Positions 1 through 64,000 of a stretch of 64,000 bases of DNA are shown piece by piece. How positions within the stretch are numbered: position 1 is the first letter of the stretch; the number at the start of each line of letters is the position of its first letter. The notes beneath the pieces are model-generated. The model had not been told where the DNA came from and did not search any database. It saw nothing but the letters and a program-made list of their open reading frames with translations. The DNA comes from an uncultured delta proteobacterium. Lineage in GTDB: Bacteria > Desulfobacterota > Binatia > Binatales > Binataceae. The stretch covers positions 640,001 through 704,000 of the forward strand of contig CAWJET010000001.1 of the NCBI GenBank assembly GCA_963842085.1, read 5' to 3'. Made by a program: the position numbers and the translations under genes.

Positions 1-2
1 AG

Positions 3-92
3 GTTCACGCCGAGAGCGAGACTCACCTTCAGGCCGCGCTCGAATACGGCAATTCCGTGCGCCGGCTCGTCCGCTACGACGAAAGCACTTAG
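3..92 (+). CDS. 3' end of a gene entering from the left edge; resembles the C-terminus of thymidine/AMP phosphorylase-family proteins
   Basis: Open frame VHAESETHLQAALEYGNSVRRLVRYDEST* ends at TAG 90-92 and converges on the K+ channel. The HAE...L..A pattern was recalled from the family; only 29 aa are visible. Confidence 0.3.
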   Translation, partial: VHAESETHLQAALEYGNSVRRLVRYDEST

Positions 93-1075
93 GCGGACGC
101 CAGGCGCTTGAGGCTGTCCGATTCGCCGATCACGACGAGTAGATCGTCGGGTTCGATTTGCGTGTCGGCGGCGGGAATCATCTCGAGGGGTTGGTCGTTG
201 CGTTTTAGCGCGACAATTCGGAGCCGCGGATTTTCCCGTTCCACCACCGCGATGGTTTTTCCGACTGCCGGGCTTTGGCGCGAGATCCGAATCTCCTCCA
301 GATCGACTTCGGACTCGCGGCCGGGCACGGACAGTTGCAGAAAATCCACGACCGACGGGCGCAGGATGCTCGCCGCGATTCTCATCCCAGCCCATTGATA
401 GGCCGCGATTACCTGGTCGGCGCCCGCCAGCTTGAGCCGCCGCAGACCCGCATCCGAGTCGCCGCGGGAGTAGATGAGAATTTTGGGATTTTTCTCGCGC
501 GCGGAAAGCGTGATGTACACGTTGTCCGCGTCCGAGCCGGTTGCGACGATAATCGCGCGGGCCGAACCGACGCCGGCATCCTCGAGCACCGAGTCTTCCA
601 GCGCCGAGCCCACAAGGTGCAGCGCGCCGACAGTGTCCAAGTCTGCCTGCTTGGCGGGATCTGCCTCGATCACCACTATCGGCACTGCGTTGTGGGTCAG
701 CTCTTCGACGACCGCGCGGCCGAAACGCCCGAAGCCGCATACGATGACATGGTCCTGCAGATTGTGAATTTTGCGATTCATCGCGCTCTTCCCGAGAAAC
801 TCTCTAAGGCTCCCCTCGATGACGAGTTCTCCGATCACCGAAAACAGGTAAATCGCGCTGCCGACTCCTGTGACTATCAGCCCAATGGTAAAAAGACGAC
901 CAGCCGGGCTGAGCGGCTTTACCTCGCCGAACCCGACCGTCGAGATGGTGATGACGGACATGTAGAAGGCGTCGAGCAGCGACATGTGCTCGATCAGGAT
1001 ATAGCCAACGGCGCCGATCACGGTCATCAGCGCGACCAATGAAACTGCGAGCGCGAATCTGCGAGTCGGGGTCAT
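89..1075 (-). CDS. Potassium channel protein (2TM pore + TrkA-N/RCK + TrkA-C)
   Basis: Selectivity filter TISTVGFGE between two TM helices; Rossmann VIVCGFGRFG; C-terminal TrkA-C. Start placed at MTPTRR (ORF extends to 1147). Confidence 0.92.
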   Translation of the reverse strand: MTPTRRFALAVSLVALMTVIGAVGYILIEHMSLLDAFYMSVITISTVGFGEVKPLSPAGRLFTIGLIVTGVGSAIYLFSVIGELVIEGSLREFLGKSAMNRKIHNLQDHVIVCGFGRFGRAVVEELTHNAVPIVVIEADPAKQADLDTVGALHLVGSALEDSVLEDAGVGSARAIIVATGSDADNVYITLSAREKNPKILIYSRGDSDAGLRRLKLAGADQVIAAYQWAGMRIAASILRPSVVDFLQLSVPGRESEVDLEEIRISRQSPAVGKTIAVVERENPRLRIVALKRNDQPLEMIPAADTQIEPDDLLVVIGESDSLKRLASA

Positions 1076-1306
1076 CGTGCCGGGGCGCAATCCTGTTGAA
1101 CGCGTGATGAGCGGAAATTCCCCGAAGAATTGCATGTCACGCTTCAAATGGGAACGTTTTTCGGGATCTCCGCGTCGCGCAGTCCCCTGGGACCGAACAG
1201 CTTTTTGTTCCCTTTGGAGCCACTTGCTGGATGGTCTCTGGCTCCTTTCATCACAGATCTGCCGTCAGACAAATTGATTTCATAGGGAGTCGCTGAGAGC
1301 AGTCTG

Positions 1307-1322
1307 TGGCACGGCTAATGCT
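1307..1322 (+). promoter_or_regulatory. Sigma-54 (-24/-12) promoter upstream of hsp20
   Basis: TGGCACGGCTAATGCT = GG-N10-GC with TGGCAC core, about 40 nt before the AGGAGG-preceded ATG 1364. Confidence 0.65.
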
Positions 1323-1363
1323 GCCTCTCTTGCATCAAAACAGATCTGCCAGGAGGTACAACT

Positions 1364-1846
1364 ATGGGCTTTCTTGAAAAATGGAGCCCGTCAACTGATC
1401 TTGATCGATTGCGGCACGAGTTCGACGAGTTGCTCGGACACTTCGGTTTCGACCGAGCCGAGCTTAAGGGATTTCCCACGACGTCGAACCGTCCCGCGAT
1501 CGAATCGTCGGTGGACGGGGACAAGTTCGTCGTGCGCGTCGATCTGCCGGGAGTCGATCCCAAGAATATCGACGTGCAAGTTGTAAACGGGATCTTGACG
1601 GTCAAAGGCACGCGGGAGGAAAAGCGCGAATCGGACAAGGCGTCGGTGTACCGCCGTGAAATTCGCTATGGTTCATTCGAGCGGGCGATCAGCCTGCCTG
1701 ATGGAATCAAGGCGGAAAACCTGACCGCCGTGCATCGCGACGGCGTGCTGGAGTTGAGCGCTCCCATGCCCAAAGAGGCAGCGGCCAAGACCGTCAAGAT
1801 TCAGGTCGAGGAAAAGAAGCCGGAGGTGACAAAGAAGGCTGCCTGA
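1364..1846 (+). CDS. Hsp20/alpha-crystallin small heat-shock protein
   Basis: VDLPGV...YGSFERAISLP...A...DGVLEL motifs; strong RBS. Confidence 0.95.
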   Translation: MGFLEKWSPSTDLDRLRHEFDELLGHFGFDRAELKGFPTTSNRPAIESSVDGDKFVVRVDLPGVDPKNIDVQVVNGILTVKGTREEKRESDKASVYRREIRYGSFERAISLPDGIKAENLTAVHRDGVLELSAPMPKEAAAKTVKIQVEEKKPEVTKKAA

Positions 1847-1910
1847 TTCGAAGCCTGTAGCGGAGGCTGCTATTTACTATGGCAACGCGATGAGCGCAGA
1901 TTAAAAGGAG

Positions 1911-2360
1911 ATGGCCGCAGTTTTTTCGAGAATACTGTGCCCAATCGACTTCGAGCGTGACTCGATGGACGCGCTTGAGTTCGCGTGCCGACTAGCGAAG
2001 CAGAACTCCGCTACAGTCTGTTTGTTGACCGTGATTGGCGTACCGGCCGGCGCCGCAACCGCATTGCCGCCGGTCCCTCTAGTTGCCGACGAGGAATTCA
2101 AAGCAGAGTACCGCGACCGACTGGAAGCGATTGCGCAGGAGAAGCTGGCCGGGGTTCCACATGAGAATTTCGCCGCGAGCGGAAACGCGGCGGTGGAAAT
2201 CCTCAATCTCGCCGCCGCCCAGCACATCGACTTGATCGTGATGGGCACACACGCCCGCACCGGGGTGAAGCACTTCCTGCTCGGCAGCGTGGCGGAGCGC
2301 GTGGTTCGCGAATCGCCGGTTCCCGTCCTGACAATCCATCCCACAGCCGCCGGCGGATGA
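1911..2360 (+). CDS. Universal stress protein (UspA family)
   Basis: ILCPIDF...DLIVMGTH...LLGSVAERVVRESPVPVL. Confidence 0.95.
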   Translation: MAAVFSRILCPIDFERDSMDALEFACRLAKQNSATVCLLTVIGVPAGAATALPPVPLVADEEFKAEYRDRLEAIAQEKLAGVPHENFAASGNAAVEILNLAAAQHIDLIVMGTHARTGVKHFLLGSVAERVVRESPVPVLTIHPTAAGG

Positions 2361-2368
2361 ATTCGGCG

Positions 2369-2827
2369 TCAAGCGGCCTTTCGCGCGTTGGCCTTTGAAT
2401 GGGCTGTCAGAACCGGCGTCGGCGACTCCCGCACGACCCGCTCGGCGACACTGCCGAGAACCAGATGCCCCAAGCCCTTGCGGCCGTGCGTACCCATAAC
2501 GACTAAGTCGGCTTCGATGCTGCGCGCGGCGTCGAGTATCTGCTCAGCCGGATCGCCGCTTACGACGAGTGTTTCGTAGCGCACCAAGCCGGGAACCTTT
2601 TCCCGCCCGAGCTTTGCAAGCTGCTGCTGCCTGTCCTTTTCAACGTATGGGTAACGATCCAAAGGAACCGGCTGGAATCCCGCGGCGCCGGCAGGCACCG
2701 GCGCGACATTCAGCAGGTACAGCTTGGCATCGTTCTGCTCCACTACCTTCAGCGCGACATCGAGGGCCGCCAACGAGTGCTCCGAAAAGTCAATCGGACA
2801 CAGGACCTTTCGAAATAGCTGAATCAT
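2369..2827 (-). CDS. Universal stress protein (UspA family)
   Basis: VLCPIDF...DLVVMGTHGRKG...LGSVAERVVR. Confidence 0.95.
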   Translation of the reverse strand: MIQLFRKVLCPIDFSEHSLAALDVALKVVEQNDAKLYLLNVAPVPAGAAGFQPVPLDRYPYVEKDRQQQLAKLGREKVPGLVRYETLVVSGDPAEQILDAARSIEADLVVMGTHGRKGLGHLVLGSVAERVVRESPTPVLTAHSKANARKAA

Positions 2828-2858
2828 CGTTGCCTCCTCCGTTTCGCGCTACTGCGGG

Positions 2859-3335
2859 TTACTCCTCGACCGACTCCTTCAGTTCTTCGGGCGGCGTCCA
2901 GACGTAGCGCGATGGCTCGTCGACATCACCCTCGCCGGGGTGTCTGCGCTCGTTGTGCTTTTTCTGGCAATCGAGGCAAAAGGCGGCGAACGGCATCGCT
3001 CTCAACCGTTCAATCGGGATCTCCTGCTTGCATTTTTCGCAGATTCCGTAACGACCGCGCTCGAGGCGGCTGAACGCGGCATCGATTGCCTTGAGCCGAT
3101 ATTCGTATCGCTCGATCAGGCCGGCATCGGTCTCCACGTCTTCCAGGGAACGGGCCACGTCCAACCCGTCGGCAGGCAGTTCCACCGCGTCCTCCAGCTC
3201 TTCCTTGCGGAGCACGTGTACCCGAGCGAGTGCTTCGGCGCGCGCCCGCGCCAGCATCTGGCCCAGATAGTATGGCCGGGCGTCGTTTGGGATTTGCCGC
3301 GGTGTCCTGATTTTCCCGCCGGTCCTGGATTTCAT
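2859..3335 (-). CDS. TraR/DksA C4-type zinc-finger transcription factor
   Basis: Coiled coil with DGLDVA (DxxDxA) tip; GRYGICEKC...RLRAMP.A.FCLDC zinc finger. Confidence 0.88.
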   Translation of the reverse strand: MKSRTGGKIRTPRQIPNDARPYYLGQMLARARAEALARVHVLRKEELEDAVELPADGLDVARSLEDVETDAGLIERYEYRLKAIDAAFSRLERGRYGICEKCKQEIPIERLRAMPFAAFCLDCQKKHNERRHPGEGDVDEPSRYVWTPPEELKESVEE

Positions 3336-3381
3336 ATGAACTCCCCGCAGAGCTTAAGAGATGCAAGTCGCAAAGAGATCA

Positions 3382-3397
3382 AGCAATTCGCGGACCA
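3382..3397 (-). promoter_or_regulatory. Sigma-54 promoter upstream of dksA-like/usp
   Basis: Minus strand TGGTCCGCGAATTGCT (GG-N10-GC, TTGC at -12), about 45 nt upstream of the start. Confidence 0.55.
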
Positions 3398-3548
3398 CTA
3401 ATTGAATCGCAAAACGAGCCTATGAAAGGACCATTGTGTCTCGAATGTGTGGCGCGATCGGATACAGCAGATTGGTCGCGGCGTCGCCTTACGCTGCATA
3501 CGGCGTCGCGAATCCGGCGCAAATGCCGATCTGGCCGTCTTTTGTGAA

Positions 3549-3563
3549 TGGCACGGAAGCTGC
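3549..3563 (+). promoter_or_regulatory. Sigma-54 promoter upstream of small ORF / CoA-transferase / CBS operon
   Basis: TGGCACGGAAGCTGC (GG-N10-GC), 26 nt before ATG 3590. Confidence 0.65.
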
Positions 3564-3589
3564 CTTAACTCCGCAGAGGGTCAAGCTTT

Positions 3590-3772
3590 ATGCCAGTCGG
3601 GGTGGTCAAAACTCCAGAAGACGAGATCGCGTGGGAACGCGCGAAGGAGCGCGCTCGCGAGCAGTATCCTGATGCGAGCGGGGCGCAGTTCTACAGAATT
3701 GTGATGGCTATCTACAAGAAGATGACTCACTACACGCCCGCCTCGCGACGGCGCACGAAGATTGCCTGGTAG
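3590..3772 (+). CDS. Small helical hypothetical protein (60 aa; ChaB-like appearance)
   Basis: MPVGVVKTPEDEIAWERAKERAREQYP...FYRIVMAIYKKM is protein-like; GAGGG RBS; lies between the promoter and the CoA-transferase. Confidence 0.65.
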   Translation: MPVGVVKTPEDEIAWERAKERAREQYPDASGAQFYRIVMAIYKKMTHYTPASRRRTKIAW

Positions 3773-3782
3773 CGATCCGCGC

Positions 3783-5093
3783 ATGTACGAAGCTGAATAC
3801 AAGTCCAAGTGGATGGCGCCTGCGGACGCCGTGGAGTTGATCCCGACGCGCGGCACCCTTTCGATGGGCATGGCGGTCAGCGAGCCGCCCGCTCTGTTGA
3901 CGGCGCTGGAGAATCGGGTGAAGGCCGGCAGGATCGAGGAGCTTCGGGTCTATTATTCGCACTCGATCACTCCTGCCGCCTTCACGATTCTGAAGTACGA
4001 ATACATGAAGGTCATCAAGCCGCATCCGTTCTTTCCGACGGTCGTTGAACGGCGGCTGTTCGAGCAGGGCCAGCAGGACGATCGGCGCGTGGTCTTCTAC
4101 ATGCCGGGCAATTTCAGCGCGATGCCACGGACGCTGCGCGAAATCGGAATCGACGCGTTCGTCATGATGGTCGCGCCGATGGACAAGGGCGGATTCTTCA
4201 GCTGCGGCACCAACGCCGACTACACGATCCCCACCGCGCGAATCGCAAGGAAATTGATCGTCGAGGTCAATCCCAGGATGCCGCGGGTGTTCGGCGATTC
4301 GTCGGTGCACATCTCGGAAGTCGCGGCGATCGTCGAAAACGAGAGTCCGCTGTTCTCGGTGCCTTCGCGGCCGCTGACGCAGTTGGACCAGGTCATCAGC
4401 AAGCACATAGTCGAGATGATCCCGGACCGCGCTACACTCCAGGTAGGAATCGGCGGAGTACCCAGTGCGGTGTGCGCCGCCCTGCACGGCCACAAGGACT
4501 TGGGCATCCACAGCGAGCTCATGATGCCGTCGCTGGCGGCGTTGGTTGAGTCCGGCGCAGTCACGAACAGGTACAAGACCCTGAATCGATACAAGAACGT
4601 GTACACCCTGGCGGTTGGCGACGAACCCTTCTACGAGTTTCTAAACGACAATTCGAGCATGGAGGCTCGCCCGGTCGATTATGTGAATGACCCGAATGTC
4701 ATCGGGCAGAACGATCGAGTAATCTCGATCAATGCGTTCCTCGAGGTCGGACTGGACGGCGAGGTTAATTCTGAAGCGATAATGGGCAAGCAGTACAGCG
4801 CGCCGGGCGGCCAGTTGGATTTTATCCGCGGCGCACAGCTATCGAACGGCGGCAAATCGATTCTCGCCGCCTACTCGAGCGCGGGCAAGGGCGCCATCTC
4901 CCGCATCGTCCCCAAGATCGAAGGACCGACCACCGATCCAAGAACCGATACTCAGTATGTCGTTACCGAATACGGGGTGGCCTGCCTTACCGGCAAATCG
5001 ACCGCGCAAAGAGCCGAAGCGTTGATTGCCATCGCTCATCCGCAATTTCGCGAGGGACTTCGTCTGGGCGCGCGGCAATTGGGTTACCTGTAA
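3783..5093 (+). CDS. Acetyl-CoA hydrolase/4-hydroxybutyrate CoA-transferase family protein
   Basis: EVNPRMPRVFG, TLQVGIGGVP, DLGIHSE (catalytic Glu), GGQLDFIRGA, VVTEYG. Confidence 0.92.
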   Translation: MYEAEYKSKWMAPADAVELIPTRGTLSMGMAVSEPPALLTALENRVKAGRIEELRVYYSHSITPAAFTILKYEYMKVIKPHPFFPTVVERRLFEQGQQDDRRVVFYMPGNFSAMPRTLREIGIDAFVMMVAPMDKGGFFSCGTNADYTIPTARIARKLIVEVNPRMPRVFGDSSVHISEVAAIVENESPLFSVPSRPLTQLDQVISKHIVEMIPDRATLQVGIGGVPSAVCAALHGHKDLGIHSELMMPSLAALVESGAVTNRYKTLNRYKNVYTLAVGDEPFYEFLNDNSSMEARPVDYVNDPNVIGQNDRVISINAFLEVGLDGEVNSEAIMGKQYSAPGGQLDFIRGAQLSNGGKSILAAYSSAGKGAISRIVPKIEGPTTDPRTDTQYVVTEYGVACLTGKSTAQRAEALIAIAHPQFREGLRLGARQLGYL

Positions 5094-5114
5094 AATGCTT
5101 GCGGAGAAGTCAGC

Positions 5115-5537
5115 ATGAAAGAACTTAAAGTGCGCGATGTCATGACAGCTGATCCCACCACCCTTAAGCGCAATGACAAGCTCACGCTGGCCGACGACAT
5201 CATGCGCCTGGGGCGGGTTCGCCATTTGCCGGTGGTCGATGATGACAGCGAGCATCTGGTCGGGATCGTGAGCCAGCGCGATCTGTTTCGCGACGCGCTT
5301 GCCCAGGCACTTGGCTACGGCAGGCACGCTCAGCGGAAGATCCTGGACACGCTGGCGGTGAAAGACGTGATGGCCACCGATCTAGCCACCACCAGCCCCG
5401 ATACCTCCCTGGTTGAAGCAGCCAAGGTCCTGACTGAACGGAAGATCGGCTGTCTGCCGGTGGTCGAAAATGGGCGCCTGATCGGGATCCTGACGGAGGG
5501 TGATTTCGTCGCCCTGGTCGCGCGCCGATCCGATTGA
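5115..5537 (+). CDS. CBS-domain protein (tandem CBS pair)
   Basis: VRDVMT...RHLPVVD...GIVSQRD and IGCLPVV...GILTEGD. Confidence 0.92.
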   Translation: MKELKVRDVMTADPTTLKRNDKLTLADDIMRLGRVRHLPVVDDDSEHLVGIVSQRDLFRDALAQALGYGRHAQRKILDTLAVKDVMATDLATTSPDTSLVEAAKVLTERKIGCLPVVENGRLIGILTEGDFVALVARRSD

Positions 5538-5641
5538 CAGGATTTCTCGTCTCCAGTCACACGCGCGCTCACCCCTTCCTCCGTTTGCAAGATACCTCAA
5601 TAGAGGTCATCACATGGAAGACACCAGCCGAGGAAGGGACC

Positions 5642-7906
5642 ATGTCGTACAAGCATCCATCGGGCGAGGAATTTGGCGGCGTCATCGGCCGCACGATCGC
5701 GGAGTCGAGACCGTGGTGGCCTGAGCCGAAACTCGCGCAGGGCGCGCCGAACGTCGTAATCGTAGTGCTCGACGATAGCGGCTTTGCGCATCTGGGCTGC
5801 TATGGCTCGACCATCGAGACGCCCAACCTCGACAGGCTGGCCGCCGCGGGCCTGCGTTTCACGGGTTTTCACACCACCGCGCTGTGCTCGCCGTCGCGCG
5901 CGTGCCTGCTCACCGGACGCAATCATCACGCGGTCGGGATGCGCGCCATCTCCAACATGGACACCGGCTTTCCCAACATGCGCGGCGCGATTCCGCGCTC
6001 GGCCGCGACGCTGGCCGAGGTTTTGCGCGACCATGGTCACGCGACGTTCGCCGCCGGCAAGTGGCACCTCGCGCCGATGGCGGAATGCACCGCGGCGGGC
6101 CCTTTGCACAACTGGCCGCTGCAGCGCGGATTCGATCGCTTCTACGGATTCCTGCAGGGTGAGACCGATCAGTTCTATCCGGAACTGACGTCCGACAATC
6201 ACTTCGTCGATACACCCGGCACGGTGGCCGAGGGCTATCACGTGTCCGAGGATATCGTTGACCGCTCGATTGGTTTCATTCGCGACACCAAGTCGCTGGT
6301 GCCCGAACGGCCATTCTTCCTTTACCTGGCCTTCGGCGCGACTCATTCGCCGCATCAGTCGCCGCGCAGCTATCTCGAAAAATATCGCGGACGGTTCGAT
6401 TCGGGCTGGGACGCGGCGCGCGAGGAGTGGTTCGCGCGGCAAAAGCAATTCGGCATCGTGCCCAACGACACGCGGCTCGCGCCGCACAATCCGGGCGTGA
6501 AGCCGTGGGCGCAGCTATCCGAAAGGGAGCGGCTGTTCGCGGCGCGGCTGCAGGAGGCGTTCGCGGCGATGCTGGATCATACCGACGCCCAGATCGGGCG
6601 CCTGGTCGCGTTTCTGAAAGAGCTCAACCTGCTCGACGATACGCTGCTCATCGCGATGTCCGACAACGGCGCCAGCCAGGAAGGCAGCCCGCTCGGTGTG
6701 CTCGACGAGATGCGTTACTTCAACGGCATGCGCGAGGATCTCGATGCGGCGGTCGCGCGGCTGGACGACATCGGCGGACCAAACAGCCATTCGAACATAC
6801 CGTGGGGATGGGCGCAGGCGGGTAACACGCCGCTGAAGTGGTACAAACAGAATACTCATGGCGGCGGAGTGAGGGATCCGCTGGTTATTCATTGGCCCGC
6901 CAAGCTCGGAACGCCAGGACAAATCTGCCGCCAGTTCTGTCACGCGATCGATCTCGCGCCGACCGTGATGGATCTGCTGAATATCGAGCCGCCGAGCGTG
7001 GTCGCCGGGGTGCCGCAAATGCCGGTTCATGGCGTCAGTCTTGCGCCAGCGCTTACCGATCCGAATGCAGCGACGGCGAGAAGCACGCAGTACTTCGAGA
7101 TGCTCGGACACAGGGGGATTTGGCACCGCGGCTGGAAGGCGGTGACGCATCACGAGTCGGGCACGCCGTTCGACGAGGACAAGTGGGAGCTTTACCATCT
7201 CGACGAGGATTTCTCGGAGTGCAATGACCTGGCCGCCGCCGAGCCCAAGCGCCTCAAGGAAATGGTGGAGCTTTGGTGGGCCGAGGCGGAACGTCACGGG
7301 GTGCTGCCGCTCGACGATCGCGGGGCCGCGATGCTGTTCCGCGCCGCAATGCGGCCCGGGCTGCCGACCTCGCGCCGGCGGTTCGTCTACTATCCGCCCA
7401 TCTCACACATCGTCGCCGATGCGTGTCCATCGACCGCGCGCGGGTGGACCATGACCGTCGAACTCGAGCATCCGTCCACCGAGGCCGACGGCGCGCTGGT
7501 CGCGCGTGGCAGCAGCAACAGCGGGTTCGTGCTGTACGTAAAACAGGGCCGAGTGAAGTTCGACTACAACTGCTTTCATCAGCACACCATGGTCGCGTCG
7601 GAGAATCGGCTGGCCGCGGGCCGCCACCAGATCGTCGTGAAGATCGAGAAGACCGACAAGACCGCAGCGCGCGCGGCGCTGCTGGTCGACGGCGTCAAGG
7701 CGGAAGAAGGGCAAATCGCGAACCTGCTGCGCATAATCTCCAGCACTGGAATGGATCTGGGGCGCAGTCTTTCGCCGGTCAACGCGGATTACCAATCGCC
7801 GTTCAAGTATTCGGGACGGATTCCAAGCGTGGTGTTCGAATTGGCGGCCGGACCGCAGGATCGCGAGATCGACGCCCAAGTGCGCGCCGCCATGACGCGG
7901 CAGTAG
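5642..7906 (+). CDS. Arylsulfatase (FGly-dependent, Cys type) with C-terminal LamG-like domain
   Basis: PNVVIVVLDD, CSPSRACLLTGR signature, GKWHL, SDNGA; start at MSYKHP. Confidence 0.93.
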   Translation: MSYKHPSGEEFGGVIGRTIAESRPWWPEPKLAQGAPNVVIVVLDDSGFAHLGCYGSTIETPNLDRLAAAGLRFTGFHTTALCSPSRACLLTGRNHHAVGMRAISNMDTGFPNMRGAIPRSAATLAEVLRDHGHATFAAGKWHLAPMAECTAAGPLHNWPLQRGFDRFYGFLQGETDQFYPELTSDNHFVDTPGTVAEGYHVSEDIVDRSIGFIRDTKSLVPERPFFLYLAFGATHSPHQSPRSYLEKYRGRFDSGWDAAREEWFARQKQFGIVPNDTRLAPHNPGVKPWAQLSERERLFAARLQEAFAAMLDHTDAQIGRLVAFLKELNLLDDTLLIAMSDNGASQEGSPLGVLDEMRYFNGMREDLDAAVARLDDIGGPNSHSNIPWGWAQAGNTPLKWYKQNTHGGGVRDPLVIHWPAKLGTPGQICRQFCHAIDLAPTVMDLLNIEPPSVVAGVPQMPVHGVSLAPALTDPNAATARSTQYFEMLGHRGIWHRGWKAVTHHESGTPFDEDKWELYHLDEDFSECNDLAAAEPKRLKEMVELWWAEAERHGVLPLDDRGAAMLFRAAMRPGLPTSRRRFVYYPPISHIVADACPSTARGWTMTVELEHPSTEADGALVARGSSNSGFVLYVKQGRVKFDYNCFHQHTMVASENRLAAGRHQIVVKIEKTDKTAARAALLVDGVKAEEGQIANLLRIISSTGMDLGRSLSPVNADYQSPFKYSGRIPSVVFELAAGPQDREIDAQVRAAMTRQ

Positions 7907-7910
7907 CTGT

Positions 7911-7941
7911 GGCGGGCGCACGCTGTAATCGAGCGCTCGCC
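7911..7941. terminator. Hairpin between convergent sulfatase and PhyH genes
   Basis: GGCGGGCGC-N13-GCGCTCGCC inverted repeat; no clear U-tract. Confidence 0.35.
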
Positions 7942-7960
7942 TGACGCGGAGCTGGAGCGA

Positions 7961-8728
7961 TCAGTACAGCCCGTTTCTCGACAGATCGCGCGCGAGCGAG
8001 TTGGCGAATTCGAGCCCCAGCAACTGGCGAAGTTTCGGCGTCGCGCGTTCCAGCACGGCAGGGGGAACTTTCGCTATCTCCGAATCGAGCGGCCGAATGA
8101 CCTTGAGACCATAGTTGATCAAAAGGGCCACGCGCGGCTCTGCGGTGTGATTTTGCGAAGTGTTGTGCCACAGCAGCCCGTGAGAAACGATCGCATCGCC
8201 GGCGGCGCCGGTTATCTTGATCGCCTCGCGCGCGAAATCCTCGCGATTGGGCCGTGCGCAGCGCAATTGGCTGCGCGGCGCGACCAGCGTCGCGCCGTTG
8301 CGTTCGGTGAAATCCTGCAGCATCCAGATCACTTGAACCATCAAGGGCGGCCGGAGCGTGAACGGCCCACGCATCGCCCAGTATGGGTAGTCGACGTGAA
8401 CCCCCATCTCGGTCGCTCCTGGATACAGAATCCGCGCGGAGTATGCGCCGAGCGTCATGTCGTCGCCGAGCATCGCCTCGGCGATTTCGACAATCGCCGG
8501 ATGCTGCGCCATGCGCTCGAATATCTCGCCATGCGCGAGCAGCCCGCGAACGTGTTGCTGGCCAATCCTTTCATTGCGCCTGCCGAGGGTGGAAACGGAC
8601 GGCGAGGCGGCAATCTCCAGGGCGCGCGAGCGCGCATCCGCCGCTTCGGAGACGGCCATCAAATTCGGGATGAGAACGAATCCCGGCCCATCGATCAGTT
8701 GTTCCACGATCGCGGATAGAGCTGGCAT
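7961..8728 (-). CDS. Phytanoyl-CoA dioxygenase (PhyH) family Fe(II)/2OG oxygenase
   Basis: HVD...WH facial triad; DFTERNGAT.VAPRSQ; R.ALLINY. Confidence 0.88.
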   Translation of the reverse strand: MPALSAIVEQLIDGPGFVLIPNLMAVSEAADARSRALEIAASPSVSTLGRRNERIGQQHVRGLLAHGEIFERMAQHPAIVEIAEAMLGDDMTLGAYSARILYPGATEMGVHVDYPYWAMRGPFTLRPPLMVQVIWMLQDFTERNGATLVAPRSQLRCARPNREDFAREAIKITGAAGDAIVSHGLLWHNTSQNHTAEPRVALLINYGLKVIRPLDSEIAKVPPAVLERATPKLRQLLGLEFANSLARDLSRNGLY

Positions 8729-8875
8729 AGTGGTCTCCCTCGCGCTGGTTCAGGCTCGATCTCGGATAGCACAATCGCGCCGACCCGATTGAAGCGGACA
8801 TGCATCGCGCTTCTCGCCATTAATTTCGGCATCGGGCGCAACGAGTTGATCGGCCGGTTTGTCAATGGAGTTGCC

Positions 8876-9517
8876 TCAGGCGGCGCCGCGCGTCGCTTCG
8901 CGGAGCTTTCTTCCCAGAGCAGCCGCTTCGCCCGAAAGCGGATTCGTCGTTATGACCCTGATGTCTTTGGCGAGGTAGCGCTCAACCGCATGCAACATCC
9001 CGATGAACAGAATCCCAATCTCGCCGGGCTGCAGAGTGCGAGCGATTCGCTGTGCCATGAATCGGTCGCGCTTCTCAATCAGCGCCGCGCCTTCTTCGAC
9101 CGTCGGCCCAGCTTTCGCCGCCGCGCCTGATTGGGCGAGGAGCTGTTTCACGCGCTGGTATTCCTCGATCAGAAGCTCCCCGGATTCTGTGCCCATTATG
9201 GTCGCACCCTCTTTGGCAAGCTCCGCTATGATGCGATGATTGCGGCTCCCCGCTTGAGCAAGCTCGTTGACGATTTCCATCTCACGTCCGCAGACTGGGA
9301 GGCCGTCCTGGTAAATCCGCACTCTGGCGTGGGGCACAGCGACTTCGGCAAGCATCGTTTCGATATTGTCCCAAAGGTCACCGACGACGGCTTCTCTCTT
9401 TTGGAGCGAGCGCGGATGAAGTTCCTTGGCGAGCCGGCTCCCGATTTCCTTCGCCAGCGTGCCCATCTCGGCCTGGGTATGAATTATCGGTATATGAATG
9501 AGGACTCTGTCCGCCAC
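8876..9517 (-). CDS. Hypothetical protein at the end of the gas-vesicle operon
   Basis: 213-aa ORF co-directional with gvp genes; motifs IPIIH, IYQDGLP, GSRNH, GTES, RD.FMA.RI, FIGMLH. Confidence 0.8.
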   Translation of the reverse strand: MADRVLIHIPIIHTQAEMGTLAKEIGSRLAKELHPRSLQKREAVVGDLWDNIETMLAEVAVPHARVRIYQDGLPVCGREMEIVNELAQAGSRNHRIIAELAKEGATIMGTESGELLIEEYQRVKQLLAQSGAAAKAGPTVEEGAALIEKRDRFMAQRIARTLQPGEIGILFIGMLHAVERYLAKDIRVITTNPLSGEAAALGRKLREATRGAA

Positions 9518-9594
9518 GGGCTACCTATATACCTCAGGTCGCAGAGCGTAAACGCGAGCGGCGCGTCAAATCGCGAAGATATAGCGCTTAGATG

Positions 9595-10311
9595 TCAGAT
9601 AGTTAGCGCGGGGGTGCTGGTCGAGACGAAGTTATACGGTGGCCATGGTCCGCTGACTTCGATCGCGCGACGACGATCTGCCAGCAACGCGCGGGTGAAT
9701 TCCGCGACGCCCTCGCGCGGGACCAGGAAGTGGATCGTCAACTTTGACTTCCAATCGTGACCCGATTGTCCGGGAATGGCGCGGATGAACTTCCCCTCGG
9801 CCATCGCGCAGAGTGCTCTGCGAGCTTTCTCGCGCCGCGCGCCCGATTGATCGACGAGCGCGTAATGCTTCCGCCGCCCGGCGAGATAGCCGATGCCGGA
9901 TGGGTTCGCGGACGATAACTGCCGCGAAGGCGGCGTCGCGCGAACCTGGTCGGGATCTTCGAAGGGCACGACGGCGGACATTTCCACGCGACCGTCGAGT
10001 TCGTCGAGCAGCGCGCCGAACGTGCCCCGCTCTCGCTTAAGAAACTCCGCGACGTCGCCGATGGTTTTGAAGCGGCAGCCGTATCGCATAGGAATAACGG
10101 TGCGCTCATGGTTGAACGACTCGACTATTTTCGAATAGACGAGGAGGCGCGCCACGTCCGGGTCCGCATCCGCCAGCGACAGCCTGGATACGATCGCACC
10201 CAGCCGATCGGTCCGCGCCATGATCGAAGCGCGCGGATAGCCGATGAACCTGAGCTTTTCACGCGGTTCTCTGCGGTCACCGTGCACGATGCCGTAAAGT
10301 AGAAAGCTCAC
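9595..10311 (-). CDS. gvpF: GvpL/GvpF family gas vesicle protein
   Basis: LLYGIV, VIPMRYG, C-terminal SGPWPPYNF. Confidence 0.88.
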   Translation of the reverse strand: MSFLLYGIVHGDRREPREKLRFIGYPRASIMARTDRLGAIVSRLSLADADPDVARLLVYSKIVESFNHERTVIPMRYGCRFKTIGDVAEFLKRERGTFGALLDELDGRVEMSAVVPFEDPDQVRATPPSRQLSSANPSGIGYLAGRRKHYALVDQSGARREKARRALCAMAEGKFIRAIPGQSGHDWKSKLTIHFLVPREGVAEFTRALLADRRRAIEVSGPWPPYNFVSTSTPALTI

Positions 10312-11096
10312 GGCGGTGAGTCCAGGTGCGGACAGAAGCTGTACGGCGGCCAGGGTCCGGTGAGCGCGAAGCTCAGACCGTCCTCGGCGCGCGCGCGGTT
10401 GATAGCCTCGATGCGGCGGTGAAATCCAGCGATCCGGTCGCGCGCCAGCAGCGCCGCCAGGTTCAGGACCTCCTCACGCCCATCGGGCTGCATTGAATCA
10501 CCCAGAATTCGGCGCTGACACGAACGCGTCGCACATTGGTCGAGCGCGTCGGCAACTGTTGCGAGATTCCGTTCCAGCCACGCACCCGACTGCTGGTTCG
10601 CCCTCTGCTCGGCGCGGCGTTCGCGCATATATCGAAGACCGGGCGAGACGGCGGCGGATTCCGCTTGCGAGTTCGATTCGATCAGCGATCGCTTGAGCCG
10701 TCCGCGGTCAAGCAACGCCTTGATGCCCCATTCCTCGCAACCGGCCGCATATTGGAAGAACCCCTTGATTAGGTCGGCGTTTCGCGCCAGGAACTCTTCC
10801 AAGATCCGGGACGACGAGAACAGTGTGCCGAACGGAACCGGCAACACGGGGCTGGCACGAAAGACCTCGGCGATGACGCGTCCATGGTCGAGCGCGCGCG
10901 GCGTCACCCACGCCGGGTCTTCGAGCCGCCGGTCCGCGTCGGGTCCGCAGAATTCGTCGAGCGAAACGCGTTTCGCGATGGCGCAGAGATCGCCGTGGCG
11001 ATGCAGGAACAAGCGGTCGAGCTTGGACGACGACTCGGGAAAGCCCGGGCACTGCATATTGCTGAGACAGAAGATATATATTCCGGCGTCCATCAA
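10308..11096 (-). CDS. gvpL: GvpL/GvpF family gas vesicle protein
   Basis: PVLPVPFGTLF, EEWGIK, TGPWPPYSF. Confidence 0.88.
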   Translation of the reverse strand: MMDAGIYIFCLSNMQCPGFPESSSKLDRLFLHRHGDLCAIAKRVSLDEFCGPDADRRLEDPAWVTPRALDHGRVIAEVFRASPVLPVPFGTLFSSSRILEEFLARNADLIKGFFQYAAGCEEWGIKALLDRGRLKRSLIESNSQAESAAVSPGLRYMRERRAEQRANQQSGAWLERNLATVADALDQCATRSCQRRILGDSMQPDGREEVLNLAALLARDRIAGFHRRIEAINRARAEDGLSFALTGPWPPYSFCPHLDSPP

Positions 11097-13249
11097 CTTA
11101 GACCGGAGTTGCTTTCGGTCAATTGAGCTGCGAGATCTTCCGCCTCGACGCGCACGGCAACGCTGGAACCGGGTTTGTCAGCGAGTCGCTGCACCGCGCG
11201 ACGAACCGCGCTCAACCCGGCTTTCCTGCATAGCGCCGCCAGTTCGGCACCGCTGTAGCCTTCGGTATCCCGGGCGAGATGATCGAGGCTGACCTGCGGC
11301 GCGACCGACCTGCCGCGCAAATGCACTTCGAGGATGGCTTTGCGATCTGCCTGGTCAGGCGGCGGAATCTCGATGATCTCGTCGAAACGTCCCGGGCGGA
11401 GCACCGCGGGATCGAGCCGGTCGAGCCGGTTGGTCGCCCCCAGCACCAGCACCCCTTTTAGTTCCTCGATTCCGTCGAACTCGCTGAGAAACTGGCTGAG
11501 CACGCGATCGGCAACCGGGTCGGCCGAGAGGCCGCCGCCGCGAGTCGGCACCAGCGCGTCGATTTCGTCGAAAAAAATGATCGCCGGTGCGGCCTGGCGC
11601 GCCTTGCGAAAAATATCGCGCAGGCCGCGTTCCGAATCGCCTACCCATTTCGAGAGCAGTTCGGGGCCCTTCACCGACAGGAAATTGACGTTGCTCTCGG
11701 TTGCCAAGGCCTTCGCCAGCAGCGTCTTGCCGCATCCCGGCGCGCCCACCAGCAAAATCCCCTTGGGCGGCGTCAGATGAGCCTGGGCGAACAGTTCGCC
11801 ATACTTCAGCGGCCATTCGACGCTCTCGCGAAGCCGCTGCTTGGTCTCCAGCAGCCCGCCGATGTCGCTCCAGGCAACGTTCGGCACCTCGACGAACACC
11901 TCGCGAATGGCAGACGGCTCGACTTCGCACAGGGCGTTGCGGAAGTCATCCATCCGCACTTCGATTTTCGAGAGCCGTTCATAGAAGATCTGCTCGGTCG
12001 CGGAATCGATGTCGGGCAGGATGCCGCGCAAGGTCAGCATCGCGGCCTCCCGGCACAGCGCCTCCAAATCGGCGCCGACGAAGCCGTGGGTGATCGAGGC
12101 AAGATGCGGCAGATCGACGTCGGCCGCCAGCGGCATTCCGCGGCTGTGAATCTCCAGCATCTCGAGCCGCGCCGAGCGATCTGGAATCGGGATGGCGAGT
12201 TCGCGATCAAAGCGTCCGGGACGGCGCAGCGCGGGATCGAGCGCGTTGGGCAGGTTGGTGGCGCCAATCACGATCACGTTCTGGCGTTGATTGAGCCCGT
12301 CCATCAGCGCGAGCAACTGCGCGACGATCCGCTTTTCGACCTCGCCGGTGACGCGTTCGCGCTGCGGTGCGATCGCATCGATCTCGTCGATAAAAATTAT
12401 GCTTGGTCCTTTGCGGGCCGCATCTTCGAAAATCCTGCGCAGGCGCGCTTCACTTTCGCCGTAGAATTTATGAACGATCTCGGGGCCGCTGACTGAGAAG
12501 AAGTTCGCCTCGGTTTCGTGCGCGATCGCGCGCGCGATCAGCGTCTTGCCGCATCCCGGCGGGCCGTGGAGCAAGACGCCCTTGGGCGCGTCGATTCCCA
12601 GCCGAGCGAAAATCTCGGGGTGGCGCAGCGGCAACTCGATCATCTCGCGAATTCGCTGGAGTTGCGGCTTGAGGCCGCCGATATCCTCATAAGAAATGGA
12701 ACGCGCCGCCGGTCCGGCGGACAGCTCTCCGATGATGAGCCGGGTGGTCGGCGCGATCACGACCGGACCCCTTGGCACCGTGGCTTCGACTTTGAAATCC
12801 GCCCAGCGGCTGCCGAACAGCGTCGCGCGGATTCCATTCCCCTCGAGCACCGGCAGGCCGTCGAGCAGGCTGCCGATGTAGTCGAGGTCGCGCTCCGACG
12901 GGCGCACGTTGGTCGGTGCGAGCGTCACCTGGTCGGCGACCCGACACGCTACTTTGCGAATGGTCACGAATTCGCCCAGTCCCGCGCCCGCGCTCTCGCG
13001 GCTGACGCCGTCCATCTGGACCGACGATTTGCCGCGCGACTCGGCATGCGCCGGCATCAGCTTGCACACGGTCTTGCGCTTGCCGGAAACTTCGACGGTA
13101 TCGCCGATTGCGGCGCCCATCCTGAGCATGTCCTCGGGACTAATCCGGGCATAGGCGTGGCCGGTATCCTTGGTCATCGCCTCCGCGACCTTGAGCTTGA
13201 TACCGCCGGCGGCGGGCTCGGCCGGCTCGATGGGTGCGGCGCTGTTCAT
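11093..13249 (-). CDS. CDC48/p97/VAT-family double-ring AAA+ ATPase
   Basis: N-domain plus two AAA modules (GPPGCGKT/IFIDEID and GAPGCGKT/IFFDEID), RPGRFD in both, pore loops KFYG and KWVG, EPSAIREV linker. Confidence 0.95.
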   Translation of the reverse strand: MNSAAPIEPAEPAAGGIKLKVAEAMTKDTGHAYARISPEDMLRMGAAIGDTVEVSGKRKTVCKLMPAHAESRGKSSVQMDGVSRESAGAGLGEFVTIRKVACRVADQVTLAPTNVRPSERDLDYIGSLLDGLPVLEGNGIRATLFGSRWADFKVEATVPRGPVVIAPTTRLIIGELSAGPAARSISYEDIGGLKPQLQRIREMIELPLRHPEIFARLGIDAPKGVLLHGPPGCGKTLIARAIAHETEANFFSVSGPEIVHKFYGESEARLRRIFEDAARKGPSIIFIDEIDAIAPQRERVTGEVEKRIVAQLLALMDGLNQRQNVIVIGATNLPNALDPALRRPGRFDRELAIPIPDRSARLEMLEIHSRGMPLAADVDLPHLASITHGFVGADLEALCREAAMLTLRGILPDIDSATEQIFYERLSKIEVRMDDFRNALCEVEPSAIREVFVEVPNVAWSDIGGLLETKQRLRESVEWPLKYGELFAQAHLTPPKGILLVGAPGCGKTLLAKALATESNVNFLSVKGPELLSKWVGDSERGLRDIFRKARQAAPAIIFFDEIDALVPTRGGGLSADPVADRVLSQFLSEFDGIEELKGVLVLGATNRLDRLDPAVLRPGRFDEIIEIPPPDQADRKAILEVHLRGRSVAPQVSLDHLARDTEGYSGAELAALCRKAGLSAVRRAVQRLADKPGSSVAVRVEAEDLAAQLTESNSGLS

Positions 13250-13755
13250 TTCAGCGGACAGCTGATCTCAACGATCCCGTTGTTGCAGGCAACTTCGATG
13301 CGGCTGCGCACGACCGGCTTGGGCAGCAGTATCTCCTTGCGATACTTGCGGTCGCGGTGCGAAGCCTCGACGTTCATCACGTCGCCGTCGACCGAGACCG
13401 AGATGTCGTCGGCGGTGATTCCCGGCATCTCGGCGATCACGAGGATGCGGTCCTTCTCCTCGATGACGTCGAAGAGCGGTTCGCGGACTTCATGGACGAC
13501 AGCGTGACGCGTCTTCTTGTCCAACTTGACGTTGCCGAAAGGCTCGATATTGACGGCGTCGCCGCCAAGCCCGACTTTCATGCGGAAGCCGTACACGCCC
13601 TTGAGCTTGTCGTCCTGGCTGAGCACGCCCTCGCGACGCATTTCGCGGCCGGTCTCGGCGAGCTCGCCCAGTTTCTCGATCAGGTCGGACAGGCCCTTGA
13701 CGAATCCTGCGCCGGATGCGCGGCTGTCGGGCATCGATTTTCGTTTAGCGTTCAT
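13246..13755 (-). CDS. gvpH: Hsp20-family protein, GvpH-like
   Basis: GVYGF...IEPFGN...REPLFDV...AEMPGI...NNGIVEI; AGGAG RBS before ATG 13755. Confidence 0.8.
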   Translation of the reverse strand: MNAKRKSMPDSRASGAGFVKGLSDLIEKLGELAETGREMRREGVLSQDDKLKGVYGFRMKVGLGGDAVNIEPFGNVKLDKKTRHAVVHEVREPLFDVIEEKDRILVIAEMPGITADDISVSVDGDVMNVEASHRDRKYRKEILLPKPVVRSRIEVACNNGIVEISCPLK

Positions 13756-14086
13756 TGTGAGTCTCCTTTGCAACCAGCGCGCGATTGGCCGCCAGCTCGG
13801 CTTCGAGTCTTGCGATCCGAGCTTCGAAGCCTTGATCGGGGGCGGGCAACTGCTGCTGACCCTCGGCAAGCGCTTCGACCCGCTGGGGATTCCACCAATC
13901 AAGCCCGAGCTCCTTGGCCTTTTCGACCGAGCACACGACCAAGCGGATTTGAATCGTAAGCAGTTCCACCTCGACCAGTTTGATCTTGATGTCGCCGGCG
14001 ATGACGATTCCCTTGTCCAGCACCCGTTCGAGCAGGTCTGCGAGCGTCGACGACTGGACTGAATGCTGCATGGATTGTGAAGACAT
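13745..14086 (-). CDS. gvpJ: GvpA/GvpJ-family gas vesicle protein
   Basis: LADLLERVLDKGIVIAGDI...ELLTIQIRLVVCSV. Confidence 0.88.
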   Translation of the reverse strand: MSSQSMQHSVQSSTLADLLERVLDKGIVIAGDIKIKLVEVELLTIQIRLVVCSVEKAKELGLDWWNPQRVEALAEGQQQLPAPDQGFEARIARLEAELAANRALVAKETHNER

Positions 14087-14099
14087 GAATCGAGCTACC

Positions 14100-14477
14100 T
14101 CAAACCAGTTTGCCCAGCGGTCCGAGGTCGATATTCAGGTCCTCAGGCGAGAGCCCGAATCCTTCGCGAAGGGCGTCTATTTGTTCACTCTGCCGCATCA
14201 AGGTCAGTCCCAGGCGCTCGCAATCGGCCTCGCTCAGGCGGCCGGATTCGATCCGTGCGAGGGCCTGGCGTTCGAGCAATTCGTGGAGCAGATTCACCAA
14301 TGCCAGCACCAATTGCGCGAGCCCGTTCTTGAGATCGTCGGGTTTCAAATTGACCCGGCGCTCGCCCCTGGCATCCGGCGGGTCGCCTAGCAGGGTCTCG
14401 CCGAATCCGCTGTCGCGCCGCCGGGAAAGCCGCTCGCGTGTCGGCTTGCCGGCCGGGCGGCGGGCCGCATTATTCAT
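14100..14477 (-). CDS. gvpK: Gas vesicle protein GvpK
   Basis: GLAQLVL.LV.LL.ELLERQA...ERLG.TL...DLNIDLGPLG. Confidence 0.92.
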   Translation of the reverse strand: MNNAARRPAGKPTRERLSRRRDSGFGETLLGDPPDARGERRVNLKPDDLKNGLAQLVLALVNLLHELLERQALARIESGRLSEADCERLGLTLMRQSEQIDALREGFGLSPEDLNIDLGPLGKLV

Positions 14478-14718
14478 CGCGTGCCGCCTCGACCGAGCTG
14501 ATCATGACTTGCAGGCCGAGGTAGATAAGGTCGATATCGGCGACCGAGATAGTGACCTCACCCGCGACCACCGCGCCCTTGTTCAACACCCGATCGAGGG
14601 TTTCGCAGAGCGAGACACGCTCGCTCGGACGCATCGCGAGGTTTTCCAGGGGATGCGCGCGCTCAGTCTTCATCGTCGTGGTTTCCTTCGGCGCTCTCGA
14701 GGCCTTCGTGCTGTTCAT
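14470..14718 (-). CDS. Small GvpA-family accessory protein (GvpS/GvpA2-like)
   Basis: LDRVLNKGAVVAGEVTISVADIDLIYLGL; start may be 14673. Confidence 0.85.
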   Translation of the reverse strand: MNSTKASRAPKETTTMKTERAHPLENLAMRPSERVSLCETLDRVLNKGAVVAGEVTISVADIDLIYLGLQVMISSVEAARDE

Positions 14719-14935
14719 TGAGCCGGTCGAGGCGATCGAGCAATTCCTTCTCGCGCGTTTCGAACTGCGATTCGGTGATGGCGCCGGTTTCGAGCTTTCG
14801 ATGCAGCTCGCTCAAGTCCGTGGTGATGCGCGCGGCATCGTTCTCGAGTTCTTCCTGCGCGGCCTCATGAACTTTGCGCATCACCCAGATCAAAAAGCTG
14901 CCGGGCGCCAGCAGTATATCGTCGATTAGGAACAT
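14663..14935 (-). CDS. gvpG: Gas vesicle protein GvpG
   Basis: MFLIDDILLAP...LSEL...LETGAITESQFETREKELLDRL; internal start of track ORF 14663..15172. Confidence 0.9.
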   Translation of the reverse strand: MFLIDDILLAPGSFLIWVMRKVHEAAQEELENDAARITTDLSELHRKLETGAITESQFETREKELLDRLDRLNEQHEGLESAEGNHDDED

Positions 14936-14940
14936 CGCGG

Positions 14941-15726
14941 CTAATTCCTGATGGTGATCTCGGCAAAGCTGTGGGGCGGCCACGGGCCGTTGTAGTCGAA
15001 GGCGAAGTTGTTGTCGAAATGAGTCGCCGCGCGGAACACGCCTTGCTCGAATTCCGCACGCCGGTCCTTTCCGACCAGGCATGCGAGGTTCATTATCTCG
15101 CGATCGTCGCGCGGCGGACCGCGCTTGATTGCCGCGCATAGCGGTCCGAGTTCTTCCTCGACCGTCGCGCAATGGGCCACGCGATCGGCTTCGTGCAGCC
15201 GCTCGAACATCCGTCCCAACTCGATCCGATCATTCTGCGAAGGCTGGTTGGAGCCGCCGAACAGGCGGTCGCGCTCCGCCTTGAGCTCCGGATGGGTGTC
15301 GACGAAGTATTCGAAGATGTTGGGGACGTCCCATACCACCCGCACACCCATCTCCAGTTTTCCCGCGATCTGCCTGAGTTGGCTGGCGAAGATCTCGCGA
15401 TTGGACGCGAGCAGGCTTTTGATTTCGTTGGCATTCGCCGCGATGGTACCGAAGCGCATGGGCAGGACCGCTTCTTCCACCGCCATCAGGCCGCTCAAGA
15501 CCGCGCGATGGGCCGCGAGGTTACGCCGCTGCGGACGGATCCGATCGTTCTCGAGGTCGCTGACCACGGCCGCCATCCCGCGATGCGCGATGGTATAGAT
15601 CGGCCGATCGTCCAGCCCTTTGAAATCGAGGACCTGCGCCGCACTCTGCGCGACTACCGCATAGATGTAGCGGCCATGCGCGGCTTTGGCGCCGGCGTCG
15701 ATCCGACGCGACGGCTCCCCGCTCAT
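14941..15726 (-). CDS. gvpF: Gas vesicle protein GvpF
   Basis: GRYIYAVV, AVLPMRFG, RIELG, NGPWPPHSF. Confidence 0.92.
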   Translation of the reverse strand: MSGEPSRRIDAGAKAAHGRYIYAVVAQSAAQVLDFKGLDDRPIYTIAHRGMAAVVSDLENDRIRPQRRNLAAHRAVLSGLMAVEEAVLPMRFGTIAANANEIKSLLASNREIFASQLRQIAGKLEMGVRVVWDVPNIFEYFVDTHPELKAERDRLFGGSNQPSQNDRIELGRMFERLHEADRVAHCATVEEELGPLCAAIKRGPPRDDREIMNLACLVGKDRRAEFEQGVFRAATHFDNNFAFDYNGPWPPHSFAEITIRN

Positions 15727-15983
15727 TGGATTTTGTCCGCAGGAGCGGGGCGCGCACGGTCAAGCCCAAGTCCGCCACCGTGATCGGCCAACGGAGCGTC
15801 GTCGATCTCGCGCCCGCGATTCGAGCGCGGCCCGCACAACTGCACCACGCGCAGGCTGCCCTGCTCGGTCTTGATCGCGAGCATCGCGTCGCATCCGTAG
15901 CACTTGACTGCGCCCTCGTAGTTCTCCGCGTAAGCTTCATCAAGGTCGACGTTATGCCCGCATGAGAGACAGTTTATCTTCAT
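15723..15983 (-). CDS. Small zinc-ribbon protein (CxxC...CxxC) inside the gvp operon
   Basis: MKINCLSCGH...YEGAVKCYGCDAML; GAGG RBS; 4-nt overlap with gvpF. Confidence 0.75.
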   Translation of the reverse strand: MKINCLSCGHNVDLDEAYAENYEGAVKCYGCDAMLAIKTEQGSLRVVQLCGPRSNRGREIDDAPLADHGGGLGLDRARPAPADKIQ

Positions 15984-15991
15984 TATTTTCC

Positions 15992-16309
15992 TCAGTATTT
16001 GAGCGAGATGCCGCGGGAGCGCCGCGAATTCGAGCCTTGCGCGCCCTGGCGCACGCCCACCATGGATTCGGCCGGCGCTTCCATCGCGGCCAGCAGCGCG
16101 GCTTTCTCGAGGCCGATTTCCTCGTAGCGCGCGTCGATCTCGCCGATCCGCCGCGCGGCATGCCGGCGGACGCGGCTGAGACGCAGTTTCTCGAGTTCGA
16201 GCGAAGTGATCTTCATATACGCTGCATGGGGCGCAAGCGTGACCGCGCCGAGCGCGCCGGTGGTGCGCAGATCCTTCAATCCGCGAAGATGGTGTTTGCG
16301 CTGCGGCAT
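15992..16309 (-). CDS. gvpV: GvpV-like coiled-coil gas vesicle protein
   Basis: YMKITSLELEK.RL...RIGEIDAR..EI..EK; immediately downstream of gvpN. Confidence 0.65.
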   Translation of the reverse strand: MPQRKHHLRGLKDLRTTGALGAVTLAPHAAYMKITSLELEKLRLSRVRRHAARRIGEIDARYEEIGLEKAALLAAMEAPAESMVGVRQGAQGSNSRRSRGISLKY

Positions 16310-17362
16310 CTAGGCTCCGGCGCTTCGCCGCGCTCGCGTGCGCGTCTGGCAGACCTTGCGCATCGCTTCGTCGATCTTGCGGCTCATCTGGGATTCGCCG
16401 CCGCGGGTCACCTTGGCGGTGTCGACGTTGAGCACGTCGTGACAAACCCATTGGAAGACCGTGTCATCGAGACGCGCCAGCGCACCTTTGCGCGCGAGCA
16501 CGCTTGCGATCGCGATGCACGCGCGGATGGTGGGACGATGGTTGTTGACGCCGACTCCGCGCAGCTCGCGGACCAGGTCGACCACAACTTCGGCGTCGGC
16601 GCGTGCGATCCCCGAGCGTGCGACCGCAATCCTGATTTCGGTCTCGCGATCGTAGTGGCCGAGGTCGAGCGTGATCAGCCGATCCATCAGGGCGTCGGGC
16701 GCCTTATGGACGCCGGCATACTCTTCGGGATTGGAGGTGAAAATCGCGCGGAACTCGGGATGCACCTCGATGTAACCGCCCTGGACCTTGCCCAGCGAGG
16801 GCAGGCTCAGCATCTTCTCTTCCAGCACGCTGAGCAGCACGTTGTTGGCTTCGGCGCGCGAACGGTTGAACTCGTCGTAGATGAGCGTATAGCCGTCGCG
16901 GCATGCGGTAGTCAGGCGATTCTCCATCCACAGCACCCGCATGTTTTCCTCGGACTTGAGGACCGAGTGGATGTAGTTGTCGATGAACTTGGATTTCCTG
17001 TAGCCGACATCCTTGCCGGTGAGATCGGAACTCACGAATTCGTCATCGCCGTGAATCAGGATGACCGGGCGCCCGAGCTTGGCCGCGATATGAAACGCGA
17101 TGGTGGTCTTGCCGGTGCCGGCGAAGCCAGCCAGGTGAAGCGGGTAGCCGATTTCGAGGTAGGACAGCGCGCGCTGCGTCAGATCCTCGACGTAGGGGCT
17201 GGAGACGAAGCCATCGCTGGCTTCCGGAACAAAGACGCTGTCGGGCGGCTCGGCCACTGGGTCATCGGGGCTCTCGACCGCCTCGGTCTGGTCCTGCTCG
17301 AGCAGACTTGCCAAGGGCGCGTCCCGGTATCCTTGCCCGTTGAGTTGTTCCGCGCCCTTCAC
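16310..17362 (-). CDS. gvpN: Gas vesicle AAA+ ATPase GvpN
   Basis: GFAGTGKT, LIYDEFNRS, FTSNPEEYAGVH...DALMDR. Confidence 0.95.
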   Translation of the reverse strand: MKGAEQLNGQGYRDAPLASLLEQDQTEAVESPDDPVAEPPDSVFVPEASDGFVSSPYVEDLTQRALSYLEIGYPLHLAGFAGTGKTTIAFHIAAKLGRPVILIHGDDEFVSSDLTGKDVGYRKSKFIDNYIHSVLKSEENMRVLWMENRLTTACRDGYTLIYDEFNRSRAEANNVLLSVLEEKMLSLPSLGKVQGGYIEVHPEFRAIFTSNPEEYAGVHKAPDALMDRLITLDLGHYDRETEIRIAVARSGIARADAEVVVDLVRELRGVGVNNHRPTIRACIAIASVLARKGALARLDDTVFQWVCHDVLNVDTAKVTRGGESQMSRKIDEAMRKVCQTRTRARRSAGA

Positions 17363-17646
17363 GCTCTTTTGCCCGTGAAATTCCGCCGCGCGCGCATCCG
17401 CTCGGCGTGCAGCCCGTCCATCATATCGTGGATGAAGCGCTGATTTTCGGCGTTGAAGTCGCCGCGCAGCTCGCGCATCCTGGCATGCTCATCGTGCATC
17501 GCCGCGCGCATCGCGGAGAGCATCTTGGCGGTATCGGAGCGGAGGGTGGTGCCGAATCGACGCAATCGATCGACCATCTTTCGGCGCTCGCGGTGGAGGG
17601 CGTCAATTTCGTGCCGGAGATTCATCATGTCGCTGGCAAAGTGCAT
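17359..17646 (-). CDS. gvpC: Short GvpC-like amphipathic helical protein
   Basis: All-helical, charged 95-aa protein located between gvpA and gvpN; call rests mainly on position. Confidence 0.6.
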   Translation of the reverse strand: MHFASDMMNLRHEIDALHRERRKMVDRLRRFGTTLRSDTAKMLSAMRAAMHDEHARMRELRGDFNAENQRFIHDMMDGLHAERMRARRNFTGKRA

Positions 17647-17682
17647 TGCTATAGTCCTCGATTTTATGCTGCGGTCCCTCGG

Positions 17683-17723
17683 CTAGCGCCGGAAAGGTTT
17701 TACACCCCCCTTCCGGCCGCTAA
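17683..17723 (-). terminator. Stem-loop directly downstream of gvpA
   Basis: mRNA TTAGCGGCCGGAAGG...CCTTTCCGGCGCTAG inverted repeat, 12 nt after the stop codon. Confidence 0.6.
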
Positions 17724-17735
17724 CCTCGGGAGTTA

Positions 17736-17954
17736 TTAGGCCGGCGTTGCTGCCGATGCCGTTAATCCGATCGCTTCGGCGTACTTGAGGTACGTTTCGA
17801 CCGACGCGATCACCACTCTCGCTTCGACCGAGAGCAGCTCGATTCCCACCAACGAGACCTTGACCCATGCGTCAATCACGATGCCTTTGTCGAGGATTCG
17901 ATCCACGACCTCGGCCAGACTGGACGAATCGGTCGCCTTCTGAACTCGTGCCAC
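17736..17954 (-). CDS. gvpA: Major gas vesicle structural protein GvpA
   Basis: [55 protein letters not shown]; GTG start after AAGGAGG. Confidence 0.98.
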
Positions 17955-18309
17955 TTTGCAGTCCTCCTTGCGTCTTCTCGCGATCACCTGGGGCGGTGGG
18001 CGGAAGTGATTTGGATGGACTTCTTCAGAGCACCGATCGTGCCGAGGAGGGGTGCGCAGAATTGAACTGTTGAGCGCGGCTGCGGTCACACTTGGCAATC
18101 GAGAGCGCGCAGGTGATGCCACTTTTGGGACACTCCATCGCATTCGGGTGTCCGTTTTTGGGCGACCGTGAATGCGGCCGACGCGAACCGTTTGGTTAAA
18201 ATATTTCTCAAGACCTTCCACCGCGGTAGCCATTGATGGAGCAGCAGCAGGATAGCAGCGAAGCGGAATCGAAGGTTATAAGTAATAAGGAAGGATTCGA
18301 GGAGATTTT

Positions 18310-18750
18310 ATGAAACCACTGCCTCACATATACACTGCGCAACTCTCGGGCGGCTGCGAGGGGTACGCTGTAGTCTCGGTTGCGGGAATACCTGAACTTC
18401 GCGTCGCTCCGCCAGCAGATTTCGACGGGCCGGGCGATGCCTGGAGTCCCGAACATCTGCTGATGGCGGCGGTCGAGAGCTGCTTCCTCTTCACGCTTCG
18501 CGCGGTAGCCAAGGCGTCGAGGCTGGCGTTCGAATCGTTGGAGCTGTCGGGCGAGGGCACGCTCGATCGCAAAGATGGTGTGACTCGTTTTACGGAGATC
18601 GTGCTTCGCCCGCGACTCAAGCTCGCGGCGGACAGAGACCGAGACAAAGCCATACGGGTGCTCGAAAAAAGCGAGAAGGCGTGTTTGGTCTCGGCCTCGC
18701 TATCCACGCACATCCGGCTCGAGCCGGAAATCGTGTCCGGCCCGAGCTGA
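18310..18750 (+). CDS. OsmC/Ohr-family protein
   Basis: WSPEHLLMAAVESCF ... KACLVSASL (two conserved Cys). Confidence 0.9.
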   Translation: MKPLPHIYTAQLSGGCEGYAVVSVAGIPELRVAPPADFDGPGDAWSPEHLLMAAVESCFLFTLRAVAKASRLAFESLELSGEGTLDRKDGVTRFTEIVLRPRLKLAADRDRDKAIRVLEKSEKACLVSASLSTHIRLEPEIVSGPS

Positions 18751-18775
18751 TCAATTCTCCGCCCAGGCTCCTCAC

Positions 18776-19669
18776 TCAGAGTGAGTGCGCGCTGCGCACG
18801 TCCACGACTCCCCACAGCATCGCGCGATCACAAGCGGCGTAGTTGGTGGCAAGTTCAGGCGGCGGCTCGCCAAAGCTTCGCAACACGACGACAGCGTCTT
18901 TCGTCGCCGCGCGGTGGACGGCCCGCAAAAGCCGAATCCGGTAAGAAGGATCCGCGCCATCGAGGATGTTCGAGAGCGAGAACGCGTCAAAGAAACCTGC
19001 CGGGCACGACTCCAGGTACGCAGCCGCGTCCGCAAGCACGAACTGAATGCGGGGCACTTTCGGCCGGAGTTCGTGCTCGTCGTCAGTTTCACCCAGGAGC
19101 AGTGCGCGGGCGTAAGGGTTGGTCGCGTTCGCATGCCGGGCGAAGCCCCGCTCCAGCCGGCTTCGAAGCACCGCGCCGAACTTTGCGGGCAAGAACGAAA
19201 GGAACTGCGGCGCGTAAACGATGCGCAGGATGGCGGGCGACATCAGCGCATCGAAGCTTGCGCGGAAACGGCGAGTGTCGAGATGCGCGCGCCAGAACGC
19301 AACCTGTTCCGTCACATTGGAGAGAGCGAGAAAGGAACGAATGACCCCGTCGCGCCAGCCCACGAGCGGCAGAAAGGCGCGCGCGAAGGCCATCGCCCGT
19401 TCAGCGTCGCCAACCTCTGCGGCGGCGCCTCGGACGCGGCGCTCTGCGTACGCCAGTTGCGCCGGGTTGATGTCGCAAGCAACGACTTCGTGGCGATCGC
19501 AGAGCCGCATCGCCGTGCAGCCGGCCGACGCGATGCAAAACACGCGCTCCTTGCTTCGGAACGCCGCTCGCTCGATCTCGGTGTCTTCGTACATGTGTCC
19601 GAACAGCAAGCGGTGAGGACCGAGCGCGGTGCCGAGGCGTCCCGCGCGCCACGGCGTTTCCAGACTCAC
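18776..19669 (-). CDS. DUF3419/BtaA-like SAM-dependent transferase
   Basis: FGHMYED.EIE, FCIASAGCTA, DINPAQL, FSLSNILD; GTG start overlaps the DoxX stop (GTGA). Confidence 0.7.
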   Translation of the reverse strand: MSLETPWRAGRLGTALGPHRLLFGHMYEDTEIERAAFRSKERVFCIASAGCTAMRLCDRHEVVACDINPAQLAYAERRVRGAAAEVGDAERAMAFARAFLPLVGWRDGVIRSFLALSNVTEQVAFWRAHLDTRRFRASFDALMSPAILRIVYAPQFLSFLPAKFGAVLRSRLERGFARHANATNPYARALLLGETDDEHELRPKVPRIQFVLADAAAYLESCPAGFFDAFSLSNILDGADPSYRIRLLRAVHRAATKDAVVVLRSFGEPPPELATNYAACDRAMLWGVVDVRSAHSL

Positions 19670-20061
19670 AGCCACCCTCCCGGAATTGCGCCGCACACCC
19701 AAGCCAGCACGAGGAAGGCTGCGTTCTTTACGATCATGCCGGCGGGATCGGGGATGATGTCGCGCGCCCACAGCAGCCCGTTGAGATTGAGGACGACCAG
19801 CAAGACGACCTCCACAATCGCGCAGGCGCCGGGATGAATTCCGGACAGCACCCACGCGGCCAGCGCAACCTCAACAACGCCGAGCACTCTGAGAAACAAT
19901 TGACCGAATCGTTGGCCGAACCTCGGCACGCTCGCGACAACTTGCGCCTCCAGGGCGGCGCGGCCGAGAACCTTGCACCACAGCCCCTCGTACAGCCAGA
20001 CGGCGGCGACGGCGCCGCGCATTACAATTAGTGGCGGGAACGCGATTGCGACGTCGTGCAT
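19666..20061 (-). CDS. DoxX-like membrane protein
   Basis: AAVWLYEGLWCKVLG, multiple TM helices, DP.GMIVKN. Confidence 0.8.
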   Translation of the reverse strand: MHDVAIAFPPLIVMRGAVAAVWLYEGLWCKVLGRAALEAQVVASVPRFGQRFGQLFLRVLGVVEVALAAWVLSGIHPGACAIVEVVLLVVLNLNGLLWARDIIPDPAGMIVKNAAFLVLAWVCGAIPGGWL

Positions 20062-20708
20062 GCGGCTTCCTGTGGAGGAATGCCCTTCGGCATCGAGCGT
20101 TCCGCGATTGCGGAGCGCTTCGACGACCGTGCGCGAGGGAGTGAGGCGCGCATACCGCCGAGGATGTGGCGGTGAAGCTCATGAGCCAGAAACCGTTCAA
20201 AAGGACGCCAGAAGTAGCGCGGCCGCAGATGTCCCCGGTAATTCGTGGTAAGCACGACCTCAGTCTGGTCGCCGCGGGATCGAAGCTCATACGAACCTCC
20301 AAGCGTCGTGACACAGCCTTCGATCCCAAGGTGCTGCTCGGTCACTTCGAATTGCACGAGGCGGGGTGGCTCAACGACCTTGATGCGCTTCACCATGTCT
20401 CCGCCCTTGTACCTGCACTGGACGGACGCTCCAACGCAGGTCTTGTCGCCTTCGGTCCTCACCGGATGCGGCAGCAGGACCCGCAGAAGAAGTGGCGGCC
20501 GCACCGGGACTTCCTCGTACGACAGCATTTGTTGCCAGACTGTTTCGGGGCTCGCGTGAAAGTGAACCGAGGTAGCGACTATCTCGGTCGCAGCGTTTCG
20601 CGAGAAGAGACGCCCCACGAGGCTGAGCCATCTCTCTCTGCGAGGCTTTGGCCGCGGCACCGTCGAGCTCGCGCTCGTAACTGATGTGTCGTCGTTCCCA
20701 CCGGTCAT
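20028..20708 (-). CDS. SRPBCC/START-domain protein
   Basis: ASPETVW...VEPPRLVQF...T.VVLTT.Y...C-terminal helix; start MTGGND with GGAGAG RBS. Confidence 0.7.
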   Translation of the reverse strand: MTGGNDDTSVTSASSTVPRPKPRRERWLSLVGRLFSRNAATEIVATSVHFHASPETVWQQMLSYEEVPVRPPLLLRVLLPHPVRTEGDKTCVGASVQCRYKGGDMVKRIKVVEPPRLVQFEVTEQHLGIEGCVTTLGGSYELRSRGDQTEVVLTTNYRGHLRPRYFWRPFERFLAHELHRHILGGMRASLPRARSSKRSAIAERSMPKGIPPQEAACTTSQSRSRH

Positions 20709-20820
20709 TGGCAATCTCTCCACTTCAGGGTTAAGGGTGAAGGGTTTGCGCGAACAGGATGAGGGGTCAAGGTTCAACGGGTAATTTCCGGTGAGATAGC
20801 CAGTCGCGACATTGATATTG

Positions 20821-21231
20821 TCAGTCTTGTTCCCGACGTGGCGTACTCCGCAGGCGCTCCGCGACCAGATCGGCGAGCCGTTCGTAGTCGATTTCGGGGG
20901 TCGCGGAACTCTGCGGACTGGACCTGAGCCGATCGGCCGTATGGCGAGCCGCGACGGCGAGTTCGTCGAAGAAACGAGCGTTGCCGTCCAGCAAACCATC
21001 CGCCAGGTTGCGCGGCAGTCCGGCATTACCGGCATCCTCGTTAAGTCTGGCGGACAACGCTTGAAACGCAGCCGCTGAGGCAGCGGCAATACCACCGAGG
21101 ATCTCGGATACCACGGTAGTGGCGTTTCGAGCGGGATCGGACATAAAGTCCTCAAGCTTGGAGGAGCGCTCGGACGCGGGTTTCTTCAAATCAAATTGAG
21201 CTGCGGATTCTCTTTTCGTTTCTTCTTGCAT
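20821..21231 (-). CDS. Hypothetical helical protein
   Basis: 136-aa ORF 19 nt downstream of ubiB-like gene, GAGG RBS; amphipathic helices, IDYERLADLVAERL tail. Confidence 0.6.
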   Translation of the reverse strand: MQEETKRESAAQFDLKKPASERSSKLEDFMSDPARNATTVVSEILGGIAAASAAAFQALSARLNEDAGNAGLPRNLADGLLDGNARFFDELAVAARHTADRLRSSPQSSATPEIDYERLADLVAERLRSTPRREQD

Positions 21232-21250
21232 TTTTTGCCTCGATTTTCCG

Positions 21251-22951
21251 TCATTCGCCTTCCAGACCCGACTCCAGCCGCGATAGCAGTCTCAAAAGAA
21301 TCAGCGTAATCACCACGATCAGCAGCAATCGATTGGTAGCGAAATCCATGAGGTGATGAGACCACGAACTCTGCGGCCAAATCAACGTCGAGATGGCGAG
21401 CGCACTTGCCAGGAACAGCAGGCGCTTCAACGATCGAACCGCCAGAAGAAAAGATCGTTCAAGAGCGCTAAGGTTACCCTGGTAAGTTCGTCCGGTTTCA
21501 CTTAATCGCCAGGCCCAATCGATCACCTGGCGAGCAGCCGCAGGCACGTCTGAAATCACTTCAGCCGTCAGTGCGAATGCTGAAGGGCTATAGACTGAGA
21601 ACGCCTTTCTCAACTGCCTGGCGCTCTCGTCGACCGCGAACTCCCTCAGAACCACGGTCCAATCGACTTGAGGATCAAGGCTGAGCATCGCACTATCGCC
21701 AACGATCATCGCCCGGTAGAGGCGGGTAAGAGCGGTTGGCAAGGTGATTCCCCATCGGCGGACTGCCTTAAAGACGTTCATGAGAAAGACACCAATGCTT
21801 TTTTCCGCGGCGGAGGCCCAAGGATCTTTTGAGCTCGCGATCCATTCCGCGATGGCGTATTTCGTAGATAGCTCAAAACTGGTCAGATCCCGGGCCGGAA
21901 GGGGTTCCAGAGTTTCCAGCAGAGCCTGGTAGGCGCGATCGACGTCATCTTGTGCGACAGCCAGACGCAAGCTGAATTGTTGGCGCCAGGTTCGTTCGTC
22001 GAGCACGCCGACTATGCCGAAGTCAACCCATCCCAGGGTGCCGCCCTTTAACACGATAAGGTTGGCCGGATGCGGATCGGCATTGTAAATGCGATGTCCA
22101 ATGGTCTGCTCGAGAAACGAGCGAAGCACCAGTCTCGCTGTTCGCTCCGGGGAGATCCCGATCGCTCGCCACGCTGCAAGTCTTTCGGTGTCGTTCGACG
22201 CGACGGCGTCGATAAGCTCTTTGACCGATACTCCCTCGAAACGCTCAAGGGTGATTATATTGTCGTTGGACAATTGCCTGAACACGGCGGGGGCGCGATG
22301 ATCGATTTCATCCGATGCCAGAAGCTGCTGCATCTGATGAGTGCTGCGTGCTTCACGTCGAAAATCCAGTTCTTCTCGGGTAAGTTCGGCCAGGCCTTGG
22401 ACTATGGAAGCCAGATCCACGCCCGGTATCAGCGGAATTACTGACAAGAGTCTCAAGAGGGACAAGTCCGCTTGAAGGAGGCGGACGATACCGGGTCTTC
22501 GTACTTTTATGACGACCGCGGTGCCGTCGTGCAGAGTGGCTGCATGGACCTGAGCGATAGAAGCTGACGCGAGCGGCGCCGGCTCGATCTTCGCGAATTG
22601 GCTGAAGAGGTCCGCTCCAAGACTGACGCGTACTATTCGCAGGATCGTGTTGGACGGCAACGGGCGAACCTGATCGAGAAGGGTCATCAACTCACGACAG
22701 TACTCTGATGCAACCAAGTCAAGACGCGTCGCCAGAAACTGTCCGAGCTTTACAAAACCACCGCCCATGCGTTCCAGGTAGGCGCGCAGAAGCCGTGCGG
22801 CCCGCCTTCTGCTAATGACGTCAAGCATACCGACCATCAGCGCCAGTGGCGGCAGTGTCGCCAAAATTAACAGGCCTCGCCCCAATGTGAACAGGACGCC
22901 AAACGGGCGTCGTATCAGGAGCAATAAGTCTGGGCCGTCGTCGCGCCGCAC
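21251..22951 (-). CDS. AarF/UbiB/ABC1 atypical kinase
   Basis: KLGQ, ASASIAQVH, VIKV.RP, ELDF.REA, ADPHPAN, DFG; C-terminal TM helices. Confidence 0.92.
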   Translation of the reverse strand: MRRDDGPDLLLLIRRPFGVLFTLGRGLLILATLPPLALMVGMLDVISRRRAARLLRAYLERMGGGFVKLGQFLATRLDLVASEYCRELMTLLDQVRPLPSNTILRIVRVSLGADLFSQFAKIEPAPLASASIAQVHAATLHDGTAVVIKVRRPGIVRLLQADLSLLRLLSVIPLIPGVDLASIVQGLAELTREELDFRREARSTHQMQQLLASDEIDHRAPAVFRQLSNDNIITLERFEGVSVKELIDAVASNDTERLAAWRAIGISPERTARLVLRSFLEQTIGHRIYNADPHPANLIVLKGGTLGWVDFGIVGVLDERTWRQQFSLRLAVAQDDVDRAYQALLETLEPLPARDLTSFELSTKYAIAEWIASSKDPWASAAEKSIGVFLMNVFKAVRRWGITLPTALTRLYRAMIVGDSAMLSLDPQVDWTVVLREFAVDESARQLRKAFSVYSPSAFALTAEVISDVPAAARQVIDWAWRLSETGRTYQGNLSALERSFLLAVRSLKRLLFLASALAISTLIWPQSSWSHHLMDFATNRLLLIVVITLILLRLLSRLESGLEGE

Positions 22952-22988
22952 TGGAGTTATCTATAGGACTGTCGTTGTAAGGCTGAAG

Positions 22989-23849
22989 TTAGATTCCGGC
23001 AAAGAAAGCTATCAGCGTCACAGCAAGCAGAAAGAAGCCGATGCCGACAGTGACGATCGCAATGACTCCGGCAAAATTATTGAGCCAGCGCGGCGGTTTG
23101 TCAGCCTCAACTTGCTTGAACTCGTTATGCTCGGCCAGGCGCTGGTACTCCAGGGGCCGTTCAAGGCGCAACTCATCGCCGCTTACCCGGCCGGTAAAGA
23201 TCACCGGATCCATCGGAAATTTCTCGGGCCGCAGGTGGGTGTTGAAATAATGGATGATGAAGATGAACCATACTGCGAGCAGCGCTTCTTCGCCATGGAT
23301 AAGCAGCGCCACGTTGAGCATGTAGCCGGGCATGAACCGCGCAAAGAAAGGCGCAAACCACATCATGTACCCGCTCAGCCCGATCATAGCCAGTCCCCAA
23401 AAGACCGCCCAGTAGTCGAATTTCTCCCAGTAGGTGTAGCGGGCGAAACTCGGCTTCGGTCCCAGCCAGAAAAACCACTTGAAATGCCGATAGAGGTCGA
23501 AAAGGTCCTGGGGTTGCGGGACTAACGAGGTCGGTCCCCAGAACATCCCTCGTTCGCCCTTGATGAGACCGCGGTAAAGGACTTGGCCTACATGGAAGAC
23601 GAAGCCCGCTGTCAGCAGCACGCCGCAAAGCTTGTGAAGGAAGAGAACGGCGCCAAAGCCGCCCATCGTATCGGTGATGTCCTTCGCCCACAGCGTGTCG
23701 CTGAAGCGCAGGGGCATCCCGGTAGCTGCCAGCCCAATGAATGTCACCATGAGGAGAGCATGAAGAAAACGCGGCCCCAGCGTAAACCGGAAGTAATAAT
23801 CGGTGGCCGGCTTGTCGGCGTTCATATTCTCTCCCGCAAAGCTCGCCAT
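22989..23849 (-). CDS. Di-heme cytochrome b membrane subunit (FdnI/CbcL C-terminal type)
   Basis: RFLH.L...TGMP, FLHK, FHV, YTYWEKFDYWAVFWG, IHGEEALLA..FIF.IHYFNTHLRPEKFPMD. Confidence 0.88.
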   Translation of the reverse strand: MASFAGENMNADKPATDYYFRFTLGPRFLHALLMVTFIGLAATGMPLRFSDTLWAKDITDTMGGFGAVLFLHKLCGVLLTAGFVFHVGQVLYRGLIKGERGMFWGPTSLVPQPQDLFDLYRHFKWFFWLGPKPSFARYTYWEKFDYWAVFWGLAMIGLSGYMMWFAPFFARFMPGYMLNVALLIHGEEALLAVWFIFIIHYFNTHLRPEKFPMDPVIFTGRVSGDELRLERPLEYQRLAEHNEFKQVEADKPPRWLNNFAGVIAIVTVGIGFFLLAVTLIAFFAGI

Positions 23850-23870
23850 TCCCGCAAACCCCCGGACGGC

Positions 23871-25061
23871 CTAACTGCGCCGCCTCTCAGACCATGAGCG
23901 CACAAACCACAATAGCGTATGCAATCCGAAGAACGCGAACACGGACAGCAGTATCAGGTTCATAGCCCACGCGGCGTAGTAAAGGACCGGATTCAGCGCG
24001 CGATCATGAGGATTGGGGTGAGGCTCGTAGCTAACGAAGCTTTTAGTACCACCGCGATGGCACTTGCCACAGGTGGAGAGCAGATTCTGCGGTGCAATTG
24101 AAGACCTGGGATCCGATAGGGGCAGAATAAGGTGGCTTTGGTGACAGCTCCAGCAACTCGCGGTCGCCACGAACCCGAGTGCGGTCACCTGTCCGTGGAA
24201 AGTATCCCGATAACTCGCCAGCCGCTCTTTGTGGCAGTTCCCGCAGGTTGCCACCGACCGCGTCTGCCACGCGGCCGTCTGAACCCTGGCGATGCGATGC
24301 ACGGTGTGGCAGTTGGTGCAGACCGGCGCCGCGGCGTTGCCGGCGTTGAGGGCCTTGCCATGTACGCCCTCGAAGTAGCGTGCTTCGATATCGGCGTGGC
24401 ACGAGCCGCAAGTGGCCGGGACGTTTTTGCGGTAGGTTCGGCTTTGCGGGTCGTTCGGGCTTAGAATGCGATGGCTCCCGTGACAACTGGCGCAGCTTGC
24501 GGCGACCAAAAGGCCGTCCCTGGTGAGAGCGAAGCCGTGGATTGAATCGATATAGAGCCCGTAGACATTGGTGATGCCGTAACGCCGGGCCATCGCTGGA
24601 CTTCCGTGACAACGTCCGCAGGTTCGCGGAAGGTTGAGCGGGTAGACTGGGGACTGGGGATTGCTCTTAGATAAGATCTCGTGTGGGTTACCGTGACAGT
24701 TAAGACAGGCTGGGTACTTGAGCGCCTGCTGGTCCCATTTCGCTGCGTGGATGCTCGCGCCGAAATCCTTGGCGGCATCGCCGTGGCACTTATCGCAGTC
24801 GACCTTGTCGGGTTTGGGAATATGTGGAAATGCCTTGACGTCCGAGTGGCAGAACGCACAGCCGAACGGACCATGCGCTGAGGACTGGAAAGGCGCCGCG
24901 CTTACATACAGGCTGACCGGTTCGCCCTTTTGAGCCGTGGTGGGCGCAACATTGTGACAGTTCAGGCAATCCTTCGTAGCCAGCGGCGCCGCCGCATTTG
25001 CCACGCCCCACGCCACGGCCACGAGCGCCATCACAATGAGATGTCTGGCTCTTGTGAGCAT
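23871..25061 (-). CDS. 11-heme c-type cytochrome with C-terminal TM helix (CbcL N-terminal type)
   Basis: 11 CxxCH motifs, signal peptide, C-terminal FFGLHTLLW helix. Confidence 0.9.
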   Translation of the reverse strand: MLTRARHLIVMALVAVAWGVANAAAPLATKDCLNCHNVAPTTAQKGEPVSLYVSAAPFQSSAHGPFGCAFCHSDVKAFPHIPKPDKVDCDKCHGDAAKDFGASIHAAKWDQQALKYPACLNCHGNPHEILSKSNPQSPVYPLNLPRTCGRCHGSPAMARRYGITNVYGLYIDSIHGFALTRDGLLVAASCASCHGSHRILSPNDPQSRTYRKNVPATCGSCHADIEARYFEGVHGKALNAGNAAAPVCTNCHTVHRIARVQTAAWQTRSVATCGNCHKERLASYRDTFHGQVTALGFVATASCWSCHQSHLILPLSDPRSSIAPQNLLSTCGKCHRGGTKSFVSYEPHPNPHDRALNPVLYYAAWAMNLILLSVFAFFGLHTLLWFVRSWSERRRS

Positions 25062-25207
25062 CAACACCAAAGCCCCGCCGGCGCTATCCCCCGCCGCCAC
25101 CGCTACGACAAGCCTCGCATGGGACATTTCCTGGTGAAATTGCCGGCGTTTAGCGTGACTCCGATCGTATCGTCCCACTCATCGATCGCACCGTAACGCG
25201 CGGGGCG

Positions 25208-25759
25208 TCATTTGACCTGCTTGGTCGCGATGTAATCCACGATCTCGTTCACCCTTTGGCGTCTCTCTGCCTTGGTCAGGGGACCTTCATTCAGCCCGAA
25301 GGGGCCCGTCGGCGCGTAGAGGTCCAGGCTCCACACCGGCATCTTACGCGTGCCATGAGCAACCACAGTTTTCGTCCCGACCACGTAGTCGTAGATTTCG
25401 GCGCGCGGATACTTTCCGCCGTCATGCTTGGCAAGCAGGGTGAGATCTGATGGGGGCGTTTTCAATACTTTGGCTACTGGCCCGTCTCCGGTCAGGCTCT
25501 CTCCGTGGCAGCTCCCGCAATTGTATTCGTAGAGCAACTTGCCGATTTCCAATGCGCCTGCGGGAGCAGGCTGCTGGATTTCCTCGCCCTGTGAGCCTTG
25601 GGCCCAAGCAGTTGCAGAAAGGGCCGGAATCGGTGCCAGCATCAGCACGACTAGCGGAACAAACAATCTGGGCAAATGTTCCGAAAAGAGACCTCTTTTA
25701 CTTCCTGCGAGCGTCCAATGCACCGGAGGCCTTGCCTTCACAAGAGACTGCGTCAACAT
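25208..25759 (-). CDS. Monoheme class I cytochrome c
   Basis: CGSCHG...GDGP...AHGTRKMPVW; signal peptide; start uncertain. Confidence 0.88.
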   Translation of the reverse strand: MLTQSLVKARPPVHWTLAGSKRGLFSEHLPRLFVPLVVLMLAPIPALSATAWAQGSQGEEIQQPAPAGALEIGKLLYEYNCGSCHGESLTGDGPVAKVLKTPPSDLTLLAKHDGGKYPRAEIYDYVVGTKTVVAHGTRKMPVWSLDLYAPTGPFGLNEGPLTKAERRQRVNEIVDYIATKQVK

Positions 25760-25804
25760 TTTCCGCTTGCCTCCTTCCCCCGAACACGTACCAGGTGGCC
25801 GGGC

Positions 25805-25996
25805 TCAAAGGATCCCGTGTTCTCGCAGGTCTCTAAAGACGGAATACACATAGAGCAGAAAACCCAGAGCGAATAAGGGAATGCCGAAAAAGAAAAACAG
25901 GCACATTGTGATCGGCGTGGTTTCGACGATGCATGGAACTGCGAGTAGAAATCCAAGACTGGCAGAGATCAGGGCGGCCGATATCAATGTTAGCAT
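25805..25996 (-). CDS. Small two-TM membrane protein downstream of napC-like gene
   Basis: 63 aa, two hydrophobic helices, starts 3 nt after the napC-like stop. Confidence 0.65.
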   Translation of the reverse strand: MLTLISAALISASLGFLLAVPCIVETTPITMCLFFFFGIPLFALGFLLYVYSVFRDLREHGIL

Positions 25997-25999
25997 ATG

Positions 26000-26515
26000 C
26001 TATTTCTCTGGAGTGTGAATCGGCTGATGGCATGTAACGCAGCTGAGCTGGCTCGCCAGGATCGGCTTCATCACCGCGGCGTGCGCAGGATTGGTTCTGA
26101 AGTTTTCCGCCGGACCGTGGCACTGCAAGCAGTTCCCATTCGGGAAAGGTTTGTAGAGTTTAATTTGTTGCGGCATTCCTATGCCAGTGTAATAAATCGC
26201 CACATGCCTCATGCTTATAAGCTTCGTTTTAATCGGGCCCATAAAGCCGTAATCCGCATGGCAGGTATAGCATTGGTCATCGAGTATCCAGCGATTGCGG
26301 AAATGCATCGCGGCTAACGCCTTACTCTTCGGGTTGTGCAGATCATTCACCCATGGCGTCATAGTATGGCAATCAGCACAGAAGCTTACGTGTTCCGCCC
26401 GCTGGAACGACAGGGCGAACGTGGCAAGTACGAGCAGAGCCGGCGCGACTCCAAGGACAACCAGTAGCAGCAGTTTCTCTCGTATACTGGGTGCGCTATT
26501 AGCTGGCTGCATCAC
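26000..26515 (-). CDS. NapC/NirT/NrfH/CymA-family tetraheme quinol dehydrogenase
   Basis: One N-terminal TM helix; CADCHTM (CxxCHxM), CYTCH, CLQCH, CVTCH. Confidence 0.9.
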   Translation of the reverse strand: MMQPANSAPSIREKLLLLVVLGVAPALLVLATFALSFQRAEHVSFCADCHTMTPWVNDLHNPKSKALAAMHFRNRWILDDQCYTCHADYGFMGPIKTKLISMRHVAIYYTGIGMPQQIKLYKPFPNGNCLQCHGPAENFRTNPAHAAVMKPILASQLSCVTCHQPIHTPEK

Positions 26516-26865
26516 GAACCGAGGTGCCTGAGGTAATCGATCAAACCCTTGACCTGATCGTCGCTGAGATCCGGCGATGCCGGCATGGTCGGAGATTCAC
26601 CTACCGCTCCGCCCCCGCCTTTGATCACTTTGGCTATCCAATCATCGGTTCGGCCTTTGATCGCGTTCGCGATGGCCGCGGGCGGCGGCTGCAGGTACTT
26701 GCCCGCGGGACCATCGCCGCGCCCCGTATCACCGTGGCATGGAGCGCAACGCTCGGAATAAAGTGTGGCTGACGCGTCTGCCGCCAGCGCGCTGAAGTCG
26801 TAACACAGAGTTAAAGCGAGCGTTGAGCCGGCCATAATAAGGACTAGCGGAGTTAGATGGTTCAT
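26512..26865 (-). CDS. Monoheme cytochrome c (paralog of 31554..31997)
   Basis: Signal peptide; CAPCHG.TG.GDGP...GESPTMP. Confidence 0.9.
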   Translation of the reverse strand: MNHLTPLVLIMAGSTLALTLCYDFSALAADASATLYSERCAPCHGDTGRGDGPAGKYLQPPPAAIANAIKGRTDDWIAKVIKGGGGAVGESPTMPASPDLSDDQVKGLIDYLRHLGS

Positions 26866-26892
26866 GGCCCTGTCGACATCCTCGCATGAGTG

Positions 26893-27819
26893 TCATTGCG
26901 ACTTGCTGGCACCAGTGCTCTTCGCCGACTCATTTGAATCAATCTTGGCCAACAGCACATCGATCCTCGTGCGAGCCGCCTCTCCCGGCGCAAGCGCGCG
27001 TGCTCGCGACAGTGCCTGACGCGCATCGGGATTGTCATTGAGCATCAGGTACGCCGCCGCAAGGTTAAACTGAGCTGGAAAGAACCCGGGCTGGAGCGCG
27101 AGCGCCGCATGGTAGCGCGCGATCGCCTCGTGCGAGTTGTGCTGGGACAGATACATCGTGCCGAGGTCGGTAAGTACCCGCACGTCGTCCGGTTTAAGGC
27201 GCAAGTAGTGTTGATACGCGGCGATCGCTTTGTCGAAATGTCGTTGATCGAAGCATACGTTTCCCAGCCCGCGCAGCGCGTCGAGATTGTCGGGGTCGAG
27301 TTCGAGCACGTGAGCGAAGGCTTCACTGGCCTTGTCGTAATTGGCAGGGTCGAACGCCGCGGACCGGAAAACCACGTCGCCGAGACGGTTCCAAACTGCG
27401 ATGTCCTTTGGGTGGGCCTGGGCCTGTTTCTCCGCCTTGGCGATAAGCGCGCTGGTAGTGTGGTCCGCACCACCAACCATTGGATGCCCCGCCGGTAAGG
27501 AGACCGCCGGATGCCCGGGCGGCATAGTAGCTGCTTTTGCGTTCAAGACAGGTGCAGACGCTTTGACAGTTGCCTGTATGACGCCTGGCGAACGGTCGTG
27601 TCTCCCGGAAGTCACAAACACCGAGGTCAGAATTCCGCCGAGCAAAAATGCGCCGAGGACTGCGGCCATCCATGAAGTCGAGAACCCGCCGCGACGGGGC
27701 TGACTGCCGCTCGGCCGCCGTGATTCCTCCTCGCCACTCGCATCGACGCGATTGCCGCACTCAGCGCAGAACTTCGCGCCCATCGGAACCGGTGTCTCGC
27801 ATTGTGAGCAATCGGCCAT
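26893..27819 (-). CDS. Zinc-ribbon + TM + TPR protein (CycH/CcmI/NrfG-like maturation factor candidate)
   Basis: CSQC...FCAECG ribbon, TM helix, MPPGHP/LPAGHP motifs, several TPR repeats. Confidence 0.75.
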   Translation of the reverse strand: MADCSQCETPVPMGAKFCAECGNRVDASGEEESRRPSGSQPRRGGFSTSWMAAVLGAFLLGGILTSVFVTSGRHDRSPGVIQATVKASAPVLNAKAATMPPGHPAVSLPAGHPMVGGADHTTSALIAKAEKQAQAHPKDIAVWNRLGDVVFRSAAFDPANYDKASEAFAHVLELDPDNLDALRGLGNVCFDQRHFDKAIAAYQHYLRLKPDDVRVLTDLGTMYLSQHNSHEAIARYHAALALQPGFFPAQFNLAAAYLMLNDNPDARQALSRARALAPGEAARTRIDVLLAKIDSNESAKSTGASKSQ

Positions 27820-27832
27820 CGGTGGCTTTCGA

Positions 27833-29137
27833 CTATTGCAGCGCCGCACCGTCCGCAGACGAGCGCGCCGCTTGCATACTGCTGGTGGCGGTGAACTTGC
27901 CGGTCTTGGGATTGAACAACTCCGCCGTGCCGAGCGTGTTGCCCGAGTTGTCGATCCCGCCGGCGATCAGTACATAGCCCTTCTTGTGGCCCGAGGTAAT
28001 CAGCACTGCCGTATGAAGAGCGCGAGGCGTGGTCATGGCGCCGACCGGCGTGAAAGTTCCCGCAACCGCATTATACACCTCGGCGGTCGATAGCACGGTT
28101 CCGGTGGTGTCTTCGCCGCCGGCGATGAGGATGTCCCCGGAACGAAGCTGAGTCGCGGTATGCAGGTAGCGGGCATGGGTCATGCTGCCAGTCGCAGCAA
28201 AGTTGCCGGCCGTCGGACTGTAGAGTTCGGCCGTCTGCAGCACTACGCCCGAAGCGTCGAGGCCGCCGGCAATCAGGACGTCGCCCGCATTGGGCCCGGT
28301 TACGAGCAGGGTGGCGGTGTGGTTTTCGCGGCTGTCGGTCATCGTGTTGTTGCAAAAACCCGTCATCGCGTTCAACCCGCCAAGACCCGTGCAGCCGAAG
28401 GTTCCCGCGACGGGGTCGAAAAGCTCTGCCGTATTGACGATCGAACCATCGAAGCCGCCCGCGATCAGCACACGGCCATCGTTTAACAGCGTTCCGGTGT
28501 CGTGGAAGCGGGCATCGGTCAGCGTGCTCAGGCAGTAGCCGGTGGTCGGATCGGTTCCGCCAAGCCCTGAGCACTCGAATTTGCCGCTAGCCGGATTGTA
28601 CATGTCCGCGGTATTGACGATGTTTCCCGTTTGATCTTCTCCGCCCGTGATTAGAACCTCGCCATTCTGCAGCACGGTGGTAGTGTGCGCGAAACAATGG
28701 GCGTCAGTCATGCTACCGGTTGCGGAAAACGTACCAGTTGCTGGCGAGTAGACCTCCGCAGAGTTGAGGCATGTCACGCCGACCGCGTTGCCACCCGCAA
28801 CCAGCAGACCGCCGCCCGGCAGCGCCGCCACCGACGCGTAGAAGCGAGCCTGCGCCAAGGTGTTGTTGCATGCCCCGGTCGCGGGATTTGCGCCTCCAAG
28901 GTAGTTGCAGGTGAAGGTCCCCTTCTTAAAGTAGTAGAACTCCGCAGTGGCCATCGGGCCGTTGAACTGATCGGCGCCTCCAACAAGCAGCACGCCGTTG
29001 CTCGAACCGCCACTCAAGGGATGCTTTCGGGCCAGGGCCGCAGGGACTGCTGAAAGGAGCCCAAAAAACAAAAGCGGCAACAACCACATGGCCGGTGAGA
29101 AATTGCGCTTACTTCGCTGCGATGCTCTGGTCATCAT
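27833..29137 (-). CDS. Secreted Kelch-repeat beta-propeller protein
   Basis: Signal peptide; repeated R..HTA.LL..G.VLIAGG...AELY.P..G.F. Confidence 0.9.
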   Translation of the reverse strand: MMTRASQRSKRNFSPAMWLLPLLFFGLLSAVPAALARKHPLSGGSSNGVLLVGGADQFNGPMATAEFYYFKKGTFTCNYLGGANPATGACNNTLAQARFYASVAALPGGGLLVAGGNAVGVTCLNSAEVYSPATGTFSATGSMTDAHCFAHTTTVLQNGEVLITGGEDQTGNIVNTADMYNPASGKFECSGLGGTDPTTGYCLSTLTDARFHDTGTLLNDGRVLIAGGFDGSIVNTAELFDPVAGTFGCTGLGGLNAMTGFCNNTMTDSRENHTATLLVTGPNAGDVLIAGGLDASGVVLQTAELYSPTAGNFAATGSMTHARYLHTATQLRSGDILIAGGEDTTGTVLSTAEVYNAVAGTFTPVGAMTTPRALHTAVLITSGHKKGYVLIAGGIDNSGNTLGTAELFNPKTGKFTATSSMQAARSSADGAALQ

Positions 29138-30363
29138 CGCGTCGCGGCCACGGTCTTCAGCCGCGCCCCGCCCTCATCGCTGATTTCCTTATGATTGGTT
29201 TGCCGATGGCTCGCCGGGCCGTAAACGGCTTGTATCTCGCGCCATAGCGCGAGCTGGTCGGAGGTACCGTTCAGTTCATGCGCTGATACCATCAGCGTGC
29301 CGGTCGAAAACGGCGGCAGGCTCCACCAGTCGCTGTGTTGCGCGGTCATCAGGGGGATAAAAGCGCGAGCGGAGTCGGCGGTGAACTCCGCATGGCAGGT
29401 AAATTGATTCAGTGACCCCTGCGCGCCACACGAGTACGGCAAGTTTTCGGCGACTTTCCAGTCATGGAATCGTTCCGTAAGCCCCACCGGAGTTCCCGTC
29501 GTATTGCCCGCGACGCCGACAATATAGGGGGCCATGTGACAATCGAGACACGTCACACCCGCATCGAACATCACCTGAAAGATCGCATTCGTATTCTCCG
29601 GCGTGCTGTGCGGATTCACTTCGTGACAGTTCAGGCAGAATTTGCTTTCCTGACCCGGGAGGATAGGAATCCACGAGGTTGCCAAGCTCGGATTCGAGCC
29701 ACGGATGAGCGTAGCCGTTTCGCCGCCCGATATCGCAGTTGGATACATCGTCAAGATCTCCGCTGCGATAGTGTTGCTCGGATGGCACGAGCTGCACGTC
29801 ACGCCCTGAAAGCTCGAAACTGTGACCGGGTCGATCACCGAACCGTCTAAGAACATTCCGGGCTCGGTCGCGGCGGCTTGAAGCGGCGAATGGCAGAAGG
29901 CGCAGAAAGTGTTGTCGGTCTCGCCGTACGGCCCGGGAGGTTGCACCCAGCCGTAATTGGTCGCCGTGCTTGACCAGCCGTACTGTGACTGAGCGTGACG
30001 CGAGTCCCACCAGCCATGGCCCGTTCGCTCCCACATGTTGGTGGCGCTGTTAAACTGAAGACCGGCAGCTCGCGCCGTGTGATCGTACCCATCGATAAAG
30101 TGGCAGGAGGTACATGTAACGTTGGAGTAATCATATTCGGGACGGACCAGGTTCTTGCCGGGAGGGATGATCGTCACGCATGAACCCTGAGCAGTCCACC
30201 CGAGGATCAACGCACCGAGGAGCGCAGCGATCCGAACCATTCTCGGGATTGGCAACTGCCCGTAGAGCCCACCAGCCGGACGAGCAATAGCCTCAGGAGG
30301 TAGCTGCTTTCGTCGGCTCGCGGTGGCGGCGTTGATATTCATCATCTTCACTGCGGCACTCAC
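29134..30363 (-). CDS. Multiheme cytochrome c (5 CxxCH + CX10CH)
   Basis: CTSCH, CAFCH, CSSCH, CLNCH, CLDCH and CGAQGSLNQFTCH; start may lie downstream. Confidence 0.88.
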   Translation of the reverse strand: MSAAVKMMNINAATASRRKQLPPEAIARPAGGLYGQLPIPRMVRIAALLGALILGWTAQGSCVTIIPPGKNLVRPEYDYSNVTCTSCHFIDGYDHTARAAGLQFNSATNMWERTGHGWWDSRHAQSQYGWSSTATNYGWVQPPGPYGETDNTFCAFCHSPLQAAATEPGMFLDGSVIDPVTVSSFQGVTCSSCHPSNTIAAEILTMYPTAISGGETATLIRGSNPSLATSWIPILPGQESKFCLNCHEVNPHSTPENTNAIFQVMFDAGVTCLDCHMAPYIVGVAGNTTGTPVGLTERFHDWKVAENLPYSCGAQGSLNQFTCHAEFTADSARAFIPLMTAQHSDWWSLPPFSTGTLMVSAHELNGTSDQLALWREIQAVYGPASHRQTNHKEISDEGGARLKTVAATR

Positions 30364-31439
30364 ATGGCGTCAATCTTCGATATCTCTCGCTCCAGTATCT
30401 TGTAGTCCGCGAGTGTAGGCGCCCCGTGCGCCGCCATTGCGGTCTGTGCCATGCCATTGAACGGCGGCAGGCTCCACCATTCCGTGTGCTGCTCGCGGAT
30501 CATCGGGATGATGTTCTGCGCGTCGGTTACAGTGAATTTTGTAAATCTGTTGTTATGACACCCCGACACTGATCCTATCGCGCCGCAGGAGTATGGAAGA
30601 TCCGCGCCGACATTCCAGTTGTGAAACACTTCCTCGAGCACGGGAAGGCCGGTGCCGTCGCCGCCGATGGACTGGTAGGGCGCCATATGGCAGTCGATGC
30701 ACCGGACAGGACCACCGCCAGGACCGTGCGTCGTCGTATACATTGCCTCAAACGCCGAGTTGTCGGTGTTGTGACGCTGCTCATGGCAGTTGAGGCAGAG
30801 CAGGTCTTCCTTCGAAGTGCCATCGCCGTTCACTCCGGCGTCCAGCGTCTGATATGAGGCAGGATTGTTGACGCCCTTCCAGAGATAGATTGCGGTCGCC
30901 CCGCCGTATAGCGCATTCGGATACAACGCGCCGATCTGCGCGGTGATGTTGTCCGGGGGATGACACGTTGCGCAGGTCACGGCCTGGAATCGCTGCTGCG
31001 GAACAGGGCCAGCATTGGCAACAGCCCCATTGTTGAACCCGGCAGTCGCGGAAGCTTGAAGCGGAGAATGGCACTTTGCGCAAAAGGCGTTCTCGGTCGA
31101 GCCATGATCGGACTGCGAGTGTGCTGAGGCGAGCCATCCGTTGCCGGTCAATTGCCAGGTCTGGGTCGGAACATTCCAGATCACGCCGAATGCGCGCGAA
31201 GTGTGGTCAAGGCCGAGTATAAAATGGCACCCGGCGCACGTCTCGCCCTCGCCATAATCGTAGGTGGGCAGCGACATGTTGGTGGGGAGCGTGGGATAGA
31301 GTATGCCGGGCGCGACCGCCGCGGTCGCGGGCGAGGACGAGGTCGAACTATTGACCGGCGACCGCCCGCGCGCCCACGCCGGCGCAGCGAGAAGGAGTAC
31401 TATCAGGACAACCGAGATCAACGAACGCATACGGCCCAC
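30360..31439 (-). CDS. Multiheme cytochrome c (5 CxxCH + CX8CH), paralog of the neighbour
   Basis: Signal peptide ..APAWA; CAGCH, CAKCH, CATCH, CLNCH, CIDCH and CGAIGSVSGCH. Confidence 0.9.
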   Translation of the reverse strand: MGRMRSLISVVLIVLLLAAPAWARGRSPVNSSTSSSPATAAVAPGILYPTLPTNMSLPTYDYGEGETCAGCHFILGLDHTSRAFGVIWNVPTQTWQLTGNGWLASAHSQSDHGSTENAFCAKCHSPLQASATAGFNNGAVANAGPVPQQRFQAVTCATCHPPDNITAQIGALYPNALYGGATAIYLWKGVNNPASYQTLDAGVNGDGTSKEDLLCLNCHEQRHNTDNSAFEAMYTTTHGPGGGPVRCIDCHMAPYQSIGGDGTGLPVLEEVFHNWNVGADLPYSCGAIGSVSGCHNNRFTKFTVTDAQNIIPMIREQHTEWWSLPPFNGMAQTAMAAHGAPTLADYKILEREISKIDAM

Positions 31440-31553
31440 CCATCCGTGGTCAGGTTCTCTGTATCATGGGTTCTCCTGGAATGGCAAATTGTTTCATTCG
31501 CCGCCGGTTCCAGGGCTCCCTTCATGATCTGCTCCGTCTGCGCCTGCTCGTAC

Positions 31554-31997
31554 TCACGAACCCAGATGCTTCACGTAGTCCACCAAGGCCTTGGTCTGAT
31601 CGGCGGTAAGGTTGGAAAATGCCGGCATTATCGCTGACTCGCCAACTGCTGCCCCTCCGCCTGTTATCGACTTGGCAATCCAGTCATCGCTCTTGCCTTT
31701 CAGCGAGACCGAAAAATCCGAAGGTTTCGGTTTCAAATACTGGCCTGCGGGTCCGTCTCCTTTGCCCTTAGCGCCGTGACACGAAGCGCATTGCTGGCTG
31801 TAGGTGTCGGCCGCTCCTTGTGCGTACAAGGGAGTTACGGCGAACAGCAAGATGGCTGCCATCAGCACCGTAGCCGCGGGGGTTGAAATCTTCGTTCGGT
31901 CGCGCTCTGTTCCAGCGTGCTGGCGCTCGAGATGATTGATGACTTTCGCCGGCCTTGTTATGCGACTGGAACTGACTAACCGCGTATGGTGCTTCAT
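31554..31997 (-). CDS. Monoheme cytochrome c (MtoD-like position)
   Basis: CASCHG.KG.GDGP...GESAIMP; directly after the mtrB-like gene. Confidence 0.9.
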   Translation of the reverse strand: MKHHTRLVSSSRITRPAKVINHLERQHAGTERDRTKISTPAATVLMAAILLFAVTPLYAQGAADTYSQQCASCHGAKGKGDGPAGQYLKPKPSDFSVSLKGKSDDWIAKSITGGGAAVGESAIMPAFSNLTADQTKALVDYVKHLGS

Positions 31998-32024
31998 GGT
32001 CTCTTCGATTCCTCCTGTGTCGGG

Positions 32025-34352
32025 TTAGAACTTGTATTGCAAACTCATATAAGCGGTGTTTCCGGTGAAAGGTGTCCAGTTGGAGTTGCCCAGGAACACC
32101 GACTGAGGCGACGCCGCCATCCAGGGTGTCAACCGGTCGTAGCCGAAGTCATTCTCGCCAAAGTTGCTGAAAAGGTAGCCGATGGTCAGCGCCATGTTCT
32201 TACGGAAAGGATAGCGGTAGGTGACAATCAACTCGTGGAAGCGCGAACCGACGTCCGGGAAACTCGTCGCTGGGCCAAGGGCGGCATCGCCATTTGCGTG
32301 CGTTGCGTCATTCGTAACCGTGTAGTTGTACTGCGCTTGTATGGTCGAGGCGTTCGGTAGCACCTGGTTGGCGGGTATCGTGGCGTTAAAACCAACGTCA
32401 ATTGAATTGCCCTGCTCACGACCGTAGCTAGTCCAAGTCTGACCAGGGCAAGTTGCGGGAGTTTGATGCTCGGGAACGGACGGACACTTTGGCTCACCCA
32501 CGCCGCCCGGCTGGCGCTGGAAGGAGTTGAGATTCCAGTCCGTGGCGGTCCACGACCAGTCAGCATGCAGGTTTAGTCCCGCGAGCGGGGTCCAATTCAT
32601 GCCGACGGAGGGGGTGTAGTCGGACCAGTGCTGCAGACCGAAGTCCGAGGACGGATATGAGTAATCGTCGTAGTCCATCTCGGCATAGAGCGTCAGCGGT
32701 TTGAGCCACGGATTTTCTTCCAGCCAGGGGTTGCCTTCCCCGGCTTGAAAGGGCTGGGCGTCCGAATACAGCGAGAACTGATTGACGTGCACTGAGGCCT
32801 CGTCGAAGCGGGTCAATTGACTGAACTCGGTTAAGCCGCCGTTCTGATTAACCAGACTCGTGCGATTGTTGTTATAGCCGGGAGAGTCACGGTCGGCATA
32901 CTGGTACGAACCCCGCAACTCAAGCCATTCGTAGGGAGTCCAATCCAGCACCGGACCATACGAGGTCGTGTCTTGCTGCAGCACCATCATGCCGCCGTTG
33001 TGATTAGTCTGAATGTTGCCGACCAGACTGGCCACCATCGTCTCGGTTATGTTGTAGCTCGCTTCGCCCTGGATGTTCTGTGTGGAAAAAGCGAAGGGAT
33101 AAGCGGTGGCGCTCCACAGGCTGGCCGTATCATTCAATGAAAATACGTCCTTGAAGGTCACAGCGGGATCATGGTTGTCGTAGTCGAAGTAGCTGTAGGT
33201 GGCCTTTAGCCGCAGGCGGTCCAGCGGCCGGCTGACGACGCTGAAGTTGGCGAAGAATGGCGACACGTCACCGCCCAAGCTCTGCCGGGGAAGCGCTTGG
33301 GAGGGCAAGGCACCGTTGATCGTGAACGGGATGAAGCCCTGGTTCTGAAGCCACCATCCGTAAGAGACGCTGCCCATGAGGTGCGTGTCCATCGGCAGGT
33401 TGAGACCGGCGGTAGCCTCGAAAGTATGAGCCTCGTTGTCGGGGTAGGTGAAGTCGCGGCCGTTGCAGGGCCCAATGCCAGCGGAGCCCCCACCCGAGTA
33501 AATCGGAGAGTCAACGCAAGAACCGCCGGGGCCAGTCATTTCGCCCCAGGTGTTGGGGTTCTGCCAGGTAAGTGTGCTGTACTGGTTCTTGAAGAATGAG
33601 CCCTGATACTGAAGCCCGAGCAGCCAGGTTCCGTTAGCCCACTGCACGCCGACGCCGTAATTGTAAGTGTCGTACTCGATCGGCCGCGAAAGCTCGGTGA
33701 TATTGTACGCACCGGGGTTAGGACCGAACATTTCGCCATACTGGTTGTTGCCGCTTGGGTTCTGGAAATTGAAGTATGCCGAGTAGGTCCACTGGGGCGT
33801 AGGCGTGTAGCGGATGTTCAGGTTGGCGATCCCCTCCAACAGGCTGAGTGACAGCGGCTGGTCAGTCTTGTTTAGCCAGGAGGCGATGTTCGGACCCACG
33901 GTCGGCGTAGGCGCCGCTGGCTTCGAGGGCAGAGTGAAGTTGCCACCATTTTGCTGGTAAGGGCTCTCGGCAATGTCGTCGCTCAGAAAATGCGGAATTT
34001 CCTGCCACTGCGCATCGACATCCAGCAGGCCGTATTCCCCGAAATGGAGGTCGTACAATTCGTTGGTCTGGCCAACGTTGAGGGCGTGGAAGTCCGCGAA
34101 CGTCCGGCCCTCCTTGTCCTGAAGCAGTAACTTCAGCTCGGGCGATATTATCTGCTGCGCGAGGTCCTGATATTCGCGGAACTTGGCGACGTTGGTGGCC
34201 GGTACATTCTGCAGAAAAGCTCCGACCTCGGCCGAGCCCGTTGCGGTGTAATTGCTGCCGACGTTGACCTGGGCGGCGACGAACCGGGGTGTCAGCGTGA
34301 GCACTGTTAGAGCGATGACGAACGGTCGAAATATGAAACGCGGTAAATTCAT
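32025..34352 (-). CDS. MtrB/PioB/MtoB-family outer-membrane beta-barrel
   Basis: 775 aa, signal peptide, AKFREY.DL, PIEYDT, PDNEAH, terminal LQYKF; follows the decaheme gene. Confidence 0.92.
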   Translation of the reverse strand: MNLPRFIFRPFVIALTVLTLTPRFVAAQVNVGSNYTATGSAEVGAFLQNVPATNVAKFREYQDLAQQIISPELKLLLQDKEGRTFADFHALNVGQTNELYDLHFGEYGLLDVDAQWQEIPHFLSDDIAESPYQQNGGNFTLPSKPAAPTPTVGPNIASWLNKTDQPLSLSLLEGIANLNIRYTPTPQWTYSAYFNFQNPSGNNQYGEMFGPNPGAYNITELSRPIEYDTYNYGVGVQWANGTWLLGLQYQGSFFKNQYSTLTWQNPNTWGEMTGPGGSCVDSPIYSGGGSAGIGPCNGRDFTYPDNEAHTFEATAGLNLPMDTHLMGSVSYGWWLQNQGFIPFTINGALPSQALPRQSLGGDVSPFFANFSVVSRPLDRLRLKATYSYFDYDNHDPAVTFKDVFSLNDTASLWSATAYPFAFSTQNIQGEASYNITETMVASLVGNIQTNHNGGMMVLQQDTTSYGPVLDWTPYEWLELRGSYQYADRDSPGYNNNRTSLVNQNGGLTEFSQLTRFDEASVHVNQFSLYSDAQPFQAGEGNPWLEENPWLKPLTLYAEMDYDDYSYPSSDFGLQHWSDYTPSVGMNWTPLAGLNLHADWSWTATDWNLNSFQRQPGGVGEPKCPSVPEHQTPATCPGQTWTSYGREQGNSIDVGFNATIPANQVLPNASTIQAQYNYTVTNDATHANGDAALGPATSFPDVGSRFHELIVTYRYPFRKNMALTIGYLFSNFGENDFGYDRLTPWMAASPQSVFLGNSNWTPFTGNTAYMSLQYKF

Positions 34353-34385
34353 CGACCTGTTCCTCCTCGTAAACCTTGGCTGCGC

Positions 34386-35465
34386 TCACCGAGTCAAGTC
34401 CACGCCACCGGGTGCATTTGATCCGTGAATCGCCGAATGACAATTGGTGCAAGCCTGGCTGAAGACAAATACCGTGCCCCGGCCAGACGGCGTGCCCGGA
34501 TGGAACGTCCCGATGTGGCACTGCTGGCACAACCGGGGCGGTCGCATCTTAAGCATCGAGCGGTTTATCGCACCGTGCGGGTCATGGCAGTTCAGGCAGT
34601 CCTGCACGACCGGTGGATGCATCCATAGGAACGGGCCGCGCTTCTCGGCGTGACAGGTGTAACAGGTCTCATTGACGGTGGCGCGCACCAGTTGATTAGG
34701 ATAAGGGCCGCCGTGTGGGTTGTGACAGTCGGTGCAGGTCATGAGTCCCTCGAACAGCGGCATGTGCGAGGGCAGCGTCATTTGCATCTTCTGCTTCAGG
34801 TGACAGCGCAAGCAGACCTGGGTCTCCGGGCGAGTGATGATGAAAGGATTCGACTCCATCGCCGACGCGAGCTGAAAGCGGGGACTTATCTGGCGCATAA
34901 TGGTGTGGCAGTCGGTGCAGCGTAAGCCGCGAAAGGCGTGAGTGCTTGCGTGCCAAAAGGCCTGCGCTCCGTTGTTGTGGCAATTCAGGCAGGCCGCGTT
35001 TTGCTGATCTGCCGCTTCCCCGGAATCGGCTCGGAAACTGATTACCCCGCCAGTACTAGGGCCGTGCATCACTTCGTCAGGCTTCTCATTTCGCCCCATA
35101 GCTTGAGCCATCGCGCCGACATAGCGACTGCCGGGTCCATGACAGGATTCGCATCCCCGCCCTTGCGCCTCGTCGCGAGGATGCTCGAGCATGATCTTGC
35201 CCATCATGGTCTGGCTAAATTCGTGTGTTACTCCTTGATGGCAGCTTTCACAGACTTTGTCACCCAGGTAAGTCGCAAGCGGCGCGGATTGGGCTGGAGT
35301 TACGGATTGCCCATTCGGCTGCGGTGAAGGCGCGACCGGCGTACTCGATGCGGCCGGCGGGGAGGCAGACGCCGCGGCGGCGGCGCCGCATCGATAACAG
35401 ACGAACACCACCCCGACCAGGACAAGGATAGCGATTCGCGGAAATCGCTTGAGGAAAGCAGTCAT
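34386..35465 (-). CDS. DmsE/MtrA/MtoA-family decaheme cytochrome c
   Basis: 10 CxxCH motifs; CESCHGPG, CYTCHAEKRGPFLW.HPPV, CHSAIHGSN.P.G. Confidence 0.96.
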   Translation of the reverse strand: MTAFLKRFPRIAILVLVGVVFVCYRCGAAAAASASPPAASSTPVAPSPQPNGQSVTPAQSAPLATYLGDKVCESCHQGVTHEFSQTMMGKIMLEHPRDEAQGRGCESCHGPGSRYVGAMAQAMGRNEKPDEVMHGPSTGGVISFRADSGEAADQQNAACLNCHNNGAQAFWHASTHAFRGLRCTDCHTIMRQISPRFQLASAMESNPFIITRPETQVCLRCHLKQKMQMTLPSHMPLFEGLMTCTDCHNPHGGPYPNQLVRATVNETCYTCHAEKRGPFLWMHPPVVQDCLNCHDPHGAINRSMLKMRPPRLCQQCHIGTFHPGTPSGRGTVFVFSQACTNCHSAIHGSNAPGGVDLTR

Positions 35466-35508
35466 GGATGCGTACGGTCCCCGCGGCAAATTATCAGTAT
35501 TCTTGGTC

Positions 35509-36264
35509 CTACCGCAACTCGCCGCCGAGGGTGCGATGACGGCCTTGGTTGGCATCGTAACGTTGGTCGCCGCGCAGGTCCGCCAGCCTGCTAGAGAGCC
35601 ACGACAGCCACTCGTCCATTCCCTGGTTATCGCGTGCCGAAACCAACAGCAGGCGCGGCTGGGGCATCACCCTGGCGAGAGCGTCCTCGAATGATTGCGT
35701 GTGCACGTCTGGCAGATGCGGCAGCAGGTCGGCCTTGGTCAGCACGACCAGGTCGGCGCTGCGGAACATCACCGGGTACTTAAGCGGCTTGTCCTCGCCT
35801 TCAGTCACCGCCAGCGCGACTACATTCACGCGCTGACCCAGGTCGTAGACAGCCGGACAAACAAGATTGCCGACATTTTCGATGAAGAGTACGTCGCGAT
35901 CCTGCCAAGCGATGTCATGCAGGCCTCGATGCACCATCGCCGCGTCGAGATGGCAGGTTGACCCGGTCGTGATAGTGGCGGCCGGGATGCCGGCCGCGCG
36001 TAGGCGCTCGCCATCGTGGTCGGTGGCGAGATCGCCGCTGAGCGCGGCCAGCTTGACGCCGCGCGGAGCGAGAGCGCGCGCCGTCGCTTCGATGAGCGCT
36101 GTCTTACCTGAGCCCGGCGAGCCCATGAGATTTATCGCGAGCACGCCAGCAGAGGCGAAATGCTCGCGGTTGTGACGCGCTGCACTCTCATTCGCCTTGA
36201 GAATCCGCTCATGAAGGTCCACCGTGACGACTCGTTCGTCACCACAGCCGCAGGTCTGGCACAT
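35509..36264 (-). CDS. hypB: Hydrogenase nickel-insertion GTPase HypB
   Basis: MCQTCGC, GSPGSGKT, CHLDA, ENVGNLVCP, EGEDKPLKYP. Confidence 0.97.
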   Translation of the reverse strand: MCQTCGCGDERVVTVDLHERILKANESAARHNREHFASAGVLAINLMGSPGSGKTALIEATARALAPRGVKLAALSGDLATDHDGERLRAAGIPAATITTGSTCHLDAAMVHRGLHDIAWQDRDVLFIENVGNLVCPAVYDLGQRVNVVALAVTEGEDKPLKYPVMFRSADLVVLTKADLLPHLPDVHTQSFEDALARVMPQPRLLLVSARDNQGMDEWLSWLSSRLADLRGDQRYDANQGRHRTLGGELR

Positions 36265-36605
36265 CAGTTCACCTCCATCTCGATTCTGGTCAGCAGGATT
36301 TCATCCCCCTGGGCCAGGCATGCCGCGCCGCCGCACCCTACGCAGCGAAGCGCTCCATGCCGGGGAAGCTCGCAGCCGCACTGGCTGCACTTCCATACCG
36401 CCAGGACCGGCTCGATGGAAAGTGCTGCCTCTGCGCAAACTGTGCGCTCGCGGAAGATCTCATACGCGGTGGCGAGCAGGTCGCGATCGACGCCCGAAAG
36501 CTCGCCGACGCGCACGCAGACCCGGCGCACGGCGGTTGCGCCACGCGAGCGCGCCGTCGTGTCAACCTGCTCTATCAGCGCGCCTATAACCGAATACTCG
36601 TGCAC
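36264..36605 (-). CDS. hypA: Hydrogenase nickel chaperone HypA
   Basis: MHEYS, VGELSGV, CSQC/CVGC. Confidence 0.96.
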   Translation of the reverse strand: MHEYSVIGALIEQVDTTARSRGATAVRRVCVRVGELSGVDRDLLATAYEIFRERTVCAEAALSIEPVLAVWKCSQCGCELPRHGALRCVGCGGAACLAQGDEILLTRIEMEVN

Positions 36606-36617
36606 CTACAATCCCTC

Positions 36618-37481
36618 TCACGCGCCGTTGAATTTCGGCGTCCGCTTCGCAATAAACGCCGCGAGTCCGTCGGCAAAGTCCGGCCCATTGGCGACTCGCG
36701 TCAGGCTCTCGAGTTCGCCATCGAGATGGCGATCGAGCATGTCCATGCCGCACGCCTGGTTGATGAGGGCCTTGGCCTCTGCCCAGGCGCGCGTGGGTCC
36801 CGCGGCCAGGCGCTCAACCAAGGCGAAGGTTTCAGCCTCGAATGTTTCATTGGGATGTACTGCCGTGACCAGCCCGATTTCCAGAGCGCGTCTCGCATCC
36901 AGCCGCGGGCTAAGGAACACGAGTTCCAGCGCACGCCTGAGTCCGAGCAGGCGCGGGAGCAGGAAGGTCGAGCTTTCGGCGCCGGTCAGCCCGGTCCGGC
37001 CGTAAGCCCATTCGAAGCTGGCGCGCTCGGAAGCGATGACCAGGTCGCACGCCATCGCGATTCCGAAACCGCCGGCCGCTGCAATCCCGTCCACCGCCGC
37101 CACGAACGGCTTTGCTGCCCGCCGGATCTCGGAGATGGTGCTGTGGATATACTCGACAATTTCCTTCAGCACTTCGCCGAAGCCCGCGCTTTGAGTTGTC
37201 GCCTCCGGTTTGAGGTAGTCGAGTTCGCGCTCATTCCCACCCGTTCGCACATATTTGAGATCGGCGCCGCTGCAAAATACGCCGCCCGAGCCGCGAATCA
37301 CCACCGCGCGCACTGACTCATCGCGCGCCAGCCGCAAACCCGCGCGCCGCAGATCCTGAGCGGTCGCAACGTCGAGCGAGTTGAAGTGCTCACGACGGTC
37401 GATGGTGATGACGCCCACGCCTGCGCGTGTGTCACACAGAACGTGTGGCGACGGGCGACGAGTTGGCTCTTTGACTTCCAT
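36618..37481 (-). CDS. Enoyl-CoA hydratase/crotonase-fold protein resembling the HypX C-terminal domain
   Basis: FCSGADL, GIAAAGG..IAMACD, AYGRTGLTGAESSTF.LPR; located between hypE and hypA. Confidence 0.85.
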   Translation of the reverse strand: MEVKEPTRRPSPHVLCDTRAGVGVITIDRREHFNSLDVATAQDLRRAGLRLARDESVRAVVIRGSGGVFCSGADLKYVRTGGNERELDYLKPEATTQSAGFGEVLKEIVEYIHSTISEIRRAAKPFVAAVDGIAAAGGFGIAMACDLVIASERASFEWAYGRTGLTGAESSTFLLPRLLGLRRALELVFLSPRLDARRALEIGLVTAVHPNETFEAETFALVERLAAGPTRAWAEAKALINQACGMDMLDRHLDGELESLTRVANGPDFADGLAAFIAKRTPKFNGA

Positions 37482-37489
37482 GGTACTGC

Positions 37490-38521
37490 TCAGCAAATGC
37501 GCGGCAACGGTTCGCCTTCAGGTTCGGAGAGCAAGCGGCGGCCGAAGCCAGTGTCGAGAATCAGGCGCCCGGGCCGCTCTGCCGTGCAGGTCGCGACGAT
37601 CGCGGCGTTGCGGCCGAGCGGATGAGCGCGCAGGGCGTTAAGTACGCGCTCCGCGGATTCCGCGCGCACCCCGATGAGCGCCTTGCCCTCGTTGGCCACC
37701 ATCAGCGGGTCGATCCCAAGCAGCTCAGCCGCGGCGCGCACACCGGCGTTCAGCGGCACGCTTGGGCCGTTGAGCACGATCCCGACGCCGGCCTTTTGCG
37801 CCATTTCGCAAAGCGCGCTGACCACGCCGCCGCGCGTCGGATCCTTCATCGCAACCACGCCGTCGCCACCTGCGTCGAGCGCCTGGCGGACCATCATATT
37901 GAGAGGCGCCACATCCGACCGCAGATCGCCTTCGAGCGCGAGTTCGTGCCGGCACGCCATCACCGCGAGTCCGTGATCGCCGGCGGTTCCGCTGAGAATG
38001 ATCAGGTCGCCCGGCTTTAGGCCGGAATCGGGAACAACGCGGCGCGAGAGCGCGATGCCCGTCGTATTGAGCACGAGCCCGTCGATCTCGCCGCGGCCCA
38101 TGACCTTTGTGTCGCCGGTTAGAATCCGCGCGTCCGCCTCGCGGCAGGCAGCCTCGATTGAGTCGCGGACGCGTTCGAGGTCAGCGCGGGAAAACCCTTC
38201 TTCGACCACCACCGCGCAGGTGAGCGCCAGAACGTCGGTCGCACCCATCATCGCCAAGTCGTTGACAGTACCGGCGACCGCCAGCCGCCCGATATCGCCG
38301 CCGGGGAAAAAGATCGGACTGATCACGTGCGAGTCGGTGGTGATGACCAGCCATTGGTCCCCGAGCGCGATGGCCGCGCCGTCGTCCATTGCTGCCAGAC
38401 CGATTCCCGGCCCCGGCACGCCGTCCAACCGGTCGACGAAGAGTTCCTTGATGAGCGCGCGCATCGCGCGTCCACCGGCTCCATGCTTGAGCCCGATTCT
38501 GCTGTCTTCTTCGTCGACCAT
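37490..38521 (-). CDS. hypE: HypE carbamoyl dehydratase
   Basis: HGAGG, TTDSH, GTVNDL, TGDTKV, KDPTRGG, terminal PRIC. Confidence 0.97.
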   Translation of the reverse strand: MVDEEDSRIGLKHGAGGRAMRALIKELFVDRLDGVPGPGIGLAAMDDGAAIALGDQWLVITTDSHVISPIFFPGGDIGRLAVAGTVNDLAMMGATDVLALTCAVVVEEGFSRADLERVRDSIEAACREADARILTGDTKVMGRGEIDGLVLNTTGIALSRRVVPDSGLKPGDLIILSGTAGDHGLAVMACRHELALEGDLRSDVAPLNMMVRQALDAGGDGVVAMKDPTRGGVVSALCEMAQKAGVGIVLNGPSVPLNAGVRAAAELLGIDPLMVANEGKALIGVRAESAERVLNALRAHPLGRNAAIVATCTAERPGRLILDTGFGRRLLSEPEGEPLPRIC

Positions 38522-38531
38522 GGCGTCAGTT

Positions 38532-39665
38532 TCAACTACCCAAATCGGGCCTGCCTCCGTACTCCAGCCAGATGCGGCAAGTCCCTTCACTGCTCACCAT
38601 GCATGCGCCCACCGGATGGTCCGGCAAGCATTTGGTGCCGAAGAGCGGGCAGGCGCTCGGCGTTGCGATACCGGCCATGATGTCGCCGCATATGCACTGC
38701 GCGGCAAGCCGGGGCGGTGCGTACGACCACAGGCCGGTGAGGTCGATCTTGAAGCGCCGGCGTGCGTCGACCTGCGCCCATTCGTCGCGCAAGCGCAGGT
38801 TGCCGTTGGGCACGTGCGCAATTCCGCGCCATCGACCGCCGATCGACCGAAACACCCGCCACAACGCCTCCTGAGCATTGCGGTTTCCCTCGCGCGTGAC
38901 GCACCGCGGATAGGCGTTGACCACGGCCGCACGGCGATCACGAATCAGCTCGAGCAGGCGTGCGAGTCCGGCCAGAATATCGAGCGGTTCGAAGCCGGCC
39001 ACTACGACGGGTATATGATGATGCTCGACGAAACGCTCGAAGACTCCCCATCCAGTGATGGCGGCTGCGTGGCCCGCCGCAAGAAACCCTTCGACCCGTG
39101 TCGCAGGCATTTCGGCGACTATCTCCATCACCGGCGGGATGTACTTGTGAGCGGAGAGAACCGAGAAGTTGGATGGCGTGCCGGCCAGCAGGGCCGCCGC
39201 GGTGGCGACGGCTGTGGTCTCGAAGCCGCTGGCGAAGAACACCAGCTCTTCATCAATGCGGCGCGCCAGTTCCACCGCCTGCGACACGCTGTAGACGACG
39301 TCCACGCGCGCGCCATCCGCCCTCGCGTCTGCCAGCGACTTGACGCTTCCGGGCACGCGCAGCATGTCGCCGTAGGTCGCAATTCTCACTCCTGCAAGCG
39401 CAAGCGCGACCGCCTCGTCAACCTCGGGCAGATCGGTCACGCATACCGGACAGCCCGGTCCCATGATCACGTCGAGCGCGCGGGGCAAGCTGGCCCGCAA
39501 GCCGAAGCGCGCGATTGCCTGCTCGTGGCTTCCGCACACGTGCATCACTGAGATTGGCGCGCGGCCGATAGATTCGCACAGCCGGCCGAGCAGCGCGGTG
39601 AGCTCGCGTCCGCGCCGGGGATCGCGGAACTCGAGCACGCGGCCGTTCATCTGGCTGTCATCCAT
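38532..39665 (-). CDS. hypD: HypD
   Basis: HVCGSH, GPGCPVC, GFETT, PVGACMVSSEGTC. Confidence 0.97.
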   Translation of the reverse strand: MDDSQMNGRVLEFRDPRRGRELTALLGRLCESIGRAPISVMHVCGSHEQAIARFGLRASLPRALDVIMGPGCPVCVTDLPEVDEAVALALAGVRIATYGDMLRVPGSVKSLADARADGARVDVVYSVSQAVELARRIDEELVFFASGFETTAVATAAALLAGTPSNFSVLSAHKYIPPVMEIVAEMPATRVEGFLAAGHAAAITGWGVFERFVEHHHIPVVVAGFEPLDILAGLARLLELIRDRRAAVVNAYPRCVTREGNRNAQEALWRVFRSIGGRWRGIAHVPNGNLRLRDEWAQVDARRRFKIDLTGLWSYAPPRLAAQCICGDIMAGIATPSACPLFGTKCLPDHPVGACMVSSEGTCRIWLEYGGRPDLGS

Positions 39666-39948
39666 CTTTTTTTCTCTCGCCAGCCGCAATTTCGCCGCGC
39701 ACGTCGGCCGCCATCAAATCCTCGCGCTCGGCTTCGCGCAGCAATTCCTCGTAAAGGGCAAGGGTGGCTTCGACCTCCGCGGCGGGAATCTTGCGGATCG
39801 CGTAACCGACATGATTGAGCACGTAGTCGCCGGGACCGACCGGCTCGTCAACGATGTCGAGCAGGACCTCCTTGCGCACGCCCCAGAAATCGACGGTCGC
39901 GACGGAACCTGAAACTCCGACCACTCTGCCCGGTACACCGAGGCACAT
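39658..39948 (-). CDS. hypC: HypC/HupF chaperone
   Basis: MCLGVPG...GDYVLNHVGYA. Confidence 0.96.
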   Translation of the reverse strand: MCLGVPGRVVGVSGSVATVDFWGVRKEVLLDIVDEPVGPGDYVLNHVGYAIRKIPAAEVEATLALYEELLREAEREDLMAADVRGEIAAGERKKDG

Positions 39949-42320
39949 CAGAGGCGGCCTCCCTTCGATTCGCGCACGCGTGCCGCGGCGACCATCGCTT
40001 GCCCGAGTGCGATACCGCCGTCTCCGGCCGGGACCTCGCGCGGCAAAAAAACCTGGGTAACGCCGGCCAGGGCGTCGAAGATTCCTTGCGCGAGCCGCGG
40101 ATTCTGAAAGCATCCGCCGCTCAGCACGACCGGGACTTGTCCGTGCTCTGCGAGCGCCGAGCGCACCGTCGCTGCTGTTCCTTCAATCAATGTGTTGTGA
40201 AAGCGCGCCGCGATCCGGCGGCGATCGGCGCCCGCGATAACTTCATGGACAATCCTGCGAACCATCGGCCGCAGATCCAGGCTCCACGGCTGCTGATTGC
40301 GATGGAGGGAAAATTCATAGACCCCGGTTTCACGGGGATCGGCGAGATTGTTGAGCATCATAGCGACCTGCCCTTCGTAGGCGGCATGCTGCTGCGCGAA
40401 GACCAGCGCACCAATCGCGTCGAAGTAGCGGCCGATGCCGTGCGCGCTTGCTGTATTCAGTCCGCTTGCGATCATGCGCCTTACGGTCGTCGCGGCGCCT
40501 GCATCGATCCGCGAGAAAAGCCCGAGCCGCTCGAATTCGTTAAACGACCCGCCGAAGGCATCCTCGATCAGCGCGAGCGCTAGCCGCCAGACCTCGCGCA
40601 CCGCGCGATCGCCGCCCGCCAGCGCGACCGGCCGAATCGTCGCAATCCGCTCGAAGCCGGCGAAATCCGCGAGCATCAACTCGCCGCCCCACATCGCGCC
40701 ATCGCTCCCGAGCCCCGACCCATCGAATGCGACCCCGAGAACCGGACCCGCAAGGCCGTGTTCCGCCATCGCACTCGCAACATGCGCATGATGATGCTGC
40801 ACCGCGACGGTAACGCACCCCTTGCGCCCCACCGCATAACGGGTCGAGAGATAATCAGGATGCAGGTCGTGCGCGATTATCTCGGGCTTCACGCCGACGA
40901 AGCCTTCCATCCTTGCGATCGACTCCTCAAAAGCCTCGTAGGTCTCGAGACCGTCGAGATCGCCGATGTGCGGACCGAACCAGATCGAATCCCCGCTGCC
41001 CAGGCAGAACGCATTTTTGAGTTGCGCTCCGACGGCCAGGACCGGTCGCTCGAATGGCGGATCGATTGGCACAGGACGTGGCACATAACCTCGCGAGCGG
41101 CGCAGCACGGTTGGAGCGCCTGCGATCATGCGCGCAACCGAGTCGTCGCATCGGGTCACGATTTCACGGTCGTGGATCAGAAAGAGGTCAGCAATCCCTC
41201 CCAGCCGAAGGAGCGCCTCATCGTTGCGATAGGCGATAGGTTCATCCGACCGGTTTCCCGACGTCATCACCAGCGGTCTCTGCGCTGCCGCCAGAAGCAG
41301 GTGATGCAACGGCGTGTACGCGAGCATGACGCCGACGAGCGGGGTTTCCGGCGCGACCTCGGCAGCGAGACCCGCATCCGGATGCCGGTGGGCGAGAACG
41401 ATCGGCCGCTCGGGCGAGGACAACAGTGCTCGCTCCGTGGGACCAAGAACGGCGAGGCGCTCGGCGTCTTCGAGCTCACGCACCATGACGGCGAACGGCT
41501 TTTCATCGCGATGTTTGCGGATGCGCAGCCGTGCGACCGCGGCCGCCGATGTGGCGTCGCAGGCGAGGTGAAACCCGCCAAGACCCTTGAGCGCGACGAT
41601 ACGCCCTTCGCGCACTGCGAGGGCCGCGTCGCCAATCGGGTGGCTCGATGCCAACTCGTCGCCCGCCGCTGCGAGCAGCCGCAGACTCGGGCCGCACTCG
41701 CGACAAGCGTTTGACTCCGCGTGAAAACGTCGATTACCGGGATCTCGGTACTCGCGCAGGCACTCGGCGCACATCTCGAACGCCGCCATCGTTGTCGCGC
41801 CGCGGTCGTAAGGGACATCACACGCGATCGTGAAGCGCGGGCCGCAGTTCGTGCAGTTGGTGAAGGCGTAACCGAAGCGGCGATCTCCGCGATCGAAGAT
41901 CTCGGCGACACATTCGCGACAGGTTGCCATGTCGGCGGGTATCGATACGCAGCGCTCCGCGCGCTGCTCGCTCGCGGCGATCTCGAAATGAGGCCGCTGC
42001 TCGAACTCCAGCAGGTTTGCCTGCACAGTCTTGAGTCGTGCCCGCGCAGGCGCCTCGGTAATCAGGCGACTGACAAAGCGGTCCAGCACTACGCGCGAAC
42101 CGAAGGCTTCTATAATGACGCCCGCCGCGTCGTTACGAACGCTGCCGGTCAGCCCCTCTTCACGCGCCAGCCGGTAGACGAAAGGCCGGAAGCCGACGCC
42201 CTGCGAAATTCCCGTCACTTTGATCTTGCGGCCCGCGAGTCCTGACACATCCATATCAGGGTCGACTGCATGGGACGGTGAGAAGCAGACGTCCGCGAGC
42301 TGTGGCTCCTCACCGTTCAT
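39948..42320 (-). CDS. hypF: HypF carbamoyltransferase
   Basis: QGVGFRP acylphosphatase, zinc fingers (CTNCGPR), KGLGGFHL, TSGN, QHHHAH, GDGGIALGQ. Confidence 0.97.
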   Translation of the reverse strand: MNGEEPQLADVCFSPSHAVDPDMDVSGLAGRKIKVTGISQGVGFRPFVYRLAREEGLTGSVRNDAAGVIIEAFGSRVVLDRFVSRLITEAPARARLKTVQANLLEFEQRPHFEIAASEQRAERCVSIPADMATCRECVAEIFDRGDRRFGYAFTNCTNCGPRFTIACDVPYDRGATTMAAFEMCAECLREYRDPGNRRFHAESNACRECGPSLRLLAAAGDELASSHPIGDAALAVREGRIVALKGLGGFHLACDATSAAAVARLRIRKHRDEKPFAVMVRELEDAERLAVLGPTERALLSSPERPIVLAHRHPDAGLAAEVAPETPLVGVMLAYTPLHHLLLAAAQRPLVMTSGNRSDEPIAYRNDEALLRLGGIADLFLIHDREIVTRCDDSVARMIAGAPTVLRRSRGYVPRPVPIDPPFERPVLAVGAQLKNAFCLGSGDSIWFGPHIGDLDGLETYEAFEESIARMEGFVGVKPEIIAHDLHPDYLSTRYAVGRKGCVTVAVQHHHAHVASAMAEHGLAGPVLGVAFDGSGLGSDGAMWGGELMLADFAGFERIATIRPVALAGGDRAVREVWRLALALIEDAFGGSFNEFERLGLFSRIDAGAATTVRRMIASGLNTASAHGIGRYFDAIGALVFAQQHAAYEGQVAMMLNNLADPRETGVYEFSLHRNQQPWSLDLRPMVRRIVHEVIAGADRRRIAARFHNTLIEGTAATVRSALAEHGQVPVVLSGGCFQNPRLAQGIFDALAGVTQVFLPREVPAGDGGIALGQAMVAAARVRESKGGRL

Positions 42321-42724
42321 GTCTCACCCAGCGTGTGGATGTACGCGACCAGGTCCCAGATCTGGCGGTCGGTGAGCGTCGACCACGACGGCATCGCGGC
42401 CCCCTGGACGCCGTCATGAATCGCCCGATAAGTCTGCCACGCGTTCGCCGAATCGGACCATGGCGGGACTGTGAGATTGCCCGGCGGCGGCTCCATTCCC
42501 ATGCTGCGGACGCCGTGCCCGTCGCCTCTCTCGCCGTGGCAAATTACGCAATTCTGCATGAAGAGCGCGCGTCCTCTTTCTCTCGCCTCGCGCGACGCAA
42601 AGAGCCCGGATGGAGCCTGCGCTGCGCCGGGCGGTCTACCGCTCCTGCTGCACCCGATTATCGCGCACAACATCCCCAGCGCAGCTGTCGCGACCCTCCG
42701 CGCCACTCTTCGGCGACAGTTCAT
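42317..42724 (-). CDS. Monoheme cytochrome c, probable lipoprotein
   Basis: IIGC lipobox-like; CVICHGERGDG.G...G.AMPSW. Confidence 0.85.
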   Translation of the reverse strand: MNCRRRVARRVATAALGMLCAIIGCSRSGRPPGAAQAPSGLFASREARERGRALFMQNCVICHGERGDGHGVRSMGMEPPPGNLTVPPWSDSANAWQTYRAIHDGVQGAAMPSWSTLTDRQIWDLVAYIHTLGET

Positions 42725-43187
42725 ATCCAAGACCTCGAGCCTCACGCACTATCGCCTCGACCAGCCCCTCCAATCCCGCGTCGACAGGATCGGAACGCTC
42801 AATACTCAAATCCATTGTTTCCGGCACCAGTCCCAGCAAGGTGACCGAGGTTGGAAAAGAGTCGATGAGTCGCGCGGCGTCGAAAAGATCTGCAACCCCA
42901 ACCTGGTGAGGGGACAGGCGCTCGCGGACTGCGGGTGGCACCTCGTCTCCGTCGATTCGGACCAGTGTTCCCGGCGGAGCATCGACGCGAACCGCATCTA
43001 CCAGAATCACGTGTTCCGACTCGGCAAACAGCCCAAGCAGTGCGAGCCCAAGCGTGCCGCCATCTGCAACCCGAACCCGTGGCGGAATATTGTAATTGCG
43101 TTCGAGCCGAGCCACTGCGGCGGCGCCGAGTCCGTCGTCGCGAAGCAGTATATTGCCAAGCCCGAGAACCAATAATTCGTCAGGCAT
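42636..43187 (-). CDS. hyaD: Hydrogenase maturation endopeptidase (HyaD/HybD family)
   Basis: LGLGNILLRDDGLG, DGGTLG, LVDAV, SPHQVG. Confidence 0.95.
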   Translation of the reverse strand: MPDELLVLGLGNILLRDDGLGAAAVARLERNYNIPPRVRVADGGTLGLALLGLFAESEHVILVDAVRVDAPPGTLVRIDGDEVPPAVRERLSPHQVGVADLFDAARLIDSFPTSVTLLGLVPETMDLSIERSDPVDAGLEGLVEAIVREARGLGYELSPKSGAEGRDSCAGDVVRDNRVQQER

Positions 43188-43896
43188 CGCGTTTCCTCTC
43201 CGCGACGCCTTCCGGGCCTACGCGCTTGTACCCCGAAAATATCGAATCGATGATCCCGCTGCGCTCCGTCATAGAAAAAAGAGTCGCCGAGTACACGTGA
43301 TGAATCATGAAGATCAGGAGCAACCACATCCCGACATGATGGACCAGGCGCACCATCTGAAGTCCGCCGAAAATCGGGATCAGGAACCCGAAGAACTGAA
43401 AAGGCGAGTTCACTCCGGCATAGACGGTATAGAGAGCGAGACCGGTGCCGATCATTGTGAAGTAGATCAAGAAGATAACTGCGTAGGTTGCACCGGCCAT
43501 CCCGCTGTGGCCGGCGTACGGCTCCGGGTCGCGGCGCACAAAGCCATAAAAGCGCATCGACTGCCAGATGCTGCTAAAGCGTTCGCGCGTGACCGGAATG
43601 AACTGGTGCCAACGCGCATAGTAATTGCCGGCGAACATCCAGTAGACACGCACAAATACCGACAAACTGAAGACGACGGCCGCATACAGGTGGATCAGGC
43701 GCATGGTGCCCATAACGAAGTGATCGCGGGCGGGCCCACTGACTGCGATAAACGGATGACCTATATAGAAGCCCGTAACCGCAAGCACTGCGATCGAAAG
43801 AACGATCAGCCAGTGCGTGATGCGCACCGGCAGTTCCCAGGCATAGACAAGGCCGGAGCCGGGCGGCTCCGGCACAGGCCGCGGCAGTGCGCTCAC
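43180..43896 (-). CDS. hyaC: Ni/Fe-hydrogenase b-type cytochrome subunit
   Basis: YAWELPVRITHW, RLIH, RLVHH, IHHVY, SIFSGYK; GTG start overlaps the large-subunit stop. Confidence 0.95.
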   Translation of the reverse strand: MSALPRPVPEPPGSGLVYAWELPVRITHWLIVLSIAVLAVTGFYIGHPFIAVSGPARDHFVMGTMRLIHLYAAVVFSLSVFVRVYWMFAGNYYARWHQFIPVTRERFSSIWQSMRFYGFVRRDPEPYAGHSGMAGATYAVIFLIYFTMIGTGLALYTVYAGVNSPFQFFGFLIPIFGGLQMVRLVHHVGMWLLLIFMIHHVYSATLFSMTERSGIIDSIFSGYKRVGPEGVAERKRDA

Positions 43897-45602
43897 AGGA
43901 CCTTGACGCGGGCCAACTCGCGCCTCCTGGCGTCCACCACGTGAACGCCGCACGCCATGCACGGATCGAATGAGTGCACCGTGCGGAGTATTTCGAGTGG
44001 TTGATCCGGCTTCGCCACCGGAGTGCCGACGAGCGACGCCTCGTAAGGACCCGGCTGGTTCGCATGGTCCCGCGGGCCGGCATTCCAGGTGCTCGGCACG
44101 ACACACTGGTAGTTCACGATCTGGCCGTTGCTGATGTGAACCCAGTGGCCGAGAGACCCGCGCGGCGCTTCGTGAAAGCCGGCGCCGTAACAGTCGGCGG
44201 GCCAGCTCTCCGGCTCCCATTTCGAGTTGTCCTGGATACGGTAGTCACGGCGCGCCATGTTCTCGCCCAGGGCGGTTACCCAGTCGCCCATCTTTTCCAC
44301 CACGACCTGAGTCTCAATGGCGCGCGCCGCCACTCGCCCCAAGGTCGAGAACAGCGCTTGCGGTCCAACGCCGAGCGCCGCCAGGGCTTTGTCAACCAGT
44401 TGCTTGACCTGCGCCGGCCGGCCCGACACGTACGCGACCAGCATGCGCGCGAGCGGCCCAACCTCCATCGGCGCACCCTCATAGCGCGGTGATTTGAGCC
44501 AACTGTACTTCTCCGCCAGCACCAGTCGTTCGTACGGCGGCTTGGGTCCGGTGTAATGCGGGTCGGTTTCCCCCTTGTACGGATGTAGCGCTTCGCTGTC
44601 GCCGCCTGAATATTCGTACCAGGAATGTGCGACCTGCTCCGTGATCTTTCCCTGGTCAACCGGCTCGACCTTTGAAATATCGCGCCCCCGGATTATCCCG
44701 GATGGCATCCATAGCTCAGGATTTTCGCTGTCGTCCTCGGGATAATCGCCATACACCATGTAGTTGCCGACGCCCGCGCCGATCGAAGCCCAATCCTTAT
44801 AGAATGATGCGACTGCCAGGACGTCGGGCAAATAGACACGCTTGACGAAGTCGCGGCCTTCGGCGATGAGCTTGTCGAGCGCCGAGATCGTGTCGGCGTT
44901 GAGCGCGGCTTGCGAGTCGGGATCAACCGGCGTCGCCATGCCACCGACCAGGAAACTTTGCAGGTGCGGATTTTTTCCGCCCAGGATCGCATGGATCTTG
45001 ATGAAGCGCCGCTGCCAGTCGAGCGCCTCCAGATAATGCGCAACCGCCATCAGATTCGCCTCGGGCGGCAGGCGGTACGCCGGATGACCCCAGTAGGCGT
45101 TAGCGAAGGGCCCAAGCTGGCCGCGCTGAACGAACGTACTGATCCGGTCGCGTACTCCCGAAAAATACTTTGCACTCGACAGCGACCAGTCTGAGATCGA
45201 CTGGGCAAGCGTGGCGGTCTTGGCCGGATCGGCCTTGAGCGCCGAGGTGATATCGACCCAGTCGAGTGCATGCAGATGGTAGAAATGGATCACGTGGTCG
45301 TGGACGCACTGCGCCGCGATGATGAGGTTGCGCAGCAGCCGCGCGTTGGGCGGCGGTTGCGCGCCGATTGCGTGCTCGACGGCGCGAATCGAGGCGATCG
45401 CGTGAACTGTGGTGCAAACTCCGCAGATGCGTTGGGTGAAGACCCATGCGTCACGCGGATCTCGCCCCTTGAGAATGATCTCGATGCCGCGAAACATCGT
45501 CGACGACGACCAGGCCTCATTCACCTTGCCGCCATCGACTTCGGCTTCTATTCGGAGATGCCCTTCGATGCGCGTTATCGGATCAACGACGACGTGGGTC
45601 AT
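43893..45602 (-). CDS. hyaB: Group 1 [NiFe]-hydrogenase large subunit
   Basis: DPITRIEGH, L1 QRICGVCTTVH, L2 SFDPCMACGVH followed by a cleavable tail. Confidence 0.98.
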   Translation of the reverse strand: MTHVVVDPITRIEGHLRIEAEVDGGKVNEAWSSSTMFRGIEIILKGRDPRDAWVFTQRICGVCTTVHAIASIRAVEHAIGAQPPPNARLLRNLIIAAQCVHDHVIHFYHLHALDWVDITSALKADPAKTATLAQSISDWSLSSAKYFSGVRDRISTFVQRGQLGPFANAYWGHPAYRLPPEANLMAVAHYLEALDWQRRFIKIHAILGGKNPHLQSFLVGGMATPVDPDSQAALNADTISALDKLIAEGRDFVKRVYLPDVLAVASFYKDWASIGAGVGNYMVYGDYPEDDSENPELWMPSGIIRGRDISKVEPVDQGKITEQVAHSWYEYSGGDSEALHPYKGETDPHYTGPKPPYERLVLAEKYSWLKSPRYEGAPMEVGPLARMLVAYVSGRPAQVKQLVDKALAALGVGPQALFSTLGRVAARAIETQVVVEKMGDWVTALGENMARRDYRIQDNSKWEPESWPADCYGAGFHEAPRGSLGHWVHISNGQIVNYQCVVPSTWNAGPRDHANQPGPYEASLVGTPVAKPDQPLEILRTVHSFDPCMACGVHVVDARRRELARVKVL

Positions 45603-46710
45603 GCTCGGGGCCCTCTGAACTGCTCTTGGAACCGGCCGGCTCGGTTCCCGTGTGATGCCGCACGATCTGGCCGACACCATGGGCGACCGACGCCGCGCCC
45701 ACAATTCCCGCCGCGGCCAAGCCAATCCGATCGAGGTTGGCGTTCACGTTGAATCCAGGAACATTGGGCAAGCGCCGATAGAAAGGCGTCATGGTGTCCC
45801 AGAAATTCGGCTCCGCACAGCCGACACACGGATGGCCGCAGCCGATCGGCCAGTTCGTGCCCTCATTCCATCGCACTTCCGGACAGTTTTGCGAGGTCGC
45901 GGGCCCTTTGCATCCCATCTTGTACAGGCAGGCGCCGTTCCGATGGGCTTCGTCGCCCCAAGCCTCGACGTACTGTCCGGCATCGAAGTGTGCGCGCCGT
46001 TCGCAGTTGTCGTGGATGAGTTTTCCGTAGGCGAAAAGCGGACGCCGGTACCGATCCAGTGGCGGCCACTGCTTCATGGTCATGTAGTAAACAATTAGCG
46101 CCGTTATGTTCTCGGCGTTCATCGGGCATGCTGACATATTGATCAGGTTGTTGACGCCCGGCACCGCATCGCCGACCGAGACCGCGCCGGTCGGGTTGGG
46201 GCGCGCCGCCGGTATCCCGCCGAAGGTCGCGCAGGTGCCGACCGCGATCGTTGCCGCAGCCTTGCCGCACACTTCGCGCGCGATCTGCAAAGCGCTGCGA
46301 CCGCCGATGGTGCAATAGGCTCCGTCGGCACCTGTGGGAATCGCTCCTTCAACCAGGGCTATGTACTTTCCCGCGAAGTCGCGAACCGTGCTGTCAAGCG
46401 CGCTCTCAGCTTGAAAGCCGGCTGCAGCCATCAGGGTTTCGTGGTAGTTCAGCGAAATCGAATCCAGGATGAGGTCACCGACGGTCGGGTGACTCGCGCG
46501 CAAAAACGACTCCGTGTTACCGGCACAGTCCTGAAACTCGAGCCAGACGAGAACGGGCTTCGGCGCCATCTCGATATTTGCGGCAATCATGCTGGCCGCC
46601 GTCTCCGGCATCGCCAGCAGCGTCGCCATCGAGGCACAGAATTTCAGGAAATCGCGGCGTGACACGCCGCGGTACGCGAGCTCTTTACCCAGCCAGCTAT
46701 TGGACGCCAT
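45583..46710 (-). CDS. hyaA: Group 1 [NiFe]-hydrogenase small subunit (Tat signal, C-terminal TM anchor)
   Basis: SRRDFLK, DCAGNTES, GTCA.FGG, ACP, HDNC..R, CLYKMGCKGP, GHPCVGC. Confidence 0.98.
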   Translation of the reverse strand: MASNSWLGKELAYRGVSRRDFLKFCASMATLLAMPETAASMIAANIEMAPKPVLVWLEFQDCAGNTESFLRASHPTVGDLILDSISLNYHETLMAAAGFQAESALDSTVRDFAGKYIALVEGAIPTGADGAYCTIGGRSALQIAREVCGKAAATIAVGTCATFGGIPAARPNPTGAVSVGDAVPGVNNLINMSACPMNAENITALIVYYMTMKQWPPLDRYRRPLFAYGKLIHDNCERRAHFDAGQYVEAWGDEAHRNGACLYKMGCKGPATSQNCPEVRWNEGTNWPIGCGHPCVGCAEPNFWDTMTPFYRRLPNVPGFNVNANLDRIGLAAAGIVGAASVAHGVGQIVRHHTGTEPAGSKSSSEGPEHDPRRR

Positions 46711-46908
46711 CGGCGGTCCTCCTGCTAGAACAACCCGGTGGTTGGAGTCTCGTGGCGTGCTGCGCACGCCGCACCCTCTGTGAATAGGCGACCTATACTC
46801 TCGCGAGAATTAATTTGCAAACTCACGCGCGGCGATCTTGCGCTAACCTCTTCGATTCAGCGCCGTGCGCTGAATCCCGAGGCGCGAGGGACTTAGCGAT
46901 TGGGATAA

Positions 46909-47094
46909 CTACTCAGGTGTCGCGCCACCTTGTTTGAGCTCGTTTTCCGCCTGCAGCCAATCGTCCAGTTCGCTGCCTGGGCCGCCATTGCGGGCGCAAT
47001 ATATCTCGTAGGCGCGGCTACGGATGTCGTCTTCCGGCAGCTGCGGCTTCTGTCCGAGGACCGGCTTCTGGTTGGCCTCTTTTTTCTCTGCCAT
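46909..47094 (-). CDS. DUF2934-type small protein
   Basis: IRSRAYEIY..R.G..G.ELDDWLQAE.EL; AAGGAG RBS. Confidence 0.85.
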   Translation of the reverse strand: MAEKKEANQKPVLGQKPQLPEDDIRSRAYEIYCARNGGPGSELDDWLQAENELKQGGATPE

Positions 47095-47405
47095 TTTTGG
47101 TCTCCTTCTTGTTGCCGCCCACCTTTGAGTTACTGCACGGCGGTCAACGTTGCTTCCGATCGGCCCATCCAGCAGAGTCGGTGTATCCAAAGGATGCAGA
47201 TTCGATTCACGTCTCATGCCGATCGACTAAGTCTGATTACGAACCATGTTCAGTACAAAAGGAGTTATGTTCAAGGCCGATTCCGTTACATCGGGAACGA
47301 ACCTCCGGTTGTTTTCACCCGTGGTTTGTCGTTACATCCGGCGACTGCGCTCGACGCCACCGATTTGACGGGGGCGCGTTTCTGGACTTATAGGACACTG
47401 AGGTC

Positions 47406-48155
47406 ATGGCACCACCCGCGTCACGCAACGCATCGATCAGGCAGAGCGCGGCCAGGCCGCCCCAACCTCGCGCAATAAGCGCCGAGAACCTGGGTAAATT
47501 GGAAGGACTGTCGGGCCTGCCGCTACGCAAACTTGAAGCCTTGCGCGCCAGGATGAGGATTCGCCAGTTCTCCAAACGCTCGATCATCTATGAGGAGGGT
47601 GAATCAGAACGCGCCGTCTACGTCCTGCTGTCGGGAATCGCCCGGCTTATCTGTCTCAGTCGAAAACGGAAACGCAACCTGCTCGAGGTGCTGGGACCCG
47701 GCGACGTGATCGAGATTCCGTCATTGTTGCCCGATATTCATCATAAGCTCACCTGCGAGACGTTCACGGATTGTCAAATTGGGCTGATCAGCCCAAGCGA
47801 GCTGGTCGAGGGCATCGTCGGCATTCCACTGCGCGAGTTCAACGAGGCGCTCAATTTGACGGTCGGCCGATGGTGGACGCTTTTGGAGCGCCATTCAAAC
47901 TTTCTCGATCAAACCGTTCGCGAGAGAATCGCAATCGCGTTGCTCGACCTCGGCCGGAAGTTCGGTCGGCGAGACGGGCGCCGGATCGTCATAGATGTGG
48001 ATCTGAGTGGTCAGGACATCGCGGACCTGGTGGAGTGCTCGCGGCCGAAAGCGAGCGAGTGCCTCAAGAAGCTGGTTGCCGAAGGCGTTGTCATGCGCGA
48101 ACACCGCCGTTTCATCATCGATTCGGCGAAAATTGAGACTAGCCTGCGATCCTGA
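47406..48155 (+). CDS. Crp/Fnr-family transcriptional regulator
   Basis: cNMP-like domain (IYEEGE...LLSG), RERIA..LLDL, HTH LSGQDIADLVECSR. Confidence 0.9.
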   Translation: MAPPASRNASIRQSAARPPQPRAISAENLGKLEGLSGLPLRKLEALRARMRIRQFSKRSIIYEEGESERAVYVLLSGIARLICLSRKRKRNLLEVLGPGDVIEIPSLLPDIHHKLTCETFTDCQIGLISPSELVEGIVGIPLREFNEALNLTVGRWWTLLERHSNFLDQTVRERIAIALLDLGRKFGRRDGRRIVIDVDLSGQDIADLVECSRPKASECLKKLVAEGVVMREHRRFIIDSAKIETSLRS

Positions 48156-48214
48156 CGCTCCATGGCCGGCATCGGGATGACTGCGGACTGCGACCGCTGT
48201 TCGCACGAGGAAGG

Positions 48215-48230
48215 TGGCAGGTGTTTTGCT
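48215..48230 (+). promoter_or_regulatory. Sigma-54 promoter upstream of tandem usp / cbs
   Basis: TGGCAGGTGTTTTGCT (GG-N10-GC, TTGC at -12). Confidence 0.65.
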
Positions 48231-48302
48231 AGTTACGCGCAAGCTGGCGTTTGGTCTACAATCCAAGCTGAGCCTGAAGCGAGTAATCCATAATTGACTA
48301 CA

Positions 48303-49160
48303 ATGTTCCGTAAGATTCTTTGCCCGGTCGACTTCAGCGATAACTCGATGGCGGTGCTTCGCCAGGCGGCCAAGCTCGCTCGAAGGCACGACGCGCTGTT
48401 GTACCTGATGCACGTAGAGTTTGTACCGATGGGTAACCTCGTTGAACTTGCCCAGGACGTCACGCTTTCGACGGAACCTGGCAAGCTCCGACTCGAGCAG
48501 GTCGCGCGCAAACTTCTGCCCAGGGTGAGACACGAGGTTGTCGTGCAGTTTGGACGGCCCGCCGAGCTAATCGAAAAGGCCGCAAAGGATCTTGACGTCG
48601 ATCTGATTGTGATGGCGACCCATGGGCGGACCGGCATCGATCGTCTGTTTCTTGGGAGTGTCGCCGAACACGTTGTTCGCCGCTCGGTGACTTCGGTCTT
48701 GAGCTTCGGTCCCGCAACCGCTATCCGAACACTAAAGAAGATTCTTTGCCCGGTTGCCTTCGATCCAAACTCCATCGCCGCGCTTCGTTTTGGATGGAGC
48801 CTCGCCCAGGAGTACCGGGCCGCGATGAGTTTGCTCCATGTAGTTCCTCTGCCCTTCGAGCCCTCAGAAGTCCCTGCAGAGCCCCCGATACCTGAGTGGG
48901 AGCAAGACGCCCGCGCGGAACTGGCAAAGGTGGCAGCCGAAAATCTCGGCCCCAAAGCCAGGTGCAAACTGGTGGTGCGACGTGGAGACCCGGCTGGCGC
49001 GATACTCGAAGTCGAAAAGGAACTGCGGCCCGATCTGATCGTTATGGCTACCCATGGACGGACCGGATTGAGCCATCTGGTTTTGGGAAGCGTGGCGGAG
49101 CGCACGGTGCGCGAATCGACCGTTCCGGTCTTGACGGTCCGGAGACAACACTCGGCCTAA
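48303..49160 (+). CDS. Tandem (two-domain) universal stress protein
   Basis: Two KILCPV.F...DLIVMATHGRTG...LGSVAE units. Confidence 0.95.
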   Translation: MFRKILCPVDFSDNSMAVLRQAAKLARRHDALLYLMHVEFVPMGNLVELAQDVTLSTEPGKLRLEQVARKLLPRVRHEVVVQFGRPAELIEKAAKDLDVDLIVMATHGRTGIDRLFLGSVAEHVVRRSVTSVLSFGPATAIRTLKKILCPVAFDPNSIAALRFGWSLAQEYRAAMSLLHVVPLPFEPSEVPAEPPIPEWEQDARAELAKVAAENLGPKARCKLVVRRGDPAGAILEVEKELRPDLIVMATHGRTGLSHLVLGSVAERTVRESTVPVLTVRRQHSA

Positions 49161-49234
49161 TCGGTATTGGTGCTCCGAGCCTTGAAAGCCGTTGGCGCTT
49201 GGCAAGAACGCGTGATGCATGGAGGCGCGCGCCC

Positions 49235-49708
49235 ATGAAGGTCGAGCAAATCATGAATCGCAACGTCAGGTTCTGCCGCCCGCAGGACTCACTTAGCAAT
49301 GCGGCGCAAATGATGTGGGACGAGGCTTGCGGTGCGGTTCCGGTCGTGGACGAGCAATCCAGGCCTATCGGTTTCCTGACCGACCGCGACATATGTATGG
49401 CCGCCTATACGCAAGGCAAGCCGCTGGGAGAGTTGCGGGTCGAGCTAGCCATGGCTCGGAAGGTCGTGACCTGCCGAGCTGAAGATGATTTACGCAAGGC
49501 GGCCGTACTGATGCAGCAGAACCACACGCGCCGGCTTCCGGTGATCGATCGGGACGGAACACTGGTCGGGTTGCTATCGCTGGACGATCTTGCCTGCGAG
49601 GCCGCCAGGGCACTTCGCGGCAGGGCCAACGAGGAACTGAGAAACCTGGTGCTGGAGGTGCACCTGGCGATTAATCGCGGACGCATACTCCTCCATCCGC
49701 CGGTTTGA
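49235..49708 (+). CDS. CBS-domain protein
   Basis: MKVEQIM, CGAVPVVD, TDRDIC, RRLPVID...GLLSLDDL; GGAGG RBS. Confidence 0.92.
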   Translation: MKVEQIMNRNVRFCRPQDSLSNAAQMMWDEACGAVPVVDEQSRPIGFLTDRDICMAAYTQGKPLGELRVELAMARKVVTCRAEDDLRKAAVLMQQNHTRRLPVIDRDGTLVGLLSLDDLACEAARALRGRANEELRNLVLEVHLAINRGRILLHPPV

Positions 49709-49886
49709 TGAACCTCTTGAGTTACTCCTGTCGCTGGGCGATCCGTTCACGTTCGTTACGCGCCCTATGTTAAACCGGGCGTCGGGTTTTCACCTTTGTC
49801 TGGACTACTTTATCTGACTGCCTTCTTCTTCAGTCACCTGAAGTAAGGTAATCACGAAGGCCATGGCTTACGTGCCCTGGTCAGCC

Positions 49887-51227
49887 CTATCTGCTAAAGG
49901 CGGCGGCAATTTTGCGGTCTGCATTCCTCGCCTGTTCTGCGCCTGACTCCAGCGCCGAAAGGCGCCTCTCGAACGACGCACGCTGCGCCCGCTCCCGGTC
50001 GTGGTCCGTCTTCAGTTCGGTGATCTCCCGGCGGGCGGAGGTCATTTGGTCGCTGACCTTTTTGAGTCGCTGCGCCAATCGCGCGTTCTCAATAGTCTGT
50101 TTCTGCAGCTCATTCAGGAGCATTGCGCTAAGCATAGAATAGCGGACCGTCTCGACCTTGCCGTCCGCTCCGTACGTCACCAACTCCCGATACACCCGAG
50201 CGACTTCCTCCGCGACCAAACCGTACTGTAGCGTTCCACTTTGGTCGTTCTGGTAGCGGAACGTCACCGGGCGCAGTTTCATCAGTCCCCGGCTCGCCGC
50301 CCCCATGTCTTGGATGTCGCGCTTGAAACGCGCCGAAGATACGACGACACCGAGCTGGCCTGCGCTGTTGACCACTACCTCCGTTCCCGACGTGACGTTT
50401 GTACCGCTGATGCCCGCCACGTAGGTGGCGGTCTGGCTGCCGCTCGTGCCAATCCGAATGATGTTCGAGTCGGCTGCGAAACCACTATTGCCGATATCGA
50501 TGTTGCTGCTGCCTGTGGTCAGACCTGCGCCGGCCGTCGCGCCCAGAGCGATGTTGTAGGAGCCGGTGGGTTCAAGCTTCAGGGCCAAATATCCGACGGC
50601 GGTATTGAAGCTACCTGTGGTGTTGCTCTGGAGGGCGTCCATTCCAGAGGCAGTATTGGAGGCGCCGGTGGTGTTCTTCTGGAGGGTATTCATTCCGCTT
50701 GCCGTGTTAGCGGAGCCAGTCGTGTCGGCGAAGAGGGCATCCGCTCCGCTCGCCGTGTTGTAGAGGCCGCTCGTGTTCTTGAAAAGCGCCTCCTTTCCCG
50801 TCGCGGTATTGTAGCTGCCGGTGCTATTGCTGTTGAGACTTTGCCATCCGGTGGCGGTATTTTGAATCCCCGTGGTATTGGCATATAAGGCGCCCGCTCC
50901 GGTTGCGGTATTGTCGTAGCCCTGGGTGTTACTGTACAGGGCGTACCCTCCAGAAGCGGTATTGGAGCTGCCCGTCGTGTTGGCCTGCAGGGTGTTTGCC
51001 CCGATCGCCGTATTGACACTGCCGGTGCTGTTGGCGTTGAGGGCGTAGGCTCCGAGCCGGGTATCATCTGCGCGAGTCCTATCGGCCGCCTGCGCTCCGG
51101 TCCCGAGCTCGGTGGGGGATTGGGCGGCTGCGGTGCCCGCACCAAAGACCGCAATGACCAATAGCGCCGCGACAGAAAGACCAGTACTCCTTGCGCGGGC
51201 TTCGACTAAATGTCTCGTAAGCATCAT
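49887..51227 (-). CDS. Secreted beta-helical fibre protein with peptidase S74 intramolecular chaperone
   Basis: Signal peptide; 17-aa repeats; SSARFKRDI...L.PVTFRY...GLVAEEV...V.Y; coiled-coil tail. Confidence 0.88.
   Translation of the reverse strand: MMLTRHLVEARARSTGLSVAALLVIAVFGAGTAAAQSPTELGTGAQAADRTRADDTRLGAYALNANSTGSVNTAIGANTLQANTTGSSNTASGGYALYSNTQGYDNTATGAGALYANTTGIQNTATGWQSLNSNSTGSYNTATGKEALFKNTSGLYNTASGADALFADTTGSANTASGMNTLQKNTTGASNTASGMDALQSNTTGSFNTAVGYLALKLEPTGSYNIALGATAGAGLTTGSSNIDIGNSGFAADSNIIRIGTSGSQTATYVAGISGTNVTSGTEVVVNSAGQLGVVVSSARFKRDIQDMGAASRGLMKLRPVTFRYQNDQSGTLQYGLVAEEVARVYRELVTYGADGKVETVRYSMLSAMLLNELQKQTIENARLAQRLKKVSDQMTSARREITELKTDHDRERAQRASFERRLSALESGAEQARNADRKIAAAFSR
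50490..51065 (-). repeat. About 11 degenerate 51-nt (17-aa) coding repeats
   Basis: NTAxGxxALxxNTTGxx units in the fibre gene. Confidence 0.85.
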
Positions 51228-51798
51228 CGCTGACCCTCCAGCTTCATGAGCGCATTTTTACTGGAATTTCCGTGTCGACACCTCGGATAAGAATGCCTAT
51301 AGGCAACTCCGCACCTGTAGCGCGGTCGGGTTTTCCCTTGGTCTCGACTGAAACTGGTTTATGAAAGCCGGCCAGTTCGATCGTTTCGACCGCGCCGGAA
51401 GCCTGATCCGGACACAATAATCTACCAAAAAGCGGCCCTAGTTGAGAATCCGCAATCGCGCGATGCTCAGGGTTTTGTTCGGCGGTGGCGCCGCCGGATT
51501 GTCGGGCTCTTGACTGGCGGTTCATCTACGCCGTTCTCGCGCCCAAGTACGGCTGGATATGGAAGCAAAGTGAGCCCCCTCCGGCGCTTGGTCGATGCGC
51601 AACGTGATGGGTCGGAGGTTCACTTTGGGCGAGCGGAATGCTAGTCTTCTCGGTGTCACAATCCACCGCAGGTCATCTCCGCGTCATCGAAACCTCTAAT
51701 GGTACACGCGTGGATCAAGTTTTGAGAAGCCCCCCGGTTGAGATACCGGCCGTCGGAATTACGCTGTATACACACCGAGCTTCGAAACGGAATACCGC

Positions 51799-52779
51799 TT
51801 GACGACCACCGATCCGAGGATGCGCTTTTTCATTTTTGCGCTACGCACCGCAACCGAGGCCGCGGCTCAGGCGGCCTTCGAATGGATCGGACGCGGCGAC
51901 AAGGAGATGGGGGATAAAGCCGCGGTCACCGCGCTGCGCCGAGTGCTCAACCAGCTTCCGATCGACGGCACGATCGTGATCGGAGAAGGCGAGAAGGATG
52001 AGGCGCCTCAGCTCTACAACGGCGAGCGAGTCGGCAATCCCGACGCACCCGAGAAACTCGACATCGCCGTCGATCCGGTCGAGGGAACGAGCTACCTGGC
52101 GATGGGTCTTAGCAACGCCATGGTGGTGATCGCGATGGCGCCGCGCGGTACAATGTTCAGCCCCGGACCCGCATTTTACATGGAAAAGTTCGCAGCACCG
52201 CCTGCCGCCAAGGGGCAAATCGACATGGCCTGGCCGGTCGAGCGCAAGCTCAAAAAGCTCGCCGAGATCCTCGGCAAGCCCGTTTCGAAGCTGACCGTCT
52301 TCGTCCTGGAAAAGCCGCGGCACCGCCGGCTAGTCGAGGAGATCTATGCGGCCGGTGCCCGCGTGATGCAGTATCCGGCCGGTGATGTGGCTGGCGCATT
52401 GATGGCCGCGATTCCGGATTCAGCGGTGGACGCGCTGATGGGCACCGGCGGAACGCCCGAGGGAATCCTGACGGCCTGCGCGATCCGCGCGCTCGGAGCC
52501 GAGTTCATGGGACGGCTCGACCCGCAGCTTGCAACCGAAGCTGCGGTTGTGAAGCAGGCGGGGATGGACACCCAACGGTGGTATCGTGTGGAGGAACTGG
52601 TGCGTTCGCCCGAGACGCTGTTCTGCGCGACCGGGATCACGTCGGGACTGCTGCTTGATGGCATCGAGCGCGCCGAGACATATGATCGCTTACAGACCCT
52701 GATGATCTCCGGCATTACAGGAGAGCGCCAGATTCTGACGAGCTACCTGCCGACCGCGGCATCATTGAAGACCGCTTAG
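51799..52779 (+). CDS. glpX: Class II fructose-1,6-/sedoheptulose-1,7-bisphosphatase
   Basis: IGEGEKDEAP.L, DPVEGT, YMEK, GDVAG, GGTPEG, ATGIT; start 51799 or 51820. Confidence 0.95.
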   Translation: MTTTDPRMRFFIFALRTATEAAAQAAFEWIGRGDKEMGDKAAVTALRRVLNQLPIDGTIVIGEGEKDEAPQLYNGERVGNPDAPEKLDIAVDPVEGTSYLAMGLSNAMVVIAMAPRGTMFSPGPAFYMEKFAAPPAAKGQIDMAWPVERKLKKLAEILGKPVSKLTVFVLEKPRHRRLVEEIYAAGARVMQYPAGDVAGALMAAIPDSAVDALMGTGGTPEGILTACAIRALGAEFMGRLDPQLATEAAVVKQAGMDTQRWYRVEELVRSPETLFCATGITSGLLLDGIERAETYDRLQTLMISGITGERQILTSYLPTAASLKTA

Positions 52780-52794
52780 GAGGAGAAAATTGTA

Positions 52795-53730
52795 ATGCCT
52801 GAAAAGCGCGTCCCGCACCCCATCATGCTCGGTGTGGTCGGCGACTCAGCAGCGGGAAAGACCACTCTCTCCGAAGGTATTGCCTCGATTCTCCGCTCCG
52901 ACCGGGTCGTCGTAATGTGCGCTGACGACTACCACAGGTATTCGCGCGAGGAGCGCCGGATAAATGGCATCTCCGCGCTCGATCCCAAGGGAAACTACAT
53001 CGATATCCTGGAAGAGCACCTGCAGTTGCTGCGCCTGGGGCGTCCGATCCTGAAACCGGTCTACAACCATTCCGACGGGACGCTGGGTGCGCCGGAGTAC
53101 GTCGAACCGAAGCCCTACATCATCATCGAAGGGTTGCTCGGGTACACGACCCGCGCCATGCGCGACTGTTACGACGTCAAAATTTACCTCGAACCCGAAG
53201 AGGAGCTCCGCATCCTATGGAAGATTCAGCGTGACACAGCAAAGCGCGGCTACGAACGCGAGCAGGTGCTCGAGGAAATTGAAAAGCGCAAGCCTTTTAC
53301 CCAGGCGTATATCCATCCGCAGCGGCTGTTCGCCGACGTGGTAGTTTGTTTCCATCGGCCGGAGCACCCCACGGAGGGCTACCAGCATCTGAGCGTGCGG
53401 CATATCCTGCGTCCGACACTGCCTCATCCGGACCTCTCACCCGTGCTCAGCGATGTTGCCAATCCGGGACTTCGGATCGAGCTTGCCCGCGACAAGGACG
53501 GCAAGCCGGTTGATATCCTCGATATCGAGGGGAACATTACCGACCTTCGGGCGGAGCGCTTGGAAAAGCTGCTCTGGGAACTGATTCCAGAAGCGAGCCA
53601 CCTACGCGACAACGTAGGCTCGTTCGTTGACAAGAATGAACAGAAATCCAAAAGCCATCCGCTGGCGCTCACGCAGCTGCTGCTCACCTATTACATGGTC
53701 AAGGCGGCGCTCGGCGTCCACGTGATTTGA
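52795..53730 (+). CDS. prk: Phosphoribulokinase
   Basis: GDSAAGKTT, DDYHRY, KPVYNH, EGLL, WKIQRD..KRG; in the cbb operon. Confidence 0.93.
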   Translation: MPEKRVPHPIMLGVVGDSAAGKTTLSEGIASILRSDRVVVMCADDYHRYSREERRINGISALDPKGNYIDILEEHLQLLRLGRPILKPVYNHSDGTLGAPEYVEPKPYIIIEGLLGYTTRAMRDCYDVKIYLEPEEELRILWKIQRDTAKRGYEREQVLEEIEKRKPFTQAYIHPQRLFADVVVCFHRPEHPTEGYQHLSVRHILRPTLPHPDLSPVLSDVANPGLRIELARDKDGKPVDILDIEGNITDLRAERLEKLLWELIPEASHLRDNVGSFVDKNEQKSKSHPLALTQLLLTYYMVKAALGVHVI

Positions 53731-53805
53731 GCAGGGCTTCGGATTTCCACCGGATCCAGGTCAGCTTGAGGGCGGCAAACCGACACCGAGGCGGAGGATA
53801 AAGCG

Positions 53806-56377
<2,572 letters not shown>

Positions 56378-56392
56378 CGGAGGAGCCGGATC

Positions 56393-56812
56393 ATGAGAAT
56401 TACACAGGGAGCGTTCTCGTTCCTTCCCGATTTCACGGAAGACGAAGTCCGCGCGCAGCTCGAGTATTGCCTGCGCAACGGATGGGCAATAAACATCGAG
56501 TACACGGACGATCCGCATCCGCGCAACAGCTACTGGGAGTTGTGGGGACAGCCGATGTTCGATCAGAAGGATGCGGCCGCCGTGCTGGCTGAACTGGATG
56601 AGTGCCGCAAGGTACACCCGAACCATTACATAAAGATTAACGCCTTCGACTCGTCCAAGGGGCGCGAGTCGATTGCGCTCTCCTTCATTGTCAACCGGCC
56701 CCGCAAGGAGCCTGGCTTCGTTCTGGTCCGGCAGGAGGGGACAGGCCGCACAGTCCGCTATACTATTCGCAGCTACGCCACCGACCGGCCCGAAGGCGAA
56801 CGATACGATTGA
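56393..56812 (+). CDS. cbbS: RuBisCO small subunit, red type
   Basis: [23 protein letters not shown]-terminal hairpin extension ending RPEGERY. Confidence 0.98.
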
Positions 56813-56821
56813 TGACGGCGT

Positions 56822-57799
56822 GTGCAAGAGCAGAAGCGACAATTGACCGCCACAACTGACGACAAGTCGGCAGCCGAGGATAAGCCTGCCACCCTGACGG
56901 CGCGGCCCAACTTGGAAGCGCCGGTAAACCTGGGCGAGGCGATGCGCGACGCCCGCGTGACCGAGGTGCTGGACCGTCTCGACCGGGAATTGGTCGGCTT
57001 GAAGCCCGTCAAGGCCCGGGTCCGGGAGATCGCCGCGCTTCTGCTCGTCGAGCGTGTGCGCGCAAGCGCCGGCCTGACCTCGACTCCGCCGAGCCTGCAC
57101 ATGTCGTTTACCGGCAATCCCGGCACCGGCAAGACGACGGTTGCGATGAGAATGGCCGAGATTCTGCATCGCCTCGGCTTCGTGCGCAAAGGACACGTCG
57201 TGGCGGTGACGCGCGATGATCTCGTCGGCCAGTACATCGGGCATACCGCGCCCAAGACCAAGGAAGTGCTCAAGCGCGCCATGGGCGGAGTGCTGTTCAT
57301 CGACGAGGCGTACTATCTCTACCGGGCCGAGAACGAGCGCGACTACGGCCAGGAAGCGATAGGAATCCTGATGCAGGTGATGGAGAATCAGCGCGAGGAT
57401 TTGGTGGTCATCCTGGCGGGTTACCGGGATCGCATGGATGCTTTCTTTCGCAGCAACCCCGGCCTCTCGTCACGCATCGCGCACCACATCGACTTTCCCG
57501 ATTACACGGCCGACGAACTAATGGAGATTGCGCAAATAATGCTGGCCGAGCAGAACTACCGGTTCAGCGAGGCGGGCGAGGCGGCATTTCGCCAGTATAT
57601 CACCAAGCGCATGACCCAGCCGCAATTTGCCAACGCGCGCAGCGTCCGCAACGCGCTCGACCGCGCTCGGCTGCGGCAGGCCACGAGGCTGCTTTCGCTT
57701 CCGGACAGCAAGCTGACGCTCAAGGATCTCATGACCATCGAAGCCGAGGAAATCCTGGCAAGCCGGGTCATGGCCGTGCCTGACACACCCATCACCTGA
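56822..57799 (+). CDS. cbbX: CbbX red-type RuBisCO activase
   Basis: [39 protein letters not shown]; start uncertain. Confidence 0.97.
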
Positions 57800-57820
57800 T
57801 CCAATCCCGAGTAGAACGCT

Positions 57821-57842
57821 CAGAATCGCTCCCTCGATTCTG
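57821..57842. terminator. Perfect 8-bp hairpin after cbbX (convergent junction)
   Basis: CAGAATCG-CTCCCT-CGATTCTG. Confidence 0.45.
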
Positions 57843-57946
57843 TCCGGAGCTTCGCCCGGCTGTGCCTCCTCAAGACTTGATCCGGCAAGCGGAGAACGGA
57901 AAGGCTCAACTGTTACTGGGCCATAGTGCGGCCGGATGGCCGGCGC

Positions 57947-58846
57947 CTACGGTTCGGCGCGGAACACTCCCATCGCGCCGTTGTACTCATGCACCCGATT
58001 TAGATCCATGAATCGATACTCGCCCGGCTCGCTCACTTTGAACTCGAACACCGCGCCGGTGCTTGGGCCAACTGCGAAGTTGTCAGTCCCGTGAATCTGG
58101 TTGGCTGGATTTCCGCCGAAATAGACACTGCTGAATATGGCGCCGGCAACGTGAAACGTGGAGGTCAGGCTCGGACCGGCATTGACGAAGAATACTCGTA
58201 CCAACCTTCCCACTTTGATCAAAATCGGGTGCTCGGCGCCAGCTTTATTCAGCTGGCCATTGAACACTACAAAGGTTGGGCGTGCCTGCAGCATCGCGGT
58301 GAAGTCGGGAATAATCCGTCCGTTAGCGCGAGGTGTGCCGTAAAACTCACTCTGAACGAGGGTCATTTCCTGCGCCGGGCCCGATGGCCATCCATCTTTA
58401 GGATCCACGATAACAGCTCCATACATTCCGCGGCCGATGTGATCCAAAATAGGAATTCCGTTGCAGTGGTAGACAAAGACACCCGGCACGTCCGCACGAA
58501 ACTTATACCGCAGCGGAGCTTTGGTATTACCGCCGAAGTGCTCCGAAGAAATTTGAGCCGCAGGGATATTAAGGCCATGCGCGTCCCCCGTTTGGTTGAG
58601 TAATTCGACGTTGACCTCGTCGCCCTCGCGAAGCCTCAGTTCCGGTCCCGGAATGATACCGTCGAAGGTCCAGGCGTCGTAGGTCATTCCGTCTCCGATA
58701 TCGATACCTTTCTTTTCGACCGTCACGGTGAAGGTCTTGGTCGGTGCCTGAGCCCAAGCCGGCCCCCACACCATGGCAAAGACCATCGCGATCGCACCCA
58801 AGATCACGTTTCTTATGTCGCGGCCGGCGACCGAGTCTGCGTCCAT
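57947..58846 (-). CDS. Two-domain cupredoxin, NirK-like; type-1 Cu site intact, type-2 site degenerate
   Basis: WTFDG..PGP, HGLNIP, YHC...H..RGMYG, FHVAG, YRFMDLN; signal peptide. Confidence 0.85.
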   Translation of the reverse strand: MDADSVAGRDIRNVILGAIAMVFAMVWGPAWAQAPTKTFTVTVEKKGIDIGDGMTYDAWTFDGIIPGPELRLREGDEVNVELLNQTGDAHGLNIPAAQISSEHFGGNTKAPLRYKFRADVPGVFVYHCNGIPILDHIGRGMYGAVIVDPKDGWPSGPAQEMTLVQSEFYGTPRANGRIIPDFTAMLQARPTFVVFNGQLNKAGAEHPILIKVGRLVRVFFVNAGPSLTSTFHVAGAIFSSVYFGGNPANQIHGTDNFAVGPSTGAVFEFKVSEPGEYRFMDLNRVHEYNGAMGVFRAEP

Positions 58847-58875
58847 ACCTTTGCTTCCCTTGCGAATCGCTGTGC

Positions 58876-59874
58876 TCACTTCGTCTTGCAGAAGTGCCTG
58901 ACGTATGCGCGCAGGCTGCGGATCTGGTCGTCGGTCAGCGCTTCTCCCCATGACGGCATGTCATTGCTGCGGCCGACCGAAGCACTGCCGCCCTTGATCT
59001 CATGGAACACGAAGTCGTCCGAGTCCCTCGCCATAATCTTGCAGTCGTGGAAGTTGCGCGGGTGGGTGGCAAGTGACAAGCCGTCAGGCCCGTCACCAAA
59101 ACCCTGCGGGCCATGACATCGCGAGCAGGTCTCTACAAACATCTCCTCGGTGGGGATGGTCTCTTCTGCGGCTGCACCTGGTGCGCTCTCGACCGCCCCG
59201 GCGGTGGGCTTGGGCAAGTTCTGGTTACTCCATTGCTGATAGTCCGCAGGCGTCAGAACTTTCAGGATACCTTTCATCGCGAAGTGCGAGATTCCGCAAA
59301 GCTGGGAGCACCCGATTTCATAGGTGCCCGGACGCGTTACCTCGAACCACGTGGGAATCTCCCGGCCGGGGAGGACGTCCTGTCTAAGGCGCAACTGCGG
59401 CACGTAAAAACTGTGGATCACGTCCTTCGACGTCATGAGCAAGCGGACTACCTGACCCGCGGGAACGATCAAAGTCGTAGTTTGGACCAGGTTGTGCGGG
59501 CCGAACTTGCCGTCGGGACCCGGATAAATGAACTCCCATCCGAACTGGAACGCCTCCAACTTTACCGTTAGCCCCGGAGCCGGACTTTGCTCCTTGACCA
59601 GATCCCAGACCGGCTTTGCCCGAACGTCGATCACGACGTCAAGGAAGGCGACAACGACGACCGGGACCAGCACCCATGCCAACTCGCGCAGTGACTTGCC
59701 GGGCACAAAGGCCGCTCGTCCACCCGCTCGACGACGGTACAAGATGAGGAACGCCAGAAGCGTACCCTCGGCCAGGATGAACGCCGTACCGACGATGTAG
59801 ATGACCAGCTTGATTACCGAGTCGATGCTCGGCCCGAACGTCGAAACGTCCGGTGGGAGCCACCCAAGGATCAT
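58876..59874 (-). CDS. coxB: Cytochrome c oxidase subunit II (CuA) fused to cytochrome c
   Basis: Two TM helices, QFGWEF.YP, DVIHSF, CSQLCGISHFAM, C-terminal CSRCH...MP. Confidence 0.93.
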   Translation of the reverse strand: MILGWLPPDVSTFGPSIDSVIKLVIYIVGTAFILAEGTLLAFLILYRRRAGGRAAFVPGKSLRELAWVLVPVVVVAFLDVVIDVRAKPVWDLVKEQSPAPGLTVKLEAFQFGWEFIYPGPDGKFGPHNLVQTTTLIVPAGQVVRLLMTSKDVIHSFYVPQLRLRQDVLPGREIPTWFEVTRPGTYEIGCSQLCGISHFAMKGILKVLTPADYQQWSNQNLPKPTAGAVESAPGAAAEETIPTEEMFVETCSRCHGPQGFGDGPDGLSLATHPRNFHDCKIMARDSDDFVFHEIKGGSASVGRSNDMPSWGEALTDDQIRSLRAYVRHFCKTK

Positions 59875-59912
59875 TTGAGCTCACCCCCGTCCAGCGTCAC
59901 ATGAAAGTCGGG

Positions 59913-59934
59913 GGAGCGGTGTTACAGTCGCTCC
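59913..59934 (-). terminator. Intergenic hairpin between cupredoxin gene and coxII
   Basis: GGAGCG-N10-CGCTCC with additional outer pairing. Confidence 0.35.
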
Positions 59935-59978
59935 ATACCCCGGACATTGAGCCCAGACCTCACTCTTAGCCCGAGCGC

Positions 59979-60683
59979 TTAGCCCTTCGGCTTCATTGAG
60001 AAATTGGCGGTCGCCGTCGCGCCGTCTTTCACGTCAACTTTCTGATTCTCCGTGCCAAGCTTCTCCTGCCACACTTCCACCGTATAGTCACCCGGCGGCA
60101 CATCCTTGATCTCGTAGTTGCCCTTGTCGTCGGTCACCGCGAAGTACGGGGTGTCGGTCGCGACCCACCACCCGCGCATCCAGCTATGCGCATCGCAGGT
60201 GACCTTGATCACTTCGGGCTGATCGATCTTATGCTTGATCTCTTTCTTGAACTTGGGCTGAGCCGTGTTGAACGACGGATTCGCGGTCGAATAGGTGTGG
60301 ATGTTGTGCAGAATCCCGTCTGAGTTGATGATGTCCACGGTGCTGCCGGCCGGGAACGCGAGCACGTGTGGCACGTAGTCGCATCCCTTCTGGTCGAACT
60401 TCACTTCGGCGGGCTTCAGCTCGCCCTTGGCGCCTTTCACGACCACCACTGCGTTCGCGATTCCGCCGCTGGGATCAACGATCAAATCCTCGGTGAAGTG
60501 CGGATGGAGACCGCAGACGTCCTTATCCTTGGTCACCTCGACCGGCTTGCGTGCGGGCGGCGTGCCGTCGTACTTGACGATTCCGCTGATCGTGCCGCCG
60601 GCGGCGCTCACGAGGCTGGCGCTAACGCTGAGGCTGAGCGCGATTCCCGCACACGCCGCCAGTACAAGTGGAAGCTTTTTCAT
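59979..60683 (-). CDS. Periplasmic cupredoxin-like protein with carboxypeptidase-regulatory-like domain
   Basis: Signal peptide; DQKGC.Y.PHV, N.D..LHNIH, CDAHSWM, TDDKG.Y.I..VPPG.Y. Confidence 0.85.
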   Translation of the reverse strand: MKKLPLVLAACAGIALSLSVSASLVSAAGGTISGIVKYDGTPPARKPVEVTKDKDVCGLHPHFTEDLIVDPSGGIANAVVVVKGAKGELKPAEVKFDQKGCDYVPHVLAFPAGSTVDIINSDGILHNIHTYSTANPSFNTAQPKFKKEIKHKIDQPEVIKVTCDAHSWMRGWWVATDTPYFAVTDDKGNYEIKDVPPGDYTVEVWQEKLGTENQKVDVKDGATATANFSMKPKG

Positions 60684-60724
60684 TAGCACTCCTCCTGCGA
60701 AATCATTCGTATTTCTCACGTCGC

Positions 60725-61423
60725 CTAGATCTTCGGATCGGTGTGCGCGAGCAGCTCGCGCATCTCGCGCATAATCCTGCCATAGTCGGGCTTGCCGAAG
60801 ATTCCCGAGCCTGAGACGAACACGTTGGCGCCGGCAGCCTTGACGTCCGCGATATTGTCGAGCTTCACGCCGCCGTCGATCTCGACGTCGAGACTGAGTC
60901 CGCGCCGCTTCAACTCGCGCCGGACGTAGCGCAACTTGTCCAGCGCGGCCGGGATAAACTCCTGGCCGCCGAATCCCGGGTGCACGCTCATCACAAGGAT
61001 CATGTCGAGATGCTCGGCAAAGGGCAGCACGCGGCCGGCGTCGGTCTCGGGATTGATTCCCACTGACGCGCGTGCGCCGAGGTCATGGATTCGCTTGGCC
61101 ATCGCGGGAATGTCGGGGCAGACCTCGCAATGCACCGAAATTGAATTGGCGCCCGCCTTCACAAAGGCTTCGACGTAGCGCGCCGGCTCGGAGATCATCA
61201 GGTGCGCGTCGAGCGGAAGTTTCGTAATCTTGCGGACCGCTCCCAGCACCGGAATTCCAATCGAGAGGTTGGGCACGAAGTGCCCGTCCATCACGTCGAA
61301 ATGAATCAAGTCAGCGCCCGCCTGCTCGACCGCGCGAATTTCCTCGCCCAGCCGCGCGAAGTCAGCGGACAGTATCGACGGCGCGAGTCTGTCAACAGGA
61401 TCCGCGTTGGAGGACTTGTTCAT
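60725..61423 (-). CDS. rpe: Ribulose-phosphate 3-epimerase
   Basis: APSILSADF, HFDVMDGHFVPN, DAHLM, MSVHPGFGGQ, IDGG. Confidence 0.98.
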   Translation of the reverse strand: MNKSSNADPVDRLAPSILSADFARLGEEIRAVEQAGADLIHFDVMDGHFVPNLSIGIPVLGAVRKITKLPLDAHLMISEPARYVEAFVKAGANSISVHCEVCPDIPAMAKRIHDLGARASVGINPETDAGRVLPFAEHLDMILVMSVHPGFGGQEFIPAALDKLRYVRRELKRRGLSLDVEIDGGVKLDNIADVKAAGANVFVSGSGIFGKPDYGRIMREMRELLAHTDPKI

Positions 61424-61493
61424 CGGCTTTTGATCGCGTCAGGCTACTCTTTCGCTGCCTGACTGCTTCAACTGCGGCTACCAGGCGCGCGGA

Positions 61494-62489
61494 TCAGACC
61501 TTGTCGAGCACCATCGCCAGCAGCACCACCGGCAGGTACGCAAGCGAAACCTTCATGACTCGCTGCGCCGCGGCGGCACTGGTGGAACCTCCCAGCACGA
61601 GTTGCAGGCAACGAAATAGCAACACCGCTCCAAGTACAACGGCGACCGGCACGTAAAGGAGTCCGGCAAACCTCATCAGGGCCGGCATCAGACCAACCAG
61701 GAGCAACGCCAAGGCCGCCGCTACAGTCAGTAAATTGGCGGGGTCGCCATAGCGGCCCCGCTCCGGCAGCATGTGGATACCTGCGCGCGCATAGTCGCGT
61801 CGATAGAGGCGCGCGATCGAGAGCGAATGCGGCAACTGCCACAGGAACATGATGGCGAAAAGTATCAGCGGCTCGCCGCCCAGGCCGTTGCGCGCCGCCG
61901 CCCAGCCGATCACCGGCGGCAGAGCGCCGGGAACCGCGCCAATGACGTGGCAGAGCCAGGTGACTCGCTTCATCGGGGTGTATGCACCCAGATAAAGCGC
62001 CGCGATGGCGCCGGTAACCATTGCGCTCAGCGGATTGACTTTCAACCAAAGATATAAAATCCCGGCGAGCGCGGTAACCACGCCGAACATCAGCGCGTCG
62101 ATCGGCCGCAACCGGCCTGAAGGCAGCGGCCGATGGCGCGTCCGCTCCATCCGGGCGTCCGTGTCGCGCTCGGCGTATTCGTTCAGCGCCAGCGTTCCGC
62201 CGGCCGCCAATGCGGTGCCGATCACCAGGTTAAGCGCCAGCACGAACCCGAACTGCTCGCCGCTTCCCATGTAGAAGCCCGCGAGCGTGGTGATAAGCAC
62301 CATCGTGAGCACGCGCGGCTTGGCCAATTCGAAATAGGCGGCTGCGTACTCGCTCACCGACGGCGCGGCACACAGTGCCACCTCTTCCACCGTCGCGGCT
62401 TTCAGGTTCAGGCGCTGAGAGGGCGTTATAGTTCCCGCCCCCTCAGTGAGCGATGCCAATCGTTCCGACGCTGGAAGGTTCTGGAACAC
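61494..62489 (-). CDS. cyoE: Protoheme IX farnesyltransferase (heme o synthase)
   Basis: LAKPR, N...E.D.D..M.RT..RPLPSG, YTPMKR, WQLPH; start uncertain. Confidence 0.95.
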   Translation of the reverse strand: MFQNLPASERLASLTEGAGTITPSQRLNLKAATVEEVALCAAPSVSEYAAAYFELAKPRVLTMVLITTLAGFYMGSGEQFGFVLALNLVIGTALAAGGTLALNEYAERDTDARMERTRHRPLPSGRLRPIDALMFGVVTALAGILYLWLKVNPLSAMVTGAIAALYLGAYTPMKRVTWLCHVIGAVPGALPPVIGWAAARNGLGGEPLILFAIMFLWQLPHSLSIARLYRRDYARAGIHMLPERGRYGDPANLLTVAAALALLLVGLMPALMRFAGLLYVPVAVVLGAVLLFRCLQLVLGGSTSAAAAQRVMKVSLAYLPVVLLAMVLDKV

Positions 62490-62493
62490 GCCG

Positions 62494-62793
62494 TTAACGC
62501 GCCGTCTTCAGATACTCCAATATTGCATCCTCATCGTGCGGCGGCAGGTTCTCCATCGTGCGCATATGCATGATGATTTGATCCCACTGGTACGGAGCGA
62601 ACTCGGCGGGATTTCGAGCGTTGTGACAGTGGTTGCAATAGATTGGCCACAACGCCTGGCCCTCGTGGAACAGCTCAAGATGCCGCTTTTGCTGTTCCGG
62701 AGTGGGCCCCGTCGGGCCTGCAGCCTGCGCGCCCACCGCAGCAGCCAGCAGCACGAGCGACATCATTCCGGCCTTGGCAATCAGTGATTTCAT
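62494..62793 (-). CDS. Small monoheme cytochrome c
   Basis: Signal peptide; CNHCHNAR.P.E....QW..I..HMR. Confidence 0.85.
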   Translation of the reverse strand: MKSLIAKAGMMSLVLLAAAVGAQAAGPTGPTPEQQKRHLELFHEGQALWPIYCNHCHNARNPAEFAPYQWDQIIMHMRTMENLPPHDEDAILEYLKTAR

Positions 62794-62814
62794 CGTCGTC
62801 GGCCTCTTCAAGGT

Positions 62815-64000
62815 TCAGAAACCAATTGATAGCTGCGTCATCACCGCGACATCGTTCGCCGTTGCGTTGATGCCGGTCGCGGTCGGGGTGGAGGCCGATC
62901 CTACGAAGTTGTAGAGCGTCCCGCCCCTTTCCGGAAGCTCCCAGTCAACCTCGGACTGCCAGACAATCGATGGCGCTATCCAGTAGTCGAGCGCCAGGGC
63001 GACCTCGCGCGCGTGCGGGCTATAGACGGAGGGCGATCCGTTGAAAGTGAAAATCGGTACGGGGCTGATGTCGTTCGCCAGAATGGCACGTTGATTCACG
63101 CCCGAGTAGCGCACCAGGAATTCAGTCTTGTCGAACCTCTGCTCCAGAAAGTCTCCAAGGTAGGGATGCGGAATGCCATAGAGGAAGTAACCGAACATCG
63201 CATACCAGCCCTCCCGGTTCTCATGCCCGCAGCAACCGGGATACATAGCCGCTCCCGTAAGCGAGGGCATTTGACGGTAGGTCTGCGCCCACTCGCCTCG
63301 GGTGCGGAACGGTCCGACGCGATAGGCGTAGCCCACGTCCCAGGCGTTGTACCAGAGCCCGTCGAGCCACTTGCCATTGTAGGTTGACGCCATCAGTTCA
63401 AGCCGTCCCCAATCCGCGCTGATGGGTATCGGGAACAGCCTGAAGCGCGCACCGAAACCCTTGCCATTCGTCGCAATGTTAGTACCGGTGAGCGGATTGA
63501 GTGCCTCACCGATTACCGGGTTGGGAATCGCATCCACGCCGGGCGACGATTCGAAACTCGGCCCGGAATCAATCCATACAGTGTAGTCAACGTCCTGCCC
63601 CATCTTTCCCCACTGGATACCGCCGCGCGCCTGCAGTCCCATAGCCGAGGGGGGAGCGATCGATTCAGCACCGAACATCAGCGGCGCCGTTATGAAAGGA
63701 TTGATCCAGCTGGGGCTCTGGTCCTCGAACCAGTCTCCTAAGGGCGTGTCGAACACCCCGACGAGCAGTTCCAGAGGAAACTCCTGTCCAGCCGGAAAGA
63801 TCTGAAGATTGGCGAGGCTTGGACCCACGTCGGAAATTCCACCCGGTTGGAGGGTAGCGCCGATGCTGCCGTAGAACTGGATCCAGTCATTAAGCCTGAG
63901 CATCGGGTTAACTTCGAAGTCAAGCACCGGTTGATTCATCGCGGCTTCGCGGTCGAAGTAGAAGCCGGCAGAGACGCCACCAACCATCGTGAAGGTATGT
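62815..64000 (-). CDS. Outer-membrane porin-like beta-barrel (5' end outside the window)
   Basis: Alternating amphipathic strands, terminal TQLSIGF; frame open to the window edge. Confidence 0.75.
   Translation of the reverse strand, partial: HTFTMVGGVSAGFYFDREAAMNQPVLDFEVNPMLRLNDWIQFYGSIGATLQPGGISDVGPSLANLQIFPAGQEFPLELLVGVFDTPLGDWFEDQSPSWINPFITAPLMFGAESIAPPSAMGLQARGGIQWGKMGQDVDYTVWIDSGPSFESSPGVDAIPNPVIGEALNPLTGTNIATNGKGFGARFRLFPIPISADWGRLELMASTYNGKWLDGLWYNAWDVGYAYRVGPFRTRGEWAQTYRQMPSLTGAAMYPGCCGHENREGWYAMFGYFLYGIPHPYLGDFLEQRFDKTEFLVRYSGVNQRAILANDISPVPIFTFNGSPSVYSPHAREVALALDYWIAPSIVWQSEVDWELPERGGTLYNFVGSASTPTATGINATANDVAVMTQLSIGF

Follow-up and report, generated by a model that had tools for sequence, protein, structure and literature searches.

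Does the row of genes in which a hydrogenase operon of the uncultured soil bacterium Candidatus Binatus runs into genes for a porin-cytochrome conduit encode one connected respiratory path, and if so, in which direction would electrons move along it? In the window, i.e., the whole 64,000-nucleotide stretch of DNA analysed here, 25 consecutive genes lie on the minus strand from 46710 to 22989, and with the likeliest start codons they overlap or are at most ~120 nt apart. The row begins with hyaABCD, a lipoprotein monoheme cytochrome c, hypFCDE, a crotonase gene, and hypAB; after a gap of 43 nt it continues with a DmsE-family decaheme cytochrome, an MtrB/PioB barrel, a monoheme cytochrome c, two 5-heme cytochromes c, a Kelch protein, and a TPR protein, and it ends with a monoheme cytochrome c, a NapC-type tetraheme cytochrome, the small membrane protein tm63, another monoheme cytochrome c, an 11-heme cytochrome c, and a cytochrome b. 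A fitting Pfam family was found for 24 of the 25 minus-strand ORFs (22989-46767). Together with the CXXCH counts (10 in the decaheme, 11 in the 11-heme, 4 in the NapC-type protein, 5 in each pentaheme, and four monohemes), this bears out the gene order given in an earlier note on this DNA, which had counted 24 genes although its own list names 25. As that note had supposed, no characterised operon of this layout was found in the literature, nor a description of any extracellular electron transfer (EET) cluster in Binatia. The locus may be a modular respiratory supercluster that couples the oxidation of H2 to the export of electrons through the outer membrane, a reading that we prefer but hold only tentatively; it would most likely be transcribed as a single unit or as a few co-regulated ones.

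Encoded on the minus strand are all parts of a membrane-bound group-1 uptake [NiFe]-hydrogenase, its protease, a lipoprotein monoheme cytochrome c, and the full hyp set. The small subunit HyaA (45583..46710; PF14720 and PF01058; TIGR00391 score of 412 versus a cut-off of 179.5) is anchored at its C-terminus and bears a twin-arginine signal, SRRDFLKF; alignment to PDB sequences places an Asn at the second Cys of its proximal-cluster motif, and the motif is conserved in five Binatus genomes. The large subunit HyaB (43893..45602; PF00374, 785.6 bits), whose best solved relative is 3myr_B (719 bits), is the sole PF00374 match in the genome. It is followed by the b-type cytochrome subunit and quinone reductase HyaC (43180..43896; PF01292, 92.9 bits; TIGR02125, 170 versus a cut-off of 121.5), the large-subunit maturation protease HyaD (42636..43187; PF01750 HycI, 87.8 bits), and c142 (42317..42724; PF13442 and PF00034), a class-I cytochrome with one CXXCH and a lipobox-like signal (IIGC). 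The c142 gene is a member of the hydrogenase operon, being found also within the hya operon of genome G034, where EET genes do not adjoin. The hyp block (35509..42320), assigned gene by gene through Pfam families, comprises hypF (39948-42320), hypC (39658-39948), hypD (38532-39665), hypE (37490-38521), the crotonase/ECH gene (36618-37481), hypA (36264-36605), and hypB (35509-36264), an order, ECH gene included, common to G007, G021, G034, G028, G005, and G002.

The hydrogenase and conduit halves meet between the hypB stop (35509) and the decaheme ATG (35465), and the minus-strand gap (35466..35508) has the 43 nt stated earlier, with a GGGGA ribosome-binding site inside. This adjacency is real and does not stem from misassembly: in another sample, a contig (run X2) spans 34822-35985 with 0 differences, contigs X3 and X4 from a second study extend to 35539, which is merely borderline bridging, and two more Binatus species, G007 and G021, share the layout of hya-hyp followed by MtrA. 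The gap measures ~27 nt in G021 and ~31 nt in G007, and the ribosome-binding site is conserved in all three genomes. Neither a terminator nor a promoter was called at 35466..35508, the terminator-like sites of the region (12 seen versus 16.4 expected) include none at the junction, and the RNA fold there is not significant (z = -1.65) and has no U-tract. In the genome under study (G000) alone, the gap contains a weak promoter-like AT-rich patch, below the scan threshold, which counts against our preferred reading.

The conduit itself consists of an MtrA/MtoA-type periplasmic decaheme of the DmsE family (34386..35465; TIGR03508, 236.4 versus a cut-off of 192.2) and an MtrB/PioB-family outer-membrane barrel (32025..34352), which scores 259 bits against PF11854 (cut-off 23) but remains under the TIGR03509 cut-off (198.9 versus 240). 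Two class-I monoheme cytochromes, c147 (31554..31997, likely start near 31865; PF00034 and PF13442, one CXXCH) and c117 (26512..26865; Pfam and CXXCH count), accompany it, as does a CymA-like NapC/NirT-type membrane tetraheme (26000..26515; PF03264, 48.6 versus a cut-off of 24.1), which is under every NCBIfam cut-off. Its constant partner tm63 (25805..25996), 63 residues with two transmembrane helices, lies directly 3' of NapC wherever a locus has a NapC homologue of at least 52% identity, tm63 identity being 43-85%; a candidate gene at 25833-26123, 'orf96', the one ORF lacking a fitting Pfam family, was rejected in favour of this 63-aa ORF. All of these genes are on the minus strand. The Shewanella MtrCAB and CymA system (6R2Q) is alike in its DmsE-family decaheme within an MtrB barrel (6r2q_A, E = 7e-50), its NapC-type quinol dehydrogenase, and an uptake hydrogenase that delivers electrons to quinone; it differs in that its carriers are tetraheme rather than monoheme, and that the Binatus genome has no MtrC/OmcA, the best TIGR03507 match genome-wide scoring 19.1 bits versus a cut-off of 209.3, as the earlier note had expected. 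Shewanella reduces metals with H2 via Hya, although to our knowledge its hydrogenase and mtr genes are not in one locus.

That note had also called the outer module non-standard. This holds as far as MtrC/OmcA is concerned, but the module is not simply missing: within the cluster, Kelch and TPR proteins accompany two pentahemes of the NrfA/OcwA family, from which we infer that the locus does have an outer or terminal module despite the absence of MtrC. Encoded on the minus strand, as is the whole unit, mh359 (30360..31430; 5 CXXCH, signal peptide) has just 69 relatives among 1.84 billion representatives; its paralogue mh409 (29134..30240; 5 CXXCH) is ~40% identical, with a conserved Cys following the signal region. 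The secreted Kelch beta-propeller protein (27833..29137; Kelch_1, 3, 4, and 6 at 89-110 bits) accompanies the pentahemes in 8 other loci. The TPR protein of CcmH/CycH type (26893..27819; PF23914, 44.8 versus a cut-off of 42, alongside matches to general TPR families) is built of a Zn-ribbon, one transmembrane helix, and a periplasmic TPR domain, and it would serve cytochrome maturation. Judged by profile comparison, the pentahemes have their closest solved relative in OcwA of Thermincola potens JR (6i5b_A, E = 1.7e-14), followed by NrfA chains (E = 1e-10 to 1e-6), and belong to the kinship of NrfA, c554, and MccA that PMC6703420 describes for OcwA. OcwA has nine hemes rather than five; Binatus differs further in its two paralogous genes, its Gram-negative cell, and the MtrAB conduit alongside. 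As PMC6703420 presents OcwA as a cell-surface terminal reductase, we count the relationship in favour of export, in which the pentaheme and Kelch proteins would form a terminal, possibly surface, reductase replacing MtrC. The same source has OcwA reducing soluble substrates, and the decaheme passes the DmsE-family model; the decaheme and barrel could accordingly be a DmsEF-like supply line for putatively catalytic pentahemes, reductases or oxidases, that act at or beyond the outer membrane on a soluble compound such as nitrite, hydroxylamine, or a sulfur oxyanion, with no mineral respiration. Matches of the pentaheme profile to octaheme nitrite reductases and MccA as well as NrfA, a conserved extra Cys-X8-10-Cys-His motif, and the CcmH/NrfG-like TPR partner fit this idea, which we nevertheless consider improbable, given that the minimal conduit exists without pentahemes in G003, G030, and G070, and that the heme-motif count of the locus proteins found no CXXCK. 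The combination of multihemes, barrel, beta-propellers, and NrfG-like TPR recurs in the uet cluster for electron uptake of Candidatus Tenderia electrophaga (bioRxiv 10.1101/2022.05.06.490989). Its propellers have NHL repeats instead of Kelch, its cytochromes are of other kinds, none of the tests run showing homology, and the cluster, as the preprint describes it, has neither a hydrogenase nor an MtrAB pair. NHL-repeat genes occur in Binatia type-C clusters.

At the 3' end of the row, again on the minus strand, are the monoheme cytochrome c183 (25208..25759; Pfam and CXXCH count), h11 (23871..25178, likely start near 25061; 11 CXXCH, Cytochrome_C7 and c3 families), which has a C-terminal membrane helix, and its FdnI/HydC-like cytochrome b partner (22989..23849; PF01292 score of 26, under the cut-off of 30.1; 1kqf_C, E = 0.0012). 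This tail is attached in G000 only, c183 being absent after tm63 in G007 and G021; the h11-cytochrome b pair, which forms the second inner-membrane module of the row, is seen in 6 other Binatia loci. The inner-membrane quinol-cytochrome modules of Geobacter include CbcL and CbcBA. The Binatus pair resembles these in having a membrane-anchored multiheme followed by an FdnI/HydC-like cytochrome b, and differs in being split over two genes, in its 11 hemes, and in the sub-threshold cytochrome b. It is also like the multiheme-cytochrome b pairs of PCC3/PCC4 in He et al. 2017 (PMC5566968).

On the preferred reading of export, HyaABC would reduce the quinone pool when O2 is limiting, quinol would be re-oxidised by the NapC-tm63 and/or h11-cytochrome b modules, and the monohemes would ferry electrons to the barrel-enclosed decaheme; likely acceptors would be Fe(III), Mn(IV), or humic substances of acidic soil. 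The absence from HyaA of the 6-Cys motif of O2-tolerant enzymes is counted in its favour, whereas the aerobic nature of the genome, with five COX1 genes, counts against it. We favour this direction over Fe(II) uptake, an option that the earlier note had raised and that retains real support. Under the latter, which we regard as possible but doubtful, a Mto-like conduit would take in electrons from reduced solids such as Fe(II) minerals, with H2 via Hya as a parallel second inorganic donor. The monohemes would pass electrons to a terminal oxidase and, via NapC and the h11-cytochrome b pair, to the quinone pool; hydrogenase and conduit would adjoin because the same microoxic, reduced conditions call for both, and in G000 the two would also feed CO2 fixation. 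The Mto systems that Fe(II) oxidisers use have class-I monohemes as periplasmic carriers, Shewanella or Geobacter low-potential multihemes; the carriers found here are class-I monohemes, which counts against export, and the presence of four class-I monohemes with an MP motif fits uptake. Also against export stand the decaheme tree, run as the earlier note had proposed, in which the Binatia clade joins the Gallionella/Nitrosomonadales/Usitatibacter side (support 85) and not Shewanella/Ferrimonas, and the second, paralogous MtrAB of the genome, which is followed by a monoheme cytochrome c, a Rieske protein, and a cytochrome b/diheme cytochrome c; type-C Binatia clusters also carry a Rieske gene. 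Against uptake, a search of solved structures at E <= 0.1 yielded no hit to MtoD, whose structure has been solved. The row of decaheme, barrel, periplasmic monoheme, and NapC/NirT tetraheme equals mtoA-mtoB-mtoD-cymA (imoA) of the Fe(II) oxidiser Sideroxydans lithotrophicus ES-1, as set out in He et al. 2017 (PMC5566968), and that cluster likewise lacks MtrC, while the Binatus decaheme shares its side of the tree with Gallionellaceae sequences; Binatus differs in the 2-TM partner always following NapC, the inserted pentahemes, Kelch, and TPR genes, the hydrogenase-hyp genes fused upstream, and its mostly non-autotrophic hosts. According to PMC10734462, MtrA/MtoA phylogeny does not settle the direction of electron flow, a point against the uptake reading.

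Near the row lie further genes that fit uptake and count against export. A plus-strand CBB operon (glpX, prk, fba, RuBisCO L and S, cbbX; 51799..57799) is found in G000 only within the genus, and the neighbourhood within 5-16 kb contains, besides form I RuBisCO and CbbX, a COX2-cytochrome c fusion as well as multicopper-oxidase-like and heme O synthase-like genes; of five heme-copper oxidases in the genome, one is just past the window end. However, RuBisCO (PF00016) is present in one of the 47 genus genomes and absent from the fusion-bearing G007 and G021, which places autotrophy outside the conserved block. Since 46 of the 47 genomes lack RuBisCO, the CymA-like quinol/quinone module of the minimal unit, which under uptake has no obvious role in heterotrophs, would be easier to explain by quinol oxidation, i.e., export, than by electrons running backwards to support autotrophy. 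The pHG1 knallgas island of Cupriavidus necator holds membrane-bound hydrogenase, hyp, and cbb genes together. The Binatus locus shares with it the uptake hydrogenase, cytochrome b, full hyp set, and, in G000, a form-I RuBisCO/CbbX operon within 5 kb, and differs in the small subunit lacking the 6-Cys motif, the porin-cytochrome cluster fused to hypB, and the restriction of cbb genes to that one genome.

Whether hydrogenase and conduit are coupled at all bears on the earlier claim that one locus encodes a complete wire from H2 to the exterior. In its favour, every needed part lies on one strand with a tight junction and no predicted terminator, and the arrangement is kept in three species; the claim is weakened by the separation of the modules in relatives and by the tail. 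The hya-hyp|MtrA fusion occurs in 3 of 47 genus genomes (G000, G007, and G021), and an rpoB tree of 40 genomes does not group these three as a clade (3 changes). The locus is a mosaic of separately mobile modules: elsewhere MtrA-MtrB-c-NapC-tm63, pentaheme-Kelch-TPR, the 11-heme/cytochrome b pair, and the hya-hyp block are each found by themselves. Compared with its sister G003, G007 has ~25 kb extra upstream of MtrA (hya-hyp and other genes) and ~5 kb extra between the two monoheme genes (pentahemes-Kelch-TPR). The fusion would have arisen by insertion of the hya-hyp and pentaheme blocks into a resident mtrAB-c-napC-tm63 locus. Block genes of the three fusion genomes share 80-92% nucleotide identity, versus 70-81% with the hya-hyp genes of G034/G035 at equal rpoB distance (~92%); as the fusion genomes form no clade, the block moves or survives as a unit, and the fused locus may have been inherited or transferred in one piece. 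The MtrAB of G007 is a different allele (56-59% identity) between hyp and pentaheme genes that are 83-97% identical.

A Hya-type hydrogenase is present in 9 of the 47 genomes, all nine with MtrAB; MtrAB is present in 18, and none of the 29 genomes without it has the hydrogenase. Corrected for kinship, this co-occurrence is not significant (2-4 independent pairs agree and 0 oppose; sign test p = 0.125-0.5). That just 3 of the 9 genomes holding both systems have them adjacent counts against our preferred reading: six of the eight others keep them apart or on different contigs, G034 having HicAB-like genes after hypB, and G035, G028, G005, G002, and G061 having hydrogenase and MtrAB far apart or on other contigs. 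It is thus conceivable, if rather unlikely, that the two are neighbours without coupling, a variable region having gathered respiratory modules by insertion, with the hydrogenase serving aerobic or other respiration by way of quinone, the conduit independent, and the tight junction an insertion by-product. The solitary modules, the large insertions or deletions between sister genomes, the attachment of c183-h11-cytochrome b, the CBB operon, and a gas-vesicle cluster in G000 only, and the rarity of hydrogenase genes near MtrA homologues in other genomes (2 of 80 loci, at a distance of up to 10 kb) would fit. So would the lack of a shared FNR-type site, of which there were 22 matches versus 14.4 ± 4.1 expected, none of them at the relevant places; a Crp/FNR-family regulator gene (47406..48155, plus strand) is divergent from hyaA and kept beside it in G007. 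Against mere neighbourhood stand the same junction in three non-sister species, retained across MtrAB allele exchange, the co-occurrence in all nine hydrogenase-bearing genomes, and gaps of 27-43 nt, which leave little room for separate control. Further hydrogenase-MtrA neighbourhoods speak the same way: independently, G012 has a second, different hydrogenase cluster (1h-like) one gene from MtrA, and a third such neighbourhood is found in a Thermodesulfobacteriota genome.

Family profile searches supported every member of an uninterrupted row of 25 genes on the minus strand, running from 46710 to 22989 with overlaps or gaps of at most about 120 nt between neighbors; the earlier note had counted 24, although its own list comprised 25 genes, all of which were found. 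The row opens with hyaA, which encodes a Tat signal with an RRDFLK motif (TIGR00391 score of 412 versus a cut-off of 179.5), followed by hyaB (785.6 bits with PF00374, 540–719 bits with relatives in the PDB), hyaC for the b-type cytochrome subunit (TIGR02125, 170 versus 121.5), and the hydrogenase protease gene hyaD. A class-I monoheme cytochrome with a lipobox-like signal (c142) leads into hypF, hypC, hypD, hypE, a crotonase-family gene, hypA, and hypB, in that order. Next come a decaheme cytochrome with a signal peptide and ten CXXCH motifs (structural match 6r2q_A, E = 7e-50) and, adjoining it, an MtrB/PioB barrel that reaches 259 bits against a cut-off of 23 with PF11854 and 198.9 against 240 under the stricter TIGR03509 model. 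The remaining genes encode a monoheme cytochrome (c147), two paralogous 5-heme cytochromes (mh359, then mh409), a secreted Kelch propeller, a Zn-ribbon/TM/TPR protein (44.8 versus 42 with the CcmH/CycH TPR model), a further monoheme cytochrome (c117), a NapC/NirT-type tetraheme cytochrome (PF03264, 48.6 versus 24.1, and below every NCBIfam NapC/NrfH/TorC cut-off), and a 63-residue protein with two transmembrane helices (tm63). An alternative reading frame for this small membrane protein (25833–26123) was discarded, because it belongs to no family and overlaps the NapC gene; the 63-residue frame is the conserved one. Last in the row are a monoheme cytochrome (c183), an 11-heme cytochrome that has a helix at its C terminus, and an FdnI-like cytochrome b. 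The latter two may form a CbcL-like quinol:cytochrome module; they are separate, constantly paired genes, and the cytochrome b matches 1kqf_C (E = 0.0012), with family scores below the cut-offs (PF01292, 26 versus 30.1; TIGR01583, 34 versus 116).

The crotonase/enoyl-CoA hydratase-family gene (36618–37481) lies between hypE and hypA in each hyp cluster examined in the genus Binatus, namely in the genome that contains the window (G000) and in G007, G021, G034, G028, G005, and G002. It is a constant member of the Binatus maturation set.

PF00374 has a single match in G000, and from its large subunit, Tat-dependent small subunit, and b-type cytochrome subunit this enzyme is predicted to be a group-1 membrane-bound uptake [NiFe]-hydrogenase. 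The usual set of four cysteines around the proximal [4Fe-4S] cluster is incomplete: the second cysteine of the C-x-G-C motif is replaced by asparagine (DCAGNTES, codons at 46540–46565). This asparagine is kept in all five Binatus enzymes of the same type (G000, G007, G021, G034, and G035), among which G034 alone has DCCGNTES (C-C-G-N), and the term "3Cys1Asn" had no hit among the papers searched. The closest solved relative is the enzyme 3myr of A. vinosum, yet the operon carries HyaC rather than Isp proteins. In the accessible text of Murphy et al. (2021, PMC8262859), Binatota hydrogenases are mostly assigned to group 1f, a group whose role is treated in one line only in the HydDB paper. Alignment to the HoxK and Hyd-1 small subunits showed that the six-cysteine motif of the O2-tolerant group 1d is absent. 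The absence of these O2-tolerance cysteines favors a reading in which the locus would serve H2-fed electron export, which we consider plausible though somewhat short of an even chance.

The gap between hypB and the decaheme gene (35466–35508) measures 43 nt in G000 and about 27 and 31 nt in G021 and G007, respectively, and a GGGGA-type ribosome-binding site is conserved at this junction in all three. A consensus scan found neither terminator nor promoter there, and a hairpin at the junction was rejected as a terminator (z = −1.65, no U-tract). With a common strand, short gaps, and no terminator, the row has the features of a single operon at the sequence level. Among the sequencing runs listed for 33000–38000, none was an RNA run. 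The region 34822–35985 is spanned without any difference by a contig of run X2, which derives from another sample; two runs of a second study yielded contigs that extend to 35539 and bridge the junction only marginally. The order from hyaA to tm63 is moreover identical in the genomes of two further species, G021 and G007. Of the refuting conditions that the earlier note had named, a mis-join and an adjacency unique to this assembly can therefore be set aside. An FNR/CRP-type palindrome was also considered as a shared operator and dismissed (22 matches versus 14.4 ± 4.1 expected, none of them upstream of hyaA, mtrA, or the cbb genes).

Among the 47 genomes of the genus, MtrA and/or MtrB occurs in 18 (a count that includes the unpublished G018 and G023), and a Hya-type group-1 hydrogenase in nine (G000, G002, G005, G007, G021, G028, G034, G035, and G061). 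MtrAB is present in all nine hydrogenase genomes, and the 29 genomes without MtrAB all lack the hydrogenase. By a naive hypergeometric calculation, this pattern has a chance of about 4e-5, a figure that treats the genomes as independent though they are kin; a kin-aware count on an rpoB tree gives two to four independent contrasts in the same direction and none in the other (p = 0.125–0.5). This tree holds 40 genomes, G011, G015, G020, G023, G030, and G068 being left out for want of an rpoB match and G018 as unpublished. That hydrogenase presence tracks MtrAB again favors H2-fed export, and we regard it as improbable that the hydrogenase and the conduit are neighbors without any functional link.

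The fused layout, with the hya-hyp block directly upstream of the conduit, is present in three of the 47 genomes, which do not form a clade on the 40-genome rpoB tree (three changes). Their block genes are 80–92% identical at the nucleotide level, compared to 70–81% identity to G034 and G035, while rpoB identity is about 92% for every pair used. The higher block identity at equal rpoB distance is consistent with the block having been transferred, or having survived, as one unit. At two of the 80 loci fetched, L023 (in G021) and L064, an MtrA homologue has hydrogenase genes within 10 kb. Locus L064, from a Thermodesulfobacteriota MAG, encodes a group-1 hydrogenase (small subunit, large subunit, and protease) and, about 1 kb away, a large multiheme cluster comprising an MtrA-like decaheme cytochrome, a 619-residue protein without a family, an 863-residue cytochrome with an MtrC domain, and a multiheme cytochrome paired with a cytochrome b. 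A different arrangement is seen in G012 (L113, C1:1836000–1855999), in which a 1h-like hydrogenase cluster (DUF6084, DUF5947, NifU, SIS, and hypDEF) shares its strand with MtrA-MtrB-c-NapC-tm63, one amidase gene and about 575 nt separating the cluster from MtrA.

The row is assembled from units that each occur alone elsewhere. MtrA-MtrB-c-NapC-tm63 is the entire cluster in G003, G030, and G070, and tm63 directly follows NapC at all loci with a close NapC homologue. The unit of the two pentahemes, Kelch, and TPR proteins lies upstream of MtrAB at L026, L031, L032, L033, L108, and L112, the last of which (in G005) has an 882-residue NHL-repeat/Ig-like protein (4451–7099) between this unit and MtrA. 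This type-C cluster also encodes a 510-residue NapC-like multiheme protein (12580–14112) and continues with the 11-heme/cytochrome b pair, a Band-7 protein, a monoheme cytochrome, and a Rieske protein. The 11-heme/cytochrome b pair is found downstream of MtrAB at the pentaheme-unit loci, and it follows tm63 in G000 only, not in G007 or G021. The hya-hyp block has no conduit neighbor in G034, and a related stand-alone block occurs in G005, G028, G002, and G061. G034 had been considered as a fourth case of adjacency and was rejected, as HicAB-like genes come after its hypB, the contig stops behind them, and MtrB opens another contig. This HicA/HicB-like pair (L105, 12381–13189) lies on the opposite strand directly after hypB, the place taken by the decaheme gene in other species.

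Comparison of G007 with its rpoB sister G003 shows about 25 kb, including hya-hyp, as extra sequence between the shared upstream flank and MtrA, and about 5 kb with the pentaheme unit as extra sequence between two monoheme genes. The MtrAB pair of G007 is a different allele, with 56–59% identity to that of the window, whereas the hyp genes (84–97%) and pentaheme genes (83–87%) are much alike; the junction therefore outlasted a replacement of the conduit genes. Taken together, the comparative data point to pathway assembly by insertion of modules into a resident conduit locus, followed by movement of the whole block. Base composition gave no usable signal of foreign origin: GC is 64–67% in most hyp genes versus 53–62% in the genes for extracellular electron transfer (EET), but the GC3 ranges overlap (0.60–0.80 versus 0.55–0.74), and both sets lie inside the spread of the genome's long ORFs (mean 0.72, sd 0.08).

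An MtrC/OmcA-type decaheme is lacking, as the earlier note had stated for the locus, and this holds for the whole genome, where the top TIGR03507 score is 19.1 bits versus a cut-off of 209.3. The pentahemes (30360–31430 and 29134–30240) have only 69 relatives among 1.84 billion representatives. A single pentaheme sequence matched no solved structure, and the Atlas model is poor (pLDDT 0.42, TM 0.4–0.54). A profile of 40 family members, however, matches 6i5b_A with E = 1.7e-14 and NrfA chains with E values of 1e-10 to 1e-6, as well as octaheme nitrite reductases, MccA-type proteins, and 6qvm. According to the accessible part of its description, 6I5B is OcwA, an NrfA-family terminal reductase on the cell surface of Thermincola potens (PMC6703420). 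A terminal reductase as the best solved match likewise favors export. The family has an invariant extra cysteine followed 8–10 residues later by Cys-His (LPYSCG...CH), which may form a disulfide or, with a long spacer, an unconventional site for a sixth heme. The cytochromes of the uet cluster in Ca. Tenderia, as far as the available text describes it (bioRxiv 10.1101/2022.05.06.490989), likewise have β-propeller and NrfG-like TPR proteins beside them.

Binatia are abundant, uncultured bacteria of soils and wetlands that have so far been described as aerobic methylotrophs and alkane degraders. The parts of the locus are of known kinds; what is new is the fusion and its behavior as a unit, along with tm63 as the invariable companion of NapC, the unit of pentahemes, Kelch, and TPR proteins, and the finding that Binatia have a conduit of this sort at all. 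In keeping with the earlier remark that no characterized operon of this layout was known, our search of published text on EET, MtoA, iron oxidation, hydrogenases, and multiheme cytochromes in Binatia or Binatota, supplementary gene lists aside, found no description of an Mtr/Mto conduit in the group. In their accessible portions, the Binatota survey lists hydrogenases of groups 1f, 1c, 1h, and 1i and mentions neither "multiheme" nor "porin" (PMC8262859), and the words hydrogenase and Binatota do not appear in the survey of MtrCAB transmission (PMC8805035). If functional, the fusion would be a ready genetic unit coupling H2 turnover to the redox cycling of soil iron, manganese, or humus, and a compact cassette for engineered H2-driven bioelectrochemistry, with tm63 and the pentaheme-Kelch-TPR module as two parts without a studied counterpart.

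The decaheme cytochrome scores 236.4 versus 192.2 with TIGR03508, the DmsE family model; a DmsEF-like supply line feeding an enzyme is an explanation to which we give little credence. In phylogeny, one of the checks proposed in the earlier note, the decaheme falls on the Gallionella/Nitrosomonadales side (support 85) rather than with the Shewanella clade, which speaks for electron uptake from a parallel donor, a possible but rather doubtful reading. Likeness to MtrA or MtoA does not fix the direction, however, and the authors of a Gallionellaceae pangenome, in the available part of their paper, consider the two indistinguishable in this respect (PMC10734462). Uptake is also in line with the gene layout, which, with a monoheme cytochrome and a NapC/NirT tetraheme in the row, mirrors mtoABD-cymA as outlined in the accessible text of PMC5566968, and with the fact that every carrier is a class-I monoheme cytochrome. 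A specific likeness of c147 to MtoD was rejected (best solved match 6h5l_B, no MtoD at E ≤ 0.1).

Further points for uptake come from the rest of the genome (4.93 Mb in two contigs), which by gene content is predicted to be that of an aerobe, with five COX1 genes. A second MtrA-MtrB pair (C1:1817771–1821133) is followed by a monoheme cytochrome, a Tat-Rieske protein, and a cytochrome b fused to a diheme cytochrome c, tying this paralogous conduit to a Rieske/cytochrome bc complex; divergent CarboxypepD_reg and cupredoxin genes lie beside it (L120, C1:1815044–1821133). In G000, the locus also has as neighbors an operon for form-I RuBisCO and CbbX, a fusion of COX2 with a cytochrome c, and another oxidase. 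The operon, on the plus strand at 51799–57799 and 5 kb from hyaA, consists of glpX, prk, class-II fba, the large and small RuBisCO subunit genes, and cbbX. However, RuBisCO occurs in this one genome of the 47, the cbb genes are absent from G007 and G021, and synteny with these two stops near 49700, so that the operon appears to be a recent add-on outside the fusion, which could make this single species a facultative autotroph. The conserved conduit unit includes quinol-side modules in a genus of which 46 of the 47 genomes lack RuBisCO, which again favors H2-fed export.

A more specific form of export, which we hold to be unlikely, is that the block from hyaA to tm63 (22–23 genes) is one mobile operon through which H2 oxidation comes to depend on EET. 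Electrons would then also pass along a quinone-independent periplasmic route, from HyaAB through the lipoprotein cytochrome c142 and c147/c117 to the decaheme, and the two OcwA/NrfA-type pentahemes and the Kelch propeller would form a new surface terminal module replacing MtrC in a Gram-negative bacterium. If so, Binatia would be H2-fuelled respirers of metals and humus in acidic soils.

Two further clusters lie near the locus. Genes for a multicopper-oxidase-like protein, the COX2-cytochrome c fusion, a ribulose-phosphate epimerase, and a UbiA-family (heme O synthase-like) protein at 57947–62489 form, with a COX1 gene about 3 kb past the window end (C1:707143–708516), an oxidase cluster adjoining the cbb genes. 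On the other side of the respiratory island, at 9595–17362, this soil bacterium has a gas-vesicle cluster with three GvpL/GvpF genes, a GvpN-like AAA_5 ATPase, a CDC48-type AAA ATPase, and an HSP20-like gene.

Follow-up and report, generated by a model that had tools for sequence, protein, structure and literature searches.

Within the 64,000-nucleotide window, taken from an uncultured delta proteobacterium of the class Binatia (assembly GCA_963842085.1), a stand-alone crotonase-fold gene lies between hypE and hypA in the order hypFCDE-x-AB. The first-pass annotation had placed the gene there, and this arrangement is confirmed, with the strand corrected to minus. The hyp cluster with the crotonase sits below the genes of a membrane-bound [NiFe]-hydrogenase. 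The annotated genes are the following:

35509..36264 (-), hypB; TIGR00073, 252.6 bits; start overlaps the end of hypA
36264..36605 (-), hypA; TIGR00100, 79.4 bits, just under the cut-off of 88.1; GTG start
36618..37481 (-), stand-alone crotonase of the hyp-linked FEWAY...LTGAE family, 287 aa; assigned by ORF limits, Pfam ECH_1, HypX alignment and synteny
37490..38590 (-), hypE (ORF limits given); TIGR02124, 365.2 bits, cut-off 251.6
38532..39665 (-), hypD; TIGR00075, 383.9 bits; predicted docking partner of the crotonase
39658..39948 (-), hypC; TIGR00074, 72.8 bits; 96 aa, starts with MCLG; start overlaps the hypF stop
39948..42320 (-), hypF; TIGR00143, 746.4 bits
42636..43187 (-), HyaD/HybD-type hydrogenase maturation protease; TIGR00072, 132.2 bits
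43180..43860 (ORF to 44220) (-), hydrogenase b-type cytochrome subunit; TIGR02125, 170.2 bits
43893..45608 (ORF to 45725) (-), [NiFe]-hydrogenase large subunit; best solved relative 3myr_B (719 bits), then 4c3o_A
45583..46710 (ORF to 46767) (-), [NiFe]-hydrogenase small subunit with Tat signal; TIGR00391, 412.1 bits, and alignment with C. necator HoxK

HypF, HypC, HypD, HypE and HypB all score above their family cut-offs. The true start of hypE may lie later than given, since its family match begins at residue 31. The crotonase ORF spans 36618..37496 (-) and encodes 292 aa when counted from a TTG, while the ATG at 37481 yields 287 aa, equal to the length of the closest homologues. Residues Tyr160 and Glu169 in the 287-aa numbering from the ATG correspond to Tyr165 and Glu174 in the 292-aa numbering from the TTG at 37496. 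The gene starts 8 nt past the hypE stop and ends 12 nt ahead of the hypA GTG.

By whole sequence and fold, the hyp-linked protein is an ordinary PaaG-like crotonase. Its sole Pfam match is ECH_1 (E 5.6e-46, 157 bits), both oxyanion-hole segments (FCSGADL and AAAGG) are conserved, and an AlphaFold model (pLDDT 88) matches 4lk5 and 3p5m with TM scores of 0.80-0.82. The best 50 PDB matches listed by Foldseek comprise generic crotonases only and no HypX entry. The best PDB matches by sequence are 4lk5, 6sl9 and 3hrx (~1e-33), HypX not being among the top matches. PaaG and PaaG-like crotonases (4lk5, 6sl9, 3hrx, 4fzw) are the best whole-protein matches overall, with ~33-38% identity and a TM score of 0.80 to 4lk5. 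The first-pass annotation had also described the loss of the canonical hydratase glutamates, and alignment with the paralogues of the same genome bears this out. The motifs AAAGGFGIAM and FEWAYGRTGLTGAESSTFLLPRL are both present where canonical paralogues carry GGG-x-E and P-E, respectively, with Gly and Tyr in the two glutamate columns; the pair of catalytic glutamates of an enoyl-CoA hydratase proper is absent.

The automatic JGI name of the gene is PaaG isomerase, and PaaG-like entries head its NCBIfam and PDB matches, as would be expected of a fatty-acid or phenylacetate-pathway crotonase that merely happens to be located in the operon. However, all NCBIfam scores from the profile search fall far under their cut-offs, at about half of them. 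The best match, oxepin_alt, scores 167.8 against a cut-off of 300, and the PaaG profile TIGR02280 scores 154.9 against 345.15. The catalytic Asp of the PaaG 'P-D' motif is replaced by Ala, with a Glu one position later, and the context is hyp, not paa. Genomic context weighs further against this explanation. Among 42 related loci (59-93% identity; metagenome-assembled genomes labelled Binataceae, Acidobacteriota, Myxococcota, Gemmatimonadaceae and Spirochaetota), every crotonase is hyp-linked, with hypE (41 loci) or hypD (one locus) directly upstream, and hypA and hypB follow directly downstream in 31 of them. A sample of 201 genomes from the window's class contained 11 carriers, in all of which the crotonase lies 5-56 nt from hypE, while it was found in none of the 152 sampled genomes of this class without a hypE match above cut-off. 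Orthologues are therefore hyp-linked, as anticipated, and chance is not an issue for the placement of the gene, because the same arrangement recurs in all 42 related loci. With linkage this complete across several phyla, the ordinary-crotonase explanation is close to refuted, and we consider it highly improbable. The hyp-linked crotonases instead form a tight family without a name, recognizable by a FEWAY-x3-[GAS]-L-[TS]-G-A-E loop, a length of ~285 aa and a gene beside hypE. DNA of the crotonase gene was also found in eight soil-metagenome DNA runs from two studies, two of which may themselves be sources of the sequence, with no RNA run among those listed.

HypX (HoxX) is an N10-formyl-THF-dependent synthase of the CO ligand and, to our knowledge, the only enzyme known as a source of this ligand in [NiFe]-hydrogenases. 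Its gene also occurs directly after hypE in C. necator (pHG1), R. leguminosarum and Sulfurovum, which is the operon slot of the crotonase. In BLASTP the crotonase matches C. necator HypX at 31% identity over 172 aa (E 9e-13), and both this pairwise alignment and a MAFFT alignment put Tyr165 on HypX Tyr439 and Glu174 on HypX Glu449 (292-aa numbering). The proposed Tyr/Glu correspondence is thus borne out at the sequence level, and the HypX C-domain motif given in the first-pass annotation agrees with the actual C. necator protein. According to the available text of PMC6802093, Tyr439 and Glu449 are the proposed decarbonylation residues of HypX, and their mutants behave as HypX-minus; that paper also describes a structure of the Aquifex aeolicus enzyme. 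The Tyr+Glu pair is found in 39/39 family members and 12/12 HypX proteins, but in none of the 37 crotonase paralogues of the source genome and in only one of the 112 nearest non-family crotonases. Tyr alone is present in 83 of these 112 proteins, which mostly have an Asp one column earlier (104/112). On these comparisons the Tyr is a heritage of the PaaG-like neighbourhood and not specific to HypX, and the Glu alone is distinctive.

The likeness extends beyond the two residues to a common loop, Y-x3-G-(x)-L-x-G-[AS]-E-x-x-T-[FY]-x-L-P, and both hydratase glutamates are lost in HypX as well as in the family. Among the sequences compared, the pair together with the flanking pattern G-L-x-G-[AS]-E-x-x-T-[FY]-x-L-P is common only to the family and HypX. 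The first active-site strand differs, being SNGIHL in HypX and the canonical FCSGADL in the hyp-linked family. These observations bear on the possibility of a hyp-dedicated acyl-CoA enzyme with another chemistry or substrate, which would decarboxylate, hydrolyse or lyse oxalyl-, glyoxylyl- or acetyl-CoA and feed the carbonyl or another HypCD step. Its likeness to HypX would then be confined to the common active-site loop. Such an enzyme would suit the facts that the nearest relatives are PaaG-like, with the acid one residue away, and that the acid lies in the loop where other enzymes of this fold carry a catalytic Asp or Tyr. The restriction of the pair and its flanking pattern to the family and HypX argues against it, and we regard it as unlikely. 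One precedent for non-hydration C-C/C-S chemistry in this fold is E. coli methylmalonyl-CoA decarboxylase (ScpB/YgfG), which employs a Tyr from this part of the loop. A decarboxylase of its type was rejected on residue alignment: ScpB Tyr140 falls on Gly167 of the crotonase, not on Tyr160 or Glu169, and ScpB His66 falls on Ala73, so the catalytic residues are not common to both.

In four of five trees the family groups with the HypX C-domains and not with PaaG or other crotonases, the trees being unrooted and Aquifex HypX lying outside the set. A careful 65-row tree splits 14 family members and 12 HypX proteins from 39 others at 100/100, and a quick version of it does so at 93. A 44-row tree that took in 20 of the nearest representatives recovers the family, HypX and the distant relatives P0255 and P0251 at 98, and a 32-row LG+G4 tree recovers the family with HypX at 97, or at 96 without the motif columns. 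PaaG-like crotonases fall on the opposite side of the split in the 65-row and 44-row trees. In the 65-row mixture-model tree the split dissolved once 31 motif columns were removed. P0255 (37.5% identity) has kept both Tyr and Glu; a single metagenome scan with it returned only loci of 24-30% identity.

Profile searches gave a similar picture. A HypX-C profile ranked the family first, with a median of 70.6 bits, while the paralogues reached at most 61.3 and had a median of 27.6. When the motif was masked, the family scored 36.5 versus a paralogue maximum of 33.1 and median of 13.6. Profiles of five other paralogue groups ranked the family low. Applied to the 112 nearest non-family crotonases, the HypX-C profile scored 28 above the family minimum and one above the family median. 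When 12 HypX proteins were compared with the source genome by tblastn, the hyp-linked gene was listed for only two of them and other paralogues usually scored higher.

The crotonase domain is common to both systems, but HypX (~550-640 aa) carries an N-terminal N10-formyl-THF formyltransferase domain that is lacking from the 287-aa crotonase, and no dedicated one is encoded elsewhere in the source genome. The reported absence of a formyltransferase from the window was upheld, as tblastn with the hyp-linked formyltransferase of relatives gave a best E of 0.26. The five Formyl_trans_N matches of the source genome lie outside C1:640001-704000, in frames of 227-333 aa; none is an orthologue of the hyp-linked formyltransferase, and no HypX was found in this genome. 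Among the 42 related loci, 18 have a Formyl_trans_N gene inserted between hypE and the crotonase. This partner is of the PurN type (N-x-H-x-S-D, LDxGP), in contrast to the HypX N-domain with its VHPGIxGDRGPS motif. Of the description 'split or minimal HypX', minimal therefore applies to the source genome, whereas split does not: no partner formyltransferase exists there, and that of the relatives is PurN-type. Four longer proteins (509-614 aa) were considered as fused forms and rejected as likely mis-called or frame-shifted ORFs with Arg/Ala-rich wrong-frame stretches; the blank result of this fusion search is weak evidence.

Formyltransferase presence changes at least seven times along the family tree, and a dedicated formyl donor enzyme is absent from 24 of the 42 loci, from the source genome and from all five other formyltransferase-less genomes tested. 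A CoA-transferase or an oxalyl-CoA decarboxylase had been suggested as the supplier of formyl-CoA. In the source genome none of ~40 family-III CoA-transferase paralogues exceeds the Frc cut-off of 504.2 bits, the top Frc-like match scoring 415.6, and the best Oxc-like match scores 247.5 against 739.4. The lack of a dedicated donor and the variable presence of the formyltransferase can be taken in favour of another chemistry: without a dedicated donor the formyl-CoA supply is not obvious, and the repeated changes imply that the formyltransferase is dispensable. On the other hand, the partner, where present, is a formyltransferase, which points to a formyl group as the substrate moiety.

Complex prediction with HypD, HypC and the crotonase gave a score of 0.77, and the best of three controls gave 0.00. 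Of 80 solved complexes 58 attain this mark, as do 2 of 110 mismatched pairs; these counts apply only roughly here, since three chains were submitted with alignments of our own. Contact agreement between the runs was at least 83%, with a partner pLDDT of at least 89. The predicted HypD interface, with Glu110, Tyr111, Ser114 and Glu118 among its residues, draws on an insertion peculiar to the family and on the helix KxILEYIHSTISEIRR. HypX lacks both an insertion of 17 residues and a family-specific helix that the crotonase has. Conservation is not enriched at the predicted interface (0.77 versus 0.76 for the whole protein). The crotonase catalytic loop is absent from the listed contacts. The prediction supports docking of the crotonase on HypD. 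In the available text of PMC6802093, HypX is reported in complex with HypC and HypD, a likeness to the docking on HypD predicted for the crotonase.

This predicted interface, the strongest new evidence, leaves the catalytic loop uninvolved and is what one would expect of a non-catalytic or CoA-sensing HypD adaptor, which would bind CoA or acyl-CoA and stabilise or protect HypCD, for instance against O2, with no CO being made. The HypD lineage of the window, compared with HypD of C. necator and Sulfurovum, has CGSHEQ instead of CGGHTH and AGHAA instead of PxHVS, and such altered signature motifs may demand a helper. Even so, all 39 family members keep the oxyanion-hole glycines and the Tyr/Glu pair without exception, as expected of catalysis, and an adaptor leaves the recurrent formyltransferase neighbour unexplained; we judge this role quite improbable.

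Taken together, these data lead us to favour, as the probable function, a formyl-CoA decarbonylase that docks on HypD and provides the CO ligand. The view of the protein as half of HypX holds in part: hyp linkage, the Tyr/Glu alignment and the trees speak for it, while the term 'split', the specificity of the Tyr, whole-protein likeness and the source of formyl-CoA do not. Gene identity, synteny, the residue pattern, relatedness to HypX-C and the predicted HypD interface were computed; the substrate, the release of CO and its hand-over to iron we infer. Formyl-CoA would be bound in the conserved crotonase oxyanion hole (AAGG and FCSGAD segments), and Tyr160 and Glu169, aligned with HypX Tyr439 and Glu449, would promote its decarbonylation to CO and CoA-SH. 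We propose that, through the predicted docking of the crotonase on HypD, CO would be freed beside the HypCD scaffold, the site of Fe(CN)2CO assembly. In the 18 loci with an adjacent PurN-type formyltransferase, this enzyme probably forms formyl-CoA from N10-formyl-THF. In the source genome, which lacks a dedicated formyltransferase and HypX, formyl-CoA would accordingly have to be drawn from general metabolism or a housekeeping enzyme. The available text of PMC6802093 describes CoA in HypX as a prosthetic group swinging between the two fused domains; this mode is impossible for a lone domain and counts against the decarbonylase reading.

A more tentative proposal, possible though somewhat doubtful, is that the lone crotonase is a self-sufficient and maybe ancestral CO-ligand synthase. 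Docked on HypD, it would decarbonylate a metabolic acyl-CoA at the scaffold without a formyl-THF step; the formyltransferase would be an optional partner, repeatedly gained or lost, and HypX would have been born by fusion of a family member with a formyltransferase. If true, enzymes would have a second route to the hydrogenase carbonyl, one that does not depend on formyl-THF.

The origin of the CO ligand in HypX-less organisms is still listed as open in the available text of a 2025 review (PMC12134894). In the article text covered by our literature searches, no paper on a stand-alone or two-gene HypX-like form was found. The source genome has five heme-copper oxidase matches, and these matches, along with the absence of HypX, count for the need of such a CO route. 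With this family, soil phyla that are widespread (Binatia, Acidobacteriota, Myxococcota and Gemmatimonadota) have a candidate CO-maker that is small and encoded by a gene of its own. A formyltransferase partner is missing from over half of the carriers, which makes it testable whether the decarbonylase half alone is sufficient and where formyl-CoA originates. The predicted docking on HypD provides a concrete model for preventing the escape of free CO, and the crotonase is a compact part to try for O2-tolerant hydrogenase expression in other hosts.

The stand-alone crotonase gene placed at 36618-37481 by the first-pass annotation is a real feature, now assigned to the minus strand. Its reading frame (36618..37496, minus) encodes 292 aa from a TTG, and an ATG at 37481 yields a 287-aa protein of the same length as its nearest homologues. 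The gene starts 8 nt past the hypE stop and ends 12 nt ahead of the GTG start of hypA. Genes on the minus strand follow one another as hydrogenase small subunit, large subunit, b-type cytochrome, HyaD-type protease, small c-type cytochrome, hypF, hypC, hypD, hypE, crotonase, hypA and hypB. HypF (746 bits), HypC (72.8), HypD (383.9), HypE (365.2) and HypB (252.6) scored above their NCBIfam cut-offs, and HypA (79.4 bits) slightly below its cut-off of 88.1. Features of this region are as follows.

29134-30363, minus: further multihaem cytochrome of an MtrAB/PioAB-like conduit
30360-31439, minus: further multihaem cytochrome of the conduit
32025-34352, minus: MtrB/PioB outer-membrane porin of the conduit (259 bits)
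34386-35555, minus: multihaem cytochrome of the conduit (Paired_CXXCH)
36618-37481, minus: hyp-linked crotonase
38532-39665, minus: hypD
42317-42745, minus: small c-type cytochrome, between the maturation protease and hypF
45583-46767, minus: hydrogenase small subunit
47406-48155, plus: Crp/Fnr-type regulator (cNMP_binding and HTH_Crp_2)

A large protein database contains many close relatives of the crotonase. The best 120 clusters listed share 67-94% identity, are nameless or carry an automatic PaaG name, and come from Candidatus Binataceae, Acidobacteriota and Vicinamibacteria. Scanning species-representative genomes gave 42 crotonase loci (59-93% identity), whose context was determined by tblastn with the Hyp proteins of the window. 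The crotonase is preceded by hypE in 41 of them, the exception (locus L032) having hypD upstream and hypE downstream; hypA and hypB follow directly in 31 of the 42 loci, and L047 has hypB alone. Of 201 genomes sampled evenly from the class to which the window belongs, 49 have hypE above cut-off; the crotonase occurs in 11, all of them among these 49, and the crotonase-hypE distance is 5-56 nt in all 11. The same sample contained one canonical HypX, a fragment at a contig end. A phylum-wide sample showed the crotonase gene in 2 of 301 genomes. By these counts the family is patchy in the lineage, and it is tied to hyp genes in every examined case.

In overall sequence and fold the protein is an ordinary crotonase. 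It matches Pfam ECH_1 (E 5.6e-46), all NCBIfam equivalogs reach about half of their cut-offs (e.g. PaaG, 154.9 versus 345), and the best PDB matches by both sequence and fold are PaaG-like, with no HypX among the top matches listed. HypX queries against the window's genome listed the hyp-linked crotonase for just 2 of 12. The active site bears another resemblance. The crotonase motifs quoted earlier do occur in the sequence, and the HypX motif then cited agrees with the actual C. necator HypX. A BLASTP match to the latter spans 172 aa (31% identical, E 9e-13); in it Tyr165 lines up with Tyr439 and Glu174 with Glu449, the two crotonase residues being Tyr160 and Glu169 in the 287-aa numbering. 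Passages of a HypX study (PMC6802093) describe mutants at Tyr439/Glu449 as HypX-minus and propose these residues for formyl-CoA decarbonylation. In one MAFFT alignment the Tyr+Glu pair is present in 39/39 family members (the window and 38 loci), 12/12 HypX and 0/37 crotonase paralogues of the window's genome; the HypX set comprises six proteins from plasmid records (five phyla or classes) and six betaproteobacterial database proteins, without Aquifex HypX. Neither of the two hydratase glutamates is kept in the family or in HypX. Among the 112 nearest non-family representatives, taken from a profile search of a 1.84-billion-protein database, 83 have the Tyr, 104 have an Asp one column ahead of the Glu, and one has both Tyr and Glu. 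The family Tyr is therefore inherited from PaaG-like neighbours, and the specific likeness to HypX is the shifted acid with its surrounding loop. That the protein is an ordinary metabolic crotonase, as its PaaG-like matches would have it, is hardly credible when set beside the hyp linkage and the low NCBIfam scores.

HypX C-domains grouped with the family in four of five trees. The 65-row tree included 14 of the 39 family members, 12 HypX, 37 paralogues, P. denitrificans PaaG and an Agrobacterium hydratase. A careful mixture-model search set family plus HypX apart from the remaining 39 rows at 100/100, and the long branch of HypX joined inside the family; a quick search gave this split at 93, and it dissolved in a quick mixture tree without 31 motif columns. 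A 32-row LG+G4 tree held the split at 97 with the motif columns and 96 without; its rows were 8 family members, 6 HypX, 2 named proteins and the 16 paralogues left after dropping chiefly the longest-branched ones. When 20 of the nearest representatives were included (44 rows), the 8 family members, 6 HypX and two distant relatives, P0255 and P0251, were separated from 28 others at 98. P0255 (278 aa, 37.5% identical) retains Tyr and Glu; P0251 (315 aa, 44.5%) retains Tyr and has Ala in place of Glu.

Scored with a profile built from the C-domains of the 12 HypX, the family had a median of 70.6 bits versus a paralogue maximum of 61.3 and median of 27.6; with the motif masked, these values were 36.5, 33.1 and 13.6. 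No paralogue exceeded the family median in either form. Control profiles of five other paralogue groups ranked the family low, with 21-32 of 33-35 paralogues scoring higher. The margin was smaller on the 112 nearest representatives, one of which exceeded the family median and 28 the family minimum. We read these comparisons as pointing to a kinship that is real but deep, a large share of whose signal comes from the active-site loop. Because the trees are unrooted, an origin of HypX from the hyp-linked family is offered as a hypothesis.

We moderately favour a decarbonylase function, in which the crotonase would bind formyl-CoA, decarbonylate it via the Tyr/Glu pair and set CO free next to the HypCD iron site. 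The window's genome can respire O2, having five heme-copper oxidase matches, one of them ~3 kb beyond the window end, and it has no HypX; an O2-compatible CO route would therefore be useful. A 2025 review (PMC12134894) treats no enzyme other than HypX as a known maker of CO, and the literature searched (supplementary files outside its scope) yielded no paper describing a HypX-like system in stand-alone or two-gene form. The weak point of the decarbonylase reading is substrate supply. No formyl-CoA transferase or oxalyl-CoA decarboxylase scored above cut-off in the window's genome (best 415.6 versus 504.2 and 247.5 versus 739.4, respectively), and the swinging-CoA mechanism that part of the HypX study describes (PMC6802093) cannot apply to a lone crotonase domain. 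That the enzyme performs some other acyl-CoA chemistry on this scaffold, a reading favoured by the supply gap and opposed by the HypX-like Tyr/Glu pair, is judged unlikely. The best formyl-CoA-transferase-like gene (G000:C1:107452-108639, 415.6 bits) is one of ~40 family-III CoA-transferase paralogues, and two crotonase paralogues (C1:119093-120911) lie ~11 kb from it.

Between hypE and the crotonase, 18 of the 42 loci have an additional gene encoding 230-280 aa. Two copies tested matched Pfam Formyl_trans_N (E 4.6e-24 and 2e-19), and the top NCBIfam match is PurN (80.6 bits, below cut-off). Such a pair has the domain content of HypX over two genes. However, a fission product of HypX is ruled out: the hyp-linked formyltransferase has its own 9-residue insertion and PurN-type motifs (N-x-H-x-S-D and LDxGP), in contrast to VHPGIxGDRGPS in HypX N-domains. 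By tblastn, true orthologues scored 182-233 bits (15 intact copies) and frame-split copies (L040, L045) 80-114 bits per piece. The window's genome has no orthologue; its top matches (31-35 bits) are housekeeping PurN-like or PurU-like frames, and its five Formyl_trans_N matches (227-333 aa) all lie outside the window. Other formyltransferase-less carrier genomes (5/5 tested) gave only 28-47 bits. A quick tree was built from 39 family members, leaving out the four loci with frame-broken or cut copies (L040, L045, L047 and L048). On it, presence of the formyltransferase gene requires at least seven changes, and the window's 12-row clade lacks the gene throughout. Separate formyltransferase and hypothetical/hydratase annotations also occur past hypE in the HypX regions of a Sulfurovum mangrovi plasmid (L056:3001-4618, a three-piece tblastn match) and a Mesorhizobium huakuii plasmid (H45); each region holds either a HypX gene that has been disrupted or a true HypX that is naturally split.

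One complex prediction was made from alignments of operon-mates, one alignment for each of HypD, HypC and the crotonase. It scored 0.77 (best of three controls, 0.00), a mark attained by 58/80 solved complexes and 2/110 mismatched pairs, counts that are only a rough guide here because custom alignments and three chains were used. Contacts agreed by at least 83% between runs, with partner pLDDT of at least 89. The prediction supports, and does not show, binding of the crotonase to HypD. The predicted contacts are to HypD only, none to HypC, and involve HypD residues 78, 80, 177-188, 203-216, 260-294 and 313 and crotonase residues 45-55, 85-93, 106-118 and 248-262. Two elements absent from HypX and other crotonases, a 17-residue insertion and the helix KxILEYIHSTISEIRR, lie on the crotonase side of the interface. 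Of the 30 crotonase interface residues, 15 are identical in 37 or more of 39 sequences, with no enrichment of conservation (mean 0.77 versus 0.76 for the whole protein). We know of no solved HypX-HypD structure. In the HypX study, HypC, HypD and HypX are reported to form a 1:1:1 complex, as judged by gel filtration (PMC6802093). HypD of the crotonase-linked lineage is unusual in sequence, with CGSHEQ for CGGHTH and AGHAA for PxHVS, both invariant in 21/21 operon-mates aligned; it is 39% identical to C. necator HypD overall and matches it at only 10 of 35 interface positions. The catalytic loop lies outside the predicted contacts. A non-catalytic helper of HypD, a role that the predicted docking would accommodate and that the Tyr/Glu pair kept in 39/39 members speaks against, seems distinctly improbable.

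The hydrogenase small subunit reads DCAGNTES (~46510-46530) where C. necator HoxK has ECTCCSES. Asn takes the place of the second Cys in the proximal-cluster CxxC, as in L041 and L042 (Asp in L043), which could mean unusual proximal Fe-S cluster ligation. The small c-type cytochrome is weakly similar to the CcoP C-terminal haem domain (39 bits). The Crp/Fnr-type regulator, divergent from and upstream of the hydrogenase operon, may place the cluster under O2 or redox control. Directly downstream of hypB lies the extracellular electron conduit (29134-35555, minus), and such a porin-cytochrome module adjoining a hydrogenase is an unusual pairing.
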